DNA from: Octopus bimaculoides
Taxonomy: Eukaryota
Direction of reading: 5' to 3'
DNA: 64,000 nt
Assembly (NCBI RefSeq): GCF_001194135.2
Contig: NC_068987.1
Coordinates: 24,298,581 to 24,362,580 of the forward strand
Positions within the stretch are counted from its first letter, which is position 1. The number at the start of each line of letters is the position of its first letter. This document shows, one piece after another, positions 1-64,000 of the stretch. Made by a program: the position numbers and the translations under genes. The notes beneath the pieces are model-generated. The model saw nothing but the letters and a program-made list of their open reading frames with translations, ran no database searches and had not been told where the DNA came from.

Positions 1-930
1 GGGGAAAAACCATTTCACTGCGATGTTTGTGGTAAAACATTTTCAAAAAATTCTGACTTAACTCGTCACATACGTATTCACACTGGGGAAAAACCATTCC
101 GCTGTGATATCTGTGGTAAATTATATTCTCGGAATTACGAATTGACTGTTCATAAATATTCTCATACAAATATGAAGCCATATCACTGTGATATATGTGG
201 TAAAACATTTTCTCAGAAGTTTCAGTTGAAACTTCACATACGTACACACACAGGTGAGAAACCATATCACTGTGATGTCTGTGGAAAAACATTTACTACG
301 AATTCTGATTTAACTCGTCACATACGCACTCATACAGGTGAGAAACCATTCCACTGTGACATCTGTGACAAATCGTTTTCTCAGAATTATGAGTTGACTG
401 TTCACAAATGTTTTCACACAGGTGAGAAACCATATCACTGTGATATATGTGGTAAAACATTTTCAAAGAATTCTGACTTAACTCGTCACATACGCATTCA
501 CACAGGTGAAAAACCATTTCACTGTGGTGTCTGTGGTAAATCTTTTTCTCGGAATTATGAATTGACTGGTCACAAATATACTCACACAGGTGAGAAACCA
601 TACTGCTGTGATATATGTGGTAAAACATTTTCTCAAAAATATCAATTAAATCTTCACATACGGACTCACACAGGTGAAAAAGAATATCAATGTGATATTT
701 GTGGTAAAACATTTAGTAGAAATGGGGACTTGACTGTTCATAAATATACTCATACAGGTGAGAAACCATACCACTGTGATATCTGTGGTAAAACATTCTC
801 ACGGAATTCTCACTTAACTCGTCATATACCTACACACAGAGGTGAGAAACAATACCACTGTGATATCTGCGATGAATCATTTTCTCGGAAAAATGCGTTG
901 ACTGTTCACAAATCTACTCACACAAGTTAG
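1..930 (+). CDS. C2H2 zinc-finger protein ZNF1 (5'-partial, 11 fingers visible)
   Basis: Frame 1 is open from base 1 (GEKPFHCDVCGK...) to TAG 928-930; repeated C-x2-C-x12-H-x3-H with TGEKP linkers. The ORF-track start at 142 is an internal TTG. Confidence 0.93.
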   Translation, partial: GEKPFHCDVCGKTFSKNSDLTRHIRIHTGEKPFRCDICGKLYSRNYELTVHKYSHTNMKPYHCDICGKTFSQKFQLKLHIRTHTGEKPYHCDVCGKTFTTNSDLTRHIRTHTGEKPFHCDICDKSFSQNYELTVHKCFHTGEKPYHCDICGKTFSKNSDLTRHIRIHTGEKPFHCGVCGKSFSRNYELTGHKYTHTGEKPYCCDICGKTFSQKYQLNLHIRTHTGEKEYQCDICGKTFSRNGDLTVHKYTHTGEKPYHCDICGKTFSRNSHLTRHIPTHRGEKQYHCDICDESFSRKNALTVHKSTHTS

Positions 931-990
931 AAACCTTACCACTGTGACGTTTGTGGCAAAACATTTTCACAAAGTTCTCACTTAACTTGT

Positions 991-1028
<38 letters not shown>

Positions 1029-1038
1029 NNNNNNNNNN

Positions 1039-1078
<40 letters not shown>

Positions 1079-1540
1079 TGACAAACCATAACATTATGGT
1101 ACCTTTGGTAAATCTTTCTTTTGTAATGGTGAGTTGTCTACTCACAAGTTTGCCCACAGTTGAGAAACCATACTAATGTGTTATCTGTAGTAAAGCATTT
1201 ACCAAAACATTTCACTTAACTTGTTACGTATATACACTGGTGAAAAACCATAGCATTGTGATATTGTAATAAAACATTTTCCACAATTCATCAATTGACT
1301 TTTTACAAATGTTCTTACATGAGTGTGAATACTAACTACAGTGGTATCTGTGGTTAAAAATGTTATCAACATAGAGACTTCACTATTCACACGCATACTC
1401 GGGTAGTTGAGAGCATACTACTGATATCTATTGTAAAACATTTTAAGTAAATTCACATTTAGCCCTTCACATACATACTAATGCAGGTGAGAAACCATAC
1501 CACTGTGATATCTGTGGTAAAATATTTTCAAGAATTTCTT
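931..1540 (+). pseudogene. Decayed zinc-finger repeats downstream of the ZNF1 stop
   Basis: In-frame [22 protein letters not shown] directly after the TAG, then a (TA)n tract, then frameshifted finger-like DNA (gagaaaccatac, tgtgatatctgtggtaaa) matching ZNF2 11698-12050. Confidence 0.85.
992..1076. repeat. (TA)n microsatellite with a 10-N gap
   Basis: Direct reading. Confidence 0.95.
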
Positions 1541-2197
1541 AACTTTTTAGAAGCCATACTACTGATCATTATCATTTTTTGCTGCAGACTAACTGGAATG
1601 TTAGGGTCCAAGTCAGTTCTTATTCAATGTGGCTGATTGAAGATTACATCTCATCCTTACTTAATATTTTGACATGGCTTCTACATCAGGATACCCTTCC
1701 TAAATGTAAACCACTTGATAGTGTAATGGTTGCATTTTATGTTAGCACAAGCACTAAGACTATAGAGTGGGTTGATTTCGTGGACCTAGTGGTAGGATGG
1801 ATCAGTCTATTTGCCATGCCCATAGGGGTTGGGTGGTTAATTAGAGTCCAAGACAAATCTTATTAGAGATCTTGAATTAGTTTTTTGCCCTTTACAATCT
1901 TCTCTTAAAAATAAACTGCTGTAACACCCATATGCACACACACACATATTCTTGTATATGTGTAAAGACAATATACATCAAAGAACACAGGAAGAACAAA
2001 GTTTGGCAAACATGGTGTTAGCTTAATGCTTTAATGGAAAGTGTTATGTTCCTATAATTTTGGATGTTATTTCTACATCACTAGAAATAGAGATGTAGAG
2101 AGGAATGAGAAAGAGAAATATTCTGTGAAGAGTTAATAACCAGGTGTGAATGTTCTTCTGTTCGGAGTAGAGAGTTAAGAATAGAGTGGGTGGATGT

Positions 2198-2535
2198 CAT
2201 CATCATCATTTAACATCCGCTTTCCATGTTGGCATGGGTTGGACGGTTTCACTGAGGACTGGCAAGCCAGGAGGCTGCCCCAATCTGATCTGGCAAGGTT
2301 TCTACAGCTGGATGTCCTTCCTAATGCCAACCACTCCGAGTGTGTAGTGGGTGCTTTTTACATGCCATCGGCACGGGGGCCAGTCAGGCAGCACTGGCAT
2401 CGACCACACTCGATTGGTGCTGTTACGTGCCACCAGCACAGGAGCCAGTCCAGTGGCACTGGTATCGACCACTGACATGGGTGCCAGTTAGGCGGTACTG
2501 GTATTGGCCATGACAGTGATTTTACTTGACTCAGT
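2198..2535 (-). mobile_element. RTE-type LINE 3' end, (GAT)n-tailed
   Basis: Reverse complement of the 3' end of the copy at 15988-16929: (CAT)n-tttaacatccgctttccatg...ctggatgtccttcctaatgccaaccactcc. Confidence 0.8.
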
Positions 2536-5500
2536 AGGTCAGATCCAAATATCAATGGGTATCTGTGTCTATAAAGAGGAGTTATGTGTATGTATGTTAA
2601 TGTAGTGTAGGTATGGCATTGATTAGTAGGAGCTGGGTGTTTGTATAATTACTGAGTAGAGAGTGTTAAAGCATGTATGGGAGATAATGAAGTATAAGAG
2701 AAGGCAAGAACAAGATGGGTGGTGTGATTGATGTGAATGCAAGTATATAACAAAAGCACAAAAGTGTGAAACCTCTTAACAAAGAAGGTTTAAGCATAAG
2801 TACAAAATTAGAGCAGTATACTTGGATTCTGTAATGAAAAGAAAAGTAAAAGAAGTTGGGTAAAAAAAAAATACACAATAATGAGAAAAGTATTGGGTTG
2901 AGTCCAGAAGATGGTAAGATGTGTCCAAGAAACTGCTATGTTTTACACAAACCAGTTACAGGAATAAGCAGTTGCGGATTTTTCTTTTTTGAATAATTTC
3001 TAATGACATGTACACACACACAAAAAGTAATTTCACAATTCTTGGTTCATGGTTAATTTTGTAAAACAGTTTTGAGGCAAGGGAGACCTTAAAATGTTTT
3101 TGATATGTTTGAGAATGTTTGGTATGCTGTGGTTACTGTAGTTGGTGTTATTAACAATATGTGAATAAATTTAACAAAACCAAAAGTTTCAGTTTAAGTT
3201 TTCAAAATTTACTTTTGTATTGACAGCAAATGTATTTCTTTTGCAAAATCTTCAGTCTTCTTAAGGGATACTGCAAGCGGTTACATGTGCAATTTCCCAG
3301 AGAGAGTAAGATGGAATTTATGCTGTCCAATAAGTAGGGATTTGTTGAAAATATTCTAGATAATTTCTTTGGTTTTAATGCCTTGAAATAAAACGGGATA
3401 TTTAGGTGAAGTTTTCCCTGACCCTGAAGTGTATATAGTAAATGACAATTCCCTTGCAGTACTTGGCATTGATTCTTGTGTAGTTTCTCAGGTGTTGTTT
3501 CCCAATGAGAAAACAGAAAACATGATTAAATGGACACATTACAAAGCTTACTTCTTCATGAATGACTTGTACAACCACAAATTTGCCTTCAAATCATGAA
3601 AGTATCTCCCTCATAAAAAAAAAACCTCCAGAAGTTTAATGTAGACTTCATTTCTCTGATTTAAACTAAGATTTTGGCACTAAACCAATCCTTTGAACAA
3701 CTATATAACACCTTTCAAATAATCTCCTAGTGTACACATTCTTGCTGTTAAAGCATATATAAAACCAGCAGTGTACCACACAACAGTCTCCCATGTATCA
3801 ATGATACCAAACAAAATTGCTAAAATAAACAGCATAGTTTGTGAGTCTCTTCTCCCTGTGGTTCTCTTATGTCACTCCTTAAGACCACATATTGAATTTG
3901 TTTACCAACATTAAATGTTGGTTGATTAATCCTTCAAAAATGAGACAGGCAAAGTAACTAAGCATTTTTTTTATTCTTTCAATTCTGATATTAGATAAGC
4001 TACTTAATTAGTTCAATAAAACTGCTATTGTCAATTGGTTCTATGATATTGCTGGCAAACTAATCTGAAAATTGAACCAGTTTAATATTCTTTCATATCA
4101 AATACTAAAGTCTCTGGAATTTGTTAGACAGTTGAATATGGTTAAGGATTTTGATCTTAGAATAGTTACAGATTTAGGATGTCTGTTGTACCATGATGAC
4201 ATACTAGGACAAAAAGGAAGATGACTTGTTATGATGGGGCTATGATAAATATCTCAGATTACCTATCCTGGATGTCTTCAAGGAGCATATATACTCCTCT
4301 CCCACATCATGAGTTTGTACAGGGACAATGTCCTGAGAATTACAAGTAATGAGAAAAAATAGAAAGGGGAAAACATGAAGGAGAGAGAAGGTCTATATTA
4401 TTCTGCATTTTTGTGTTAAAATCACAGGTACAATTGAAATTGTGTCAAAGATCTATAAATTTATGTTCTGAAAGATGGTTAAATTAAAGTGAAATAACCT
4501 TAATTAAATAGCTGTGGATGTTACACTTTTATCTTTTACATGTTCCAGGCCATGCTGGGGCATTGCCATAACCCTCCCACTTTTTTGTTATTAAGTTTAA
4601 ATGCTTTTCAATATTATGAAAGTAAGCATATACATGGGCAGAAGGGAATGTAGACATGATAGTTACCTAAACAGGTAGGTAGGTAGATAAGCTCAGCGCT
4701 ATATCAAAAGTTATGCAAATAGATAGATATATTAATGGATATACAAATAGATTACTAAAATGAAATGAAAATCTCAGTTGGTAAATAACTCAGACTGAGC
4801 CTTTGTTGTGTTTGGACAGCAAACTGTGGTTTGTTTACCATTTTGTAAAACAAATTCTGTCTGTACATGTGCATTAAAGCTATTAATTATCATTTGTTTA
4901 TTAAATATGGACAATGTTAGATGACATTAGCTAAAAAGAGAAAGAACAAGAAAGATTATTTTTCAAAAATAAGCATGCAATACATGTAGGATATGTCAGC
5001 CTCCACAATAATTTCGTTGGAACCACTTCAATAACAAATGCACAAGAAGGAATGCGCTTCCTATAAAGCATATCATATCTTTTAAATGTATTACAAGGAG
5101 GTAAATAGCAATACAATTGAAATTCATTTCAATTATGTCTAAAATCACTTTTAATTAAATGACAGGATATCAAAAGAATTTTAATAATTTTCTTGCTTGT
5201 GTTTAATATATTAAAATAATGGTTTCAAATGTGCTGGCTTACACTATGGAATTTCTGCAGGTTCTGCTAGCCACTATCAATTTAAATACAGTCAATTCTT
5301 TAGGCATTCTATGGCCTGCAAGTCAGGTAAGATTTACCTCCACAAGAAGCTTAAGTAAAAGATCCTACGCATTCACAATATTTCCTTCATCCTTAGTAGT
5401 TGGCATTGCTGAAAGAATCTCTAATTTCACCTCAAAGATATATTCTCTAGATGAAATAATAAGGGGTAGATTAGTGAAAATTTAATGTATATGAAGGATC

Positions 5501-7890
5501 CCTCATTCCACCTTTAGAGGAAAAATTCAATCTTTCAGTTAAGATGTCGATAAATATAGTTGCAAACTGTCCCAAATTAAATACCATTTCCTGAGGACCC
5601 ACAAATATCACCAGCATCTATAATGTCATAGTTAGCTACTCTCGTTCAAACAACTACTTTTTAAACTGCATGCTCTAATGCAAATAGCTTACATATGTGG
5701 AGCCTCTACCCTTGACATTTAATTCAACTGCTGAAATCATTCTCATTGTTCAGCGAGGGTTCTATCTTTCTGAAACAGTGGTTTGTAGGGTGAACCTCAC
5801 TGTTCCTGATTGTCTTTTGCAGAAAAATTTGCATGGCATATACACTCTACTGGGGCCTTTCACCTACCCTTTGCTAACTCTTAATCTTGTTTTCTAAGAG
5901 TTTTACTCCAAAATATTAAATTTCTGTTTTTTCTCATTACAATTGTACATTACTGCCTTTATACACTCTATTACATGTTTTGAGTGTGTGTTTTGTTGCT
6001 CGTTTACCTTTCAGTGTCTATTATGTATGTATGTATATATGAAGTCATAGTCAGGTTGGGTGTGGGGTCGTGCTGTTGTTGCATTCACCATTTGTCAGTA
6101 TATTCCCAGGTCCTCCTGAGTGACCTGTTAAGCAGAGTCCAGTTAGTCCCCAACACTGTAAGATACTTCCTCATCTATTGTGACCATATGGCATGTGATC
6201 AACTAACATGTACTGCCAACCCAGTCAGATCATCAGTGAACAGAACACTAACTCTGAAAATCAAGCAACATGATCAAACTGTCTGAGCTGGCACTCACAA
6301 ATCATACAGCAGAATGCATTCCAATTTCTGAGTAAAGTCATTGGTTGGATATGAAATTTGACTGATGGTAACCAATAATCTTGCCAAGTGTCCTTGTACC
6401 AAAAGAGTTCAGATGGATCTAAGGGCTGCAGACAAAGTCCAAGTCTCACAATTATAGAGCAAGATGGGGAGGATGAGAAACCTAAAGATCTGAACCTTTG
6501 TCCTCAGCAGCACCAAATACCCTCATCCAATGAGTCTACAAGTGCACCAGCTCATGCAAGTCTTTTTAGGACTTCAGACTCACAGTTAATGATGCTATGA
6601 ATCTCACTGCTGAGATAAATGAAGCAAGTTTGAAAGAAAATGAGACAAGTTGATGTTTGGTACTATCGGTGTGAGTAAATTAAAACCACTGTTGCAAGGG
6701 AGGTATTCTATGCTGGCTGTGTTGGGTTGTTGACTGCATGTAAATGATAAACAACACTCACGAACAATTAACAGAAGCTTTATTTACTGCACATAGTGTT
6801 TTCCACATTGGTCTTTAGATGAAAAATAAAAACAACAATTTATACACACAGGGAGAGACAAACTCTGGTGGTTACAACAAAATAGCTGGTATGTATAAAT
6901 TTATGATCAAGCCATCACAGCTGGAGAAATACAGTGCTAAATTCATGATGGCATATCTGTACCTTGAACCTACTTGACTGGAGAATAGAAACATGAGTAT
7001 GAAGTTGTTAAAACAACTGTCTTGGTATTCTGTATCTGCAAATGACTGGAAAAGGAACTGAGAATGGAGTTGTCACCACAACAGCCTCAACATTGTGAAG
7101 TTAATGCAAAAAATTTGCCTTTCTGTAAGCTTCATTAGAAGATTCTAGAAAGGACTTGCATGATGGCTTGATCCTAATTGGTCAGTTAATTGGTTGATAT
7201 GTGAAATGACTGTGACTAAACTGTGATGCTTACTTGGATATTCAGTGATTTGGTTTAAAATCTGCTACACCACTTTTCTTCTTCAAAAATACTCAACAAA
7301 TGTGAAAGTATATTGGAATCAACATAATTTGTTTAATGCTGGATTAATCATAATTTGGTAAAATGTGTTTGCTGATATGTCAGTAGAAAATAACATCATG
7401 GAGTGTATGAGAGAGAGAAAAAAGACAAAGCAAGATAGCTTTTTGCAATGTTAAAAGATATCCAACTGGATTAGTTTTTCAGTAGTTGAACTCTTCAATA
7501 ATAAAACCACATTTTGATTAAAAAGATACATTAAAATTAGGGGTTTTGAGAATGTCCTAGACAGTGTAGACTTCAATAATTGCTCTCTTTTAGTAAAAGT
7601 TTCATACTCTAAACTAATTATTAAGCATCTTTATCTGTGCTTTTGAAATTGTCACAACTCCAATTTACAGCACACAAAGAACAAGTACTGACTTCCAAAC
7701 TATATTCATAGGCGGTATGAGTGTTTCTATTATCAGAAGGTCATGTAGGACGAGATATACTTTACGTTGAAGTTGTACAAATGAAAGCGCGTCTAGCAAG
7801 AGAGACCATTTTCATTTTATGGATTATTTCTTGTTAAGTGTCATGATTCGTTTTGTCTTTAAGTAAATGAGTAGGAATTATATTAATTTC

Positions 7891-8038
7891 GGTAATTTTT
7901 CAGATTAACACCCGCACGATTACCTAACCCTAACCCTAATCCTACCCCTAACCCTAACACTAAACCCTAACCCTGACCTAAAATCCTAACCCTAACACAC
8001 TAGTGAAAATCGTGCGGGTGTTTATCTGAAAAATTACC
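7891..8038. mobile_element. 148-bp MITE with 31-bp TIRs and a (CCCTAA)n core; Merlin-like ends
   Basis: TIRs 7891-7921 and 8008-8038 match at 30/31; GG...CC termini; 8-bp TSD TTAATTTC at 7883-7890 and 8039-8046. Confidence 0.9.
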
Positions 8039-8191
8039 TTAATTTCTTCTGTATGTTCTTTTCGTAATTTTTCGTTTATTCCGCATTTGTATTTTACTCT
8101 CACATTTTCGCACATTGAAATCGTTTTTAACTGCAAGTCGGAGAGAGATGAAATATCTCCTAATTGGGATGAATAAATTAATATCAGTAAT

Positions 8192-8391
8192 ATTCTTTTC
8201 TACTGAAGGCACAAGGCCGAAGAGTCGATTAGATCGGCTGCATTATGCAACTGGTACTTCATTTATCGACCCCGAAAGGATGAAAGGCAAAGTCGACCTC
8301 GGCGGAATTTGAGCTCAGAACACAAAGACAGACGAAATATCGCAAAACATTTCGCCCGGCGTGCTAACATTTCTGTCAACTCGATGCCTTA
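8192..8391 (-). mobile_element. tRNA-derived SINE (family B)
   Basis: Minus strand shows taaggc...A/B-box-like head followed by gtcgactttgcctttcatcctttcggggtcgataaa; related copies at 31736, 35445, 54481. Confidence 0.8.
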
Positions 8392-8432
8392 TATCAGAGT
8401 AATATTATTTTGTTTGATGTGTATCAAAATAC

Positions 8433-9011
8433 GGTCAAACTAAAGGGTTTGACCCGGTGGGAAATAAAAAAATAAAATATTCTAATAGGTGTTAAAAACT
8501 TCCTGCGAACGAATATGAAGAAAAAAATGTGCGCTCGCGAACGGGTGGGTGGGGAGGAGCCTCGGAACATTCACATCCTGAATNNNNNNNNNNNNNNNNN
8601 NNNNNNNNNNNNNNNNNNNNNNNNNNNNNNNNNNNNNNNNNNNNNNNNNNNNNNNNNNNNNNNNNNNNNNNNNNNNNNNNNNNNNNNNNNNNNNNNNNNN
8701 NNNNNNNNNNNNNNNNNNNNNNNNNNNNNNNNNNNNNNNNNNNNNNNNNNNNNNNNNNNNNNNNNNNNNNNNNNNNNNNNNNNNNNNNNNNNNNNNNNNN
8801 NNNNNNNNNNNNNNNNNNNNNNNNNNNNNNNNNNNNNNNNNNNNNNNNNNNNNNNNNNNNNNNNNNNNNNNNNNNNNNNNNNNNNNNNNNNNNNNNNNNN
8901 NNNNNNNNNNNNNNNNNNNNNNNNNNNCGTTCACAGCAAGTTGTTTTACACTTATTAGAATATTTTATTTTTTTATTTCCCACCGGGTCAAACCCTTTAT
9001 TTAGTCTGACC
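8433..9011. mobile_element. Inverted-repeat element (MITE/foldback) spanning gap 8584-8927
   Basis: aaagggtttgacccggtgggaaataaaaaaataaaatattctaata (about 8441-8511) is mirrored at 8928-8999. Confidence 0.6.
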
Positions 9012-9059
9012 CAAAATACTATGTTGACAATATAGTTATTTCCCTTGATTGTTTCCCTA

Positions 9060-9202
9060 TTTCTCTTCACTTCCTGCTGCAAGAAATAGATTCGTTATTC
9101 TTTATTATGTGGACCTGGAAATGGAAATTAATATCTGCTGTAAAAGTTCTTTTGAAGTTATGATTGTTCCCTCTACCTCAGCTTCTCATTATTTGTGTAT
9201 GT
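9060..9202 (+). promoter_or_regulatory. Candidate ZNF2 promoter / non-coding exon 1
   Basis: cacttcctg (ETS-like) near 9068; tctcattattt motif shared with the other exon-1 blocks; GTATGT donor at 9197. Weaker match than the others. Confidence 0.35.
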
Positions 9203-10317
9203 ATTACATATTCTTCATTGGATTTATATGAATACGTATTATTAATATAAGGTGGTAAACACCAGTTTACATACATGCGTTTGTTTTGTTCTCTATAGTA
9301 AAGTAAAAGAAAGAGAAGAAAGTGTATCATTTACGAAAGTAAAATATTTTTGTTTAAAGTAAAGATGATTTTGTTACTTTTTTTCCACTCCATTCCTAAT
9401 TTTCCGAATTCCAAGCTAAAGCCCGAATTCCCACATTATCGCTTGACCTGCTAGAAATAACAACTAGATCGCATCCTCATTAAAAAAGTGAAATACGTTT
9501 CATTATATAGTCGGCAAACATTTGATCGCCATATAGTCTTGGTTTGATACAGTATACCTAAAAAGGACGGCTGAAATGACTTTAATTCCTTTGATGCTTA
9601 GGTTGTGCGAGCAGAAGTGACCAAGTGCTAAAAAAAAGAATGAAACATTGGACAAAATAATTTTCATGCGATCTTTGTATTCAAAGTATACCACTTACAG
9701 TTTTGTTACTGAAAGTGTCACATCCCGGAGATAATGATCCAAAACAATCGTTGACTCGATTGCAGAATAGATTCGACATTTCATATAACGCTTCGAGGAT
9801 TTTATCATTTATTTTTTTACCACGCGGCTATGCAAACATTTAAAAAAAGTTTATGATTTTTTTTTTCACACAATCACCCCTGCCCTCTCCTCCTCACCCA
9901 ATCCAGACCGATTTGGGGCGATTTCTTTTTTGCCTTATGCACTTTAAAACGATTGGCGAAGCCATTTCGGAAAATATTTTAGATGAAAACGTATACCAAA
10001 TATACCATCATATCACGTGCAATAAAGAAGGACTGTTTGTTTTAGTTTCATCGAGTTAAAACGAAGGATTACCGGAAACGATTCTAATATTCCAAATATT
10101 AATTTTAAAAATGTGTACACCTTGAGAATTTTTAATGAAATTATATAAGGTGACCTACGTGATTGTCTGGTTGATAATCTATAATATCCACACTGTATCT
10201 TTTCTCTGTAGATATTTTCTCTCTCTTGCTTTTTGTCTATCTTTCAATATTTCTGATTTAGTATCGTCTCTCTAACACACTTTGCGTTGACTTATAATAG
10301 CCTTTTATATATTATGC

Positions 10318-10340
10318 TGTCCCTATGTTTCAGGATATCT
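10318..10340 (+). other. Predicted splice acceptor of the ZNF2 coding exon (TTTCAG|G, exon from 10334)
   Basis: tgtccctatgtttcag|gatatctgg aligns with the acceptors of ZNF3-7. Confidence 0.6.
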
Positions 10341-10854
10341 GGTAATATTGATGTGACAATTTCCCCACAGAAGACACATCAGCAGATCAATGAAGTATCT
10401 GGAAAACTAAAGAATGACTTCATGAGGATAACATGATAGAGGTCTTCTAACTTGAAATTGACTGGAAGTGTATGTTCTGGCTTGATTATGTATGGTTGAA
10501 CTCAAGAAATTTAATAGAAAGCATCACCAGCCTTATGTGTAATGTCTAAGGTATCTGGGTGTACTTTGAGAACTGGATCAAATTCCATCATGTGTGACAG
10601 GATTGGATTTAATTTAAAAATTATAATTAAGGAGAATGACTTTTATCTGAAAAGAGTATATGAGATATAACTATAAAAAATATTCCAAATCTTAATTTAT
10701 ATTAATCCCTAAAAATAATGTGTATCTTCATAAATTCCTGCCCAGTAATCTAACCTCTTAATCGCAGTATCACTTTGCTTTATAAAACATTGAATTTAAA
10801 AAAAAAAAAAAAAGAAAAATATAAAGAAGGAATTCTGTTTGTATTCTGTGAGGA

Positions 10855-12048
10855 ATGAATGACATTATGGAAGAGAGACTGAGTGAGAGTGAGGAAATAC
10901 AATATGAGAATAATGATTTTCCTCAACCAGATAAAAAAGGTATGCAGATGAAATCATATGGCTGTGACATCAGTGCAAACCCCTTCATGAATATTAAGGA
11001 CACCAGTGAACACAATTTACTTGATACAAAATCAAATGTTTACCACTGTAAATTTTGTGATAAAGATTTTACTACATGTAGTTCTTTGCTATCACACAAA
11101 TGTATTCACACAGATGAGAAAACATTTCTCTGTGATATCTGTGGTAAAATTTTCTCTTGTAAGGATGACTTGACTGTTCACAAATGTACACAGACAAGTA
11201 AGAAAACATTCAACTGTGATGTCTGTGGGAAAATGTTTTATAAGAATTATGATTTAACTCGTCATGTACGTATTCACACAGGTGAAAAACCATTCCGCTG
11301 TGATATCTGTGGTAAAACATTTTGCCAGCAGTCTCAATTAAATGTTCACATACGTACTCACACAGGTGAGAAACCATATCATTGTGATATCTGTGGTAAA
11401 ACATTCTCTACAAATACTTTAATTCGTCACATACGTACTCACACAGGTGAGAAACCATACCACTGTGATAACTGTGGCAAATCATTTTCTCGAAATTATA
11501 AATTGATGAGTCACAAATGTACTCAGGCTAATGAGAAGCTACACTCCTGTGATGTCTGTGGTAAAACATTCTCTCAGAATTCTGTCTTAGTTCATCACAT
11601 GCGTATTCACACAGGTGAGAAACCTTACCACTGTGATATCTGTGGCAAAAAATTTTCTGCAAGTTCTCACTTAACTCGTCATGTACGTACTCACACAGGT
11701 GAGAAACCCTACCACTGTGATATCTGTGGCAAAGCATTCTTTTGTAATAGTGAATTGACTATACACATATTTAGTCATACAGGTGAGAAACCACATAATT
11801 GTGTTATCTGTAGTAAAACATTTACTACAAAATTTCACTTAACTCGTCACACACGAACTCACACAGGTGAAAAACCATACCATTGTGATATATGTGATAA
11901 ATCATTTTCCACAAATTATCAGTTAACTGTTCACAAATGTTCTTACATGAGTGCGAATGCATACTACTGTGGTATCTGTGGTAAAACATTTTACCGACAT
12001 GGAGATTTCACTATTCACAAGCGTACTCATACAGGTGAAAGTATATAA
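10855..12048 (+). CDS. C2H2 zinc-finger protein ZNF2 (397 aa, 12 fingers, 3 lacking the last His)
   Basis: Intact ORF; acidic N-terminus of about 60 aa, then a finger array with TGEKP linkers. Confidence 0.93.
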   Translation: MNDIMEERLSESEEIQYENNDFPQPDKKGMQMKSYGCDISANPFMNIKDTSEHNLLDTKSNVYHCKFCDKDFTTCSSLLSHKCIHTDEKTFLCDICGKIFSCKDDLTVHKCTQTSKKTFNCDVCGKMFYKNYDLTRHVRIHTGEKPFRCDICGKTFCQQSQLNVHIRTHTGEKPYHCDICGKTFSTNTLIRHIRTHTGEKPYHCDNCGKSFSRNYKLMSHKCTQANEKLHSCDVCGKTFSQNSVLVHHMRIHTGEKPYHCDICGKKFSASSHLTRHVRTHTGEKPYHCDICGKAFFCNSELTIHIFSHTGEKPHNCVICSKTFTTKFHLTRHTRTHTGEKPYHCDICDKSFSTNYQLTVHKCSYMSANAYYCGICGKTFYRHGDFTIHKRTHTGESI

Positions 12049-12699
12049 CTGATATCTGTGCTGAAACATTCCAAGGAAATTCCCACTTGATTTATCGTGT
12101 ATGTACTTCTACAAGCGCAAAATTATATCACTGATATCTGTAGTAAATCATTTTCTCAGGATTATGATCAGACTATTCACAGTTGTACTCCCACAAGTTA
12201 GAACCCATACTACTGATCCACATTACCATAGTTAATTTGTCTACTGAATGTGTTGCTAGGATCCAAGTCAGTTCTAATTTGTTATGGCTGCCCTTACTAC
12301 TTAATGTTTTGACGCAATTTCTACAGCAGGATCCTCTTCCTAACTGTAAACCAATTTACAGAGTGTACTGGGTTCATTTTGTCATGGCTCCAGCTCTAGA
12401 AAGATTGTCATGTCCTTGACATGACAGCCTCTCACTCTTTGTGCTTGTTTGTCAGCCACTTTATGGACTTGTCTTCCACTCATAAGAGTTCTCACTTAAC
12501 TACATTGTTTCTGTTTGTTAAGCACAACGTAGAAGAGATGGCAGTTGTAGAAGATGGACTTTGGTCAGACAGACGAAGACACAATATTATGAAACGGAAA
12601 CAATGATTGTGGTGACAGTATGAAAGAGGAGGGAGAAATGGAAAATGTATGAGGAGAAGTACTGGAAGAGACAAAGTAATGGCAAGAATGTGATGGATG

Positions 12700-13180
12700 T
12701 CAAGTGGAGTAGTAATTAGTCATACAGAAGGCTAGTGTTAGCTTCTGAGAGAGTATGCAAAGTGATGAGTAATTGAGATGATGATAGAGTGTGATGGATG
12801 TTAATAAAAGAGTGAACTGATGGAGAGGGAGTATGATTAGTTATGTGGGAGGGTAAATGGAGAGGTCTGTTGGATAACAACAGATCCAATGCAAATCTTC
12901 ATTACTCAGGAACTATGATGAGAGAAAGAAAGGAGTAGTTTTGTATGGTCGTTGGTGAGAAAAGAGATCTCATGTCTTTCTTCATCAGAAAACTGTTATA
13001 GGTGAGGAGTGAAAGAAAGATGAGAGGATATTGAATAGGGATGAGAGACAGCAGGAGATCAGTATGGACAAAATGGGCAAAAGATTGAGATATTGATATA
13101 TTCCAGTCTCCCACCATTACTCCCATTTTAATGTACATTTTTCTATGCTTACATAGATGGTTAGGTCTTCTCAAGCATCA
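12700..13180 (-). mobile_element. Degraded LINE endonuclease-like fragment
   Basis: Minus-strand VMVGDWNI resembles the APE endonuclease GDFN motif; otherwise decayed. Confidence 0.35.
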
Positions 13181-13833
13181 TGTATTACTAATCAACATAG
13201 TCTTTTATTTTCTCTATGAGCTGTAACATCTTAATATGAGTTTTCCTTTCTTCACTCTAAGTCTTCCTTAATCTCTCTCTCTTTTACAGATTCCTTTCAC
13301 ATTGTACACAGTGCAGACTGTAAATATAGTAAAGTTACTGGGTTTTAGAGTGCAATAGTCCTACATAAGTGATACATAGGAGAGAATTCTTTAGTTTTGT
13401 GTGAGTGTGAGACTTTGTGTTTCTGTTGTTTGACATTTACATTTGACATTTTCCCAATGGTTTGAAATTTATCTTTAAATATAGATAAAAGCTCTAGCTT
13501 ATTTTTGTAAACTTTGTTCCACGATGCTTATTATAAAAGCATCTATATTATACTAGACTGGAAAATGCAAGCAAAGGATAATAATATTAACTATTTAATA
13601 AATCTGGATTAATACAGGACAAGAAGTAAGTTTAGAATAAAAGAAAAGAGTTTTAAATTTGAATGAGTTGCCAATTGAATAAAACATTCAAATAAGCCAA
13701 GCCATTCAATACTGATCAACCATCTTTCACCTAAGAAGTAAGCTTAAAATACAGCAACTAAATATAAAATTTGATAAAAATAATCTGATGCTTCATCATA
13801 AATTCCCATGTATCAAAAATGAATATTTTCAAA

Positions 13834-14078
13834 TCATCATCATCATCATCATCGTTTAACGTCCGCTTTCCATGCTAGCATGGGTTGGACGATTTGACTG
13901 AGGACTGGCAAGCCAGAAGGCTGCACCAGGCTCCAATCTGATCTGGCATAGTTTCTACAGCTGGATGCCCTTCCTAACACCAACCACTCCAAGAGTGTAG
14001 TGGGTGTTTTTATGTGCCACCGGCATGAGGGCCAGTCACAGTACTGGCAACGGCCACACTCAAAAGGGTGTTTTTTAC
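13834..14078 (-). mobile_element. RTE-type LINE 3' end
   Basis: (CAT)n-cgtttaacgtccgctttccatgctagcatgggttggacg..., near-identical to the other copies. Confidence 0.85.
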
Positions 14079-14760
14079 GAATGAGATTAAAAATTATATA
14101 AACATATGAGGGTGAATTAATAAAATTATATGTGATAAATAAAATAAAATAATGTTCCGAGTTAATTTTAATTGGTTNNNNNNNNNNNNNNNNNNNNNNN
14201 NNNNNNNNNNNNNNNNNNNNNNNNNNNNNNNNNNNNNNNNNNNNNNNNNNNNNNNNNNNNNNNNNNNNNNNNNNNNNNNNNNNNNNNNNNNNNNNNNNNN
14301 NNNNNNNNNNNNNNNNNNNNNNNNNNNNNNNNNNNNNNNNNNNNNNNNNNNNNNNNNNNNNNNNNNNNNNNNNNNNNNNNNNNNNNNNNNNNNNNNNNNN
14401 NNNNNNNNNNNNNNNNNNNNNNNNNNNNNNNNNNNNNNNNNNNNNNNNNNNNNNNNNNNNNNNNNNNNNNNNNNNNNNNNNNNNNNNNNNNNNNNNNNNN
14501 NNNNNNNNNNNNNNNNNNNNNNNNNNNNNNNNNNNNNNNNNNNNNNNNNNNNNNNNNNNNNNNNNNNNNNNNNNNNNNNNNNNNNNNNNNNNNNNNNNNN
14601 NNNNNNNNNNNNNNNNNNNNNNNNNNNNNNNNNNNNNNNNNNNNNNNNNNNNNNNNNNNNNNNNNNNNNNNNNNNNNNNNNNNNNNNNNNNNNNNNNNNN
14701 NNNNNNNNNNNNNNNNNNNNNNNNNNNNNNNNNNNNNNNNNNNNNNNNNNNNNNNNNNNN

Positions 14761-15657
14761 GGCCAAGGATTTCTGTTATCCTGATACCTCGGCCCGAAAG
14801 TTCTGAAAAGGCTGGTCAGCTGCTCCTCATCAAAGCCTAGAGTTTCCCGCAGGACATCATTGGACTTATGCTCTACCAACCCATAAAAGTCCGCAGTGGT
14901 AACCCTGCTGCCGGCGTTGCTCATCCGGGAAAAAAGAGTGAGTGCTTGTCTGCACTCTCTCTGCCATTCTCCCATCCTAGGTCTTCACTTGATCCATGCA
15001 TCTACATCCATAAGGGACTTCAATTGCAGAAAGAGTTGCTTGGCCAGCAGTGACCACACCTGTTCACCATCCAGGTAGCACCGGAGATGCCTCAGCTTCA
15101 GCATGTACTTGCACATCATCAGCTAGGGCATCCCCAGCCCACCCTTTAACGGTTTTTGGCAGCAGATGGAGCACCTCACAAGTGGCGTTTTCCCTCTTCA
15201 CAAAAAGTGGAAAAGGATCCGTTCCAACTGATTAAACCACAAACCGGGGCAAGGCACGATGGTTAGGCGGTAGGTTATCACTGATGCTATAAACACCTGT
15301 GCAACCTCAGCCCTTCCCTTTAGGATAACGTCCTCCCAGGCTAAGTCTGGGCTCGGGCCGTTATCTTGCTCGCCACCTTGCTCCAGTTCTTCTCCACCTG
15401 GAGATCTGGTCCAAACCAGATCCTGAGCATTTTAACCGGGCCTTCTGTCCAGCATCCGACGACGCTGTTGGGAGGCATTGACTTTCCCCACCATTGACTT
15501 TCTCCTGGTTAATTTTAGCTCCTGCCATCACTTCGTATCCTTTGATGGCGTCTTCTACACAAAGTAGCTGCCCTTCATCAGACACGATGATGGTGACATC
15601 ATCCGCATGTGCCGTCGCATTTCTCCCATAACACAGATCACGCGGGTCTGCCTCCAT
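14761..15657 (-). mobile_element. Tx1/L1-type non-LTR retrotransposon RT fragment
   Basis: AHADDVTIIVSD...YEVMAGAKINQEK matches the YADD...Y...SGAK(I/L)N..K pattern of Tx1/L1 RTs; frameshifted and truncated by a gap. Confidence 0.7.
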
Positions 15658-15869
15658 ATTTTTAAGGGTGTATCCTTTAAACTAGTTTTATGTTTGATTA
15701 TATCGTCATTTCTTTTCCATTCTAACAAAACTGTCTGATGAACGGGAACATGAAAATCTGAGTAACAGTTTTTGTAAAATTTCTGCTGCTTTTAATAAAG
15801 CATATTACTCTACCTCTGGTATTTTAGTGCTCTTTTTTCCAACTTGTTTCACATTCATGTGCTTACTCC

Positions 15870-15935
15870 GGTATGTATGTATGTATGTATGTGCGTGTAT
15901 GTATGTATGTATGTAATGTAATGTATGTATGTATA
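15870..15935. repeat. (TATG)n microsatellite
   Basis: Direct reading. Confidence 0.85.
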
Positions 15936-15987
15936 AAGCGAGATTTCTATATATCTTAAATTTGCGGAAAAATTTGTGGTGAGAGCA

Positions 15988-16929
15988 GTTCAGCTTAAAG
16001 GTGAAGCATCAGTTTTGGTGTGCAAGAGAGACGATTGTGCTGGTATGGTCATGTGGCGAGAATGGATGAGGATAGCTGTGTAAAAAAGTGCCACACCCTA
16101 GCGGTTGAGGGAACCTGTGGAAGAGGCAGGCCCAGGAAGACCTGGGATGAGGTGGTGAAGCATGACCTCCGAACATTAGGCCTCACCGAGGCAATAATTT
16201 GTGACTGAGACCTTTGGAAATATGCTGTGCGTGAGAAGACCCGGCAAGCCAAGTGAGACCAAAATCCAAGGCCTCTGCCAGGGATGTAGCCAGCCCCCTT
16301 ACGCGTAACATTCCTTCATTGGACACTAAACTCCGCTTACGAAGACCTGTTGAGGCAAGTGAAATTGAAATTGAAATCGAACTAAATCTGTAGACTAGCA
16401 CCCATGCCAACGTCTCTTCATTGAACACTAAACTCAGCTTGCGAAGACCTGTTGGGGCAAGCGAAAGCAAAATCGTGATGGTACCCGTACCAGTAGATCA
16501 CTAAGAGCACCGTCCAAGCATGATCGTTGCCAGAGAACCAGCTGTCTGGCTTCCGTGCCGGTGGCACGTAAATCGCACCATTTGAGCGTGATTGTTACCA
16601 ATGTCACCTTCCTGGCACTTGGGTATGTGAAAAGACATTCAAGCAAGTTCGTTGCCAGTATTGGACTGGCTCCTGTGGAGGTGGCACATAAAATACACCA
16701 TTTCGAGCATGGCCGTTGCCAGTACCTCCTGACTGGCCTTTGTGCCGGTGGCACGTAAAAGCACCCACTACACTCTCGGAGTGGTTGGCGTTAGGAAGGG
16801 CATCCAGCTGTAGAAACTCTGCCAAATCAGATTGGAGCCTGGTGTAGCCATCTGGTTCACCAGTCCTCAGTCAAATTGTCCAACCCATGCTACCATGGAA
16901 AGCGGACGTTAAACGATGATGATGATGAT
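15988..16929 (+). mobile_element. 5'-truncated RTE-clade LINE with long 3' UTR and (GAT)n tail
   Basis: ORF 16020-16208 RRLCWYGHVARMD...GRGRPRKTWDEVVKHDL is the typical RTE ORF C-terminus; ends gttaaac(gat)n; flanked by a 9-bp duplication GTGAGAGCA at 15979-15987 and 16930-16938. Confidence 0.88.
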
Positions 16930-17000
16930 GTGAGAGCACTGCGACGCGTAATCATGGGGGTGTGAGTTCGAGTCTCATAGCTAGCCGCCAACACTTTTTT
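16930..17000 (+). pseudogene. 3' part of a decayed tRNA-like gene (anticodon CGT, Thr-like); 5' part at 15964-15987
   Basis: T-arm gtgag-TTCGAGT-ctcat, B-box GTTCGAGTC, loop cgCGTaa, gccgcca end, T6 tract at 16995-17000; rejoined length about 76 nt. Confidence 0.55.
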
Positions 17001-17299
17001 CTGCAAATTAGGGGTAGTTTATCCTGTTCAGGCTATATTATTAACATTATCCTACGTTTGATAATTTTAAAAAATCACTTCTTTAACTTTCTAAGACACC
17101 TCGACGCTTCTAAAGCAAACTTCGTTTGTTTGTTTACTTTCATCGTAATTTGTGTGTGTGTGTGTATATATATATATTTTGCTTCTTCTTAAGAATATAT
17201 ATGTTCTTATAATATGCACAAAAGGTTATTTGTATACGAGAGGCTCCTTATTATCTTTATGAACTATCTTTCGAATTTATTTCGACGTAGAGCATTATC

Positions 17300-17427
17300 T
17301 TGAAGCTTCACTTATTCGTTTCGGTAATTCAGAGGAGCATTGTACTTTTTTGCAAACCCCATTGTCGTTGGTCCCAATTTTAATAACACCGTTTTCTTCC
17401 TCTTATCCCACATTTCTTTATGTAAGC
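17300..17427 (+). other. Predicted ZNF3 non-coding exon 1 with donor GTAAGC at 17422
   Basis: ttat|gtaagcatcatttatat...aaatttctctttta aligns with the donor blocks at 29303, 38254, 52074 (minus) and 53778. Exon start uncertain. Confidence 0.5.
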
Positions 17428-18440
17428 ATCATTTATATATATTTTTACATATTTCTTATCGAGAAAATTTCTCTTTTAAATTTATTATTCTACTTCATCT
17501 GCATAATTCCTTCTCCTTGCAATAACCTGTTTTCTTTCGTCTTTATTTTTGCTTGTTTTCGTTTTCTCTGATTTTTCTCTTCATTTAAACTCCAGTTAAT
17601 ATTGTTTTCAAGGAGTAACGGCATTCTTTCGATATAGATATTTTGAGTATATTTTTGTTCTATTTCTTTAACCATGTTTTTTACTCTTGTTTTTATTCTG
17701 TAGTCCTCTCGAGGACTGATAGGCAGAAGTGTTGACTAAGAGAAAGAAGTTTAGATGTTTTACGAAATAGCGGCTAGACCCTACTTATTCTCATTACATG
17801 TGATTTGCCTAAAGTAAACCTAATCGGTTAATGTTTACGTCTTCGGATGACATTTTATTGTACAAACACCTTAAATATGAACAGTGATTCCTGTTCCTTA
17901 TAGCGAAACCCATCAGTCTTAGAATCTTGGACAACTTTGTGGCGGATGCAATTCAATACCTCCAAATTTGTATTCGCGACTTTTCGTGTTGTAAAGTTTC
18001 TTGGTTTTATAATACAAACTTTCTTTTAAAGTGATCTAAATTTAAACCTTCCATCAAACTTTCGTTTTAATTCATGTTACAAACATCAGCTTAATACTGA
18101 CAGTTATTTTACTAAATTCTTCATTATTTTAAAAATTAATCGAAACAATGGCAGTGCATTTCAAGAGACATTTGGTAAAGAGAGTTAATATTATTTTAAA
18201 CAGCATAAATCCCAATGAAGTATTTGATTAAAGGAAGTCAGGCATTTACTATGTAAAAGGTAACTATGAGGATAATAGTAGTGATAATGATTGTCTATCT
18301 CCTTTCAAATGACCGGCTCATAAGTCATATGTGATTGGAGGACTGGAAGAAGACATTCGGACGGAGTCAAAGTCTTGTAGACAAGAATTATGTTATTAAA
18401 GAACAGTTTATATTCTTTGTTGGTCATCAATGTAAGTTAC

Positions 18441-18547
18441 GGTAAATTTTCAGATTAACACCCGCACGATTTTCACTAGGGTGTTAGGGTTAGGGTTTAG
18501 GGTTACGGTTAGGGTTAGGGAATTCCGTCCCTAACCCTAATCCTAAC
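18441..18547. mobile_element. One-ended copy of the telomere-repeat MITE
   Basis: ggtaaattttcagattaacacccgcacgattttcactag, then (TTAGGG)n-aattccgt-(CCCTAA)n. Confidence 0.8.
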
Positions 18548-18651
18548 AAATATGTTGGTACTTCTTTCCTATGAAATCCTTGTAATAACGTTACTACAAT
18601 AGTTTTCACGATTGTAAATGTTTGAGAAAAGAAAGGAATTGTAGGTGTGTC

Positions 18652-18900
18652 CTCCTCATCATCATTTAACATCTGTTTTCCATGCTGGCATGGGTTAGAT
18701 GGTAAGCTAGAGAGCTGTGCCTGGCTCCAGTCTGTTTGGCTTGCTTTCAACAGCTGGATGCCCTCCTCAGCACCAACCACTCTACAGTGCATTGGGTGTC
18801 CTTCCTGTGTCACCAGCATGGGTGCTGATTTACATATCACTGGCACTGGTCATGACCACGATTTCACTTCGCTTGAAGTGTGTTCTCAAGCACAGCAAAT
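18652..18900 (-). mobile_element. Diverged RTE-type 3' end
   Basis: catcatcatttaacatctgttttccatgctggcatggg...cagctggatgccctcctcagcaccaaccac. Confidence 0.7.
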
Positions 18901-19174
18901 TGCCAGAAGCCTCTGTTACTTGTCATTGCCTCTGTGAAACTCAACAATCAAAGGTCATATTTCACCACTTCATCCCATGTCTTCTTAGGTCTACCTCTTC
19001 TGCAGGCTCCCTCCACAATTAGAGATCGGCACTTCTTTATCCAGCTATCCTTGTCCATACACATTACACAGCTGTCTGAAAACTACAATAGAGTTGGCAG
19101 TTGTCTTATCTCTGGAAATATGTTCTGATTCTTTTTATTATAATTTTCAGTTCCAATAAAACTCGTGTTAACAC

Positions 19175-19225
19175 TTCATTGTCCTTTATGTCTTATGTTG
19201 TCTTTTTATTTCAGGTTATCTGATG
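19175..19225 (+). other. Predicted splice acceptor of the ZNF3 coding exon (exon from 19215)
   Basis: cttcattgtcctttatgtcttatgttgtctttttatttcag|gttatctgatg, conserved among paralogues. Confidence 0.7.
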
Positions 19226-19825
19226 GTTTTAAGGTAAAAAGTTTTCACTAAAGATGATCAACATATGAAGTTTGAAGATTAAAATTAACTTCATTAAGCT
19301 ATGTCAGCCTGTTAATACAAAATCCTTGGAATTGAGATTATTTACTGTAATACCAAAACCAACAACAGAAGGAAGGCTGTAGTAACAGTATCAACAACAT
19401 ATGTAGTACTTCAGCATGACTGCAGTCCTTTTGTTACAACTACTGCTACAGTAAAATATTAATTAGACTGAAGATATAAAGACTAAAAACTTCATCAAGC
19501 TGATGTCAGCCTGTTTCTGAAACTCTTAGTTGAATGGATGTGAACTATTACCTTGGAATTGAGATTGTTTGCAAAAATTCCTACATAAATGTTTACAGGA
19601 AAATTTTCTTTATAAATTAATTTAGAAAGCTATACTGTGAACTTTTTATAATTTTATACTTTAAGAATTTCATATCTGGATTTATCTTGTTAATTGGAAC
19701 GACTTTAATGATATTTTAGTTGTTGGCTGTCACAAGATAAACTAATAAATCCCTTTGAAATGTTTTTTAACAGTTAAGACTTTACAAAGAATATCACACA
19801 GAAAATTAGATAAAAAGTAAAAGTT

Positions 19826-20803
19826 ATGAATAAAAAAGCAGAACCCCAAAATATTGATTCATCAGAAGAGAAATCACATTCTTGTGATATATGCAGAAAG
19901 TTATTCACAACAAAAAAGAATTTAATTCAACATAAATTAATCCATTCATTCTCTAATCTTCATCAGTGTGAAGTTTGTGGCAAAAGATTCACTGCAAACA
20001 ATTTATTTTCTCGCCATAAATGTAGTCATCCAGGAAAAAAACTGCACCACTGTGATATCTGTGATGAAAATTTTTCTTCAAGTGGCAGTTTATCTTCCCA
20101 CAAGCGAATTCACACAGGAGAGAAACCATACCACTGTGATATCTGTGATAAAAATTTCTCTCAGAAAGGTAATTTATCTACCCACAAGCGTATCCACACA
20201 GGGGAGAAACCATATCTTTGTGTAGTTTGTAACAAAGCCTTCTCTGATAGTCGTAGTTTATTTATCCACAAACGTATTCACACTGGAGAAAAACCATATC
20301 ACTGTGAGATCTGTACTAAATCATTTTCTACAAGGGGTCATTTAACTTGTCACATACGTATTCACTCGGGAGAGAAACCATACCACTGTGATATCTGTGG
20401 TAAAATGTTTTCTGGAAGTGGTGACTTGTCTTCCCACAAACGTATTCACACAGGGGAAAGACCCTATCACTGTGACCTGTGTGGTGAAACGTTTTCTAGA
20501 AATCGTAATTTAACTTATCACAAACGTATCCACACTGGGGAGAAACCATACCAATGTGATATATGTAATGAAGCATTTTCTACAAGGGGTCATTTGTCTT
20601 GCCACATACGTATTCATACAGGAGAAAGACCATATCACTGTGATACCTGTGGCAAGACTTTCTCTCAAAGTGGTCATTTCTCTCGACACAAACGTATTCA
20701 CACTGGTGAAAGACCATACCAGTGTGATATCTGTAATGAAAAATTTTCCAGAAGTGATAATTTAACTCAGCATAAACATATCCACACAGGAGAGAAATCA
20801 TAG
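19826..20803 (+). CDS. C2H2 zinc-finger protein ZNF3 (325 aa, 11 fingers)
   Basis: Intact ORF; aaagttATG start context shared with paralogues. Confidence 0.94.
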
Positions 20804-20852
20804 TTGTATATTTGTAGTATAACATTCTTTTCAAGTAACAATATATATATAT

Positions 20853-20858
20853 AATAAA
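20853..20858 (+). terminator. Candidate polyadenylation signal of ZNF3
   Basis: AATAAA in a block conserved after ZNF4 (33230) and ZNF7 (63028). Confidence 0.45.
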
Positions 20859-22178
20859 TGAATTTTTTTATGAATATCAGTGTTATGAATTTTAGCATGC
20901 AAGTATCATCATTATTTTAATGTCCATTATTCAATGGTATGCATCTAGAGCAATTGATGTTTCAATCCTATTAGCCCACCAGTATACCTTGACATCCTTT
21001 TCATTCCATTTTAATTTTACCTACTTCCAAGATGACAATGAGATATTGTGGAATTTTAATTAGCACTCTGGTTATTGCTTTGTTAATATTTAGTCTTTAG
21101 ACTAAATTATTCCAGGTTTTGAATTTTTTTTTTTTTTTTGTAGCATTTTTGACACATTTTGTTATTGCTGCTTCCAAAAGCAACAGTTTTGAATTAATTC
21201 TTGTATTATAGAATCAAGAACTATGATGAGCAGAAGGGGAATAAGGAAAGAAATGCTGTGGGCACCTAACTACATGAATAATTTACTGCTAATCTTAACT
21301 TTGCCTTATAGCATCTTCATACTTGGGTTAAATGGCTTTTGAAGGTCACTCATCTACATCTTATTTTTGCAGCACACACCAAACTATATTGTGTGTGATC
21401 CTATCAAAAAGTATTCTGATTGATAAATGCTAGATGGTTTATTCTTAACTAAAACCTCTTGTCATTTTGTAGAAGTATAGTATTTATGGTTCTACATCTA
21501 GACACAAGTACAAACTAAATCCAAACTAACTTTCTCCTGTACTGATTTACTAAAAAATGTTGTCAGCTTTTTCTAGACTTTGTCATCATCTACCATTGTT
21601 CATTCCCAGTACATCTTACTTCATCTTTGTTGCCATTAATGATAATACAGCTACACCAGTTTTCCTTCATCATCTAATTAGTTAATTGTCTAGTGTAGTG
21701 GGTACATTTCTTAGTTATTATCTATGATGGGACTGTCCACAACATAAAAGGTATTATGCATTCAACACAAATTAATCTGATTTTGTCATTGAATTGTGTC
21801 AGTGTCAACAGTTTTGTCAGCTCCAGTATTTGTGAAATGTGTGTTTAGTTATCTGAAAGTATGTCCAATGAAAATTAAAATTTTTGAACATAAAATACTG
21901 TATTTAATCTTTATGGAGAATGGGGTCAGGTGCAAATCATAAAAATATGTGATGCTCAACACTTGTTTTTTCTATTAACCTTTCTGTTATAGTCTCAGCC
22001 TCTCTACTATACTGATGAGCTTTTAAAAGTAACATTTTAATTCTGACTCTACAATTCCATTCACCCATGCTAATTTGTGTCTTTGTCCGAAAGTATTTCT
22101 ATTGTCTGCCATGTTACTGGCAATGATAGAAAATGAAATCTGACAATAAAAAGTTGAGCTCCTGACATGATATATATT

Positions 22179-22260
22179 GAGTGGACCAAGAGTCACAAAG
22201 TCTGACTACATATTGCAATCTGTGAATATATTTTTATACTTTGTGACTCTTGGCCCATTC
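22179..22260. repeat. 82-bp hairpin (23-bp arms, 21/23 match)
   Basis: gagtggaccaagagtcacaaagt ... actttgtgactcttggcccattc. Confidence 0.85.
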
Positions 22261-22804
22261 TACAGATGATTATGGAGTTCAGGTTATAACCATTATTTTA
22301 ATTTTTAATCTTGATTTTTTTTCAGCCCCTCTTTACAATGTAGTTTCAAAATTCATCAGTTGTTCTTGTGCTGCTAAGGGCTTGTCACTCGAAATTGCAG
22401 CATTATCACTGGAGGTTAATTCAAGTAGTTTTTCAACAGTAAATCTGGGTAGTTTTCTCTTGATTGTATCTATATTCTTGCAGAAATATACAGATTACAT
22501 AATCCATAATTATTATGAAGATGTATAACGCAAGCTTGTCTTCCCCAAAGTTGTCTCATTACAGTTACCAGGAGAATTATAAACAAAAGCATAAGTACCT
22601 GTGTACAAGGACATAATTGCATTTATAAATAAATTTGGCATTTTATTGAAACTTGGTATATCTTCAACTTTTCCTCTGTTTATACAGTTCAACAATGTTA
22701 GAAGAGTCCTCAGAAGTTTTCACAAAATTGTTTTCTTAACTGCTTGGCTGTCATGCATATTCTTGATGGTAGTATTTGTTTAGTAACATTTCTTTTCAGA
22801 CTTA

Positions 22805-22990
22805 TCATCATTGCCATTATTTTAATATCTACTTTACCACACTTGCATGGCTTGGAAGGCAGTAATTGAAGCAGATTTTCTACAGCCAGATGCCTTTTTT
22901 ATCACCAACATTCATCTGTTTTTTAAGCAAGATATTTACCTGTGGCCAGACATATTTTCACAAAATATTGGAATTGAATGACGCTGGTTG
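22805..22990 (-). mobile_element. Second (GAT)n-tailed short retroposon family (diverged)
   Basis: gcagattttctacagccagatgcc...aagcaagatattt; related pieces near 31348, 34520, 39330, 45600, 58400. Confidence 0.5.
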
Positions 22991-23029
22991 TGTGACAGCA
23001 ACATTTACAACTATTACACTAGGTCAGCA

Positions 23030-23215
23030 TGAGACACAAACACACACACACTTGCACATATGATTGCTTTATTTCATCCATCTACCAAATCCATTCACAA
23101 GGCTTTGGTCAGCCCAGGACTATTGTAGAAGACACCTACCCAAAGGTTGATGAAGTGGAACTGAAAACAAAACCATGTGGTTCAGAAGTAAACTTCTTAA
23201 CTACACTGCACCTAT
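23030..23215 (-). mobile_element. tRNA-derived SINE family A, 5' half
   Basis: Reverse complement of the 46607 head (ctaccaaatccattcacaaggctttggtc...aaccatgtggtt). Confidence 0.7.
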
Positions 23216-23825
23216 AAACTTAAAATTATTTTTTTTATTCTTCTTAGTCTTCTGAGTAGCACTCAATTAAAGGGTAATGCAGCGATACATGAGTGACAAT
23301 CCTTTTTCTATTTTCTGGACGTCGGCTGTTTCTTTTTTCATGGATTCTATTATAGACTCTTTCCATTAAGTTGGCTTGTCATCTGCAATGACTACAGACC
23401 TCATAATTGGTACAAGAAGCACAGGGAAATAAGTTGCAGCACATCTGATAGAATTTTGACTGATCTAATAGCTTTTCATCAAATAGTTGCATTTGCTGCT
23501 GTTTTTAAATTTCTCTATCAACAGATTCAGTGCATATTTAAGGTTCATTAGTTAAATCATAAATTGATTCCAAGTCACTGGTAGATTTTTCTGCCAAATC
23601 TTAATTCACCATTGATTTTCCTGTTTTATGGTGATGTACGATTTCACTGGGTAATTTGTCCAGTGTTTCTTTTCTTTGTTATTCATAAGGTTGTTTGGAT
23701 CTCATGTTCTAACTCAATACATTGAGCAGAAGAGAACAGTTCTGATCTATTTGAAATGTCTTTTTGATCAAATTATATCAAGATTGCAAATCATAATCCC
23801 ATAAACATTGCTCTCAGCTGGCTGC

Positions 23826-23860
<35 letters not shown>

Positions 23861-23890
23861 GTATATATATATATGTATATATATATATGT

Positions 23891-23968
<78 letters not shown>

Positions 23969-24185
23969 ATATATATATGTATATATGTATATATATATAT
24001 GTATATATGTATATATATATATATGTATATATGTATATATATATATATATGTATATATGTATATATATATATATGTATATATGTATATATATGTATGTAT
24101 GTATATATATATGTATATATATATATGTATGTATGTATATATATATATATATATGTGTGTGTGTATATAAAAATATATATAAATG

Positions 24186-24220
<35 letters not shown>
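23826..24220. repeat. Compound (TA)n/(TATG)n microsatellite, about 400 bp
   Basis: Direct reading; source of the spurious YI-repeat ORFs. Confidence 0.97.
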
Positions 24221-24223
<3 letters not shown>

Positions 24224-25010
24224 CGTGATGTTGGATAAAATAATTAAAAATACTTTGTTAAATGGAAGTTTTATTATGTAATATGGAGTTGTTCCTCCCT
24301 GATGTATTATTCAAAGAATTGACTCATGTAGGTCATACAGGTTCTGAATAGTTGTTGGGAGAATTTTGAGCTATTCTTCTTGTAGCATCTGCTTTAACTC
24401 TTTCAGTGATGAGGGAAGAGGTTCTTCATCTGCTACTACAAACTGCACAATAAATGATTACATTGAGAGCCAGTGATTCCAAAGGCCATTCCAAGTGGCC
24501 TGCTTCACTTTTGTGCTGTTTGTACCAATTTTGAATAACATTAACCATATGAATCTGCACATTAATGTCTTGCAAGATTATTCTACCATCAGGAAACAAT
24601 GTTTGTACTATGGGATGGATATGATTGACGAAAATATGCAGATAATTATTTTATGTTAGCTCTGCCATGTAGAACAGTTGATGGGCCAAGAGATTTCTAT
24701 GACATGACTGCTGAAATCATCACAGATCTACCTCCATGCTTCACAGTTGTGTTGAAGGCTTCTTTGGGATATCTCTATATATAAATTCACCCTGAAGTAG
24801 GGAAATAGTGAATAAAGATTCATTCAAGACAACATTGAACCATTGACTACTACTTGGACACTATTTTTTCTGCATATTGTTGTTGAGGAGAGGAGAGGCA
24901 TAGCAATTGAATCTCTATCGTGATATCTATTTTATGAAGCAATTCAGCAGTTTTATTGATTGATACTCTTTCTGTCTGCACTCCAACAATTTTTTCTCTT
25001 TGGAAATCAG
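24224..25010 (-). mobile_element. Tc1-family transposase relic
   Basis: Minus-strand translation with stops: TTVKHGGRSVM, FPDGRIILQD, LEWPLES, PSSLKELKQMLQEE, GGTTPY; TA followed by a putative terminus at 24224. Confidence 0.75.
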
Positions 25011-26499
25011 TTAGTCATGCATTTTAACTTTAAGTATAAATATCTGCAAAGAAAACAAAGCTATAACCATGAAGTACAAGATATAAATGTATACAAATAC
25101 ATATATACCAACTAGAATAGCTTTGAATTTGTCATGTTGCATATGGGTCACACAGAATTTGTTGAGGTAGTTTTTACTGTGGCTGGTGCCCTTCCTGTTA
25201 CCAACTCTTATCTGTTTCTCATAGCTAAACATATTTTTCACAAAGGTCTAGAAATGACCTCGTTTGCATGAAGGTGTTACTCATTTACAGCCATTGTGAT
25301 GTTTAGACAATGGTACAGACACACACATGTACATACATACATACATCATCATTTATTAATTCAATGGTTTGACAGTATCCAATGGGTCCAAGGACTACAT
25401 CGTGCTCCAGTACTTGATTTGGTATAACTTCTGTGGTTGGATGCCCTTCTTAATGCCAACCATTGTACAGCGTGAAATGGGTGCTTTTTTCAAGTTTCCT
25501 GTGGCACTGAGCTTATCATGCAGCTCACAAGACTATGAACCCTGAAAGAAGGACAGGTTAGATTTATGCTAGGGAATGAGGAGTTAAAGTATGAGAGAAG
25601 CAGGAGGAGGTTCTTATAGAAGTGCTGCATGATCACTTGGAAATTAAGTGTCTACATTGCACCTCAAGGCATAAGGTAAGTAAGAGTGGGTGGGTGGGGT
25701 AGTTGCAAGATTGTATAGGGAAAAGAAGATGGGGGAATTATGAGGCAGACTAACTAAAAAACTGAGTAGGGTTGCAGGGCAGATAACCAATGATGTATGA
25801 GTTGGGAATGATAGAGGGATGCAGAAGAGATGGGGCAGGATAGTAATGATGATACACTTGACGAGAGAGATGACTTAAGGTTGGTTAGACTGCAGAGGTG
25901 CATGTTTTGCCCAGGCAGGCAGAGTACACAACATTTAATTTGGTTCAGTGGGTGAGTTGGAAGAACAATATTAATAGATGAAAATGGCTAAATGAAATAG
26001 TACTGGTAGCAAGGAAAAATATCTAGGGAGAACTACAGAGAGAGATGATGGGTGGAAAGAGAGAATAATAGGAGGAGAGGGCAAGGTGTACAGTAGCACA
26101 CATACACACAGTGCTTCCAGAACTCACTTGGAATCCACATACCTTTGAATTTCTCATTCAAATTTGGAGGTATAAAACTTTAATGAATGTCAGTATGAAA
26201 CATCCTGTAATTTTTATAATTACAAGAAAGAGAGATCTCCATCTTGTATATAAATGACAAGAAAATAAGTATTTGTAAGACATTCATAATAAGTCATAAC
26301 ATATTTATTACTGGATGTAATGCATTAACATATAGGTTAATTGAAGGAAAAGCTTGGAATGTCACATGAACCTATTTTGCAGCCTCATGTCTCAAAGCAA
26401 ATAAGGCGAACATTCGCGTGTGTGGGTGTGTATGGGAGTGGCGTGACTTAATGCATATCTAGGAACTGATAGGCAAGAGTGGCACAAAATTAGAAAGGT

Positions 26500-26555
26500 G
26501 TTCCTTTATATAAGGGATGAACCGGAAGTTCCTGCCTTTCACGTCATCCGGAAGT
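26500..26555. promoter_or_regulatory. ETS-CRE-ETS cluster beside a TATA-like box
   Basis: tttatataag, CCGGAAGT, cacgtca, CCGGAAGT within about 55 bp. Confidence 0.35.
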
Positions 26556-27789
26556 TAATTGGAAACTTCTAGAATGTAAGAATTTTCAAGAAGGTCGAGG
26601 GAGGTTACTCTTGTTAGGTCCCTTTTTCACTTTGCTTTCCTGCTTGACTGCCCGTTTAGTTTCATTTGCTTTGACTATGTAGTTTCTGTGATATTTACAT
26701 CTCAAATGATATCAAACTTTTTGAAACACTCTGTGTATACACACACACACACTCAGCTCTGCTGGAACTCAGTTATACTGAAGTGGACAGATTTTCTTAA
26801 GAATCCTATATCACCAACTATCTTGGACTTTTGTGATTTCTGCAAAGTTCCAGATCCTGAGATCACTTTTTACCACCTTGTCCTTTATCTTCCTGCTCTC
26901 TCTCTCTCTCCTGCAAGCTACATTGAGTTTTAGTGATTGGTACTTCTTTATAAAGGTGTCCTCATCCATTTGCATCATATATTCATGCTTGAACAGTCTT
27001 CTTCCTTGCACATTACATCTGATTCCTCTTTCAACCAGGTTTTCTCTCAGTACATATATACCGTACAATTCATGCACCTTTACACATCCAACAGAGTATG
27101 CTCACTTCATTTCTCTCCCGTCTTCACAAGTTCTCTGCATTCAAGGCCCATAACTCAGTACCATTCATCATTAAAACTCTAACGCATACATCATACCATC
27201 TGCCCTTCACTCTAAGGGAAAAGATCTTTATTGCCAGCAGTGATAGTAGCTCTTGTGAACTTTCTCCAACCCATTCTTACTCTGATTTCTATGCTTTCCA
27301 AGCAACCAACTCACTAATTACACCACCTAGGAAACAAAAGCTATCAACTAAATCTAGTGATCCATCCAGGTATTTAAGAGAAACTATTTTTAAGTGTAAT
27401 CTTATGTACTGCTCCACTGCATATATCACATACCAAGCTTACATTCTCAGACAGCCTGACTTTGATTCTACTCCTATCTTGTGTCCAATTCCCTGAAAGT
27501 ATCTGAATCCTATCGTGGAGCATTACCTGCAAAATTGTAAAGGACAAACTGTGATTGCATATGCATTGAATGGTCTTCATTCACTAAGGGTCAAGTATCT
27601 AACTGCAGCAAGAAAATTCCCATGATGGTAAGTGAGTCAATCTTCACTTCAGGTTAGTCCTTCTCTTGCTGCTTTCAGTGTTTGAGCTTCAATAAATAAT
27701 AATCTAATAGTGTTGTCAACCTTATTTTTTTATGTAGCTTAAAAACTATACTGTCTTCTTTCTTACTAAAACCTTTGTCATTGCTAGGT

Positions 27790-27791
27790 TT

Positions 27792-27849
<58 letters not shown>

Positions 27850-27852
27850 GTG
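27790..27852. repeat. (CA)n(TA)n(TG)n compound microsatellite
   Basis: Direct reading. Confidence 0.9.
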
Positions 27853-28984
27853 AATGATAGATCGCTAACCACTGCACACATTTTTTTTTCTCTGCTTGTT
27901 TCTTTCTTTAGACTTTTTCCATTCCTGAGCGTTATACCAATACATCTATTTGTTTTCTACACCACCTGTCTTCGTCTTTTTGTGAATTCTCCCCATATAT
28001 ATATGTGTGTGTGTGTGTGTGTAAACACACATACACACACCTATTTTTCCTAAGGCCTCTCCCTACCCCTGTTGCTTTCCGGGCAAGGCCTCTTCGCACA
28101 CCCGCTACTTTCCGGGCATTTTTGTTTTCATCTTCGTTTCCTACACCTTTTTTTTTTTTTTACATCCATTGCACTATTTAAATTTTTTTTCCATTTCGTT
28201 TCCAGGTAATAATGTCAACATTTTACCGAATTTTTTTTTAAACGAAGTAAACAACTTGATCATTTTATCTATTTATTATTTTTGCACATGCGATGTTATT
28301 TAAATTGTTTATCACTTTATAATGATAAATGTTGGTTGTTTGATTTTTCCTGTCAAGCTTTACATTGTATAAAGAAAGGTGGAGAAACTAAAGAAGATAT
28401 AGAAAGAGTTAACACAAGGGGTATAGAAAGAGTTAACACAAGCGGTATAGAATGAGTGCATATAGTCTGCTTGGAGGTAAACGAAAAAAAAAAGGTATTA
28501 TTGAGAAGAGGGAGTCTCCCCCCCTCTCTCTCTATATATATTCATATAGGGAGTTGGTCTTCCAAAGTATAAAATCAACACAGATAGTTTTTTTTTTTGT
28601 ATATTATTTTATCTAATTTTATTTAAAAGTAATATTTTTCTTTTGAAAATCAGTATTCACTTCCTCATGGTGCACAAGCACCAAAAGATGTGATAAAAGT
28701 TAAACTATAATTAAAATCTGTAAGCCGGTGTCAAAAGTATGGTGTGTAACACTCTAAGGTTTAGGGAATTACGAGGTAGAATGGTTACGGTTGATAAGTT
28801 GTGCTCGTATGAAATTAAATTACTTTGAACATACGCAACTGAAATAAATCGGACTGTTTACTTTGAAAATTTTGTTTCAGATCGTAATAGACGGAAATGC
28901 TCTTCTGTGCTAATGAGATCAGATGGGCACAGAATGCACACATTTACTAAATGCCCTACAATACTGGTAAGGTAATGCATAAAG

Positions 28985-29128
28985 TTCTCTAGTGATTAAG
29001 GGGAAATTGTTCGAGTATAGAACTCTCTAGTGATTAGAGGGGAAATTGTTCGAGTATAGAACTCTCTAGTGATTAGAGGGGAAATTGTTCGAGTAAAGAA
29101 CTCTCTAGTGATTAGAGGTGAATTATTT
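28985..29128 (+). repeat. 39-bp minisatellite, about 3.5 units
   Basis: ctctag starts at 28987, 29025, 29064, 29103; unit actctctagtgattagaggggaaattgttcgagtataga. Confidence 0.95.
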
Positions 29129-29308
29129 CAGCAAAGTTACTGTTATTTCCTTTTTATCTCAACTTCGGTCTCTCCTTCCCTTCAGATATCAATATATTTT
29201 TTTCTTGCGTTGTTAGTAATAATTCACTTAAGAAATTGTCCATTAACCAGAAGATAATAGAGATATATCTCCCATTATTTCATCTTATTACTATAGTGTT
29301 AAGTAAGT
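29100..29308 (+). promoter_or_regulatory. Predicted ZNF4 promoter and non-coding exon 1 (donor GTAAGT at 29303)
   Basis: TGATTAGAGG, cattaaccagaaga...aatagagata and cccattatttcat motifs shared with 37966-38260, 52069-52322 (minus) and 53475-53783. Confidence 0.65.
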
Positions 29309-31735
29309 ATTATAGATTTTGCACATTTCTTTTATACAAAATCTCTTCGTTCATACATCATTCCTACTTTCTCCATGATTCTGTATTTCTCATAGATAAT
29401 CCAGTTTCCCGGATATGTATTTTATATTTATTCTTATTCTTTCAGCTCTCATTTTATACTTACTCTACCGTGTTTTCTTATTCCAGGTTCCTTTTTGTTT
29501 AATAAATATACACCTAACATTTGTGTATTAAACAAATATGTTGCTACAGTAAATAGTTTACAAGTCCGAGGGCGCCAATGACATGGTCTGTGAACGTTGC
29601 TCACATATCTAGGTGAATTAGCAACAATTATGAGTGGCACGGATTCAGAACGTGCTAATGTTAAGTCCTGCAAAAAATATATCAATAAAAACTTTATTCT
29701 GCTTTTATGAATACTATAAGATTTCTTTGAGACCCAAATCAGATAAAAGTTTAGGAAGCCTCAAGATTAATCGAAAAAAAAATGTGCAACCGGTGTAAAA
29801 AAAAAAAAANNNNNNNNNNNNNNNNNNNNNNNNNNNNNNNNNNNNNNNNNNNNNNNNNNNNNNNNNNNNNNNNNNNNNNNNNNNNNNNNNNNNNNNNNNN
29901 NNNNNNNNNNNNNNNNNNNNNNNNNNNNNNNNNNNNNNNNNNNNNNNNNNNNNNNNNNNNNNNNNNNNNNNNNNNNNNNNNNNNNNNNNNNNNNNNNNNN
30001 NNNNNNNNNNNNNNNNNNNNNNNNNNNNNNNNNNNNNNNNNNNNNNNNNNNNNNNNNNNNNNNNNNNNNNNNNNNNNNNNNNNNNNNNNNNNNNNNNNNN
30101 NNNNNNNNNNNNNNNNNNNNNNNNNNNNNNNNNNNNNNNNNNNNNNNNNNNNNNNNNNNNNNNNNNNNNNNNNNNNNNNNNNNNNNNNNNNNNNNNNNNN
30201 NNNNNNNNNNNNNNNNNNNNNNNNNNNNNNNNNNNNNNNNNNNNNNNNNNNNNNNNNNNNNNNNNNNNNNNNNNNNNNNNNNNNNNNNNNNNNNNNNNNN
30301 NNNNNNNNNNNNNNNNNNNNNNNNNNNNNNNNNNNNNNNNNNNNNNNNNNNNNNNNNNNNNNNNNNNNNNNNNNNNNNNNNNNNNNNNNNNNNNNNNNNN
30401 NNNNNNNNNNNNNNNNNNNNNNNNNNNNNNNNNNNNNNNNNCGCGGGACTTATAGCTTTTTTATTTGCAATATTTTCAAGCAAATAAATGTACCTCTGGG
30501 GTATTTTATATGATATTTAAAATGTAGCCAAAATTAGTGAGTTATATACAAAAATAACTTGACTGTCTTCAATGGCCGAAACGAATAAGGTAATTGTTAA
30601 AAGTGTTATTTATTGTTGTTTTCATTTCTCTTTCCTTTTAATCTGAATATGCTGCAAATCGGATCTTTCTGATTTGGCGGACACCATTTGTTTTCTAACG
30701 AAACACTTTCAAACTTGGGACACTGGTAGAATGTGTCATATAAAACATCTTTTACTCTTAGTGTTGTTGAGAAAAGTTTATATTTTTAAAGTTACTTTGT
30801 CTTAAAATTGTATTTCAGTAATTTTAACCAATCACTGACGTCTATTGGGGTGAAAACAATTACTTCTGTGGATTGTTAACAACACGTTGTGGCGGTGTAA
30901 TGGGACTCAAAACGGTTGATTGCCCATTTTCTCTTTGATTGAACAAATTAGAATATATATTCCCAAAATATTATGTTTATTTAACACGTACGTCTTATCA
31001 GAGGTAAGTCGAAAGGCTTCGTTGAATGATGGGCTGCTAAGATGTGCTTGTGGTTCCCTTTGTATCCTGTTTTAGCAACCATTTATGTACATTTTATTAT
31101 TGTGTGCATCGAAGTTTGGTAATTTGGGACACACAATCACATATCTAATTTATTGAATCATTGAAAAATAGACTAAGGCAGATCATGGCTTGTCGCTACT
31201 AGCATACGGACTGGAACTTGTTCAACCCCATTTGGGTCATACGGAAGACAGGTCAGGATTGTGTGTTGACAGAATCGAGACATCTTAAGATCACATGAAC
31301 ATCTGTCTTTGTTATAGTCATATATATGTCTAGCATAAGACTGATGTTTTCATCATCATCGTTTTAATGTCCGCTTTTCAATGCCCGCATGGATCAGATG
31401 ACATTTGTTGATGCAGATTTTCTAAGGCTGGATGCTTTTCCTGTTAGCAACTCGTTTTCATGGAAAATTGGAAACAAAGGAAAACCCTTTTATGAGAGTG
31501 ACACTCATTTACAACTGTTACGCAATGTCAACACATACATGCACATCTATTTACTCAACAGGCTTCTTTCAGTTTCAATGTACCAAATCCACTCATAAGG
31601 CGTTTTTTTAGCTTAGGGCTTTGGTACAATGCACTTGCCACACAAGTAAGACTGAACCTGGAACCATGTATGTGGGAAGCGAACCCTATGCCTAATCAAA
31701 CTTTGGGCCGAATGAAGTAATCTAGTTAACATGTT

Positions 31736-31885
31736 ATAAGATGATCGGTTGGCAGAAACATTAGAGCATCTGACTAGATGCCTTGTGCTATTTGTTTCAG
31801 CTCTTTACTTCCTGAGGTCAACTTTGCCTTTTATGAGGACAGTGTAATTGACTGTTCTCCCTCCTACAAATATCTGGCCTTGTGT
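31736..31885 (+). mobile_element. SINE family B, diverged
   Basis: ttggcagaaacattagagca...gaggtcaactttgcctttt. Confidence 0.55.
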
Positions 31886-32114
31886 CTATGCTTGACACAA
31901 TTGTTGTATAGGTATTTCTATATGCTTGCATCAGGTGAAAAAATATTTTTAGGATGTTATAGTAATGTTTTGCAATGTTGGGTGTAGTGACCTGATCCTT
32001 ATAATTCCATTCCTACCACATCTCTCTAACACAATGCCTATGTTTTAGTTCTTTCTTGCTACTATAACTTTCAATATCTGTTCTTAAATATGTTTTCTCC
32101 CATAATCTTTATAA

Positions 32115-32152
32115 GCTTTGTCACTTATCTTTTTATTTCAGGTTATCTGATG
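32115..32152 (+). other. Predicted splice acceptor of the ZNF4 coding exon (exon from 32142)
   Basis: tttttatttcag|gttatctgatgacattgag. Confidence 0.7.
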
Positions 32153-32527
32153 ACATTGAGATGAAAATATTTCACTGACGAGGATCAAGATGTCAAACTT
32201 TTAGAGCTTGAAAATAATTTCGACAAATTATTTTTGCATCTCCTGGTTGATGTGATGTGAACTGTATTAAACTGATATTCCCTTGAAATTTTCACCATTA
32301 CTAGAAGGTTTTTCTGTACAAATTCAACTTAGATTTACAATGAAGCTTTAACAGTTATAAGTATGTATTATGTAACTATTTTATTAATCAGTGTTTAATC
32401 ATCTTTTAGTTGCTACTTATTTAGAAGAGTCTTTCCTTAGAAATACATTTGAATTGCATCCCTATCAGCCAAGATATAGTTTTATAAAAACCAGCAAACA
32501 GGAAAATATATATTAAGGGAGAAAGCT

Positions 32528-33190
32528 ATGGATTGGAAAGCAAAAAGTAATGATGTATCTACTGATACACAAGAAAATATAGAAGAGAATTTACACTCCT
32601 GTGATGTATGTGGGAAGTTATTCACCAAAAAATATATACATCAGCATAAATTGACTCATTCACCCCCCATATCATACCAGTGTGACGTGTGTAATGAAAA
32701 ATTCACTAGCGACATTTTGTTAACTGAACACAAAGAAACCCATGCAGGAAAAAAATTTTTTCAATGTTATATTTGCGATGACACATTTTCCACAATAGAT
32801 GATTTATCTTCTCACACATGTATGAAAACAGGGGCAAGGCCATACGACTGTGATATCTGTGGCAAAACATTTTCTAGAAGTGGTCATTTACAAGCCCACA
32901 AACGAATCCATATCCATGGAAGACCATACAAATGCGATGTATGTGGTGCAAAATTTTCTAGAGGTGGTAATTTAACTGCACACAAAAATCGTCATAGAGG
33001 ATCAATAACATATGACTGTGAAGAATGTGGAAGACAATTCAATCAAATCTGTCATTTATCTCGACACAAACGGGTTCACTCTGGGGAAAGACCATTCCAG
33101 TGTGATATCTGTAAAGAAAGATTTTCCAGAAGTGATGGTTTAGCTCAACACAAACGCACCCACAGAAAAAAAGAAAAAATAACCATGTGA
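32528..33190 (+). CDS. C2H2 zinc-finger protein ZNF4 (220 aa, 7 fingers, divergent linkers)
   Basis: Intact ORF; finger 3 lacks the last His; linkers IHGRP and RGSIT. Confidence 0.9.
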   Translation: MDWKAKSNDVSTDTQENIEENLHSCDVCGKLFTKKYIHQHKLTHSPPISYQCDVCNEKFTSDILLTEHKETHAGKKFFQCYICDDTFSTIDDLSSHTCMKTGARPYDCDICGKTFSRSGHLQAHKRIHIHGRPYKCDVCGAKFSRGGNLTAHKNRHRGSITYDCEECGRQFNQICHLSRHKRVHSGERPFQCDICKERFSRSDGLAQHKRTHRKKEKITM

Positions 33191-33618
33191 TATCTATGGC
33201 AGAATATTTTCATGTAACAGTGTATTTTTAATAAACCAATTTCCTCATGTATATTAGTGTTGTATATTTTATTACATTATTATTATTATCAGGGGATAGT
33301 CTGAGGCTCCTTTGCGTCTTTTATATGCACTGAATCATTTAATAGATGGTACAAGAGTATTAAAGCTTTAGCATTTAAACTGGTTATATCCAGCCAGCGC
33401 AGAATGTTCAAACTGGCCAGATCTGTTCTCTCATACCTACCTGACAGTGTCATTCGAATCATAAACAATGACAGCATTGAAATCAAAGCTACAAAATAAA
33501 GCATGATTAATTCAAAACAATGTGAATGAATAAGTGTTAAATTTGACAGAGTAATCTGACTGCTAAAGGATTAAACATTCTGACTCTAATCAGCTTTTTG
33601 ATTTTTGATTCATGACAG

Positions 33619-34355
33619 TTAGGCCTCACCGAGGCAATGACTAGTCACTGAGACCTTTGGAAATATGCTGTGCGTGAGAAGACCTGGCAAGCCAAGTGAG
33701 ACCATAATCCAGCCCACTTATTTGTACCTTTACTTCATTGGACACTAAACTCTGTTTGCGAAGACCTGTTGAAGCAAGTGAAATCGAAATTGAACCAAAT
33801 TTGATGACTCCCATGCCAACCTTTCCTTCATTAGAAACTAAACTCTGCTTGCGAAGACCTGTTGGGGCAAGTGAAATCAAATTCGATGACTAGCACCTGT
33901 GCCAGTGGAGCACTAACAGCACCATCCGAGTGTGATCATTGCCAGAGCAGCTGTCTGGCTTCCATGCTGGTGGAACGTAAATAGCACCATTTGAGCGTGA
34001 TCGTTACCAGCGTTGCCTTACTGGCACGTGAAAAAACATTCGAGCGAGGTCATTGCCAGTGGCCTGTATAAAATACCATTTGAGCATGGCCGTTGCCAGT
34101 ACCACCTTACTGGCCCTCGTGTCAGTGGCATGTAAAAACACCCATTACACTCTCGGAGTGGTTGGCGTTAGGAAGGGCATCCAGCTGTAGAAGCTCTGCT
34201 AGATCAGATTGGAGCCTNNNNNNNNNNTCCAGCTGTAGAAGCTCTGCTAGATCAGATTGGAGCCTGGTGCAGCTATCTGGTTCACCAGTCCTCAGTCAAA
34301 TCGTCCAACCCATGCTAGGATGGAAAGCGGACGTTAAACGATGATGATGATGATG
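33619..34355 (+). mobile_element. 5'-truncated RTE-clade LINE
   Basis: Colinear with 16160-16930 (ttaggcctcaccgaggcaat...gttaaac(gat)n). Confidence 0.87.
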
Positions 34356-35444
34356 AACAGTTCTTTCAAATTCAAAATGGTTTCTACAACTCATTGGGCT
34401 ACTGTCTTCTGTGGTCAGAGACCAATTAAAGCCTTGTAAGTAGACAAAAACCAAATGAAGCCTGTTGCGTGTGTTTGTGTCTATTTGTCTTAGCATTATG
34501 CAATACAAGTAGTGACATTTCCAATCTTCCTTGAACATATCCAGTCGTGGGGAAATATTACCTTGCTTGGAAACAGGATAGACATTATCTAAGACTGGAC
34601 AGAGTTGCACTGTAATATCTATAAGAATGATTTGAGACGAGTGAGAATGATTATACCTGATAGCCAACACCCACTGAACAGATGATATATGTATACCAAT
34701 GAAGTTAAGTAACATTGATGAAATTAACTATGATACACTATCCTCTGTGGTAAGATTAGTAGGAAGGATTGGTCATCCAGCATGATCTGTTTACATTCTT
34801 ATGGAGAGGGTGTAATGACAGCAAGTCACATCTAAGTTAGTGTGACTGGCATGTTCTTGTAAAGATGATGTATGGCAAAGTGTGAGTATGGCAGCATGTC
34901 ATCCAGCCTAATGCTACTGTTAGCATATTCTTGTAGGAATGGTGTGTATGACTTAATGTGACAGCAAGTCACATACTTCCTGCCATCTGTTGCAGTACTC
35001 TTTAATCTTTTTTTGTGGGACGAACATTGGAATTTGTGAATGGCTATATTTGAGGAACTTTTGTGTTCCTGGCCATTTTTAAAGTAACTGGGAATGGCGG
35101 AGGTGATTTGTCATATGATAATGTTTGAAATTAATCTGATAAAGGATATAGGAGATTGTTATTAGTGACTGCTCATATCTCAGGTTTTGGTTATAATATT
35201 AGGTGTTTAGGTTCCCGTAAGCTAGTGGTTCAGCAAAAGACTCCGATAGATTAAGTACCAGGCTTAAAAATGTTATGGAGTTGATTCATTCGACTAACAA
35301 TTCAAGGCATGGCCACAGGCTAATAATTGAAGCAAAAGACACAAGAAAAGTTATAGATGTATGCATCTAAATAGAATACTTATACCACTCAGAATGTCCA
35401 CAGTTACTGCTACCAGCTATTAAATCATTGAATAATATTATATT

Positions 35445-35618
35445 ATCTTCTGCTCTAAGTACAAGGCCCGAAATTTTGGGGCAGGGACCAGTCGATTGGA
35501 TTGACCCCAGTACGCAATTTGTACTTAATTTATCGACCCCGAAATGATGAAAGGCAAAGTCGGCCTTGGCGGAATTTTAAAGACACGAAATACCGTTAAG
35601 CAATTCGCCCGGCGTAAC
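35445..35618 (-). mobile_element. SINE family B
   Basis: tttatcgaccccgaaatgatgaaaggcaaagtcggccttggcggaattt matches 8260-8310. Confidence 0.78.
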
Positions 35619-35730
35619 TAAATGAAACCTTATTCTATGCACAGGCAGTAAGTTGGTAGGATTGTTAGAGCGTTGGAAAACTGCTTTGCAATTTTCGTTC
35701 CTCCGGTTCGTTAAAATTTAAATACTAATA

Positions 35731-36055
35731 GGCGCAGGCGTGGCTGTGTGCTAAGAGGCTTGCTTCCCAACCACATAGTTCCAGGTTTAGTCCCATTGTG
35801 TGACACCTTGAACAAGTGGATTTTGTGGCGGAAACTNNNNNNNNNNGTGGCGGAAACTGAAAGAAGCCCGTCAGATATATATATGTGTGTGTGTGTGTCC
35901 GTGTCCGCCAACAACGCTTGACAACCGATGGTGGTATTTACGTCCTTGTAACTTAACAAAAGAGACCGATAGAATGAGTACTGGGATCGATACATTGGAC
36001 TAAAAATTCTTCAAGGAGGTGTCCCAGCAGGCTACTGACTGAAACAAGTAAAAGA
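35731..36055 (+). mobile_element. SINE family A
   Basis: ggcgcaggcgtggctgtgtg head, ggaaactgaaagaagcccgtc, internal (TA)(TG), gaaacaagtaaaaga tail. Confidence 0.8.
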
Positions 36056-37284
36056 TTCAAGTATTGTCGGGTATTGTAGTTGTCGCTAGATAGTTGGGTG
36101 GAAAGATATAGATCTTTAATATTTGAGTTCTGGCTGCGTGTGGTAAAGTAACAAAATTTCTTGTACAAAAGAAGGAAGCAATAAATCTACGAATTGCTAC
36201 ATTAAAATATATTTAATTTTCTTTGAATTACAAAGCTTAATTACTTTATTACAAAGTATGAAAATCGGTTGTATGAAATTGGATAGTCTTTACAGAAAAA
36301 GCAGAAATATAATAACAGAGAAGAAAAGAATACGACACAGCAACGATGTGACTGTCTCTAAACGGAGAATGGTTAAGAGCAAATCTCTGGGTTTGCGAGA
36401 ACGTTCTAGCTTTCTAGAATATTTCAGTAGCTCAAAATCTAGACGCTTCCAAACGCGCACGCGGTAATTGGTTACCATGAAGGGAGCTCACTCACTGAAG
36501 GTCCCTGCAAAGGGAGTTAATTCAACGATGTACTTCAACGTCGATGAACCCTCTCCTTCAAAAGTGTTACACTTGCGCCAAAATTTGGAACCTAAAAGAT
36601 GTGTATTAAACGAATATAGAAACTGAAATTTATNNNNNNNNNNNNNNNNNNNNNNNNNNNNNNNNNNNNNNNNNNNNNNNNNNNNNNNNNNNNNNNNNNN
36701 NNNNNNNNNNNNNNNNNNNNNNNNNNNNNNNNNNNNNNNNNNNNNNNNNNNNNNNNNNNNNNNNNNNNNNNNNNNNNNNNNNNNNNNNNNNNNNNNNNNN
36801 NNNNNNNNNNNNNNNNNNNNNNNNNNNNNNNNNNNNNNNNNNNNGGTTTTAAAAAAGATCCAAACGGTGGACAAGTGCGAAAAACAACAGCTAAATTTTC
36901 CTTTTTCCATGGTGAAACCATATTTAACACCGTATTTATGAATTTGTTTCTCTCACCACGATATATGGGATCTTTTTTAAATCCTTTTTCAAACGAAAAA
37001 TTAATGTTTAATACATAATGACAAACGTTTAATACACATTTTTACACCTATTAAACTTGTTTTTATTTATTTATCATTATAATTTTTTTTTTTCTGGCCG
37101 GGTGTTAAAGTAAACATTAACAGAAGTCTCAACTAAAAATACCACCACAAATAATTTGGCAAAGTATTCTCCAATGCGAGCGAGTGTGTATTGCACATAC
37201 CATAAACACGAGTGTAAATAAAATCTTAACACTTGGTATTTTTTGTTACAGACAACAGAAATTACGATTCTGGAAAAGATTTTT

Positions 37285-37372
37285 GCAAATTTCCAGATTA
37301 ACACCCACAGGATCTTCACTAGGGCGTTAGGGTTTTTAGGGTTAGGGATGCAATTCCCTAACCCTGACCCTA
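37285..37372. mobile_element. Diverged one-ended telomere-repeat MITE
   Basis: cagattaacacccacaggatcttcactagggcgttaggg...ttagggatgcaattccctaaccctgaccct. Confidence 0.7.
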
Positions 37373-37965
37373 TTTATCTGTAAACTCTCTTCGTTGTTAA
37401 TTATTTTTTTCTTAACTCTGAAACTGTATAAAGAAACCGTTTCTGTTCAAAGCGAGACTAATTCGTCACCCGGTGTAACATCCTCATCCTATTATTTTAC
37501 TCGTAATTGTTCATTTTAGTTACCTTACAAAAGTAAATAAAAATGAAAGGGGAGATAAGTCAACTTTTTACGCCCAATTTGCTTTGTTTACAGTTGACAA
37601 GGCGTGCTGTCACGCACAAAATGACAGCTTCCAAATCCTGTTTCCTGATTGGGTGAAAATTATTAATCTTTAAGCCTCTGTAACTTTTTTAAAACATTTT
37701 TCTACCAAAAGTGAAAGAACTGCAGCAATTTACCTTGGAAATGTACACTTTTGTGTCAAATTTTAAAATTTTCGATAAACTTTAATTTTTGAAATGCTTG
37801 TAGCCAAACCAACTCGAACCATTACAGAACCGTTAGATGTTAGTGCCGAACATACAGCGAAGTATTGGTCTTTCGTCCAATGCATTACTCTTTTATCAAC
37901 GAGTCTTATTGGCCTTCTGTGTTTCGTACAGTTTACCTCTCCTTTCCTAAATAAATCGTAAAATG

Positions 37966-38259
37966 CTCTCCAATGATTAGAGGCGAGATTTTTCAATACG
38001 AACAATGCCACTTCCGGTATATCGCCCTCTTTGAATCTATAAACATTTTAGATATATTATTCCATTGTTGTAAATATTTACACTGTTAGTAATATCTCAT
38101 TCACTCCTGTGGCTAATTGAATTGAGGAATTGTACATTAACCAGAAGACGACAATAGAGATATCCTGTAAGAAGTTGAAAGTTCTCATCAATCTGTCCTC
38201 TTTAATATTCAAGCCTCACTACTTCAGTGCACCTCTCATTATTTCATTGTTATGCAAGT
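37966..38259 (+). promoter_or_regulatory. Predicted ZNF5 promoter and non-coding exon 1 (GCAAGT donor at 38254)
   Basis: ctctccaaTGATTAGAGG 37966-37983, ACTTCCGG 38010-38017, cattaaccagaagac, ctctcattatttc. Confidence 0.68.
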
Positions 38260-38959
38260 ATTATTTATATGGATTTCGCACATTTCTTGTATACAGAATT
38301 TCTCTTTTATATTCATTTCTAATACTACACCATTTCTACTCCCTGCAAAATCATATTTTTCTATTCTCTGTTCGTATTTACTCTTCTTCGACCTCCCTTC
38401 ATTTAAAATTTGGAATCAAACTTGTTTTCAGGATATATCGTAATTTTTTTCACTCTACTCCTTTATCATTTCTATACATATTATTTTCTCTTGCTTCTTA
38501 TTCTTAGTGTTGCCCTCTAGAAAATATAGTCTTGCGTCATGCAGAGTTTATTATGGAATAAACAGCAACTTTAAATAAACTTAGTCACGTGCAAGTACAC
38601 CAAATATATCTCACAATATGAACATGCCTTGCAATATACAGTATTTATAGATAATGGTTTCGCACTTTGTTATAAAGCTAATATCTTCATAGGATACCTT
38701 TACTATATGTTTGATACTGTTGATGCATTTGCTGTTCTGCGTCTCTATTGCAAGTGCTTCTTATACAAGGCGAGTCACTACCGCTGACTGGGTACCGTTA
38801 CTACTTTTACACCTTCTCCCCTCATCAAATAGCTCAAGTTAAGATATGATTTGGTCTGCATTAGCCAAAGCTTCAATCTCATTTCTAGCAGTGTTTGCAG
38901 CTGGCATCACAAAATTTGTCCTGTGTGGTATTGAATCGTTATTCTTTTTATGATACTTC

Positions 38960-39230
38960 TACAAATATGTGGAATAGGACATAGTCCTTGTGATTAGTAT
39001 CTGCTTTATAAGCAGCACAGTGCGTACATTTCCATTTGGTTTTAGTACAACTAGAGTAGGGGATACCCAGTAGCTACCACAACATGGATCATATTCAATA
39101 ATTTTTCCTAATTTAAAAACCAAGGTTTGAGCCGAATGAAGTCCTCTACTTTGTATTTGTTATAGTGTATATGTGTTTCTTTGGTTTCAAGTTCAGTCTC
39201 ACAATGTCTTCTATAATCTCAGGCTGACCA
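38960..39230 (-). mobile_element. Gypsy RT N-terminal relic
   Basis: Minus strand GKIIEYDPCCGSYWVSPTLVVLKPNGNVR resembles S.WASP.V.V.K.NG..R. Confidence 0.45.
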
Positions 39231-39594
39231 AAGCCTTGTGAGTGCATTTTGTTTAGAGAAACTAAAGGAAGCTCTTCGAGTATGTGTTAGTGCCACCGTC
39301 ATACTAGTGGTTCCTTTGTTTCCAATCCTCCATAAAAACATGTCAGGCCACGAGGAAATATTGACTTGTTTGGAAACGGGTGAGGGTTTTTTTACAGAAA
39401 GGGCATTTAGCTATACACAATTTGCCTGAACAAATTTCATCTGACTTGTGCATGCATGGAAAAGTAGATGATGATATTTTAATGATGTTCTACGGACTGT
39501 GAGTTAGCGGCAAGTAGTGTCTTATTTTGAATGTGCATGCCTATCATCCTCAACATCTTTCTCTCTAAATATATTTCGTTTTTTGTCTGTTCTA

Positions 39595-39650
39595 ACACTT
39601 CATTGTCCTTTACGTCATATATTATTTTTCTGTTTCAGGTTATTATCAAA
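39595..39650 (+). other. Predicted splice acceptor of the ZNF5 coding exon (exon from 39639)
   Basis: acacttcattgtcctttacgtc...tttttctgtttcag|gttatt. Confidence 0.7.
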
Positions 39651-40066
39651 TGACATTAAATTGAAGATATTTCATTGAACAGCATTAACATATTTATAAA
39701 CTTTTTGAAGATTAAAAATAACTTCAAGCTGACATCAGCCTGTTTCTACAATTCTTTGGATGAATGGATGTGAAATATTTCCCTGCAATTAAGATTATTT
39801 TCAAAAATTCCCAAAGAGATTCTTAAACTGGAAAATGTGTACAAATTAAACTAGGGGGATTTACCACAAAGTTTTAATTGTCCTATGTGTAATGACTTTA
39901 ACAACTGGGTATCTCATTAAATTTATATAGATTAACAATCCTGTAGTTATTACTATATTATATCAGAAGATATAATATAGTTATATCTTCAAGTTATTTC
40001 ATAACAGCCAAGATATCGTCTTTAATAAAGACTGTCAACGTGCAAAATATAGATTATAACAAAGTT

Positions 40067-41068
40067 ATGGATGACAAAATACAAGCTGAAGTTATTGATT
40101 CATCTACTCAGATACAGGAAAATACAGAAGAGAAATCTCACCCTAGTGATGTATGTGGGAAGATATTGTCACCAAAAAAGATTTTAATTCAACATAAATT
40201 AACTCACTCGTCCTCCAAGCCATACCAGTGTGGAATTTGTGGTAAACAATTCACCAGCAACAATTTGTTAACTCACCACAAACGTATCCACACAAGAGAA
40301 AAACTATTTCAGTGTTATATCTGTGATGCAACATTTTCTACAAAGGGTCTTTTGTCTTTTCATTCATGTATACAAGAAGGAGAAAGACCACACCGTTGTG
40401 ACGTCTGTGGCAAAATATATTCTAGAAGTGGACAATTGTCTTCCCATAAATATATCCACACAGGAGAAAGACGACACCATTGTGAAATCTGTGGTGAAAC
40501 ATTTTCTAGAAGTGCTAATTTGTCTAACCATAAACTAATTCATACAGGAGAAAGACCATACCAGTGTCATATTTGTGGGAAGAAGTTTGCTAGAAATGCT
40601 GATTTGTCTTGCCATAAACATATTCACACAGGAGAAAGACCATACCACTGTGATATCTGTGGTACAACATTTGCTCAGAGTAGTAGTTTATCTAAACACA
40701 AACGTATTCACACTGGAGAGAGACCATACCATTGTGATATCTGTGATAAAAAATTTAACACAAGTGGTCACTTGTCTACCCACAAACGTACTCACACAGG
40801 AGAAAAACCATTCCACTGTGATATTTGTGGTAAAACATTTACTCGAAGTAGTTCTTTATCTCAACACAAACCTATTCACACAGGAGAGAGACCATACCAT
40901 TGTGACATTTGTGGTAAAACATTTTCTACAACTCGGAATTTAACTCGACACAAACGGATTCACATTGGAAAGAAACCATACCACTGTGATATCTGTGATG
41001 AAGCATTTTCTACAATGGTTCGTTTGTCTTCCCACATACGAATTCACACAGGAGAACGAACATCATAG
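40067..41068 (+). CDS. C2H2 zinc-finger protein ZNF5 (11 fingers, fingers 1 and 3 degenerate)
   Basis: The track ORF starts at GTG 40040; the first ATG is 40067 in the shared aaagttATGG context. Confidence 0.92.
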   Translation: MDDKIQAEVIDSSTQIQENTEEKSHPSDVCGKILSPKKILIQHKLTHSSSKPYQCGICGKQFTSNNLLTHHKRIHTREKLFQCYICDATFSTKGLLSFHSCIQEGERPHRCDVCGKIYSRSGQLSSHKYIHTGERRHHCEICGETFSRSANLSNHKLIHTGERPYQCHICGKKFARNADLSCHKHIHTGERPYHCDICGTTFAQSSSLSKHKRIHTGERPYHCDICDKKFNTSGHLSTHKRTHTGEKPFHCDICGKTFTRSSSLSQHKPIHTGERPYHCDICGKTFSTTRNLTRHKRIHIGKKPYHCDICDEAFSTMVRLSSHIRIHTGERTS

Positions 41069-41519
41069 CACTGATATTTGTCATAAAATATTCTCTCAAA
41101 AATATTTATTCTTCTTGGTATAAATTCACACTGGATAAAGGTTATACCACTATAGTATCACGTGAAATATTTTCTTGAAGTGATTATTCAATTTAATGCA
41201 AACATATCGATATGGGAGATAAACTACAGCTCTTTGCTATCAATAGTAAAAATATTTTCTACAAGTAACATATTTTATAATCATCATCATCGTTGTCCAC
41301 CTTTCATACTGGCATGGGTGGGAATAATAAATGAATTTTACGTACATCATGTAATGGATTTTAATACAGCAAAGTTACCACCATCATCATCATTACTATT
41401 TTTCAAAGTTATTTGTCAAAATATTTTTTGCAAATATTTTGACATATGGATTGAGCATAAAATATCCCATTATATTAAAAATAATAAAGACCAATATATT
41501 TTTAGTATTTACAATCCTG

Positions 41520-42085
41520 GAGTGTGAATAGTTTAAATGCATAAGAAGAGATGACTTACAGTGTTAAAAGAATAATAAACAAGCATGTGACAGACCAAGA
41601 AATATATGGATAGACAACATCAAGGAGTGGATAAGTTACACTATAATGTCAGTGTAAGATTGGTGTGAAATGGAATGGTTATCTGCATTTGTTCTGCCAT
41701 AAGTGTCTGACATCCAACGAACTGATGAAGTTTAAGGATAACAAACATGATATAATATCAATGTAGTTATTGAGTAACATTGAAGTCAGCTATGTCAAAG
41801 AAGCAGTTGGTGAAATTGTGCAAAGCACATCTCTGGATGTATGGAGTTCATTCTCCTTACCATCAAATATAGTAGCACTGTGAATGTGTTCTTATGGATT
41901 CAAGACTGTAGCTGGTGTATGGCTATATGTGAGGAACTATGGACAGTAGGTCATTGTAATGACATCTGTAGATGTTATGTATACATTATAAGGAGGTGAC
42001 ATAAATTGTACATGTGCAGGTTGAAAACTAATTAATGAGACTGAAACCACAAGTACTTCAAGATAACATCTATAACTGTTTATTT
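41520..42085 (+). repeat. Downstream block paralogous to 63455-63960, including an old RTE C-terminal relic
   Basis: gtgacagaccaagaa...gacaacatcaa (DRPRNIWIDNIKEW), gagtaacatt, cacatctctgg, taaattgtacatgt and tatctataact occur in the same order in both. Confidence 0.75.
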
Positions 42086-43439
42086 CATTAAATAAATGTG
42101 ATATCAGAATATTTGTAGTTACCCTGTAATAAAGTATCAAATGAAGATATATATGCAATTATAACCTGATCAAAGCCATTTCAATTTAATGAACATCTCC
42201 ACTGTGTGTTGGCTTGATTGTCATGTCACTGGTTTGTAGTAAAGTAGAGTTAGTATAATATAGACTACATTAGGAGAAAACCTATCTCTAACTTGTTAAA
42301 ATGATGTCAATAAATTCATTATAATTACTTTAATTATGAAGTAACTCTATCTTGACTTATTATTCCTGTAGATGGTATTGTAATTGCTTCCAGTTAACAA
42401 TTTATCCAGTATCATCATTCACATTGCTGAAAAACCTGTCAGTATTACTGAAATTACTGCCAAATATATAGTTATCTTCTTGATCCTATTTTGTTGTAAG
42501 ACATCAGTTTATATAACTTATGTTGTTTGCTTTACCTGTTACTTATTACATACCTGTGTAGTTGCTTAGTTTTATTACACAGTAATCTTTAATTGTTAAC
42601 GTACTTGAGATGTTTATTATTACATATGTTCAGTATCAGCTTAAAGGCAGTGTAGACTCTGAAGTTAAAATCATTGATAAAAGTCGGGTATATATGTAGT
42701 GTTTGTATATTTGTCTCCTTATATATTTTCTGATGCTGATCTTACTTCCTTTTTATTTTTAACACAAGTTATTTGAACTAGAATATCAAAGTTCAAAATT
42801 AATATTTTATTATAGGATCTGATAATAGATCCAATTGTGTTCTAGAACATTTCTAAAGTGATCATGAAGAAGTTATATGTGAATGGTTACCATTAACGTA
42901 TTTGAACTTAACATGAAGAAGGCAAGAAGAATGAGTAACTTTTTGTATAGTCACCTAATATGAATGGATAATGTCTACTTGGTAATGTGTATGACAAATT
43001 GAAGTAATCAACCATCATCTTTGAATGTACAGAGATTTGTAGTTACTGCTCGATACTATTGATATATAAAAGTTGAAGGTGAGAAGCAGGAGATACAGCT
43101 GATTGTTGTAGGCAAGAAAAATTTCAGAGGAAATAATTTGGTTAGAACTAAGGAAGCTGCTAGTTGACAGACTAGACGATGCAGTGAAAAATGATGCATT
43201 ACAGACAACTTGAAACAGCAATGATTCATTAACAACCAACAATGATTCACTCAATTTAAACTATATCAATTACATTGGCAACAACTGGATCAAACTCCTC
43301 AGTAACTTTTTTTTATCTATCATAAGTACAAGTGTAAAATTACACATACTTTTGCCTTTGTAATTTATTTACAGAAAAGCAGTTGAACAATTATATCATT
43401 TTTCAACATAGTCTGTTTGATTTTCATTGCTCTTCTTCC

Positions 43440-43900
43440 AGTGGTCCAGAAGCTTACTTATTCCATTGGAGATTTTCAGCTGGTCGTTACAGCCATTTAT
43501 GTACTTCTTTGTCTAGCAAATCAACAACCTTGTAATGGATGTTTGAGCAGTCCAGAGAGGTAATAGTTGGAAGTGGGTAAGACCAGGACTATGTAGGGTG
43601 TTCCACTGTGTGGCGTGCATTATCATGCAACAATAACACTTGCTTTGACAATAGACCTTGGCATTGTTTTGAGATGCTGGTTTCAATTTGTTGTTGCCTA
43701 CACTGATGACTATATACCCCTTTTTACAGGTATGTTCTAGTATTCCTTTTGCATCCCAAAAAGTAACTAGCATCACTTTTTTCTGTGGAAGGTTGAGTCT
43801 TGAATTGGGACACCTTTTCTAATCCCTCCTGTCCCACATGCCGGTCAGTTTATCATGACAACTGTTCACTTCAAAAGAAGGAACTTCTGTAGAAACATAT
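43440..43900 (-). mobile_element. mariner transposase relic
   Basis: Minus strand KVMLVTFWDAKGILEH, LLHDNAR and a decayed HP.YSPDLAP.DY motif. Confidence 0.65.
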
Positions 43901-44907
43901 ATAAGCATAGGCCATGTCTATTTGTTCAAATTCTAATTGGGTCATGGAAACATGAGCGCCATACTAATTTTGTTGTCCCAAAGCTTGACCAACACAAGAT
44001 CGATATTGCTGCCCCTTTTGAGATTTGATTGTAAGGAGAAAGCCAGCTAATTGAAGTGGGTTATAATTACAGTTTCTTTTGTGTGGTAAGCTGAAAGATG
44101 TGAAATGAAATATCTGCATAGGTTTTGCAATTGGGAAGAATCCTAGCTCATAGGCTAGATGAGTTGCCATCCATTGTGAGTGACTATCATTAAACTCTAC
44201 TTTCCACTGTCTTTTGAGTGTTGTGACTTTCTTCTTTGTGTATGTACCAACTATTCCCTCAACGAAAGAGATTTTGGTGTTTAGAGACAAGTGGGGGACA
44301 ACTATAGAGATTTTTTAGTTTCACCTCATCAACAGAATTCAATTGACTGAAGGATGTAGATGAATGAATTTGCTTTTACACAAAGAACAATAGTTACGTT
44401 TTTTAAACTAAAAATAATTTGCAGAATTGAAATTTAAAGAGTACTTATAGTGTTGGCTTCATACTGAAATACAACTATTGCAATCTTTGATTTGATTTGT
44501 GTCAGGAGCTATAGAAATCATGTGAAAATAAAAAGTATGTGCAAGATGTGATCTCAAGACCCAGCCAGGTGGGTGGTAATTCCAAATAATTGATTTGGAC
44601 TGTGGTGATTAGCAATAATTTTACAGTTATTTGGCTGTGTTCAGTTCCTTGACTAGATCACCATTGATAGAAATATAAACAACATACTGAACATTCAACT
44701 TAGCTGACGCTCTTCTAACAGCAGTAACAATTACTGAAGTGAAGGGTCCAGAGACCTAGTAGACCTCTGTTGAACCTGTTCCAGAAGGTGACTGATTCAG
44801 TTTGAATGACATGGGAATGAACAACAATTAACAGTGAATGGTTATGTATGAGTGGGAAAAGTGATAACCAATTTACCACAATGTATTGAATGTAAAGCAT
44901 TTGAGAT

Positions 44908-45071
44908 ATCATCATCATCATCATCGTTTAACGTCCGCTTTCCATGCTAGCATGGGTTGGACGATTTGACTGAGGACTGGTGAAACCGGATGGCAACACC
45001 AGGCTCCAATCTAAATTTGGCAGAGTTTCTATAGCTGGATGCCCTTCCTAACGCCAACCACTCAGAGAGTA
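44908..45071 (-). mobile_element. RTE-type LINE 3' end
   Basis: (CAT)n-cgtttaacgtccgctttccatgctagcatggg...ctggatgcccttcctaacgccaacc. Confidence 0.85.
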
Positions 45072-46200
45072 TAAGTATATATATATATATATATACAAGG
45101 ATTCCTCACCATATCTCGATTTATTATTTAAGCTTATGTTGATTCCTCTGTGGTGGTGTTTTGCATTTATAATAAAATAAATATACACAGTACAGTACTG
45201 CTTCTATTTCGTGGATTTTGGAATGTAACACCCGTGATAGTTGAGGGACTACTGTATGTGAACTTGTGTCTAATGACAAAATGTAACTGATATGTCAAGT
45301 CTTACAACCTTTACAGTGTTCACAGAGTATTGAGCAGCAGTTGTGGTGTCAGCATTTTGATACCAGGTATGAATCATCATGATACAGGTAAGTTTTTACC
45401 GATATTCATATGGTTTCTAATCCTCTATGTCAGCTGACTTTTTCTCAACCACACCTTTAATCTTTATGCTCTCCAATGTCATTATCTGTTCATCAATACA
45501 TCAAGCTGTTCCTGAAAAAAGATTTGTAAAAAACGTCAAATTAGCTCAAACACCCTGTGTCTCCTTGTCTTGACATTGGGTGATAGTCACGAACAAGCAT
45601 CACCATCTTACAAGCAATGCCATGTGTTTCCAATCTTCTGTCTAAATATGTTTGGCCATGGGGAAATATTACCTTGTTTAGAAACAAGTGAGGACAATGA
45701 TGGGAAGGCAACAAACTGTAGGAAATCTACCAGAACAAATTTCATCTGATCCATGGAAAATTGGATATTAAAACAATCATAATGATAATTTGTTAAAAAG
45801 TAGCTAAACTATTGAAATCTGTTCACCAACAGTAGAGATACAGTATTATATGAAGCACATGAAACAACAGAAAACTATATTACTGACCACAATATCTCCA
45901 GGTAGAAATTATTAAGAACATTTGAAGACATACATGTCATGAAAATATTCTATGGTTTTATTTCATTAAGAATGGGTATTGAACAATTCTATATATTTTT
46001 ACATACTTAGTAACAGTTTACCTAAATACTGTAAAGAAGCTATTGTAACGTGCTAGCAGTTCATCAATTGTGGCTTGAATATTATTTAGTGGCATGGTTT
46101 GTACTTTAGTTTGACATCTTTACACATAGAAAAAAATCTATTATCACATCTAGAATATTATCAAATATATCACAGAAGTATATCATGGATCAGTTTCACC

Positions 46201-46340
46201 TATGGCTGTGTGGTTAAGAAGTTTTGCTTCCCAACCACATGGTTTCAGACTCAGTTACACAGGGTGGCACCTTGGACAAGTGTCCTCAACTACAGCCCCA
46301 AGCTAACCAAATCCTTGTAAGTGAATTTGGTAGACAGACG
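46201..46340 (+). mobile_element. SINE family A, 5' half
   Basis: tggctgtgtggttaagaagttttgcttcccaaccacatgg...ggcaccttggacaagtgtc. Confidence 0.75.
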
Positions 46341-46606
46341 TACATACATATGTATGTATGTATGTCTGTCAAATATATGTGTGTATCGTGTATATATGCA
46401 TGCGTGTGTGCATTTTCTAAGAAAATATGATATAATACAAGTAAATCAAGTAGTACAGATTTTATCAGACATACATACATGGCATAATCATTCAGTATTT
46501 GCAGGAAGTGTTTTACTTCAATAAATATGCACCTTAGTAAACATGTTTGATGTAATGCTATACAGAAATTACCATTTAAAAAAAAATGGTCTTTCTTTAG
46601 ATATAG

Positions 46607-46767
46607 ATGCAGGAGTGGCTGTGTCGTAAGTAGTTTGCTTACCAACCACATGGTTCCAGGTTCAGTCCCACTGCGTGGCACCTTGGACAAGTGTCTTCTA
46701 CTATAGCCTCAGGCCAACCAAAGCCTTGTGAGAGGATTTAGTAGACAGAAACTGAAAGAAGCCTGTC

Positions 46768-46807
<40 letters not shown>

Positions 46808-47013
46808 ATACGTTTGTGTGTCTGTGTTTGTCCCCCCAACATTGCTTGACAACTGATGCTGGTGTGTTTACATCCCTATAATCTAGCAGTTCGGCAAAAG
46901 AGACCAATAGAATAAGTACTAGGCTTACAAAGAATAAGTCCTGGGGTTGATTTGCTCAACTAAAGGCAGTGCTCCAGCATGGCCACAGTTAAATGACCAA
47001 AAGAATAAAAGAA
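46607..47013 (+). mobile_element. SINE family A, full length
   Basis: A-box-like tggctgtgtcgt, B-box-like ggttcagtccc, ccttggacaagtg core, internal microsatellite, (aaagaat) tail. Confidence 0.85.
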
Positions 47014-47015
47014 TA

Positions 47016-48299
47016 TCATTGATGGGGTTTCTTCTTTGAGTGAATATGTCTATGTGAAGACAAATTAGATCTTTGAGAAAATGTTTTACCACAGATATCA
47101 CAGCAGTATGGTTTTTCTCCTGTGTGGATGCGTTTGTGGGAAGATAAATTAACACTTTTGGAAAATGATTTATCACATATATCACAATGGTATGGTTTTT
47201 CTCCTGTATGAATATATTTATGGCATGATAAATGACCTCTTTGAGAAAATGTTTTACCACAGATATCACAGTGGTATGGTTTCTCTCCTGTGTGAATATG
47301 TTTGTGGCAAGACAAATGGCCAATTCTAGAAAATGTCTCACCACATATATCACAGTGATATGGTTTCTCTCCTGTATGGATACGTTTGTGAGAAGATAAG
47401 CAGCCACTTTGGGAGAACGTTTTGCCACAGATGTTGCAATCATATGGTTTCTCTCCTGTGTGGATGCGTTTATGGGAATATAAATTACTACTTCTAGCAA
47501 ATGTTTTGCCACAGATAGCACAGGGGTATGGTCTCTCTCCAGTATGAATATATTTGTGTTGAGATAAATGACCACTTTCAGAGAATGTTTTACCACAGAT
47601 ATCACACTGATATGGCTTTTCTCCAGTGTGAATGCGTTTGTGTCGAGACAAATGAGCACCTCTAGAAAATTTTTCACCACAAACATCACAAGCATAAGGT
47701 TTGTCTCCTGTGTGAATACGCTTATGTTCAGATAAGTAACCCCTCTGACAAAATGTTTTACCACAGGTATCACAGTGATATGGTCTTTCTCCTGTGTGAA
47801 TATATGTATGACGAGATAAATGGCCCTTTTGAGAGAATGTTTTGCCACAAATATCACAGTGATATGGTTTCTCACCAGTGTGAGTGTGTTTGTGTTGAGA
47901 TAAATGTGAATTTCTAGAAAATGTTTCACCACATATATCACAATGGTAAGTTTTTTCTCCAGTGTGAATTCGCTTGTGTTCAGATAAATGACCCCTTTGA
48001 GAGAATGTTTTACCACAGCTGTCACAGTGGTATGGTCTCTCTCCAGTATGAATACGTATATGGTGCAATAATACATTGCTTGTAGTGAATATTTTACGAC
48101 AAACCTCACAATGGTATTGCTTTGACACTGAGTGAATTAATTTATGCTGATTTAAACTATTTTCTACTGTAAATAACTTCCCACAGATGTCACAACAGAG
48201 CGATTTCTCTTCTGTATTTTCCTGTATCTGATTAAATATATCAATAGTTTCAGTTTCTTTTCTACTCATAACCAGGTTATCACATAATTTCTCCTCCAT
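47016..48299 (-). CDS. C2H2 zinc-finger protein ZNF6 (427 aa, 14 fingers), the only minus-strand member
   Basis: Intact ORF; aaagtcATGG start context. Confidence 0.94.
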   Translation of the reverse strand: MEEKLCDNLVMSRKETETIDIFNQIQENTEEKSLCCDICGKLFTVENSLNQHKLIHSVSKQYHCEVCRKIFTTSNVLLHHIRIHTGERPYHCDSCGKTFSQRGHLSEHKRIHTGEKTYHCDICGETFSRNSHLSQHKHTHTGEKPYHCDICGKTFSQKGHLSRHTYIHTGERPYHCDTCGKTFCQRGYLSEHKRIHTGDKPYACDVCGEKFSRGAHLSRHKRIHTGEKPYQCDICGKTFSESGHLSQHKYIHTGERPYPCAICGKTFARSSNLYSHKRIHTGEKPYDCNICGKTFSQSGCLSSHKRIHTGEKPYHCDICGETFSRIGHLSCHKHIHTGEKPYHCDICGKTFSQRGHLSCHKYIHTGEKPYHCDICDKSFSKSVNLSSHKRIHTGEKPYCCDICGKTFSQRSNLSSHRHIHSKKKPHQ

Positions 48300-48584
48300 G
48301 ACTTTCTCTTTAAATTTCCTGTTTTCTTTGTATATTCATAATAGAAATATATCTATATCTATATTTACTTTCCCTCTCTGATGGCCTTTACCAAAGTCTG
48401 ATGATGTCTCAGCTACTAAGAAATATTTTCCAGTAAACATTTGTGTACTTTCACAAATAATGCCAACTCCAAGGAAATATTTTACATCCATTAAACTGAA
48501 GGCTGACATTAGCTTTATAAATACATTTCTAGTCTTCAAACTTTGATCCTCTGATCCTTCAGTGATATATTTTTATCTCAATGC

Positions 48585-48645
48585 CATCAGGTAACCTGAA
48601 ATTATAACACAACATAGGATATTAGGGATAATGAAATGTTAACAA
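48585..48645 (-). other. Predicted splice acceptor of the ZNF6 coding exon (exon from 48595 downward)
   Basis: Minus strand cctatgttgtgttataatttcag|gttacctgatggcattgag. Confidence 0.7.
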
Positions 48646-48913
48646 AGGTTATTGGAGAGAGGATATTTGAGTGCAGATATTGAAAGTTAGAAGAAGCATA
48701 ATATATTTACAGGGAAAAGACACTGTGGCAGTATAAATATATGGGAGGAAATGAATAATGAAGACATTGAAAAATGACCACTGGTCACTATGACATCAAT
48801 CTCTGCAATTAATTCAGATATTTTTATAAAGATAAGAATTATCTTTCTCATCATCAGCCATTGTATACACAGATCATATGAAGGCTAAGTATAGTAACAG
48901 CTAATATACTGCA

Positions 48914-50180
48914 ATGACAGCCATGATATTTAAAGAAAAACCATATGATGAAATAATACGTGGATTAGATTTCGTCTACACCTATATTGACAATATTCTC
49001 ATCGCTAGTTCTTCTGAGAAAGAACATGAGATTCATTTGAAGCAACTTTTTGAAAGGCTTTCTCAATATAAAATTCATATGAACGCTACCAAATGTATTT
49101 TCGATGTGCCTTCTCTCACTTTCCTTGGACACACCATTGATAAGAATGGAATAAGGCCTTTGCCAGAAAAGGTTGAGGCTATAATTCCAGTTCCCATTTC
49201 ATTAAGACAGCCCAGACAATTTATCAGATTAGCTAATTATTATCGACGTTTTATACCTCATTGTGCTGAAACTTTATACTCTCTCAACAAATTACTGCAA
49301 CACCGCAAGAAGAGAACAGAAAACATTACTTTAATTCTTGCAGAAATAAAAGCTTTCAACAATATTTAACAGAAACTCTCTCATGTCACCATGTTAGCTC
49401 ACCCCATTCCTAATGCCGAAATTCCTCTTGTAGTCAACGCGTCCGAAATTGGTGCCGGCGCAGTCATTCAACAACTCCACCATGGTGAATGGCAACCTCT
49501 AACATTTTGTCTCTAAGCAGTTAAAACCAGCTGAAACTAAATATAGCACATTCAGTCGTGAACTGTTAGCTATTTACCTCTCAGTTAAACACTTCCAACA
49601 CATTTTGGAAGGAAGAAACTTCACAATATTTACGTATCATAAGCTGTTATCTTTTGTTTTACACTGCAAGCCAGATAAATTTTCCCCGAGTGACATTCAA
49701 CATTTGGATTACATTTCCCAAGTCACGAGTGATATACAATATATTCCAGGTTCTGAGGAGATTGTTGCAGATTCTTTATCCCGTTTACCTGTAAACACGT
49801 TATTTTCAACTGCAGAAATTAACTTGGACGAAATGTTGGAAGATTAACCATCCGTTGATTTGAATAATATACAACAACCAGAATTAATTCCTTTCGACCT
49901 CCAATTTTTCCCAGTTGCGACATCAAACAAACAGATCCTTTGTGATTTTTCTTCTGGTAAACCTCGCCCTTTAGTTCCTGAAAAGCATTGCCGTATCGTT
50001 TTCTCAGCACTACACAATATCTCACATCCAGGTATAACAGCAACATTGAAGCTTATTACAGCTCATTTCGTTTGGCCAAACATTCGTTGAGACATAACTA
50101 ATTGAACTTGTACCTGTGTTGATTGTCAAAAATCCAAGGTACATAAACATATATTATCACTACATAAATTGGTGACCCCT
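48914..50180 (+). mobile_element. Gypsy pol fragment: RT, RNase H, integrase H2C2 domain (frameshifted)
   Basis: YIDNILIAS, FLGHTI, YYRRFIP, ETKYSTFSRELLAIY, LHNISHPG...FVWP, CVDCQKSKVH. Confidence 0.9.
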
Positions 50181-51188
50181 AGGCAGAATTAACATTACAA
50201 TAATGAAAACAACAAAGATGTATTCATCATAAGATGTCAAACTTTAGAAACAATATCACAGTTCAAATGTAATAAATGTTTGTTATTTTTTGGGCCAATA
50301 CACATGTCTACTCCTTTTGGTAGTCTGAGTTTGTGAAGTTGTGTGTAAAGGACATGTTTGTAATGCTGTGTGTGTGTGTTGTCTGTAGTGGGGTTGGAAA
50401 TAGTTTTTTCTATGCGAGCCCTTTTTAGTCTGTCAACAGAAATAGTGCCTTTACAACCATTAAGGTCTAAAGTGAAAACTCTATCTGCGTAAGAAAGCAC
50501 ACGCAAAGGTCCTGCATACGGTGCTGTTAAAGGATGTTTAATGGCATCGTTACAAACAAAAACATGAGTCCAGGATGAATAGTCTTTAGGCAAATATGTA
50601 TTAATGTCTTGTTTTCTGGTGTTCATATGTGGTAACTTTGACATATAATCACACAAGCGTTCAACGAAATTTGTAGTGTCGATATCTTGTGTGTTTGCAA
50701 GAACAATCATCTGACCGGGCAGTGTCAAGGAAGAACCATAAAGTAATTCTGCAGGAGAATATCCAATATCTTCATTGATAGAAGAGCGGAGACCCAAGAG
50801 AACAATAGGAAGAAATTCAATCCATAGAGATGAATCAGCAGAAGCACACAACACAGCTCTAAGCTGTCGGTGAAATCTTTCGATCATACCATTCGAAGCT
50901 GGGTGGTAACTAGTTGAATGGATGTGTTTACTTCCTAAAATCTTCGTTAGTTCCTGGAAGAGTTTAGCTTCAAATTGACGTCCGCGATCTGTTGTTATTT
51001 TAACAGGTGTTCCGAAACGAGAAATCCATCCTGTGACTAAAGCTTGTGCCACAGTTCGAGAAGAGATGTCTGTGAGTGGAATGACTTCTGGCCAGCGTGA
51101 AAAACGATCAATACAAGTTAATAAAAACGTGTAGCCCTGACTTCCAGGCCAAGGTCCTACTACATCAACATGTATGTGCTGGAATCGT
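50181..51188 (-). mobile_element. Gypsy integrase core and 3' region, inverted relative to the RT part
   Basis: [56 protein letters not shown]. Confidence 0.9.
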
Positions 51189-51286
51189 NNNNNNNNNNGT
51201 TTGTCGTCTGTTTTAGGGTTAGTGTTGGGGAAAAAAGTCAAAATTGAAGAAGTTGGGGGGAGGGGGGAAATTTGCACAATGCCGAT

Positions 51287-51378
51287 TTTTGGCAATCTTC
51301 CGGAACCTCCGTATCCGAAAACGGGGATTTTTGGCAATCTTCCGGAACCTCCGTATCCGAAAACGGGGATTTTTGGCA
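51287..51378 (+). repeat. 42-bp tandem repeat, about 2.2 units
   Basis: gatttttggcaatcttccggaacctccgtatccgaaaacggg twice, plus a partial unit. Confidence 0.92.
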
Positions 51379-52068
51379 AAACAAAAAAAAAATTACAAAA
51401 ATAAACAAATTTGGGAGAAAATGGGGGTGGGAGACGGGCAGAATTCTTTCCAAAATATATTTTATGTAATAAATATACAGTTCCTAAATTTATTCTTCTC
51501 TGTAAGAATTCCTATAAGATACATGCAGCTTTTCTAAACATATATTCACACTACAAAATCATTTATAAAATATTGGAAAGATAAAGTTTTCTGAAACTAT
51601 TTACTACAAATTTGAAACACTGCTAATAATACATCTGAATGTCTCAGTAACAGCAAGAAGCCGAAAACCCGAACACCCCAGTTACTGGATAGCTAGGAAA
51701 ATGGGGTTAACCATTTAACTGGAGCAACGACATAGAAATACTTGTTATTTACAAAACGAAATGTAAACATTGTTTGCGATGATGGGGAATAAAACTGAAC
51801 AACAAAAACGACCTGGATAAAATATAATACATGAGAGCTAACCCCTTGCGTGTTATTTTAAAATAAAATACATTTTCTGAAAACTAGATTAACTTACGGA
51901 TTTTAAAAGAATTAGAAAAACGTGAAAGAATGAAATAAAGTAATAATGAAGAGATAAAAAAAAAAAACAGGATCTTGAAGGGAGCAAGAATGGTGTAGAT
52001 GAAGTATGAATGTAAATATATAATAGAGATTTTGTATAAAAGAAACGTGTTAATTATATATAAATGAT

Positions 52069-52322
52069 ACTTACATAACTACTATGATGAGGACATTGAT
52101 AGACTGAGCAGAACTTCCAACTTTTCTTACAAAATATCTCTATTGTCTTCTTCTGGTTGATGAAAAATCTCATAAGTTTATTACAGGAGTTGATTAATTA
52201 TTACTAATAAAGTGTAAAGAAATAATGTAACTGTAATGTTTACGTATTTAATGAGGTGTGCGGTTGACATACCGGAAGTGACATTGGATTGTGTGGTAAG
52301 AACTTACCTCAAATCAATAGAG
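52069..52322 (-). promoter_or_regulatory. Predicted ZNF6 promoter and non-coding exon 1 (donor G at 52074)
   Basis: Minus strand ctctatTGATTTGAGGtaagttctt...cACTTCCGGtatgtcaac...catcaaccagaagaagacaatagagata...gttat|GTAAGTatcattt. Confidence 0.72.
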
Positions 52323-52417
52323 ATTTATTTATTTATTTTTCAGATTTTTCGTTTAGTTCTGCAAGTCGTAATTTGGCGTCCTCAAATTATTCAGTCACAC
52401 GGTAGAAGGAATAAAGA

Positions 52418-52600
52418 TCTGTGATGTCTGTTGTAAAACATTCTATAGAAGAAGTGTGATGTTAACATAAAAGCCATACCACTGGAATATCTGATAAAAT
52501 GTTTGCTAGAATTGCTGAGTACTACAGATCTATGGTAAAACATTTTCTAGAGATATTGAATTGTATTCACACAGGAGAAAAACAATAACATTCTCTCTAA
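52418..52600 (+). pseudogene. Decayed zinc-finger relic on the plus strand
   Basis: tgtgatgtctgttgtaaaacattc, aagccataccactg, ggtaaaacattttctaga, gtattcacacaggagaaaaa. Confidence 0.65.
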
Positions 52601-52614
52601 GTAGTACTTTATTT

Positions 52615-53173
52615 CGGTACTACTAAAGAAGAGTGGTCCCCAACGCGCGTCCGCGCTAGCTAGTCGTGAGTAGACGATCCTACAACAAGTGCGCGTATGC
52701 AAACTAGTGCATGCGCGCTCTTTTTACGGCTGAAATGGCTGAATATATATCAAAAATACCTTCTTTTTTTTGTAAACAAATATAATAATTAAACAAAGTA
52801 ATTAATTGACACACTACCTGTTTTTGTTAACTTCTAAACAACGTAAATAAATTAAAAAAACAAACAAATCGAATAAAAATAACACACTGCCTGTTTTTGT
52901 TAACTTCATACATTTTTTAAAATTAAATTTTTGTGAACAAAATAATAAATTTTTTTTTCTAAACAACATAAATAAATAAAAAAAAGCAAATCGACACAAA
53001 AAAAGGTATTTTTGATATATATTCAGCCATTTCAGCCGTAAAAGAGCGCGCATGCACTAATTTGCATACTCGCGCACGCGCACATGTATTCATTTACACA
53101 CGCGCACTTGTAGGATCGACCACTCCCGACTAGTTAGCGCGGACGCGACCACTCTTTTTTTTTAGTAGTACCG
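52615..53173. mobile_element. Palindromic MITE/foldback element with long imperfect inverted arms
   Basis: cggtactactaaa / tttagtagtaccg ends; tttttacggctgaaatggctgaatatatatcaaaaatacctt is mirrored at 53003-53044; no TSD found. Confidence 0.85.
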
Positions 53174-53474
53174 GAAAATTAATTTCGCATTACAGCTAGA
53201 TTATCAAGGATGCATTACTAAAACGAGAGATTCATTTAGTCCCAGATCAGAGTTTCTTAAATTTTCCCGTTCTTTCGTGTCTATTCCCCACTCCACGTCA
53301 AAGAAAAAAGTAGTTTTATATACGACAGTTTAGTAAATATTATTAGCAGCTTTAAAATCAACATTTTCTGTCCAAGCAGTACTTCGGTGTGAACATCGCT
53401 ATAATGTTTTTTTAACTATAGGTCCGCAGATTCAAAGAATACGAAGAGCAAAACACCACCTAAACTGTATAGCA

Positions 53475-53783
53475 CTCTCAGCTGTTTAGAGGCAAGTTCT
53501 TCTAATCAGTGACACTTCCGGTATGTTAACCTCCACACTTAAGTCTATAAACAATGTTGATATATTATTCTTTCTTTACACATATGTACAGTGTGAGTAA
53601 TAACTAATTAATTTCTGTAGTTAACTTAAGAGATTGTTCATTAACCAGAAGACAATAGAGATAGTCTATATGTAGTAGTTGAAAGTTCTGCTCAATCTAT
53701 CTATTTTCTCTTCTATTTCCAAATCATCACTACTTCACTACATCTCTCATTATTTCATCTTATAACTACATTGTTTTGTAAGT
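53475..53783 (+). promoter_or_regulatory. Predicted ZNF7 promoter and non-coding exon 1 (donor GTAAGT at 53778)
   Basis: ctctcagcTGTTTAGAGGcaagttctt, ACTTCCGG 53514-53521, cattaaccagaagacaatagagata, ctctcattatttcatc. Confidence 0.72.
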
Positions 53784-53944
53784 ATCATTCATAAAGATTT
53801 TACAGTTAATATATATTTGTCTCTTTTAAAAATCTTTGCTTTATATTTACAGTTTTTAATTTGTCTATCCTATTCTTGTTTCTTACAAAAATCTATTTCA
53901 TTCTTTAATTTCCATACATTGATTTAGTTTACACGAAATTTTTT

Positions 53945-53979
<35 letters not shown>

Positions 53980-54480
53980 TCTGTTTCAATCCCCTCCTTT
54001 ATTTTTTTTATCCCCGTTATTTATTCTTACTCTACGTCATTATTCAGTGTCCCCTTCAACAACATAGTTTTTCACACTGTCACAATTTTTGTCAGAGACC
54101 CAATCGCTACATTTCCGAGGGATCAGGTGATAACATGGTCAGTTAATTTATAGTGTATTGTTACACATCATTTTTGGATAATTGGAAATGTAAAGTCTTT
54201 TACCGGTGTTCCAATAAAACTGGAAACCGATCAAGTGCACTGAAACAAAACCTGTGGGTAAATATGGATGGAAAATCACTGTGCAGTGGGGGAATGCATA
54301 AACGTATCGTGGTTTATTTGAAATATCATAACGAAAACAATATTTTCTGGCGATCTTTGGCATTAAGTACATATAACTGCGGAATGGATAAATCGAGGAA
54401 AGTACAAGAATTAGTCTTGGGTATCTTGAGTAAATGAAACGAATGTGTAAATGCTTAGAAGTTATTACTATAGATTTCTC

Positions 54481-54700
54481 TAAGGCAGCGAGTTGGTAGA
54501 ATTGCAAGCACGTCGGACAAAATGCTGAATGGCATTTCGTCCGACTCTTTATGTTCGAAATTCTACCGAGATCAACTTCACCTTTTATTCTTTTTTGGTC
54601 GCTAAAGTAAGTTCCAGTTGAACACAGGAGTCGATGTAAGCGACAAACCCTCTGTAAAATTACTGGCCTTGTACCTTAATTTGAAACTATTACAGATTTT
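54481..54700 (+). mobile_element. SINE family B, diverged
   Basis: taaggcagcgagttggtagaatt...gttcgaaattctaccgagatcaacttcacctttt. Confidence 0.65.
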
Positions 54701-55428
54701 TTTTTGTTTTGTAATAATGCACGCACCACCAGCCTATATATGCATGCATCTATTTGATTGGACAGACACATCCTCATTCATAAATTTCCCTACTGTAAAA
54801 TTTCAAGTAATATTTTTGTTTACATTTTGAAATGATTTTACGACCTGCAACTTCTCTCCCTCTCTCTTTCTCTCTCTCATGCACGCACACACATATTTCT
54901 CATAAATATTTTCTTTTCTCTGATGATAACTTCAAAACTACAGTAGTATTTTTAGTAACTAACTTCTAAGCAAATACATATTCATTTTGTTTACTTGTGA
55001 TACCCAAGTCTATTTTTGTACTTTCCTTCAGATCCAGTTTGATTTAGATTTTTAAAACATTTTTATTTTGTTTTTACTTCAGGAAGGGCAAGGTACTTTC
55101 ATCTTAAAAGTTATCCATTATGAATAATGGACCTTCAGTGAGCTACATCTCACAACAAACCAGGACAAAATCAAATGCAAAAAAGGCTATAATTTTAAAG
55201 AAAAGTAATTGCATTTCATTTATTTGCTATAATTCTCTCCTACTAACTTTTGATCTTAAATATATTGTGGATCCAGTTGAAATAATGGGAACGTCATACT
55301 AGTTGCTTATCAGTAACTCAGCTGACACTGCAATGTTCAGTCTTTTATTGACTTTCATTGTTGAATATTTCTGTTACTTAATATTTTCATTTGCACTCAG
55401 GAAATAAAATTTTGACAGAATAAAAGTA

Positions 55429-58291
55429 CCATATTTTAACATGTATAAGGAACCCTTTTTTGTCAAAAATTAGGTTAAAAAAATATAGGAGTTTCTTCTA
55501 CATGGATAGTATTATAGATATTAATAAATTACTTAATTGCTCGAACCTCAAATCTCTATGACTTAAACATCGCAAGCCTCAGACCAACACCCAACAGGTT
55601 GTGACGTCCTATTGGATGAGTTGCTATCCATTCGTCAAGCAACGGCATGCGCCTAAAGCAGCCATCACAAACGGCAATTGTCTGCCAAACAGTACTTACT
55701 TATGCTCACCGAGACTGTTAAATCCGTATTTTTGTATTAACATGACAGTTCTGTATTGTATTTAAAATTGCGAGTGAACACGCAAGTGCGAACATTAACA
55801 CTTTCTAAAAAACCCAGGCTGCTTATGGAGGTCATACAACCTATCAGAGACAGTAAGCCTGCTCAATAGCCATATATGACAATGCAGCTCACACTGAAAC
55901 AGGCATGAATGTAGCATAACCAAATATGGAAATTCAACTGAGACACACTCTTAGGTATTGTCTACTGTTATTTGAATTGATCCTGCATTACTCTTTTTAT
56001 AGATTTTTGTTTTCTATTAGCATAAAAATGTCTGAGAATAAAAAGTACATTTCATATCCTGCAAATTTCAAATTGAAAGTGATTCAGTTTGTAGAGGAGC
56101 ATGGAGATAAAGCTGCAGCAAGACAGTTTGAGCCTCCTCTTATGACTACCATGATTGGACTGTGGATAAAAGCACAAAGATGAACTTTTACAGATGCCAA
56201 GGATGAAGAGAGCAGCATGAGGCAAAAAGGCAAGGTGGCCAAATCTGGAGAGAAAACTCAAACACTGGGTCGAAAGCTGAAGGCAAACTGATGCATTTGT
56301 TTTGACAAAGATTCTAATCAATCAAGGAAGAAAAATTGCTCAGGAGATAAAAAGAACAAAGAGGAAGGGCAAGAGACAACTGATTTTAAAGGCATGCCCA
56401 TCTGGTGCTTCTGTTTTATGAAGAGGAATGGTTTAAATCTAAGGACTAGAACCAAGCTTGTTCAGAAGATGCTTGATGCTTATGAAGAAAAGATTCCTAA
56501 GTTTCATTCTTATATCATTAATTTACACAAGAATACCAACTTTGAACTTTGCCACATAGCAAATATGGATGAATTTCCATTTACCTTTGATGTTCCTTCC
56601 AACAAAACTGTGAATCAAAAAAAGGCTAAAACAGTGGCCATCAAGACAAGTGGACATGAGAAGACTCATTACACAGTTGTCCTGGCATACTGTACTGATG
56701 GTACCCAGCTGCCACCAATACTCATTTTCAAAAGAAAGACACTTCCAAAGGAGAAACTGCCAGAAGGAGTTCTTGTGCATGTTCATGCAATGGGCTGGAT
56801 GGATCAAGATGTTATGAAGATTTGGAGTAAGAGACCTGGGAACCTTTTTAAGAAGCCATCTACGCTGGTGTTAGATCAGTTCAGGGCACTTATAACTGAT
56901 ACAACATAAAAATTGGCAAAAGAAAAAATCAAAAACCCAATTGGCAGTTATTCCTGGTGGCCTGACAAGCCAACTTCAACCTCTGGACATCAGTAACAAC
57001 AAACCATTCAAGTGAAGTTTGGCTACGCGAAGAATTCGTGGAACGGTATGAAGAAAGAAGTGATTGTAAATGCCTTTAAAACGTGCGACATAAGCAACAA
57101 CATGGATGGTACAGAGGATAATGCAATTTACAATGAGGGTGACTCTGATGATAATGAACTACCAGTAGTTGTATCTGATTATGATGTATTAGATGAGAGT
57201 GATGAGGAATTTAATGGTTTCTATGATTAATAAAAAATATTTTTGATAAAACTTGTTAACTTGTGAAGATATTTATTAATATTCTTCTTAAGGGTATTTT
57301 ACAGTAAATTTTGATAAGTGCACCTGCACACATTTCACTAAGAAAAAAAAAAACCTTGGATTTTTTGCATGGAATCAAGTACCCTGACCTCCTAATGTGT
57401 CGCAATCCCCTTATTTTTTGGTCGGAAAAAAGTGGGGTTGGGAACCCTCCTTCTCATCCCGGAATCATTGGAAATTAATTTTTTTCATTGAATGAATTAC
57501 AGTGACCTTCTAATATGCTACAAAACACTTTTTGTTCTGAAAACGGAGGGTGGGGTGGAACTCTCAGAAATTTCAACCCCAACCCCAACATTTTACAGAA
57601 ATATGTTTTCAAGAGTGTAGATTACATAAAATTGAAAGTTTAAACAACTTTGAAAAGAATTGAAAATGCTGAAGTTATAGAAATTAGTGGTAACGACAAG
57701 AATGTATCCCCTGGAGAACTTTTGTGTTAGTGTGAAACAAGTAAAAGTATGATATTAAAACAAAATATCTTTTTCATACCTCTTAAAATCACTAGATATA
57801 TTAATCCCAGATTGCAGAATATATTCAAATGGTATCGAGTGTTTTATATATAAAAATAAAAAAATTCACTTTCTCTTTGCAAGTTTTCCCACCTGAAACT
57901 CGAATCGAGATTGAGAGAATTAGTTTTCTCTTTGTACTAAGAATCGATTTAAAATAACTATATCTTAAATGTTGTGTGAGGAAAGAAGTATATTCTAATG
58001 GGAAAATATTGTATCTTTTAAAAGCATCCAGAATTTACTATGCATTTGTTTGTGTGTGTTTATCATTTAAGATATTTTTAATTTCATTTATGTGTCTCCT
58101 TTCTTTCAAAGAAGGCCTTCTTTCTTTCTTACCATATCCATAGTCTCTCATCTCTCTCTCCCCACACAAAGATGAAATGCATTACCCGATAAGTGCGGCT
58201 GCACTTATCAGAATTTACCTAATCTCTTACAAATGCTTTTTTAAGCCTGCAAAATTTGGGGGTTCCTTATACACGAGGGTTTTTTATACAG
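55429..58291 (+). mobile_element. pogo-superfamily DNA transposon, decayed, with imperfect TIRs and TA flanks
   Basis: TA-ccatattttaacatgtataaggaaccc at the left; gggttccttatacacgag...atacag-TA at the right; transposase relic inside. Probably contains a secondary insertion at about 57340-58170. Confidence 0.65.
56028..57230 (+). pseudogene. pogo transposase pseudogene (Brinker-like DBD, CENP-B-type HTH, DDE_1)
   Basis: YPANFKLKVIQFVEEHGDKAAARQF; IANMDEFPFTFDVP; GHEKTHYTVVLA; LPPILIFK; GWMD; LVLDQFRA; VIPGGLTSQLQPLDIS.NKPFK; acidic tail; several stops and frameshifts. Confidence 0.88.
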
Positions 58292-58785
58292 TAATTCATT
58301 TATTGACAGTAAAGTAAAATGGCACATAGTAGTGTGAAGTAGAATGAGGCAACCTTTTTTTAGCAGCAGGTTTTATGAGATGTTGCTGATTTTCATTTCA
58401 TTATCATCATCTTAATGTCCATTTCACCACACTTGCATAAGCTAGACAGAATTTGTTGAAGTAGATTTTCAATGGCTGGATGGCCTTCCTATCACCAAAC
58501 CTTATTTTCAAGTAAGTTAATAATTTCCTAGTCTTTTCAACAGTGCACAACCTGGATGAAGTTATGTAGTGAACTGGAAACAAACTATACCATTTGAATG
58601 GCTCTTTTGTTTACAAAGATCACATAACATGTCAAACAAGTCTACACATTCTTTTGTGATGGATTGCAAGCAAAGGACACTATTGACAGCAAGATTTTCA
58701 TTTACAGTCAACAAATCTACATGAACATGAGGGGAAATATGAACTCACACAAATGTACACAGAAGTATATCGTCCTATCTATTTA

Positions 58786-59040
58786 TCATCATCGTCCTCA
58801 TTTAATGTCCATTGTCCATGCTGGCATGGGTTGGATAGTTTGACCAGGGCTGGCAGGCTGGCGAACTGCACCTGACGCCAGTCTGATTTGGCATGGTTTC
58901 TTTGGATGAATGTCCTTCCTAATGCAAACCACTTTATAGAGTGTGCTGGGTGCGTTTATGTGTAGCCACACGGGCGTTATTTCACAGTCCTGCATGGGCA
59001 GGCTTTTACATGGCACTGCCATGAGTGCTTTACACCACCA
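58786..59040 (-). mobile_element. RTE-type 3' end, diverged
   Basis: catcatcgtcctcatttaatgtccattgtccatgctggcatgggttgg. Confidence 0.7.
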
Positions 59041-60079
59041 GAAGTATTGGTCTTAGCATTTCTACTGCAGAGTATGGGTCCTATTGAGTATGGCAAGATG
59101 CCAGGCATTTCAGTCCTTTGTCATCCCGCCTAAAAGATTCAATGTCCCGAGGTTGTTCCTCAGTACTCCATCCTATGTCTTCCACATATATATATATGAC
59201 AGGCTTCTTAAGTTTCTGTCTGATAATTTCACTTATAAAGCTATAGTATGAAATGTTAGCCAATAACATTTATGCAGTAGGACCAAACCATTGACTACAT
59301 GGTTCCGCATCATAGCTTTTAACCATACAGTCAAGCCTTTATAATACAAATTAACACTATACACCATACTAAGCAAGTTAAAATTTGAGAGAAAATGTGA
59401 GTGGATGTAAGAGAAATGAACTTGTGTAAAGAACAGCAGGTTGTACATGCCTGTCACATGAGAGTTGGCTACTAGTTACTTTCTGAAATCTTCTTTGAAC
59501 AGTCAGATGTCAGTTTATCTGAAAAGAAACAATGCAATTATTAATAAGAAGAGTTGAAATTGATGCATACACGATTTCACAGATCTAGTATAACGCCTTC
59601 ATAATCAGCTTATGAACTTTTTAGCCCACCCTCATATAGCTCTCAGTTTCATGTTTTTGTGATTATATTCATTAGGTAATGGAAATATGGCTTATTTACT
59701 ATCAAAGTGTATTAGATATTAATAGAGGCATGTTAAAGTAGTTGACAACAAAAAAAAGGGACATACAAATATCACATTCTATCTTCTCCTAGGTGTGGTG
59801 AAGATATGAAGCTCACTGAATATCTATATCCTGTAGATAAACTGTCTTGTGCAAGTAAGGTGGCCAGCAGTATAAATTGGCATCAGAAATTATCATGACC
59901 TTTATGACCTACTGCTGTGATGTACTTGCAGAGCAATTTATTTAAAATGGTAGCATTGGTGTCACTATTTGAAACTCATTAGTGTGATTTTGTCATGTGT
60001 AAGCACAATGTAGGCCATTTAATGAAAATTCACTGGGGGCTAGGGGATGTTGAATTTGATTCTAGGCAGTGCTTTCTGT

Positions 60080-60250
60080 CACCGTTGTCGTCATTTAACG
60101 TCTGCTTTCTATGCTGGCATGGGTTAGATGGTTTGACTGAGGACTGACAAGCCAGGTGGCTGCACTAGGCTCCCATCGGATTTGGCAAAGTTTCTACGGC
60201 TGGATGCCCTTCCTAACACCAACCACTCCGAGAATGTAGTGGGTGTTTTT
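60080..60250 (-). mobile_element. RTE-type 3' end
   Basis: catttaacgtctgctttctatgctggcatgggttag...ggatgcccttcctaacaccaaccactccgag. Confidence 0.78.
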
Positions 60251-61268
60251 TTATGAAAGGGTAACCAGAGTGGGTGGTGGGTATTTTGTTTGGATAACCA
60301 ATCTGGTCATAAAGAAAGAAAACCACACTGCACATAAATACATAAAAAGTATGTATGTTTACAGTTTTTGTCATTCAGTCTAAAGAGTGTGTACAAACAC
60401 TGGATAATACTTAAACCTTCTTTATAACTTACAAATAAAATTACATTTTGAGTATAAATAATAAAAATATGGAACTCTAGAATTCAAAGAAAAATGGCTT
60501 AACTACAAAAAATAATTTCATATATTCAGGAAGTTTACAGAATTCATCAAACAATTTATATAGATATAATTCAATGAGGTGGATGCTGGTTGTTATTTAA
60601 TGGAGGAAATATCCAGTCACTGTTGCTAATGTGCTTGTGTTTCTTTGTTTCTACCAGCAATTATATTTGAAAAAAGATGCATCAACTTAATGGCATTGGC
60701 TTTGTTTACTGCTTCATGCCACTCCATCAAATGTCATAAGCCATTGAAAGTTTTGTTAATGGGACTGGAAGAGGTTTTGATATTTAATTATCTTTATCAT
60801 CCACAGCATCTCTTCTTAGCTTGATTTTCTTATTAATGGTCCAAATGAAGTAATCCATTATGATGTGCATATATCTTTTTGTTTGCTTTGATCATGTGGA
60901 AGACAAAGATTTTAGGATGTTCTGGTAATTTTCTGTACAGCAAGCTATAATACCTAGAGTATCTCCATTTCAAGGTCTACATCAATAATCCTTATCACAT
61001 CTCTGGACTAAAAGTCTTTTCTTTGTAAACATCTTCTGACTCTTTCTTGCTATTCTAACTTTCTAAGAATATCTGAATGATATGCAAAGATTGATGTCTT
61101 AGTGATCTGCAGTCATTTTTTAATGCTATCATTCCTCAATCCATAACCATAGTCCTCGTTCATTTCCTCTATATTTCTACACCAAAGTACCTTCTCTCTG
61201 ATTCGTTCTTGCTATTCTAACTTTCAGTATCTGTGGTCAAATATATTCTCTCCAATAATCTTCATGTT

Positions 61269-61325
61269 AACACTTCATTGTCCCTTATGTCCTATGTTGT
61301 TTTTTTTATTTCAGGTTATTTGATG
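61269..61325 (+). other. Predicted splice acceptor of the ZNF7 coding exon (exon from 61315)
   Basis: acacttcattgtcccttatgtcctatgttgttttttttatttcag|gttatttgatgacattgag. Confidence 0.72.
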
Positions 61326-61723
61326 ACATTGAGATAAAAATAATTCACTGAAGAAGATCGACTTTTGAAACTGTAGCTTCATCAAGCTGATATCAGCCTG
61401 TTTCAACAACTCTTATTTGAAAGGATGTAAAATATTTCTTTGGAATTGAGATTATTTGCAAGAATTCCTACATTGTGGGGAAATTTTGTGGAAACATTAA
61501 GTTTATCAGATTTACCACAAGGTTTCAACTGACTTATTCGTAAGGGCTTTAATGTCTGGGTATATCTTGTCAACTGAAGCTAGTTTAATGATCTTATAGC
61601 TGCTGATTATTAATTACAAAATTCTATCCTTTTAAATCCACTTTAAGTTACTTTGAACACCCAAGACATCTTCAGTCTTTAATAAAGATCATCTACGTGC
61701 TAAATATAGATTAAAGTGAAGTT

Positions 61724-62809
61724 ATGGATGAGAAAGCACAACCTGAAATTACTGATTCATCTATTCAAATAAAGGGAAATAGAAGGGAAAAATCATACCC
61801 TTGTGATGTATGTGGGGAGGTATACACAACAAGAAGTAATTTAATGCAACACAAATTAATCCATGCAACCTCCAAGGTGCACTACTGTGAAGTTTGTGGT
61901 AAAGGATTCACTCGCAACAGTTTATTGACTCGCCATAAGCATATACATACAAGAGAAAGGCCATACCACTGTGATATCTGTGGTGAAAAATTTTCTAGAA
62001 GTGCTCATTTGTCTAGACACAGGCATATTCACACAGGAGAAAAACCATATCCCTGTGATGTCTGTGGTAAAACATTCTCTCAAAGTGGTACACTATCCAC
62101 TCATAAACATATTCATACAGGAGAGAAACCATATCAGTGTGATATCTGTGATGACAGATTTTCTACAAGGGGTCAATTGTCTAACCACAAACGTATCCAC
62201 ACTGGAGAAAGACCCTACCAATGTGATATTTGTAGTAAAACATTTTCTAGAAGTGGTCATTTGTCTTCCCATAAACTTATCCACACAGGTGAAAGGCCAT
62301 ACCAATGTGATATCTGTGATAAAACATTTTCTCGAAGTGGTGATTTGTCTTCTCACAAACATATTCACTCAGGAGAAAGACCATACCACTGTGATATCTG
62401 TGGTACGACATTCTCTCAAAGTGGTAGTTTATCTCAGCACAAACGTATTCACACTGGAGAAAAGCCCTATCAGTGTGATATCTGTGATAAAACATTTTCA
62501 ACAAAGAGTCATTTATCTTCCCACATACGTACTCACACAGGAGAAAGGCCCTACCATTGTGATATCTGTGGTAAAACATTCACTCAAAGTGGTAGTTTAT
62601 CTCAGCACAAACCTATTCACACAGGAGAGAGACCATACAATTGTGATATTTGTGGCAAAACCTTTTCTACAACTCGTAATTTAACTCGACACAAACGTAT
62701 TCACACAGAAGAGAAAGCATACCACTGTGATATTTGTGATGAAGCATTTTCTACAAGAGGTCGTTTATCTTCCCACATACGTATTCATACAGGAGAAAGA
62801 CCATCATAG
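61724..62809 (+). CDS. C2H2 zinc-finger protein ZNF7 (361 aa, 12 fingers)
   Basis: Intact ORF; gaagttATGG start context. Confidence 0.94.
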   Translation: MDEKAQPEITDSSIQIKGNRREKSYPCDVCGEVYTTRSNLMQHKLIHATSKVHYCEVCGKGFTRNSLLTRHKHIHTRERPYHCDICGEKFSRSAHLSRHRHIHTGEKPYPCDVCGKTFSQSGTLSTHKHIHTGEKPYQCDICDDRFSTRGQLSNHKRIHTGERPYQCDICSKTFSRSGHLSSHKLIHTGERPYQCDICDKTFSRSGDLSSHKHIHSGERPYHCDICGTTFSQSGSLSQHKRIHTGEKPYQCDICDKTFSTKSHLSSHIRTHTGERPYHCDICGKTFTQSGSLSQHKPIHTGERPYNCDICGKTFSTTRNLTRHKRIHTEEKAYHCDICDEAFSTRGRLSSHIRIHTGERPS

Positions 62810-63033
62810 CACTGAGATTTCTGTTATAAAGCATTGTCACGAAGTAGTTTGTTTTGACACAAATATATTTTACAGAGGAGAAAGAAAGACCATACCCTTG
62901 TGATATCTGCAGTGAAACATTTTCTAGAAGTGGTAATTTTACTCAGTGTAAATATACTCGCACAGAAAGTAAACCATAGTTATATGTCTATGGTAGAATA
63001 TTTTCTATAAATAACAAAATATGTTATAATAAA
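62810..63033 (+). pseudogene. Decayed fingers in the ZNF7 3' UTR ending in AATAAA
   Basis: agaccatacccttgtgatatctgcagtgaaacattttctagaagtgg; AATAAA at 63028-63033. Confidence 0.7.
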
Positions 63034-64000
63034 TTGTATTTATTTAATACAACACTGACATACTTTTAATATCCTTTATTTCATACTGGCAATTTATCTT
63101 CAACCCCATTACATTCTTTATATACACTGTTTAACCAGTCGAATGTTTCATAGCTATTGTTACTCTTAACTACTCCTGTACACCAAAACTATTTGATGTC
63201 GCAGTCCTCCGTCAGCCTGAAAGAATACCCCTACCTAATTTGTTTACCTTCATTTCTACACACTTTTTGTATGTTGAACATGTTAATATCCAGCACATTA
63301 TAGCCTATTCCTTGAAGTTTGAACCCTTTCTGCATCTCTCTTGACATAAAACATATCAGTATATTAGAAAATGGTAAAGGCAAATTTAGTATTTACCATC
63401 AAGAAAAGAAATGTCAGTAGCTTGAAGATATAAGAAATGGGTTATGGTATTGTAGAAAGAATTGTGACAGACCAAGAATTATTTGAATGGACAGCATCAA
63501 CGAAGGGATCGAGTTACACAGTAATGTTAGTGTAAGAATGGTATGGCATGAGATGAGACAGAATGGATATCTTTGATAGTTGATATACTATGACCATATG
63601 ACACTTAATGAATAAATGAAATTTAATGATGACAAATAATTAATATCAATATAATTGTTGAGTAACATTAATGGAGTCAGCTAAGTTGCAGAGGTAGCAA
63701 ACAAGATTGTTAGGAGGACCACATCTCTGGTTGTACGGGGTACAATGCAGGACATCTTTTTGCTGTGGCACTGTTAATGTTCTTGTGCAGTCAAGAACTT
63801 GTGTATTGTTGTATGTGAAGAACTTATTGTAGGTCATCATGATGTTATCTGTAGATGATTTTATACGTACATTGTAAGGTGATATAAATTGTACATGTAT
63901 AAATTGAAAATTGTAGCAAATAACATTGAAAGAAGACCTTTAACATAATATCTATAACTATTTATTTTGTTAAATCACTAGAATCATCATCATTTAATGT

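Follow-up and report, generated by a model that had tools for sequence, protein, structure and literature searches.

Mammalian KRAB-ZNF genes lie in tandem clusters, with one or more 5' non-coding exons and all of the fingers in one large 3' exon. The variable exons of clustered vertebrate protocadherins each have their own promoter with a conserved sequence element (CSE), and this element is the basis of promoter choice. The ZNF expansion of cephalopods was independent of the vertebrate ZNF expansions. The KZNF architecture is likewise stated in PMC10547256, which also describes the FiNZ genes (FZNF) of zebrafish chromosome 4 as hundreds of clustered, recently amplified C2H2 genes. According to the same paper, which cites Hadzhiev et al. 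(2019, 2023), a ‘sharp peak’ subset of the FZNF genes has in common a distinct promoter architecture that includes a clear TATA box, and its members are expressed together in a developmental wave. The cephalopod C2H2 literature covers phylogeny and co-expression, but not cis-regulatory sequence (PMC12513265, PMC9068888); paralogues from one expansion are reported to be often in different co-expression modules (PMC12513265).

We analysed a 64,000-nucleotide stretch of the Octopus bimaculoides genome (the window), which contains the ZNF genes that we call A to F. These genes resemble KRAB-ZNF genes in their tandem clusters, their predicted 5' non-coding exon and the placement of the fingers in one large 3' exon. 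However, the whole octopus protein is encoded in one exon, whereas KRAB-A/B coding exons are separate. As in the FZNF genes, the promoter appears to have been copied along with the gene in tandem amplification. Unlike those genes, where the FiNZ domain is on a separate coding exon, the octopus exon 1 is non-coding and there is no recognisable effector domain; the octopus motifs, CTCTA-N5-TAGAG and an ETS site, differ from those described for zebrafish. As in the clustered protocadherins, each unit of a tandem array has its own promoter and one short conserved element. In contrast, protocadherin variable exons are joined by splicing to a common set of constant exons and their CSE is a CTCF site, whereas the octopus units are complete genes that give no indication of stochastic choice or CTCF involvement.

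Organization and distribution of the cassette

An earlier note on this DNA had claimed that non-coding blocks recur once per gene. Searches of the window and of the whole assembly recovered two block families, a promoter/exon 1 block and an acceptor/leader block, and the same blocks were found independently by self-BLAST of the window and by profile searches. Blocks and ZNF ORFs are matched one-to-one, with order and strand fixed, and each ZNF ORF is one uninterrupted exon, as the note had said. The recurrent cassette is confirmed as real. Genes D, E and F are intact, gene C is decayed and gene B is without promoter and exon 1:

37966..37983, plus strand: gene D upstream element, CTCTCCAATGATTAGAGG; homology among all of the paralogues has its 5' edge here
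38010..38017, plus strand: gene D ETS-type site, ACTTCCGG, 26 nt past the upstream element
38037..38045, plus strand: gene D TATA-like element, CTATAAACA; putative transcription start ~30 nt on, at ~38069
38070..38253, plus strand: gene D predicted non-coding exon 1, with a putative 5' end
38135–38162, plus strand: gene D exon motif, CATTAACCAGAAGACGACAATAGAGATA, within predicted exon 1
38254..39638, plus strand: gene D predicted intron, GC-AG, donor GCAAGTAT, acceptor TTTCAG, gap-free
39639..41068, plus strand: gene D exon 2, 428-nt leader; the stop codon ends at 41068
ATG at 40067 (aagttATGg), plus strand: gene D ORF, nine-finger C2H2
53475..53777, plus strand: gene F promoter and exon 1 block; upstream element 53475–53492, ETS-type site 53514–53521
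53545–53553 and 53639–53663, plus strand: gene F TATA-like element and exon motif
53778..61314, plus strand: gene F predicted intron, GT-AG, 7.5 kb, gap-free
61315..62809, plus strand: gene F exon 2, 409-nt leader, ATG 61724, 12-finger ORF
52075..52322, minus strand: gene E promoter and exon 1 block; upstream element 52322–52307, ETS-type site 52279–52272
52162–52135, minus strand: gene E exon motif
48596..52074, minus strand: gene E predicted intron; donor GTAAGTAT at 52074–52067, acceptor AG at 48597–48596
47016..48595, minus strand: gene E exon 2, 296-nt leader, ATG 48299 (aagtcATGg), 14-finger ORF
28986..29302, plus strand: gene C decayed promoter and exon 1, with ~72 nt of exon 1 deleted
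29303..32141, plus strand: gene C predicted intron, GT-AG, of uncertain length, spanning the gap 29810–30441
32142..33190, plus strand: gene C exon 2, ATG 32528, five-finger ORF of 236 codons stop to stop
17417..17522, plus strand: gene B relic, reduced to the donor GTAAGC at 17422 and its intron flank of ~100 nt
19215..20803, plus strand: gene B exon 2, acceptor 19214|19215, ATG 19826, 11 fingers
10334..12048, plus strand: gene A exon 2, acceptor 10333|10334, ATG 10855 or 10867, eight fingers

No N falls within cassette D (37966–41068) or cassette F (53475–62809). Assembly gaps interrupt the introns of C (29810–30441) and E (10 N at 51189–51198), which depend on the scaffold for their length and linkage. 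Apart from the gap 8584–8927, taken up below for gene A, the remaining gaps in the window are intergenic. The intron of F is enlarged because transposon fragments have inserted into it (a DDE_1 ORF at 56292–56909 and SINE-like sequences at 58785–58962 and 60088–60250), and that of E holds fragments of a reverse transcriptase (RT, 48905–49369) and an integrase (50237–51187). In gene B, profile search found no promoter/exon 1 homology upstream of 17417, and the leader has an insertion with a partial duplication, such that 19152–19269 and 19490–19583 both match the block. The acceptor block of gene A is divergent (138 bits). Profile search of the window did not find the promoter of this gene; that promoter may lie inside the gap 8584–8927. 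The donor tentatively placed at 9197 by the earlier note was dropped, as the profile had no match there even at E ≤ 10. The promoters of E and F are head-to-head, 1.15 kb apart. An inverted duplication of these two genes was rejected: the inverted repeat between them consists of the two TIRs of a MITE-like transposon, of which there are at least 565 candidate copies, and the 290 nt adjoining each promoter do not align.

Both blocks are low-copy in the 2.34-Gb assembly. The promoter/exon 1 block occurs at ~31 places (34 matches with a consensus query; a single-copy query gave 13 matches) and the acceptor/leader block gives 29 matches, nearly all copies of both being within two ZNF clusters. They define a clade of ~30 genes, chiefly in the assembly intervals C7:24.27–24.49 Mb and C1:55.66–55.74 Mb. 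Genome-wide, a C2H2 ORF lies 3' of the acceptor block at every testable locus (27/28 loci). Pairing was quantified in 278 kb of sequence. In it, 25 of the 29 ZNF ORFs are preceded at a distance of 116–384 nt by a co-oriented acceptor block. Wherever sequence is covered, a promoter block of the same orientation is present another 0.9–7.5 kb upstream of the acceptor block; partners missing from pairs were supplied by the genome-wide consensus search. The composite of the upstream motif, 18–40 nt and ACTTCCG was present twice in the window against none expected (100 shuffles), and 11 times genome-wide against one for the reversed control. Copy counts overstate the support because paralogues are non-independent observations. 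What the earlier note called ‘the family’ is this one clade and not the whole ZNF family of the genome, in which a single-protein query gave at least 8,206 candidate ZNF matches. That the clade shares one regulatory input, as the note had inferred, is conjectural; cephalopod C2H2 paralogues of a common expansion are often reported from different co-expression modules (PMC12513265).

A transposable element or dispersed repeat that lies near ZNF genes by chance might also give rise to a promoter/exon 1 block, a case that the earlier note had itself listed as refuting its claim. The window is indeed repeat-rich, and one of its repeats carries a promoter with a double ETS site and a TATA (26500–26560, minus strand). 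However, the ~31 promoter blocks, nearly all in the two ZNF clusters, invariably precede a ZNF ORF in the same orientation, and no terminal repeats were seen. With the same tool, true repeats of the window gave at least 142 and at least 565 candidates on all chromosomes, as opposed to the ~31 and 29 ZNF-linked places of the two blocks. Thus, the blocks are non-dispersed and the repeat reading is largely refuted; we consider it extremely improbable.

Conservation of splice and promoter signals

Identity among 13 paralogues varied along the unit:

upstream flank: 0.38 (shuffled 0.37)
promoter: 0.56
exon 1: 0.69
intron flanks: 0.59–0.60, declining to 0.37
exon 2, 5' part: 0.71
4-fold sites of the same genes: 0.635
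3' flanks: 0.35–0.43

The exons (0.69–0.71) are modestly above the 4-fold sites and the intron flanks are approximately neutral. Conservation peaks at the start codon and at canonical signals for splicing. The best-conserved 8-mer is the donor TGTAAGTA (0.98, above all 5000 column permutations), and the acceptor 8-mer CAGGTTAT (0.97) is the top element of its block.

The 5' splice site matches the GTRAGT of U2-type introns: 14 of 16 copies have GTAAGTAT, the exceptions being gene D (GCAAGT) and a single copy with GTAATT. The 3' splice site likewise has the YAG, pyrimidine tract, YTRAY and AG-exclusion zone of this class. Its CAG is kept in 24/24 copies, the zone from -45 to -3 is AG-free in 19/24, pyrimidines make up 0.76 of positions -23 to -4, a YTRAY branch-point-like sequence is present in 16/24, and pyrimidine content falls from 0.73 to 0.44 across the junction. 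In the window, the predicted donors proved base-exact at 17422 (GTAAGC), 29303 (GTAAGT), 38254 (GCAAGT, a GC donor), 53778 (GTAAGT) and 52074 on the minus strand (GTAAGT), as did the TTTCAG|G acceptors at 10333, 19214, 32141, 39638, 61314 and, on the minus strand, 48596. The exon motif was also found where it had been placed (29241, 38135, 53639 and, on the minus strand, 52162). These signals suggest that the intron is spliced as drawn. A genome search for a retrocopy with the exon 1|exon 2 junction returned none, a negative that is not decisive. A second small leader intron (GTAAGG … AACAG|CCAAGAC) was rejected; no more than 2/24 copies have both of its signals, and conservation of these is poor.

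Could the blocks be functionless leftovers of duplication that have not yet decayed, with GT, AG and ETS site inherited without selection? The 4-fold sites are still 0.635 identical, so neutral DNA may not have been fully randomized, and the intron flanks are about as similar. However, DNA of equal age just upstream of the block and past the stop codons has reached the shuffled baseline (0.35–0.43), conservation is focused on splice and start signals far beyond column permutations, and the blocks are still recognisable between the C7 and C1 clusters. We regard the leftover explanation as very unlikely and favour purifying selection on the core signals.

The promoter has a regular order: CTCTcTA·TGaTtAGAGG, ~27 nt, ACTTCCG(G) and then a TATA-like element. 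The upstream element, noted earlier as CTCT..TG(A/T)TT(A/T)GAGG, is at 29101, 37966, 53475 and, on the minus strand, 52322–52307, with extra copies at 29023 and 29062; gene C has a 39-bp x3.5 tandem array (28986–29122) with three full copies of it. Its family consensus is CTCTcTA.TGaTtAGAGG, in which the arms CTCTA-N5-TAGAG form an inverted repeat. Homology between paralogues begins sharply at this element. Two promoter elements are conserved, ACTCTCTA (P=0.002) and TTAGAGGT (P=0.01).

ACTTCCGG follows the upstream element by 26 nt (D), 21 nt (F) and 27 nt (E), as had been reported, and is degenerate in gene C (TTATTTCC, 29143–29150). Among 16 copies, nine have ACTTCCGG and five ACTTCCG(C/T), and the CTTCCG core is kept in 14 at regular spacing. 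The site has, at the sequence level, the core GGAA in CCGGAAGT-like flanks that marks ETS sites, although at 0.85 its core is conserved only marginally more than the block as a whole (mean 0.755; uncorrected P=0.048). About half of the copies carry the TATA-like CTATAAACA, 19–30 nt past the ETS site, and its distance from that site is fixed among these copies; conservation of this element is not significant (P=0.11). Transcription would start downstream of this element. Like TSS-proximal ETS sites of the CCGGAAGT class, of which ACTTCCGG is the reverse complement, the octopus site would lie ~50–60 nt above the transcription start; some ETS proteins bind ≤60 nt from TSSs (PMC5358759). Unlike the TATA-less or housekeeping promoters of that class, it is joined by a TATA-like element and a subfamily-specific upstream palindrome.

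The two upstream sites would be bound by ETS-family proteins and by another, possibly dimeric, factor. We also considered the speculative and quite unlikely idea that CTCTA-N5-TAGAG is a cluster-specific control site whose binder is a dimeric factor or a ZNF encoded by the cluster. If so, the ~30 genes could be switched, silenced or chosen jointly or singly, and the site would be functionally akin to the protocadherin CSE or to auto-targeting in KZNF clusters, but in a cephalopod.

Leaders, start context and encoded proteins

The start context AAGTTATG is among the top 8-mers (0.89). The aagtYATG described earlier is present in B, D, E and F, but gene C has aagcTATG and gene A a variant. The leader portion of exon 2 is 300–615 nt long, and the predicted leaders, at 490–620 nt, contain 5–13 upstream ATGs, approximately the number expected by chance. 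Such undepleted upstream ATGs are unusual for an efficiently translated mRNA, and a second transcription start near the ATG is therefore possible.

We accordingly weighed a model in which the main promoter is near the ATG and gives mostly unspliced mRNAs, while the upstream block is a minor or alternative first exon or is enhancer-like. Besides the long leaders, this model could account for the renewed rise in conservation over the final ~60 nt upstream of the ATG and for gene B, whose ORF and leader are intact despite the loss of promoter and exon 1. However, it has difficulty explaining the acceptor (0.97), its AG-exclusion zone and its pyrimidine tract if these are unused; the donor is the top conserved element of the upstream block (0.98), and no TATA, Inr or ETS site is conserved near the ATG in a 24-copy alignment. 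We consider a main promoter near the ATG unlikely, and favour the upstream block as the promoter.

No structured cis-regulatory RNA was found in the leader: RNAalifold, applied to the conserved 5' part of exon 2 from 14 copies, gave 0 pairs and 0 kcal/mol, and Rfam had no match in the window. The protein has a 25-residue acidic N-terminus before the first finger, followed by 5–17 fingers. Pfam searches of genes E and F returned C2H2-type finger families only, with no KRAB, SCAN or BTB domain, and exon 1 is non-coding relative to the ZNF ORF; thus, the effector domain on a separate coding exon that characterizes KRAB-, SCAN-, BTB- and FiNZ-type genes is not found here. Searches of the protein collection gave neither close relatives nor records derived from transcripts. 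The exact sequences of four window proteins were absent from it, and a homology search with the N-terminus only had no match; the full-length search was swamped by generic poly-ZNF proteins.

The duplicated unit

Recent duplicates have sequence in common beyond the block, upstream of it. Therefore, the duplicated unit was at least the whole transcription unit, in agreement with the earlier note. In older pairs, the sharp block edges appear to be the limit of constraint. The blocks, their subfamily specificity, their order and strand and their conservation profile are observed directly. We think it likely that the block set is the transcription unit of a young C2H2 subfamily, propagated by whole-unit tandem duplication with its core signals under purifying selection.

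Based on these results, we propose a model of the unit. It would begin with a compact promoter, consisting of the upstream element, the ETS-type site and, in about half of the copies, the TATA-like element. A non-coding exon 1 of ~190 nt would end ..TTAT|GTAAGTAT and be followed by a U2-type intron of 1.0–7.5 kb, the interior of which would be freely remodelled by transposons. A large exon would start TTTCAG|GTTATCTGATGAC, run through the leader to aagtYATG and encode the entire protein. Whole-gene tandem (segmental) duplication would have copied this unit complete. Neutral parts would then have decayed or given way to other sequence, with purifying selection preserving the core promoter, the two splice sites and parts of the leader.

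The cassette pattern is the ordinary outcome to be expected of whole-gene tandem duplication, in which duplicates keep their promoter and leader exon, and it overturns nothing. For annotation, it predicts that ~30 ZNF genes have a first exon that is non-coding, lies 1–7.5 kb upstream and is missed by ab initio gene finders, and it fixes where their promoters and TSSs should be sought. In addition, it offers a candidate promoter grammar for one cephalopod C2H2 clade (palindromic element, ETS site and TATA-like element) that can be tested by mutation. With respect to evolution, core promoter, splice sites and start context were retained in the duplicates, whereas intron interiors, 3' flanks and upstream DNA were turned over, largely by transposons.

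Zinc-finger genes and the blocks that accompany them

The window is AT-rich (~35% GC over 64 kb), includes eight runs of N and corresponds to C7:24,298,581-24,362,580 in a gap-rich assembly of 2.34 Gb and 145,327 contigs, whose large contigs with matches are numbered up to C30. The octopus Hi-C-scaffolded shotgun assembly has N = 30 chromosomes, and ~1,800 octopus C2H2 genes can be inferred from the phrase '165, or 9% of the total' (PMC9068888). All ZNF ORFs listed in the window (7/7) are C2H2 zinc-finger ORFs. In genes E and F, Pfam gave finger families only, with no KRAB, SCAN or BTB domain. Long imperfect (TA/CA)-rich microsatellites at 23826-24224 and 987-1084 give rise to long but spurious ORFs in every frame.

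An unbiased self-comparison of the window recovered two block families, the same two that an earlier note had described. One is the promoter/exon 1 block (upstream element, ETS-type site, TATA-like element, predicted non-coding exon 1 and donor). The other is the acceptor block (TTTCAG|G and the leader before the ATG), which lies upstream of each ORF.

C2H2 ORFs (ORF scan) and promoter/exon 1 blocks (window self-comparison)
1-930, +, unnamed C2H2 ORF, cut by window start
10852-12048, +, gene A C2H2 ORF
19814-20803, +, gene B C2H2 ORF
32480-33190, +, gene C C2H2 ORF
39947-41068, +, gene D C2H2 ORF
47016-48335, −, gene E C2H2 ORF
61715-62809, +, gene F C2H2 ORF
37966-38360, +, promoter/exon 1 block, gene D
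52323-51963, −, promoter/exon 1 block, gene E
53475-53758, +, promoter/exon 1 block, gene F
17418-17610, promoter/exon 1 block fragment
29293-29346, promoter/exon 1 block fragment

A motif search confirmed all motif positions given in the earlier note, and inspection of the sequence showed its donor and acceptor coordinates to be correct to the single base; the gene D donor is a GC donor (GCAAGT). The gene A donor that it had placed 'possibly' at 9197 is without support, as no promoter block is detectable there. The composite of upstream element, 18-40 nt and ACTTCCG occurs twice in the window compared with 0 in 100 shuffles, and 11 times genome-wide compared with 1 for a reversed control.

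The earlier note had itself raised the possibility that the blocks are a dispersed repeat. Searched against the whole assembly, the acceptor block gave 29 matches; the promoter block gave 13 when gene D was the query and 34, at ~31 places, when the family consensus was used. Nearly all block matches fall at C7:24.27-24.49 Mb and C1:55.66-55.74 Mb; the few others are singletons or lie on unplaced contigs. Each of the 27 testable acceptor loci precedes a C2H2 ORF, and these ORFs have their N-terminus in common (M·EKAEPENIDSS·Q·QENTEEKSHPCDICGKLFT); a 28th locus, a 266-bp contig, is outside this set. In 278 kb examined, 25/29 ZNF ORFs have an acceptor block 116-384 nt upstream on the same strand, with a promoter block another 0.9-7.5 kb upstream, also on the same strand, wherever that set had sequence; partners outside it were supplied by the consensus search of the assembly. 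By comparison, for two true repeats of the window the same search tool found candidates on every chromosome, at least 142 for one and at least 565 for the other. This difference between few, ZNF-linked copies and widely scattered ones largely rules out a dispersed repeat and indicates that the promoter and acceptor blocks are parts of genes.

Predicted splice signals, promoter elements and leader

Segment identities were computed among 13 paralogues.

Segment identities
Flank upstream of block, 0.38 (0.37 in shuffled controls)
Promoter portion, 0.56
Putative exon 1, 0.69
Intron, first 130 nt, 0.60, then falling to 0.37
Intron, last 200 nt, 0.59
Exon 2 start, 0.71
Remainder of leader, 0.54-0.60
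4-fold degenerate sites of these paralogues, 0.635
DNA 3' of stop codons, 0.35-0.43

Judged by these identities, constraint on the blocks as wholes is only mild, and the signal sits in particular columns. Among 8-mers, conservation is highest in the donor TGTAAGTA, whose 0.98 exceeds all 5000 column permutations; next come the acceptor CAGGTTAT at 0.97, the pyrimidine tract of the acceptor at 0.90 and, at 0.89, the start context AAGTTATG. CAG is present at the acceptor in 24/24 copies, and the preceding 43 nt are AG-free in 19/24. The mean AG count before the acceptor is 0.21, compared with 1.0 further upstream and 2.0-2.6 in the exon, and pyrimidine content is 0.73 before the junction but 0.44 after it. 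Taken together, the conserved donor and acceptor, the exclusion of AG and the pyrimidine drop are the marks expected of a U2-type intron that is in use. No retrocopy preserving the exon 1|exon 2 junction was found in a genome search. A second small intron in the leader was rejected, as it is kept in only 2/24 copies.

The block measures ~350 nt, of which the promoter part takes up ~120 nt. Homology in the promoter part has a sharp start at aaCTCTcTA·TGaTtAGAGGta, and CTCT is present in 16/16 copies. The upstream element contains an inverted repeat, with CTCTA and TAGAG as arms and a 5-nt spacer. Mostly 27-28 nt further on comes ACTTCCG(G), whose core is found in 14/16 copies; TSS-proximal ETS sites are well documented (PMC5358759). 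About half of the copies have a TATA-like CTATAAACA 19-30 nt after the ETS-type site. TSSs are predicted near 38069 (gene D), 53577 (gene F) and 52213 (−, gene E). Compared with random column sets, ACTCTCTA (P = 0.002) and TTAGAGGT (P = 0.01) are conserved, conservation of the ETS core is marginal (P = 0.048, uncorrected) and the TATA-like element is not distinct (P = 0.11). Recent duplicates are alike even upstream of the element. Thus, the duplicated unit is larger than the block, which bears out the proposal that the full transcription unit was duplicated, and the sharp edge in older pairs marks the limit of constraint, not a recurrent breakpoint.

The predicted leaders are 490-620 nt long and carry 5-13 upstream ATGs, about the chance number. 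Additionally, the predicted splice makes an ATG (..TTAT|G..) in 8/13 paralogues, opening a uORF of 10-24 codons (junctions analysed for this include 38253|39639 and 52075|48595(−)). This uATG load and the splice-made uORF leave room for an extra TSS closer to the ATG, or for control at the level of translation. Neither conserved RNA structure in the leader nor any Rfam match in the window was found. Most copies also have a 3-6-codon uORF beginning at CTGATGAC.

Extent of the cassette

The cassette is real, and we consider it rather likely that the architecture proposed in the earlier note, with its predicted splicing, is the best explanation. Its scope is narrower than 'the family' of that note. 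The distinctive N-terminus has at least 51 genome matches, of which the ~30 strongest coincide with block-bearing genes, and a first-pass search gave at least 8,206 ZNF candidates genome-wide; the cassette thus marks one clade of ~30 genes. It is what tandem duplication ordinarily produces when whole transcription units are copied, and it is confined to these ~30 genes. In cephalopod C2H2 expansions, paralogues of one expansion are often in different co-expression modules, in a study without promoter analysis (PMC12513265). Given this and the restriction to one clade, 'one regulatory input' is best treated as a hypothesis for the block-bearing clade only.

The nearest known parallel is the FiNZ-ZNF array on zebrafish chromosome 4, a subset of which shares a distinct TATA-box promoter architecture (PMC10547256). 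Mammalian KZNF genes are similar in having 5' exons and one finger exon, but differ in that they have coding KRAB exons. In the cephalopod literature searched, we found neither the cassette nor its motifs described. Exact composite matches outside the known clusters lie at C28:15708440-15708493(−), where the inter-motif sequence also resembles the family consensus, and at C1:97291248-97291291(+).

Individual genes and neighbouring repeats

Genes D and F have complete cassettes free of assembly gaps, and gene E has a complete cassette whose intron spans a 10-N gap. RVT_1 reverse-transcriptase (48905-49369, +) and rve integrase (50237-51187, −) fragments in the gene E intron, and a DDE_1 transposase fragment (56292-56909, +) in that of gene F, account for much of the length of these introns. 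Genes D and F share ~640 nt (68%; 41451-42093 and 63341-63975) beginning about 400-530 nt downstream of their stop codons; across the family, 3' flanks show baseline identity. The D/F stretch may be a 3' UTR common to both genes, or the flank of a closer D/F relationship.

In gene C, the ETS site is degenerate, ~72 nt of exon 1 are deleted, the ORF is short with 5 fingers and the intron spans the assembly gap 29810-30441; its upstream element is triplicated by a 39-bp x3.5 tandem array (28986-29122, 96% match). Gene B keeps only the donor and ~100 nt of intron flank from its promoter/exon 1 block; its promoter and exon 1 have thus been either lost or replaced. Its leader has a ~200-nt insertion followed by a duplicated leader piece (19152-19269 and 19490-19583), and the paralogue at C7:24267410 has a similar insertion (GAAGGCTGT.GTAAC…) at the same place.

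The acceptor block of gene A is divergent, and its promoter block is not detectable in the window; the gap 8584-8927 could hide it. The gap flanks (8438-8511 and 8928-9002) are inverted copies, 92% over 75 nt, which points to either an artefact of assembly or a hairpin-like repeat where the promoter is expected. The window-start ORF continues beyond a 10-N gap to ~1540. It and gene A have fingers of another subtype (HCDICGKTFS·N·LT·H·R·HTGEKP), and their 3' flanks are 71% identical (1076-1756 and 11697-12398).

The unit at 26500-26560 (−; query 26300-26680) is compact and promoter-like: it has two more ACTTCCGG sites, spaced 26 nt apart, together with a TGACGT half-site and, 12 nt downstream, TATATAAAGG. 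It belongs to the repeat with at least 142 candidates (76-88% identity, all chromosomes), has no homology to the ZNF cassette and probably represents the end of a transposable element that carries its promoter. The inverted pair between genes E and F (52612-52767 and 52998-53176) is the terminal inverted repeats of a MITE-like DNA transposon, with at least 565 candidates genome-wide, typically inverted pairs 0.3-2.7 kb apart. Its arms share a 60-nt core (98% identity) with GCGCATGC (NRF-1-like) and ATTTGCAT (octamer).

SINE-like dispersed repeat, eight window copies
2197-2452
13836-14078
16662-16930
18650-18820
34066-34356
44908-45073
58785-58962
60088-60250

These copies (~160-260 nt, both strands, 72-94% identity) are located in introns and intergenic DNA.

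Follow-up and report, generated by a model that had tools for sequence, protein, structure and literature searches.

The DNA analysed here, a window of 64,000 nucleotides from CM046607.1 of Octopus bimaculoides, lies within a cluster of C2H2 zinc-finger (ZNF) genes. Two of these genes, ZNF6 (minus strand) and ZNF7 (plus strand), are head-to-head neighbours, and the region from one coding exon to the other contains the following features.

47016-48299, minus strand: ZNF6 coding exon (ORF), encoding a C2H2 poly-zinc-finger protein of 427 aa
52069-52074, minus strand: ZNF6 GTAAGT splice donor, read from the sequence as the reverse complement
52075-52331, minus strand: predicted ZNF6 promoter and non-coding exon 1 block (profile match 52343-51861, E 3.7e-110)
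52271-52280, minus strand: ZNF6 ETS-type site, CACTTCCGGT on the sense strand of ZNF6
52358-52616, plus strand: left spacer, a decayed C2H2 finger array (nhmmer; ~4.5 units, interrupted by stop codons and shortened by internal deletions)
52616-53172, no strand: foldback MITE of 557 bp with termini GGTACTACT...AGTAGTACC and no coding capacity
53173-53474, no strand: right spacer, unique sequence
53475-53777, plus strand: predicted ZNF7 promoter and non-coding exon 1 block (block-profile match, E 3.2e-125)
53513-53522, plus strand: ZNF7 ETS-type site, CACTTCCGGT on the sense strand of ZNF7
53778-53783, plus strand: ZNF7 GTAAGT splice donor, read from the sequence
61724-62809, plus strand: ZNF7 coding exon (ORF and Pfam), encoding a C2H2 poly-zinc-finger protein of 361 aa

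The window covers a portion of a tandem C2H2 ZNF cluster, and the locus is an ordinary one. Both genes are called in GCA_001194135.2, with an identical protein in the case of ZNF6, whose product matches the Pfam families zf-H2C2_2 (3.5e-108) and zf-C2H2 (1.7e-60). As in the lineage-specific C2H2 ZNF clusters of cephalopods and other metazoans (PMC12513265; PMC10547256), we find a tandem poly-zinc-finger array with strong sequence turnover, decayed fingers after stop codons, transposon-rich introns and mixed gene orientation, and there is no essential difference between those clusters and this one. Decayed fingers extend beyond the stop codons of ZNF1, ZNF2, ZNF5 and ZNF7; the ZNF6 array stops abruptly, its last unit ending at 47020 with no significant fingers beyond. 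From the sequence we infer that genes of this local subfamily consist of two exons, a short non-coding exon 1 and a single exon with the full coding sequence, separated by an intron 1 of 1.8-7.9 kb that is full of transposon debris; its GTAAGT donor is kept in all copies of the block, and candidate acceptors lie 20-60 nt 5′ of the ATGs. A search with the full-length ZNF6 protein returned no octopod protein among the 120 matches listed, in which long vertebrate ZNFs dominate; an 84-aa N-terminus used as protein query gave no orthologue candidate, and a profile of five N-termini recovered octopod proteins at 40-49% identity only, none of them orthologous. An exact-sequence cluster look-up found 0/3 ZNF proteins, and Rfam over 51500-54500 produced one sub-threshold chance match and nothing else.

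The original prediction of an inverted promoter/exon-1 pair is borne out by alignment: 52086-52316 on the minus strand and 53483-53713 on the plus strand are 71.7% identical over 244 nt (E 2e-28), with a local alignment score of 149 as against 19.6 ± 2.7 in dinucleotide shuffles, and an inverted-repeat search of the window recovered the pair as arms I1, I5, I11 and I12. The same block stands 5′ of ZNF5, ZNF6, ZNF7 and ZNF8, each time on the strand of its own gene, and degenerate copies are present at ZNF4 and ZNF3. Each copy of the block comprises an ETS site, the non-coding exon 1 and the GTAAGT donor. The two ETS sites that had been predicted are likewise present: the 64 kb contain just three exact copies of the 10-mer ACCGGAAGTG, at 38009 (minus), 52271-52280 (plus) and 53513-53522 (minus), always inside a block copy (those of ZNF5, ZNF6 and ZNF7) and nowhere else in the window. 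Allowing one mismatch or none yields 6 matches versus 1.22 expected, a number that 0/100 shuffles reach. The ETS core, CCGGAAGT, lies at the presumed transcription start, and is conserved among the ZNF5, ZNF6 and ZNF7 paralogues; other octopod ZNF loci, 163 kb in all, contain it a single time. We infer that a TATA-less core promoter in the block, equipped with a single ETS-type site (CACTTCCGGT), drives exon 1, the TSS, exon 1 and promoter activity being predicted. This shared arrangement is an ordinary feature of the ZNF subfamily; an ETS promoter with a non-coding exon 1 is not described in the cephalopod C2H2 paper PMC12513265, whose text contains neither "promoter" nor "exon".

The block is defined by paralogue conservation only, and it might instead be a fragment of a repeat element that has hitch-hiked on tandem duplications. 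We consider this most unlikely. The block was not found in seven other octopod ZNF loci (163 kb) and is therefore no dispersed repeat; it always lies 5′ of a ZNF coding exon and on the same strand, terminates in a conserved splice donor, contains the exact ETS core-promoter motif, and is conserved where the adjoining spacer and the intron interior are not. For a stem at exon 1/intron 1 that had been spotted by eye there was no RNAalifold prediction, and a sigma-70/terminator scan, irrelevant to a eukaryote, returned only sub-palindromes inside the MITE arms.

Homology between ZNF6 and ZNF7 is not confined to the promoter. The 3′ end of ZNF6 intron 1 (48454-48839, minus) matches 61052-61458, in inverted orientation and 5′ of the ZNF7 coding exon, at 69.4% over 428 nt, and the entire gene unit is therefore paralogous. 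Together with the block alignments, this supports a head-to-head pair of paralogues, each equipped with its own promoter/exon-1 block. ZNF6 and ZNF7 are not mutual closest relatives. All paralogue blocks are mutually 68-76% identical, with values of 73.0% for ZNF6-ZNF7, 76.3% for ZNF5-ZNF7 and 74.2% for ZNF5-ZNF6, so that by block identity ZNF7 is nearer to ZNF5; in the N-terminal coding sequence, identity is 70.1% for ZNF6-ZNF7 versus 75.5% for ZNF3-ZNF7.

Bidirectional promoters, as a class (Collins et al. 2007, PMC2077898), are defined by TSSs that lie on opposite strands and are separated by less than 1 kb. The ZNF6/ZNF7 region resembles the ETS/GABP-type members of this class in that divergent genes carry an ETS core (CCGGAAGT) at each presumed start. 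It differs in that there are two separate, duplicated promoters rather than one shared segment, and in that the region is AT-rich rather than a CpG island. The inner edges of the ETS sites, used with predicted TSSs, are 1,232 bp apart and so exceed the 1 kb limit; without the MITE the ETS-to-ETS distance is 675 bp, inside the class.

The element between the two promoters had been described as a CpG-rich foldback, and both parts of that description are correct. It spans 52616-53172 with an axis at 52894.0; its arms share 87.8% identity across 148 ungapped columns, the right arm having an extra 29-nt segment, and when folded as DNA it reaches -157 kcal/mol (z = -20). The arms, at 52616-52770 and 52995-53172, are CpG-rich, and the core is AT-rich with internal direct repeats; CpG observed/expected reaches 1.84 for the element as a whole and 1.44 and 1.77 for its two arms, compared with 0.44 in the window. 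The largest ORF, of 79 aa and low complexity, lies inside the AT-rich core. The element thus combines the features that define MITEs, namely terminal inverted repeats, small size without coding capacity, and dispersed copies sharing its termini, and these observations support its identification as a real MITE-type element. The 9-mers that abut it, CTTTATTTC and GGAAAATTA, match at 3/9 positions and form no clean duplication; a possible displaced target-site copy, TTTATTTCG / TTAATTTCG, matches at 8/9 positions and lies 6 nt outward on the right (53179-53187). The sequence AGTAGTACTTTATTTC to the left of the MITE, which has a similar flank at one other locus (L008), was considered as an outer part of the element and rejected because it aligns to positions 18-47 of the finger-unit profile (E 0.002-0.016).

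Related copies were found in ZNF loci, the only kind of locus sampled (~163 kb), of O. vulgaris, O. sinensis and O. bimaculoides. Four octopod ZNF loci (L003, L006, L007 and L008) contain members of the family, amounting to three or four complete copies, one that an insertion has divided, and two partial copies, all with termini GGTACTACT...AGTAGTACC and all with CpG-rich arms. The terminal inverted repeats are long, composite and variable, from ~77 nt (L003) to ~155-178 nt (the copy in the window), with a sub-palindrome within each arm. At three of these complete copies the 9-bp flanks are target-site duplications (TSDs), matching at 9/9 (L007, GAAATATAG), 7/9 (L003) and 7/9 (L006, 12872-13074). 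The other copies are in or near ZNF genes, in a sample restricted to ZNF loci, and occupy introns and intergenic DNA without evident relation to promoters. No second copy is present in the window plus an 8.8-kb extension, a metagenome scan with the MITE terminus gave 0 hits, and no MULE or Phantom transposase element with these termini occurs within the octopod ZNF loci sampled. Maize Mu elements have ~215-bp terminal inverted repeats and 9-bp TSDs and insert into open chromatin, with Mutator-type elements preferring open chromatin at gene 5′ ends (PMC2774946), and Foldback-like elements with 9-bp TSDs have been grouped with Mutator/Phantom (PMC3169594). By TSD length and the architecture of the inverted repeats, the two characters on which the assignment is based, the MITE family is Mutator/Foldback-like, a classification shown by the family and probable for the copy in the window. 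Like maize Mu (PMC2774946) and the root-knot nematode element Tm1 (PMC3169594), the family shows 9-bp TSDs and consists of short, non-coding derivatives with sites near gene 5′ ends; unlike them, the window copy has no clean duplication.

The spacers on either side of the MITE proved to be as unrelated as they had seemed at first inspection. Aligned as reverse complements they score 17, compared with 19.4 ± 2.5 for shuffles, and 466/500 shuffles are equal or better. The left spacer is occupied by a finger relic antisense to ZNF6, detected with a profile of 65 finger units taken from the window. Its nhmmer matches at 52528-52588 (E 2.6e-8) and 52420-52457 (E 4.2e-6) are joined by weak colinear pieces at 52358-52408, 52487-52518 and 52587-52616, and by BLAST it matches ZNF coding sequence, the best DNA matches being spread over ZNF2, ZNF3, ZNF6 and ZNF7. 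Across 72.8 kb, nothing else that resembles a finger lies outside the seven genes. The right spacer has no BLAST relative in the window and no nhmmer finger match at E<10 on either strand. The two spacers differ in origin, the left being a decayed plus-strand finger array and the right unique sequence. The relic stops exactly at the left end of the MITE, and no continuation was found past the element in empty sites reconstructed with three choices of right boundary. A simple insertion is therefore insufficient to account for this boundary, and a flanking deletion or a second break is needed.

We propose that the locus holds a rearranged pair of ZNF paralogues into which a transposon was later inserted, and we regard this as the probable history. 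A rearrangement, not a palindrome, would have placed ZNF6 on the minus strand, so that the promoters point apart. The original prediction had named inversion or palindrome-seeded inverted duplication as the source of the arrangement; of these, a rearrangement that flipped ZNF6, whether by inversion or by inverted insertion, is retained, and palindrome seeding is not, given the unrelated spacers. The trace of the rearrangement would be the decayed plus-strand finger tail that directly adjoins the ZNF6 promoter on its 5′ side, in antisense orientation, and its position immediately upstream of the promoter would put the junction at ~52332-52357. Most economically, a single gene would have been inverted, with one break just 5′ of its promoter and a second within the 3′ portion of its finger array, so that the terminal fingers stayed in place. 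The abrupt end of the ZNF6 array at 47020 speaks for this history. Against it, the putative break ends are poorly matched in finger phase and are placed by weak hits (E 0.02-0.9). Recombination between two MITE copies, as a cause of the inversion, was considered and rejected, as the window and its extension contain one copy.

Insertion of an inverted paralogue into an older gene would have the same appearance. Under this alternative, a reverse-oriented copy extending from promoter to coding exon entered an older plus-strand ZNF of which only the last fingers survive. The spread of best matches, by which the relic cannot be assigned to ZNF6, speaks for this alternative, as does the lack of complementarity between the phases of the ZNF6 3′ end and the start of the relic, and mixed gene orientation is common at other octopod ZNF loci. 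However, such a history requires more events than one inversion, and no other remnant of a disrupted gene, whether promoter block, intron ends or fingers, is present in the 72.8 kb. We consider inverted insertion possible but rather unlikely.

Whichever form the rearrangement of the paralogue pair took, the MITE was probably inserted afterwards, in a promoter-to-promoter spacer of ~675 bp, bringing the ETS-to-ETS distance to its present ~1.23 kb. The element is probably younger than the ZNF6/ZNF7 pair, because its arms are 88% identical as against 72-73% for the blocks and its CpGs are undecayed. Its presence between two promoters is unsurprising, since Mutator-type elements favour open chromatin at 5′ ends.

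The position of the MITE within the spacer is nearly central. The axis of the ETS pair, at 52896.5, is 2.5 bp from that of the element, and the gaps from ETS site to MITE are 335 and 340 bp. For uniform insertion in the 675-bp pre-insertion spacer, the probability of a difference of 5 or less is 6/676 = 0.009, or roughly 0.02 by hand count with the displaced-TSD boundaries of the MITE. A chance of ~1% counts against reading the centring as coincidence. The coincidence was spotted after the fact, and the centring appears only with the ETS sites as landmarks: the axis of the splice donors, at 52926, is 32 bp from the MITE axis. The near-central position is best read as coincidence, and the earlier caveat that the symmetry may be due to chance turns out to be the better reading, the spacers being unrelated and the MITE a member of a dispersed family.

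It is conceivable that the centring is not accidental, and that the MITE was targeted to the midpoint of a nucleosome-depleted region of divergent promoters or was kept as a putative shared regulatory element or boundary. The fit to within 2.5 bp, a CpG observed/expected ratio of 1.4-1.8 inside a CpG-depleted genome, the Mutator-type preference for open chromatin at 5′ ends (PMC2774946), and the location of other family copies in or near ZNF genes, within a sample of ZNF loci, are all compatible with such a role. Yet those other copies, located in introns or between genes, show no evident link to promoters, CpG richness belongs to the arms of the family everywhere and not to this locus, and the donor axis does not share the symmetry. 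We judge a non-accidental position improbable, and we hold it very improbable that an element targeted to or retained at the midpoint of the divergent promoters would now, through its CpG-rich, hairpin-forming arms, uncouple or co-ordinate them as a putative boundary or shared element.

The idea of a palindrome around the MITE, in which the foldback hairpin at a break or stalled fork led to reverse copying of the flank and a mirror-image ZNF6/ZNF7 pair, does not survive testing and is extremely unlikely: a very strong foldback amid promoter blocks that are inverted copies, at nearly equal distances (gaps of 335 and 340 bp, expected of a mirror copy and otherwise a ~1% chance), recalls fold-back (hairpin-primed) inverted duplications, but the spacers carry no reverse-complement similarity, the position that mirrors the left relic (E 2.6e-8) is empty on both strands at E<10, the genes are not sisters, the MITE arms (88%, CpGs intact) seem younger than the blocks (72-73%), presumably under constraint themselves, and the MITE is an ordinary member of a dispersed family. 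ZNF6/ZNF7 thus departs from such duplications in having no mirrored homology at its centre, sides that differ in content, non-sister genes and a centre apparently younger than its arms, and the MITE loses the place it had been given as the meaningful centre of a palindrome-seeded inverted duplication.

The importance of these results beyond annotation is small. The gene model of this octopus ZNF subfamily, with an ETS promoter, a non-coding exon 1, a long intron and a single coding exon, should aid the annotation of the many cephalopod ZNFs whose present models are poor. A Foldback/Mutator-like MITE family with 9-bp TSDs is common to three Octopus species and is frequent near ZNF genes, in a sample drawn from ZNF loci. 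With a promoter adjoining a leftover finger array, the junction of what was probably a gene flip can still be read, and the ZNF6/ZNF7 locus offers a small worked example of how mixed orientation arises in ZNF clusters.

ZNF6 and ZNF7 lie head to head in an AT-rich window (GC ~34%) whose seven C2H2 poly-zinc-finger coding exons are all on the plus strand except that of ZNF6; at other octopod ZNF loci, mixed gene orientation is common. Both proteins are called genes in GCA_001194135.2 (chromosome CM046607.1, ~24.34-24.36 Mb), an assembly that also carries proteins that NCBI names Octopus bimaculoides. Runs of N, representing assembly gaps, occur at window ~8.5-9.0, 14.2-14.8 and 29.8-30.4 kb, with a short one near 51.2 kb, and the long X-residue reading frames in the ORF list are artefacts of such runs. 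The original prediction, that the promoter/exon-1 blocks of the two genes form an inverted pair with ETS sites, was borne out: 52086-52316 and 53483-53713 share 71.7% identity over 244 nt (E 2e-28; local alignment score 149, shuffles 19.6 +/- 2.7), and both copies terminate in GTAAGT. The ETS 10-mer ACCGGAAGTG is exact in both and occurs three times in 64 kb, in each case within a block copy; the axis of the ZNF6 and ZNF7 sites is 52896.5. A block-profile search of the window and the sequence just past its end located these copies, listed after the sole minus-strand ZNF coding exon of the window:

47016-48299, minus strand, ZNF6 coding exon
37947-38458, plus strand, full block of ZNF5
52343-51861, minus strand, full block of ZNF6
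53456-54000, plus strand, full block of ZNF7
71528-72056 (L002 19805-20333), plus strand, full block of 'ZNF8', just past the window
29092-29389, degenerate block of ZNF4
17417-17618, degenerate block of ZNF3

Each copy precedes, by 1.8-7.9 kb, a ZNF coding exon on the same strand. Conservation sets in ~40 nt 5′ of the ETS site, includes a near-invariant 25-nt stretch (TTAACCAGAAGA..AATAGAGATA) and ends slightly beyond the conserved splice donor. The final 250-450 nt 5′ of each coding exon are also conserved among paralogues, inverted between ZNF6 and ZNF7, with candidate splice acceptors 20-60 nt 5′ of the ATGs. Since no copy was found among other octopod ZNF loci totalling 163 kb, the block is not a dispersed repeat. 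We infer, from conservation only, a subfamily whose members would start from an ETS-type core promoter and consist of a non-coding first exon, a long intron and one coding exon. Promoters and exon structure receive no mention in one cephalopod C2H2 paper (PMC12513265). The same 163 kb holds one CCGGAAGT core, at L005 7222-7229 on O. bimaculoides chromosome CM046629.1; it lies 2.8 kb 5′ of a plus-strand ZNF coding exon, oriented as in the window blocks and with possible GT donors downstream. Its surroundings show no sequence similarity to the block, and the L005 gene may represent a second subfamily with a like promoter design.

The exon-1 donor reads GTAAGT in ZNF4, ZNF6 and ZNF7 and GCAAGT in ZNF5 (window 38250 region) and ZNF8 (L002 ~20140), where it could mark either GC-AG introns or first exons in decay. 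In the ZNF4 block the ETS site is gone, as is the larger part of exon 1, and that of ZNF3 retains only the exon-1 end and intron start; the two may be genes in decay or be driven by other promoters. A conserved motif of exon 1, AATAGAGAT..., has its complement ~25-50 nt into intron 1, and the 5′ splice site would lie enclosed by the predicted stem (ZNF6, window 52022-52044 and 52122-52144; equivalent positions, ZNF5 ~38150-38300, ZNF7 53655-53830 and ZNF8 L002 ~20000-20160). Duplex energy was better than that of shuffles for ZNF6, ZNF5 and ZNF7 (0/500, 13/500 and 14/500 shuffles doing as well) and not clearly better for ZNF8 (74/500) and ZNF4 (108/500). By eye, paralogues differ in parallel in both arms; RNAalifold did not predict the stem. 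Introns of the subfamily hold retroelement and DDE-transposase debris, found in the first-intron stretches 48914-49369 (plus), 50237-51379 (minus) and 56394-56909 (plus):

ZNF6 first intron, reverse transcriptase RVT_1, E 2.8e-10
ZNF6 first intron, integrase rve, E 1.5e-14
ZNF7 first intron, DDE_1 endonuclease fragment, E 3.3e-5

At the 5′ end of an integrase-like ORF, a perfect 42-bp tandem repeat (51284-51379, 2.3 copies) encodes the repeated peptide PKIPVFGYGGSGRL.

The CpG-rich foldback predicted near the centre of the pair is also real. It spans 52616-53172 (axis 52894.0), reaches -157 kcal/mol when folded as DNA (z = -20), has arms 87.8% identical, lacks coding capacity and shows a CpG o/e of 1.4-1.8 against a window average of 0.44. 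A GC-rich sub-palindrome, GCGCGTATGCAAACTAGTGCATGCGCGC, lies inside each arm (52691-52718 and 53050-53069), and 29 nt of this region are locally duplicated in the right arm. The termini, GGTACTACT...AGTAGTACC, and CpG-rich subterminal sequence recur in three Octopus species, and the window element is a long member of the family. Copies outside the window are listed here, with the match between 9-bp flanks for the four complete elements:

O. vulgaris L003 15323-15609, flanks matching 7/9
O. vulgaris L006 10338-10538, flanks 3/9, chimeric, with the left end of one subfamily and the right end and flank of another
O. vulgaris L006 12872-13074, flanks 7/9
O. sinensis L007 19138-19341, family copy
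O. sinensis L007 19877...20499 (19877-20499), flanks 9/9, GAAATATAG, split by a later insertion
O. bimaculoides L008, at 7096, one end only

The two L006 elements, 2.5 kb apart, have the right arm and right flank in common, and the chimera suggests that MITEs of ZNF clusters undergo recombination or contain duplication breaks. The insertion splitting the L007 element contains GGCCATGCTGGAGCA, a repeat motif common in octopus that also adjoins the ZNF6 3′ end (~window 46970-46985). Abutting flanks of the window foldback match at 3/9, with no clean duplication; an 8/9 match (TTTATTTCG / TTAATTTCG) is displaced 6 nt outward on the right. Elements of the Foldback/Mutator (Phantom) type, MITE-like derivatives included, are characterized by 9-bp target-site duplications and by inverted repeats that are long and composite (PMC3169594; PMC2774946). 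The foldback fits the definition of a MITE and, in its structure, that of Foldback/Mutator elements.

How the genes came to lie head to head is suggested by the spacers, which, in agreement with the first observation, show no homology as reverse complements (score 17, shuffles 19.4 +/- 2.5). A DNA profile built from 65 finger units of the window identified in the left spacer (52358-52616, plus strand) a colinear, frameshifted and partly deleted finger array (E 2.6e-8, 4.2e-6 and three weak colinear pieces); apart from it, 72.8 kb show finger-like sequence only within the seven genes. In the right spacer the profile matches neither strand at E<10, and the window contains no relative of this spacer. 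Because the relic begins within ~25-30 bp of the outer limit of homology between the ZNF6 block and its paralogues (52331-52343), and is antisense to ZNF6, a rearrangement junction probably lies at this boundary. At its other end the relic stops mid-finger (profile position 47) exactly at the MITE left terminus and continues to the right in no empty-site reconstruction; taken with the lack of an abutting duplication, this points to a deletion, or another break, at the MITE right edge.

The simplest model is inversion of one gene, in which one break would fall just 5′ of the promoter and the other in the 3′ part of the same gene's finger array, so that the flipped promoter would now border the fingers that its gene left behind. 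In line with this, the ZNF6 array ends abruptly at 47020, with unrelated sequence beyond it at 46800-47015, and the reading frame closes within a degenerate linker (HIHSKKKPHQ*, 47016-47020); in ZNF1, 2, 5 and 7, decayed fingers continue for 160-600 bp beyond the stop. Speaking against the model, the relic is not assignable to ZNF6 specifically, and finger phases at the two inversion ends fit poorly, the matches that define them being weak. Alternatively, a paralogue may have been inserted in inverted orientation into an older gene.

That the pair is a structural palindrome with the MITE at its centre is not supported, the spacers being of different origin; an equal-age mirror copy should retain a comparable minus-strand relic, and the right spacer has none. 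Nor are ZNF6 and ZNF7 sisters: their blocks are 73.0% identical, below the 76.3% of ZNF5-ZNF7, the top value among pairs at 68-76%, and the N-terminal coding region agrees. The foldback looks younger than the gene pair, since its CpGs are undecayed and its arm identity is 88%, against 72-73% for the blocks, which are presumably under constraint. Spacing is the sole remaining point for a meaningful centre. Foldback-to-ETS gaps are 335 and 340 bp, a centring expected under uniformly random insertion with P = 0.009, or roughly 0.02 by hand estimate with displaced-TSD boundaries; it was spotted post hoc and holds for the ETS landmark only, the splice-donor axis being 32 bp away. Mutator-type elements favour open chromatin at gene 5′ ends (PMC2774946); an insertion between two promoters is thus to be expected, and we judge its exact-middle position a coincidence. 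The divergent pair, the MITE and some inversion-type event are supported, the centre of symmetry is not, and an insulator role of the MITE is hypothetical.

On the criteria tested, the locus does not resemble a fold-back inverted duplication. The pair is like ETS-type divergent gene pairs (PMC2077898) and, unlike a strict bidirectional promoter, comprises two separate duplicated promoters, 1.23 kb apart now and 675 bp pre-insertion. The locus is ordinary, and pair and foldback belong to known kinds; the subfamily gene model would be a small annotation gain and no surprise.
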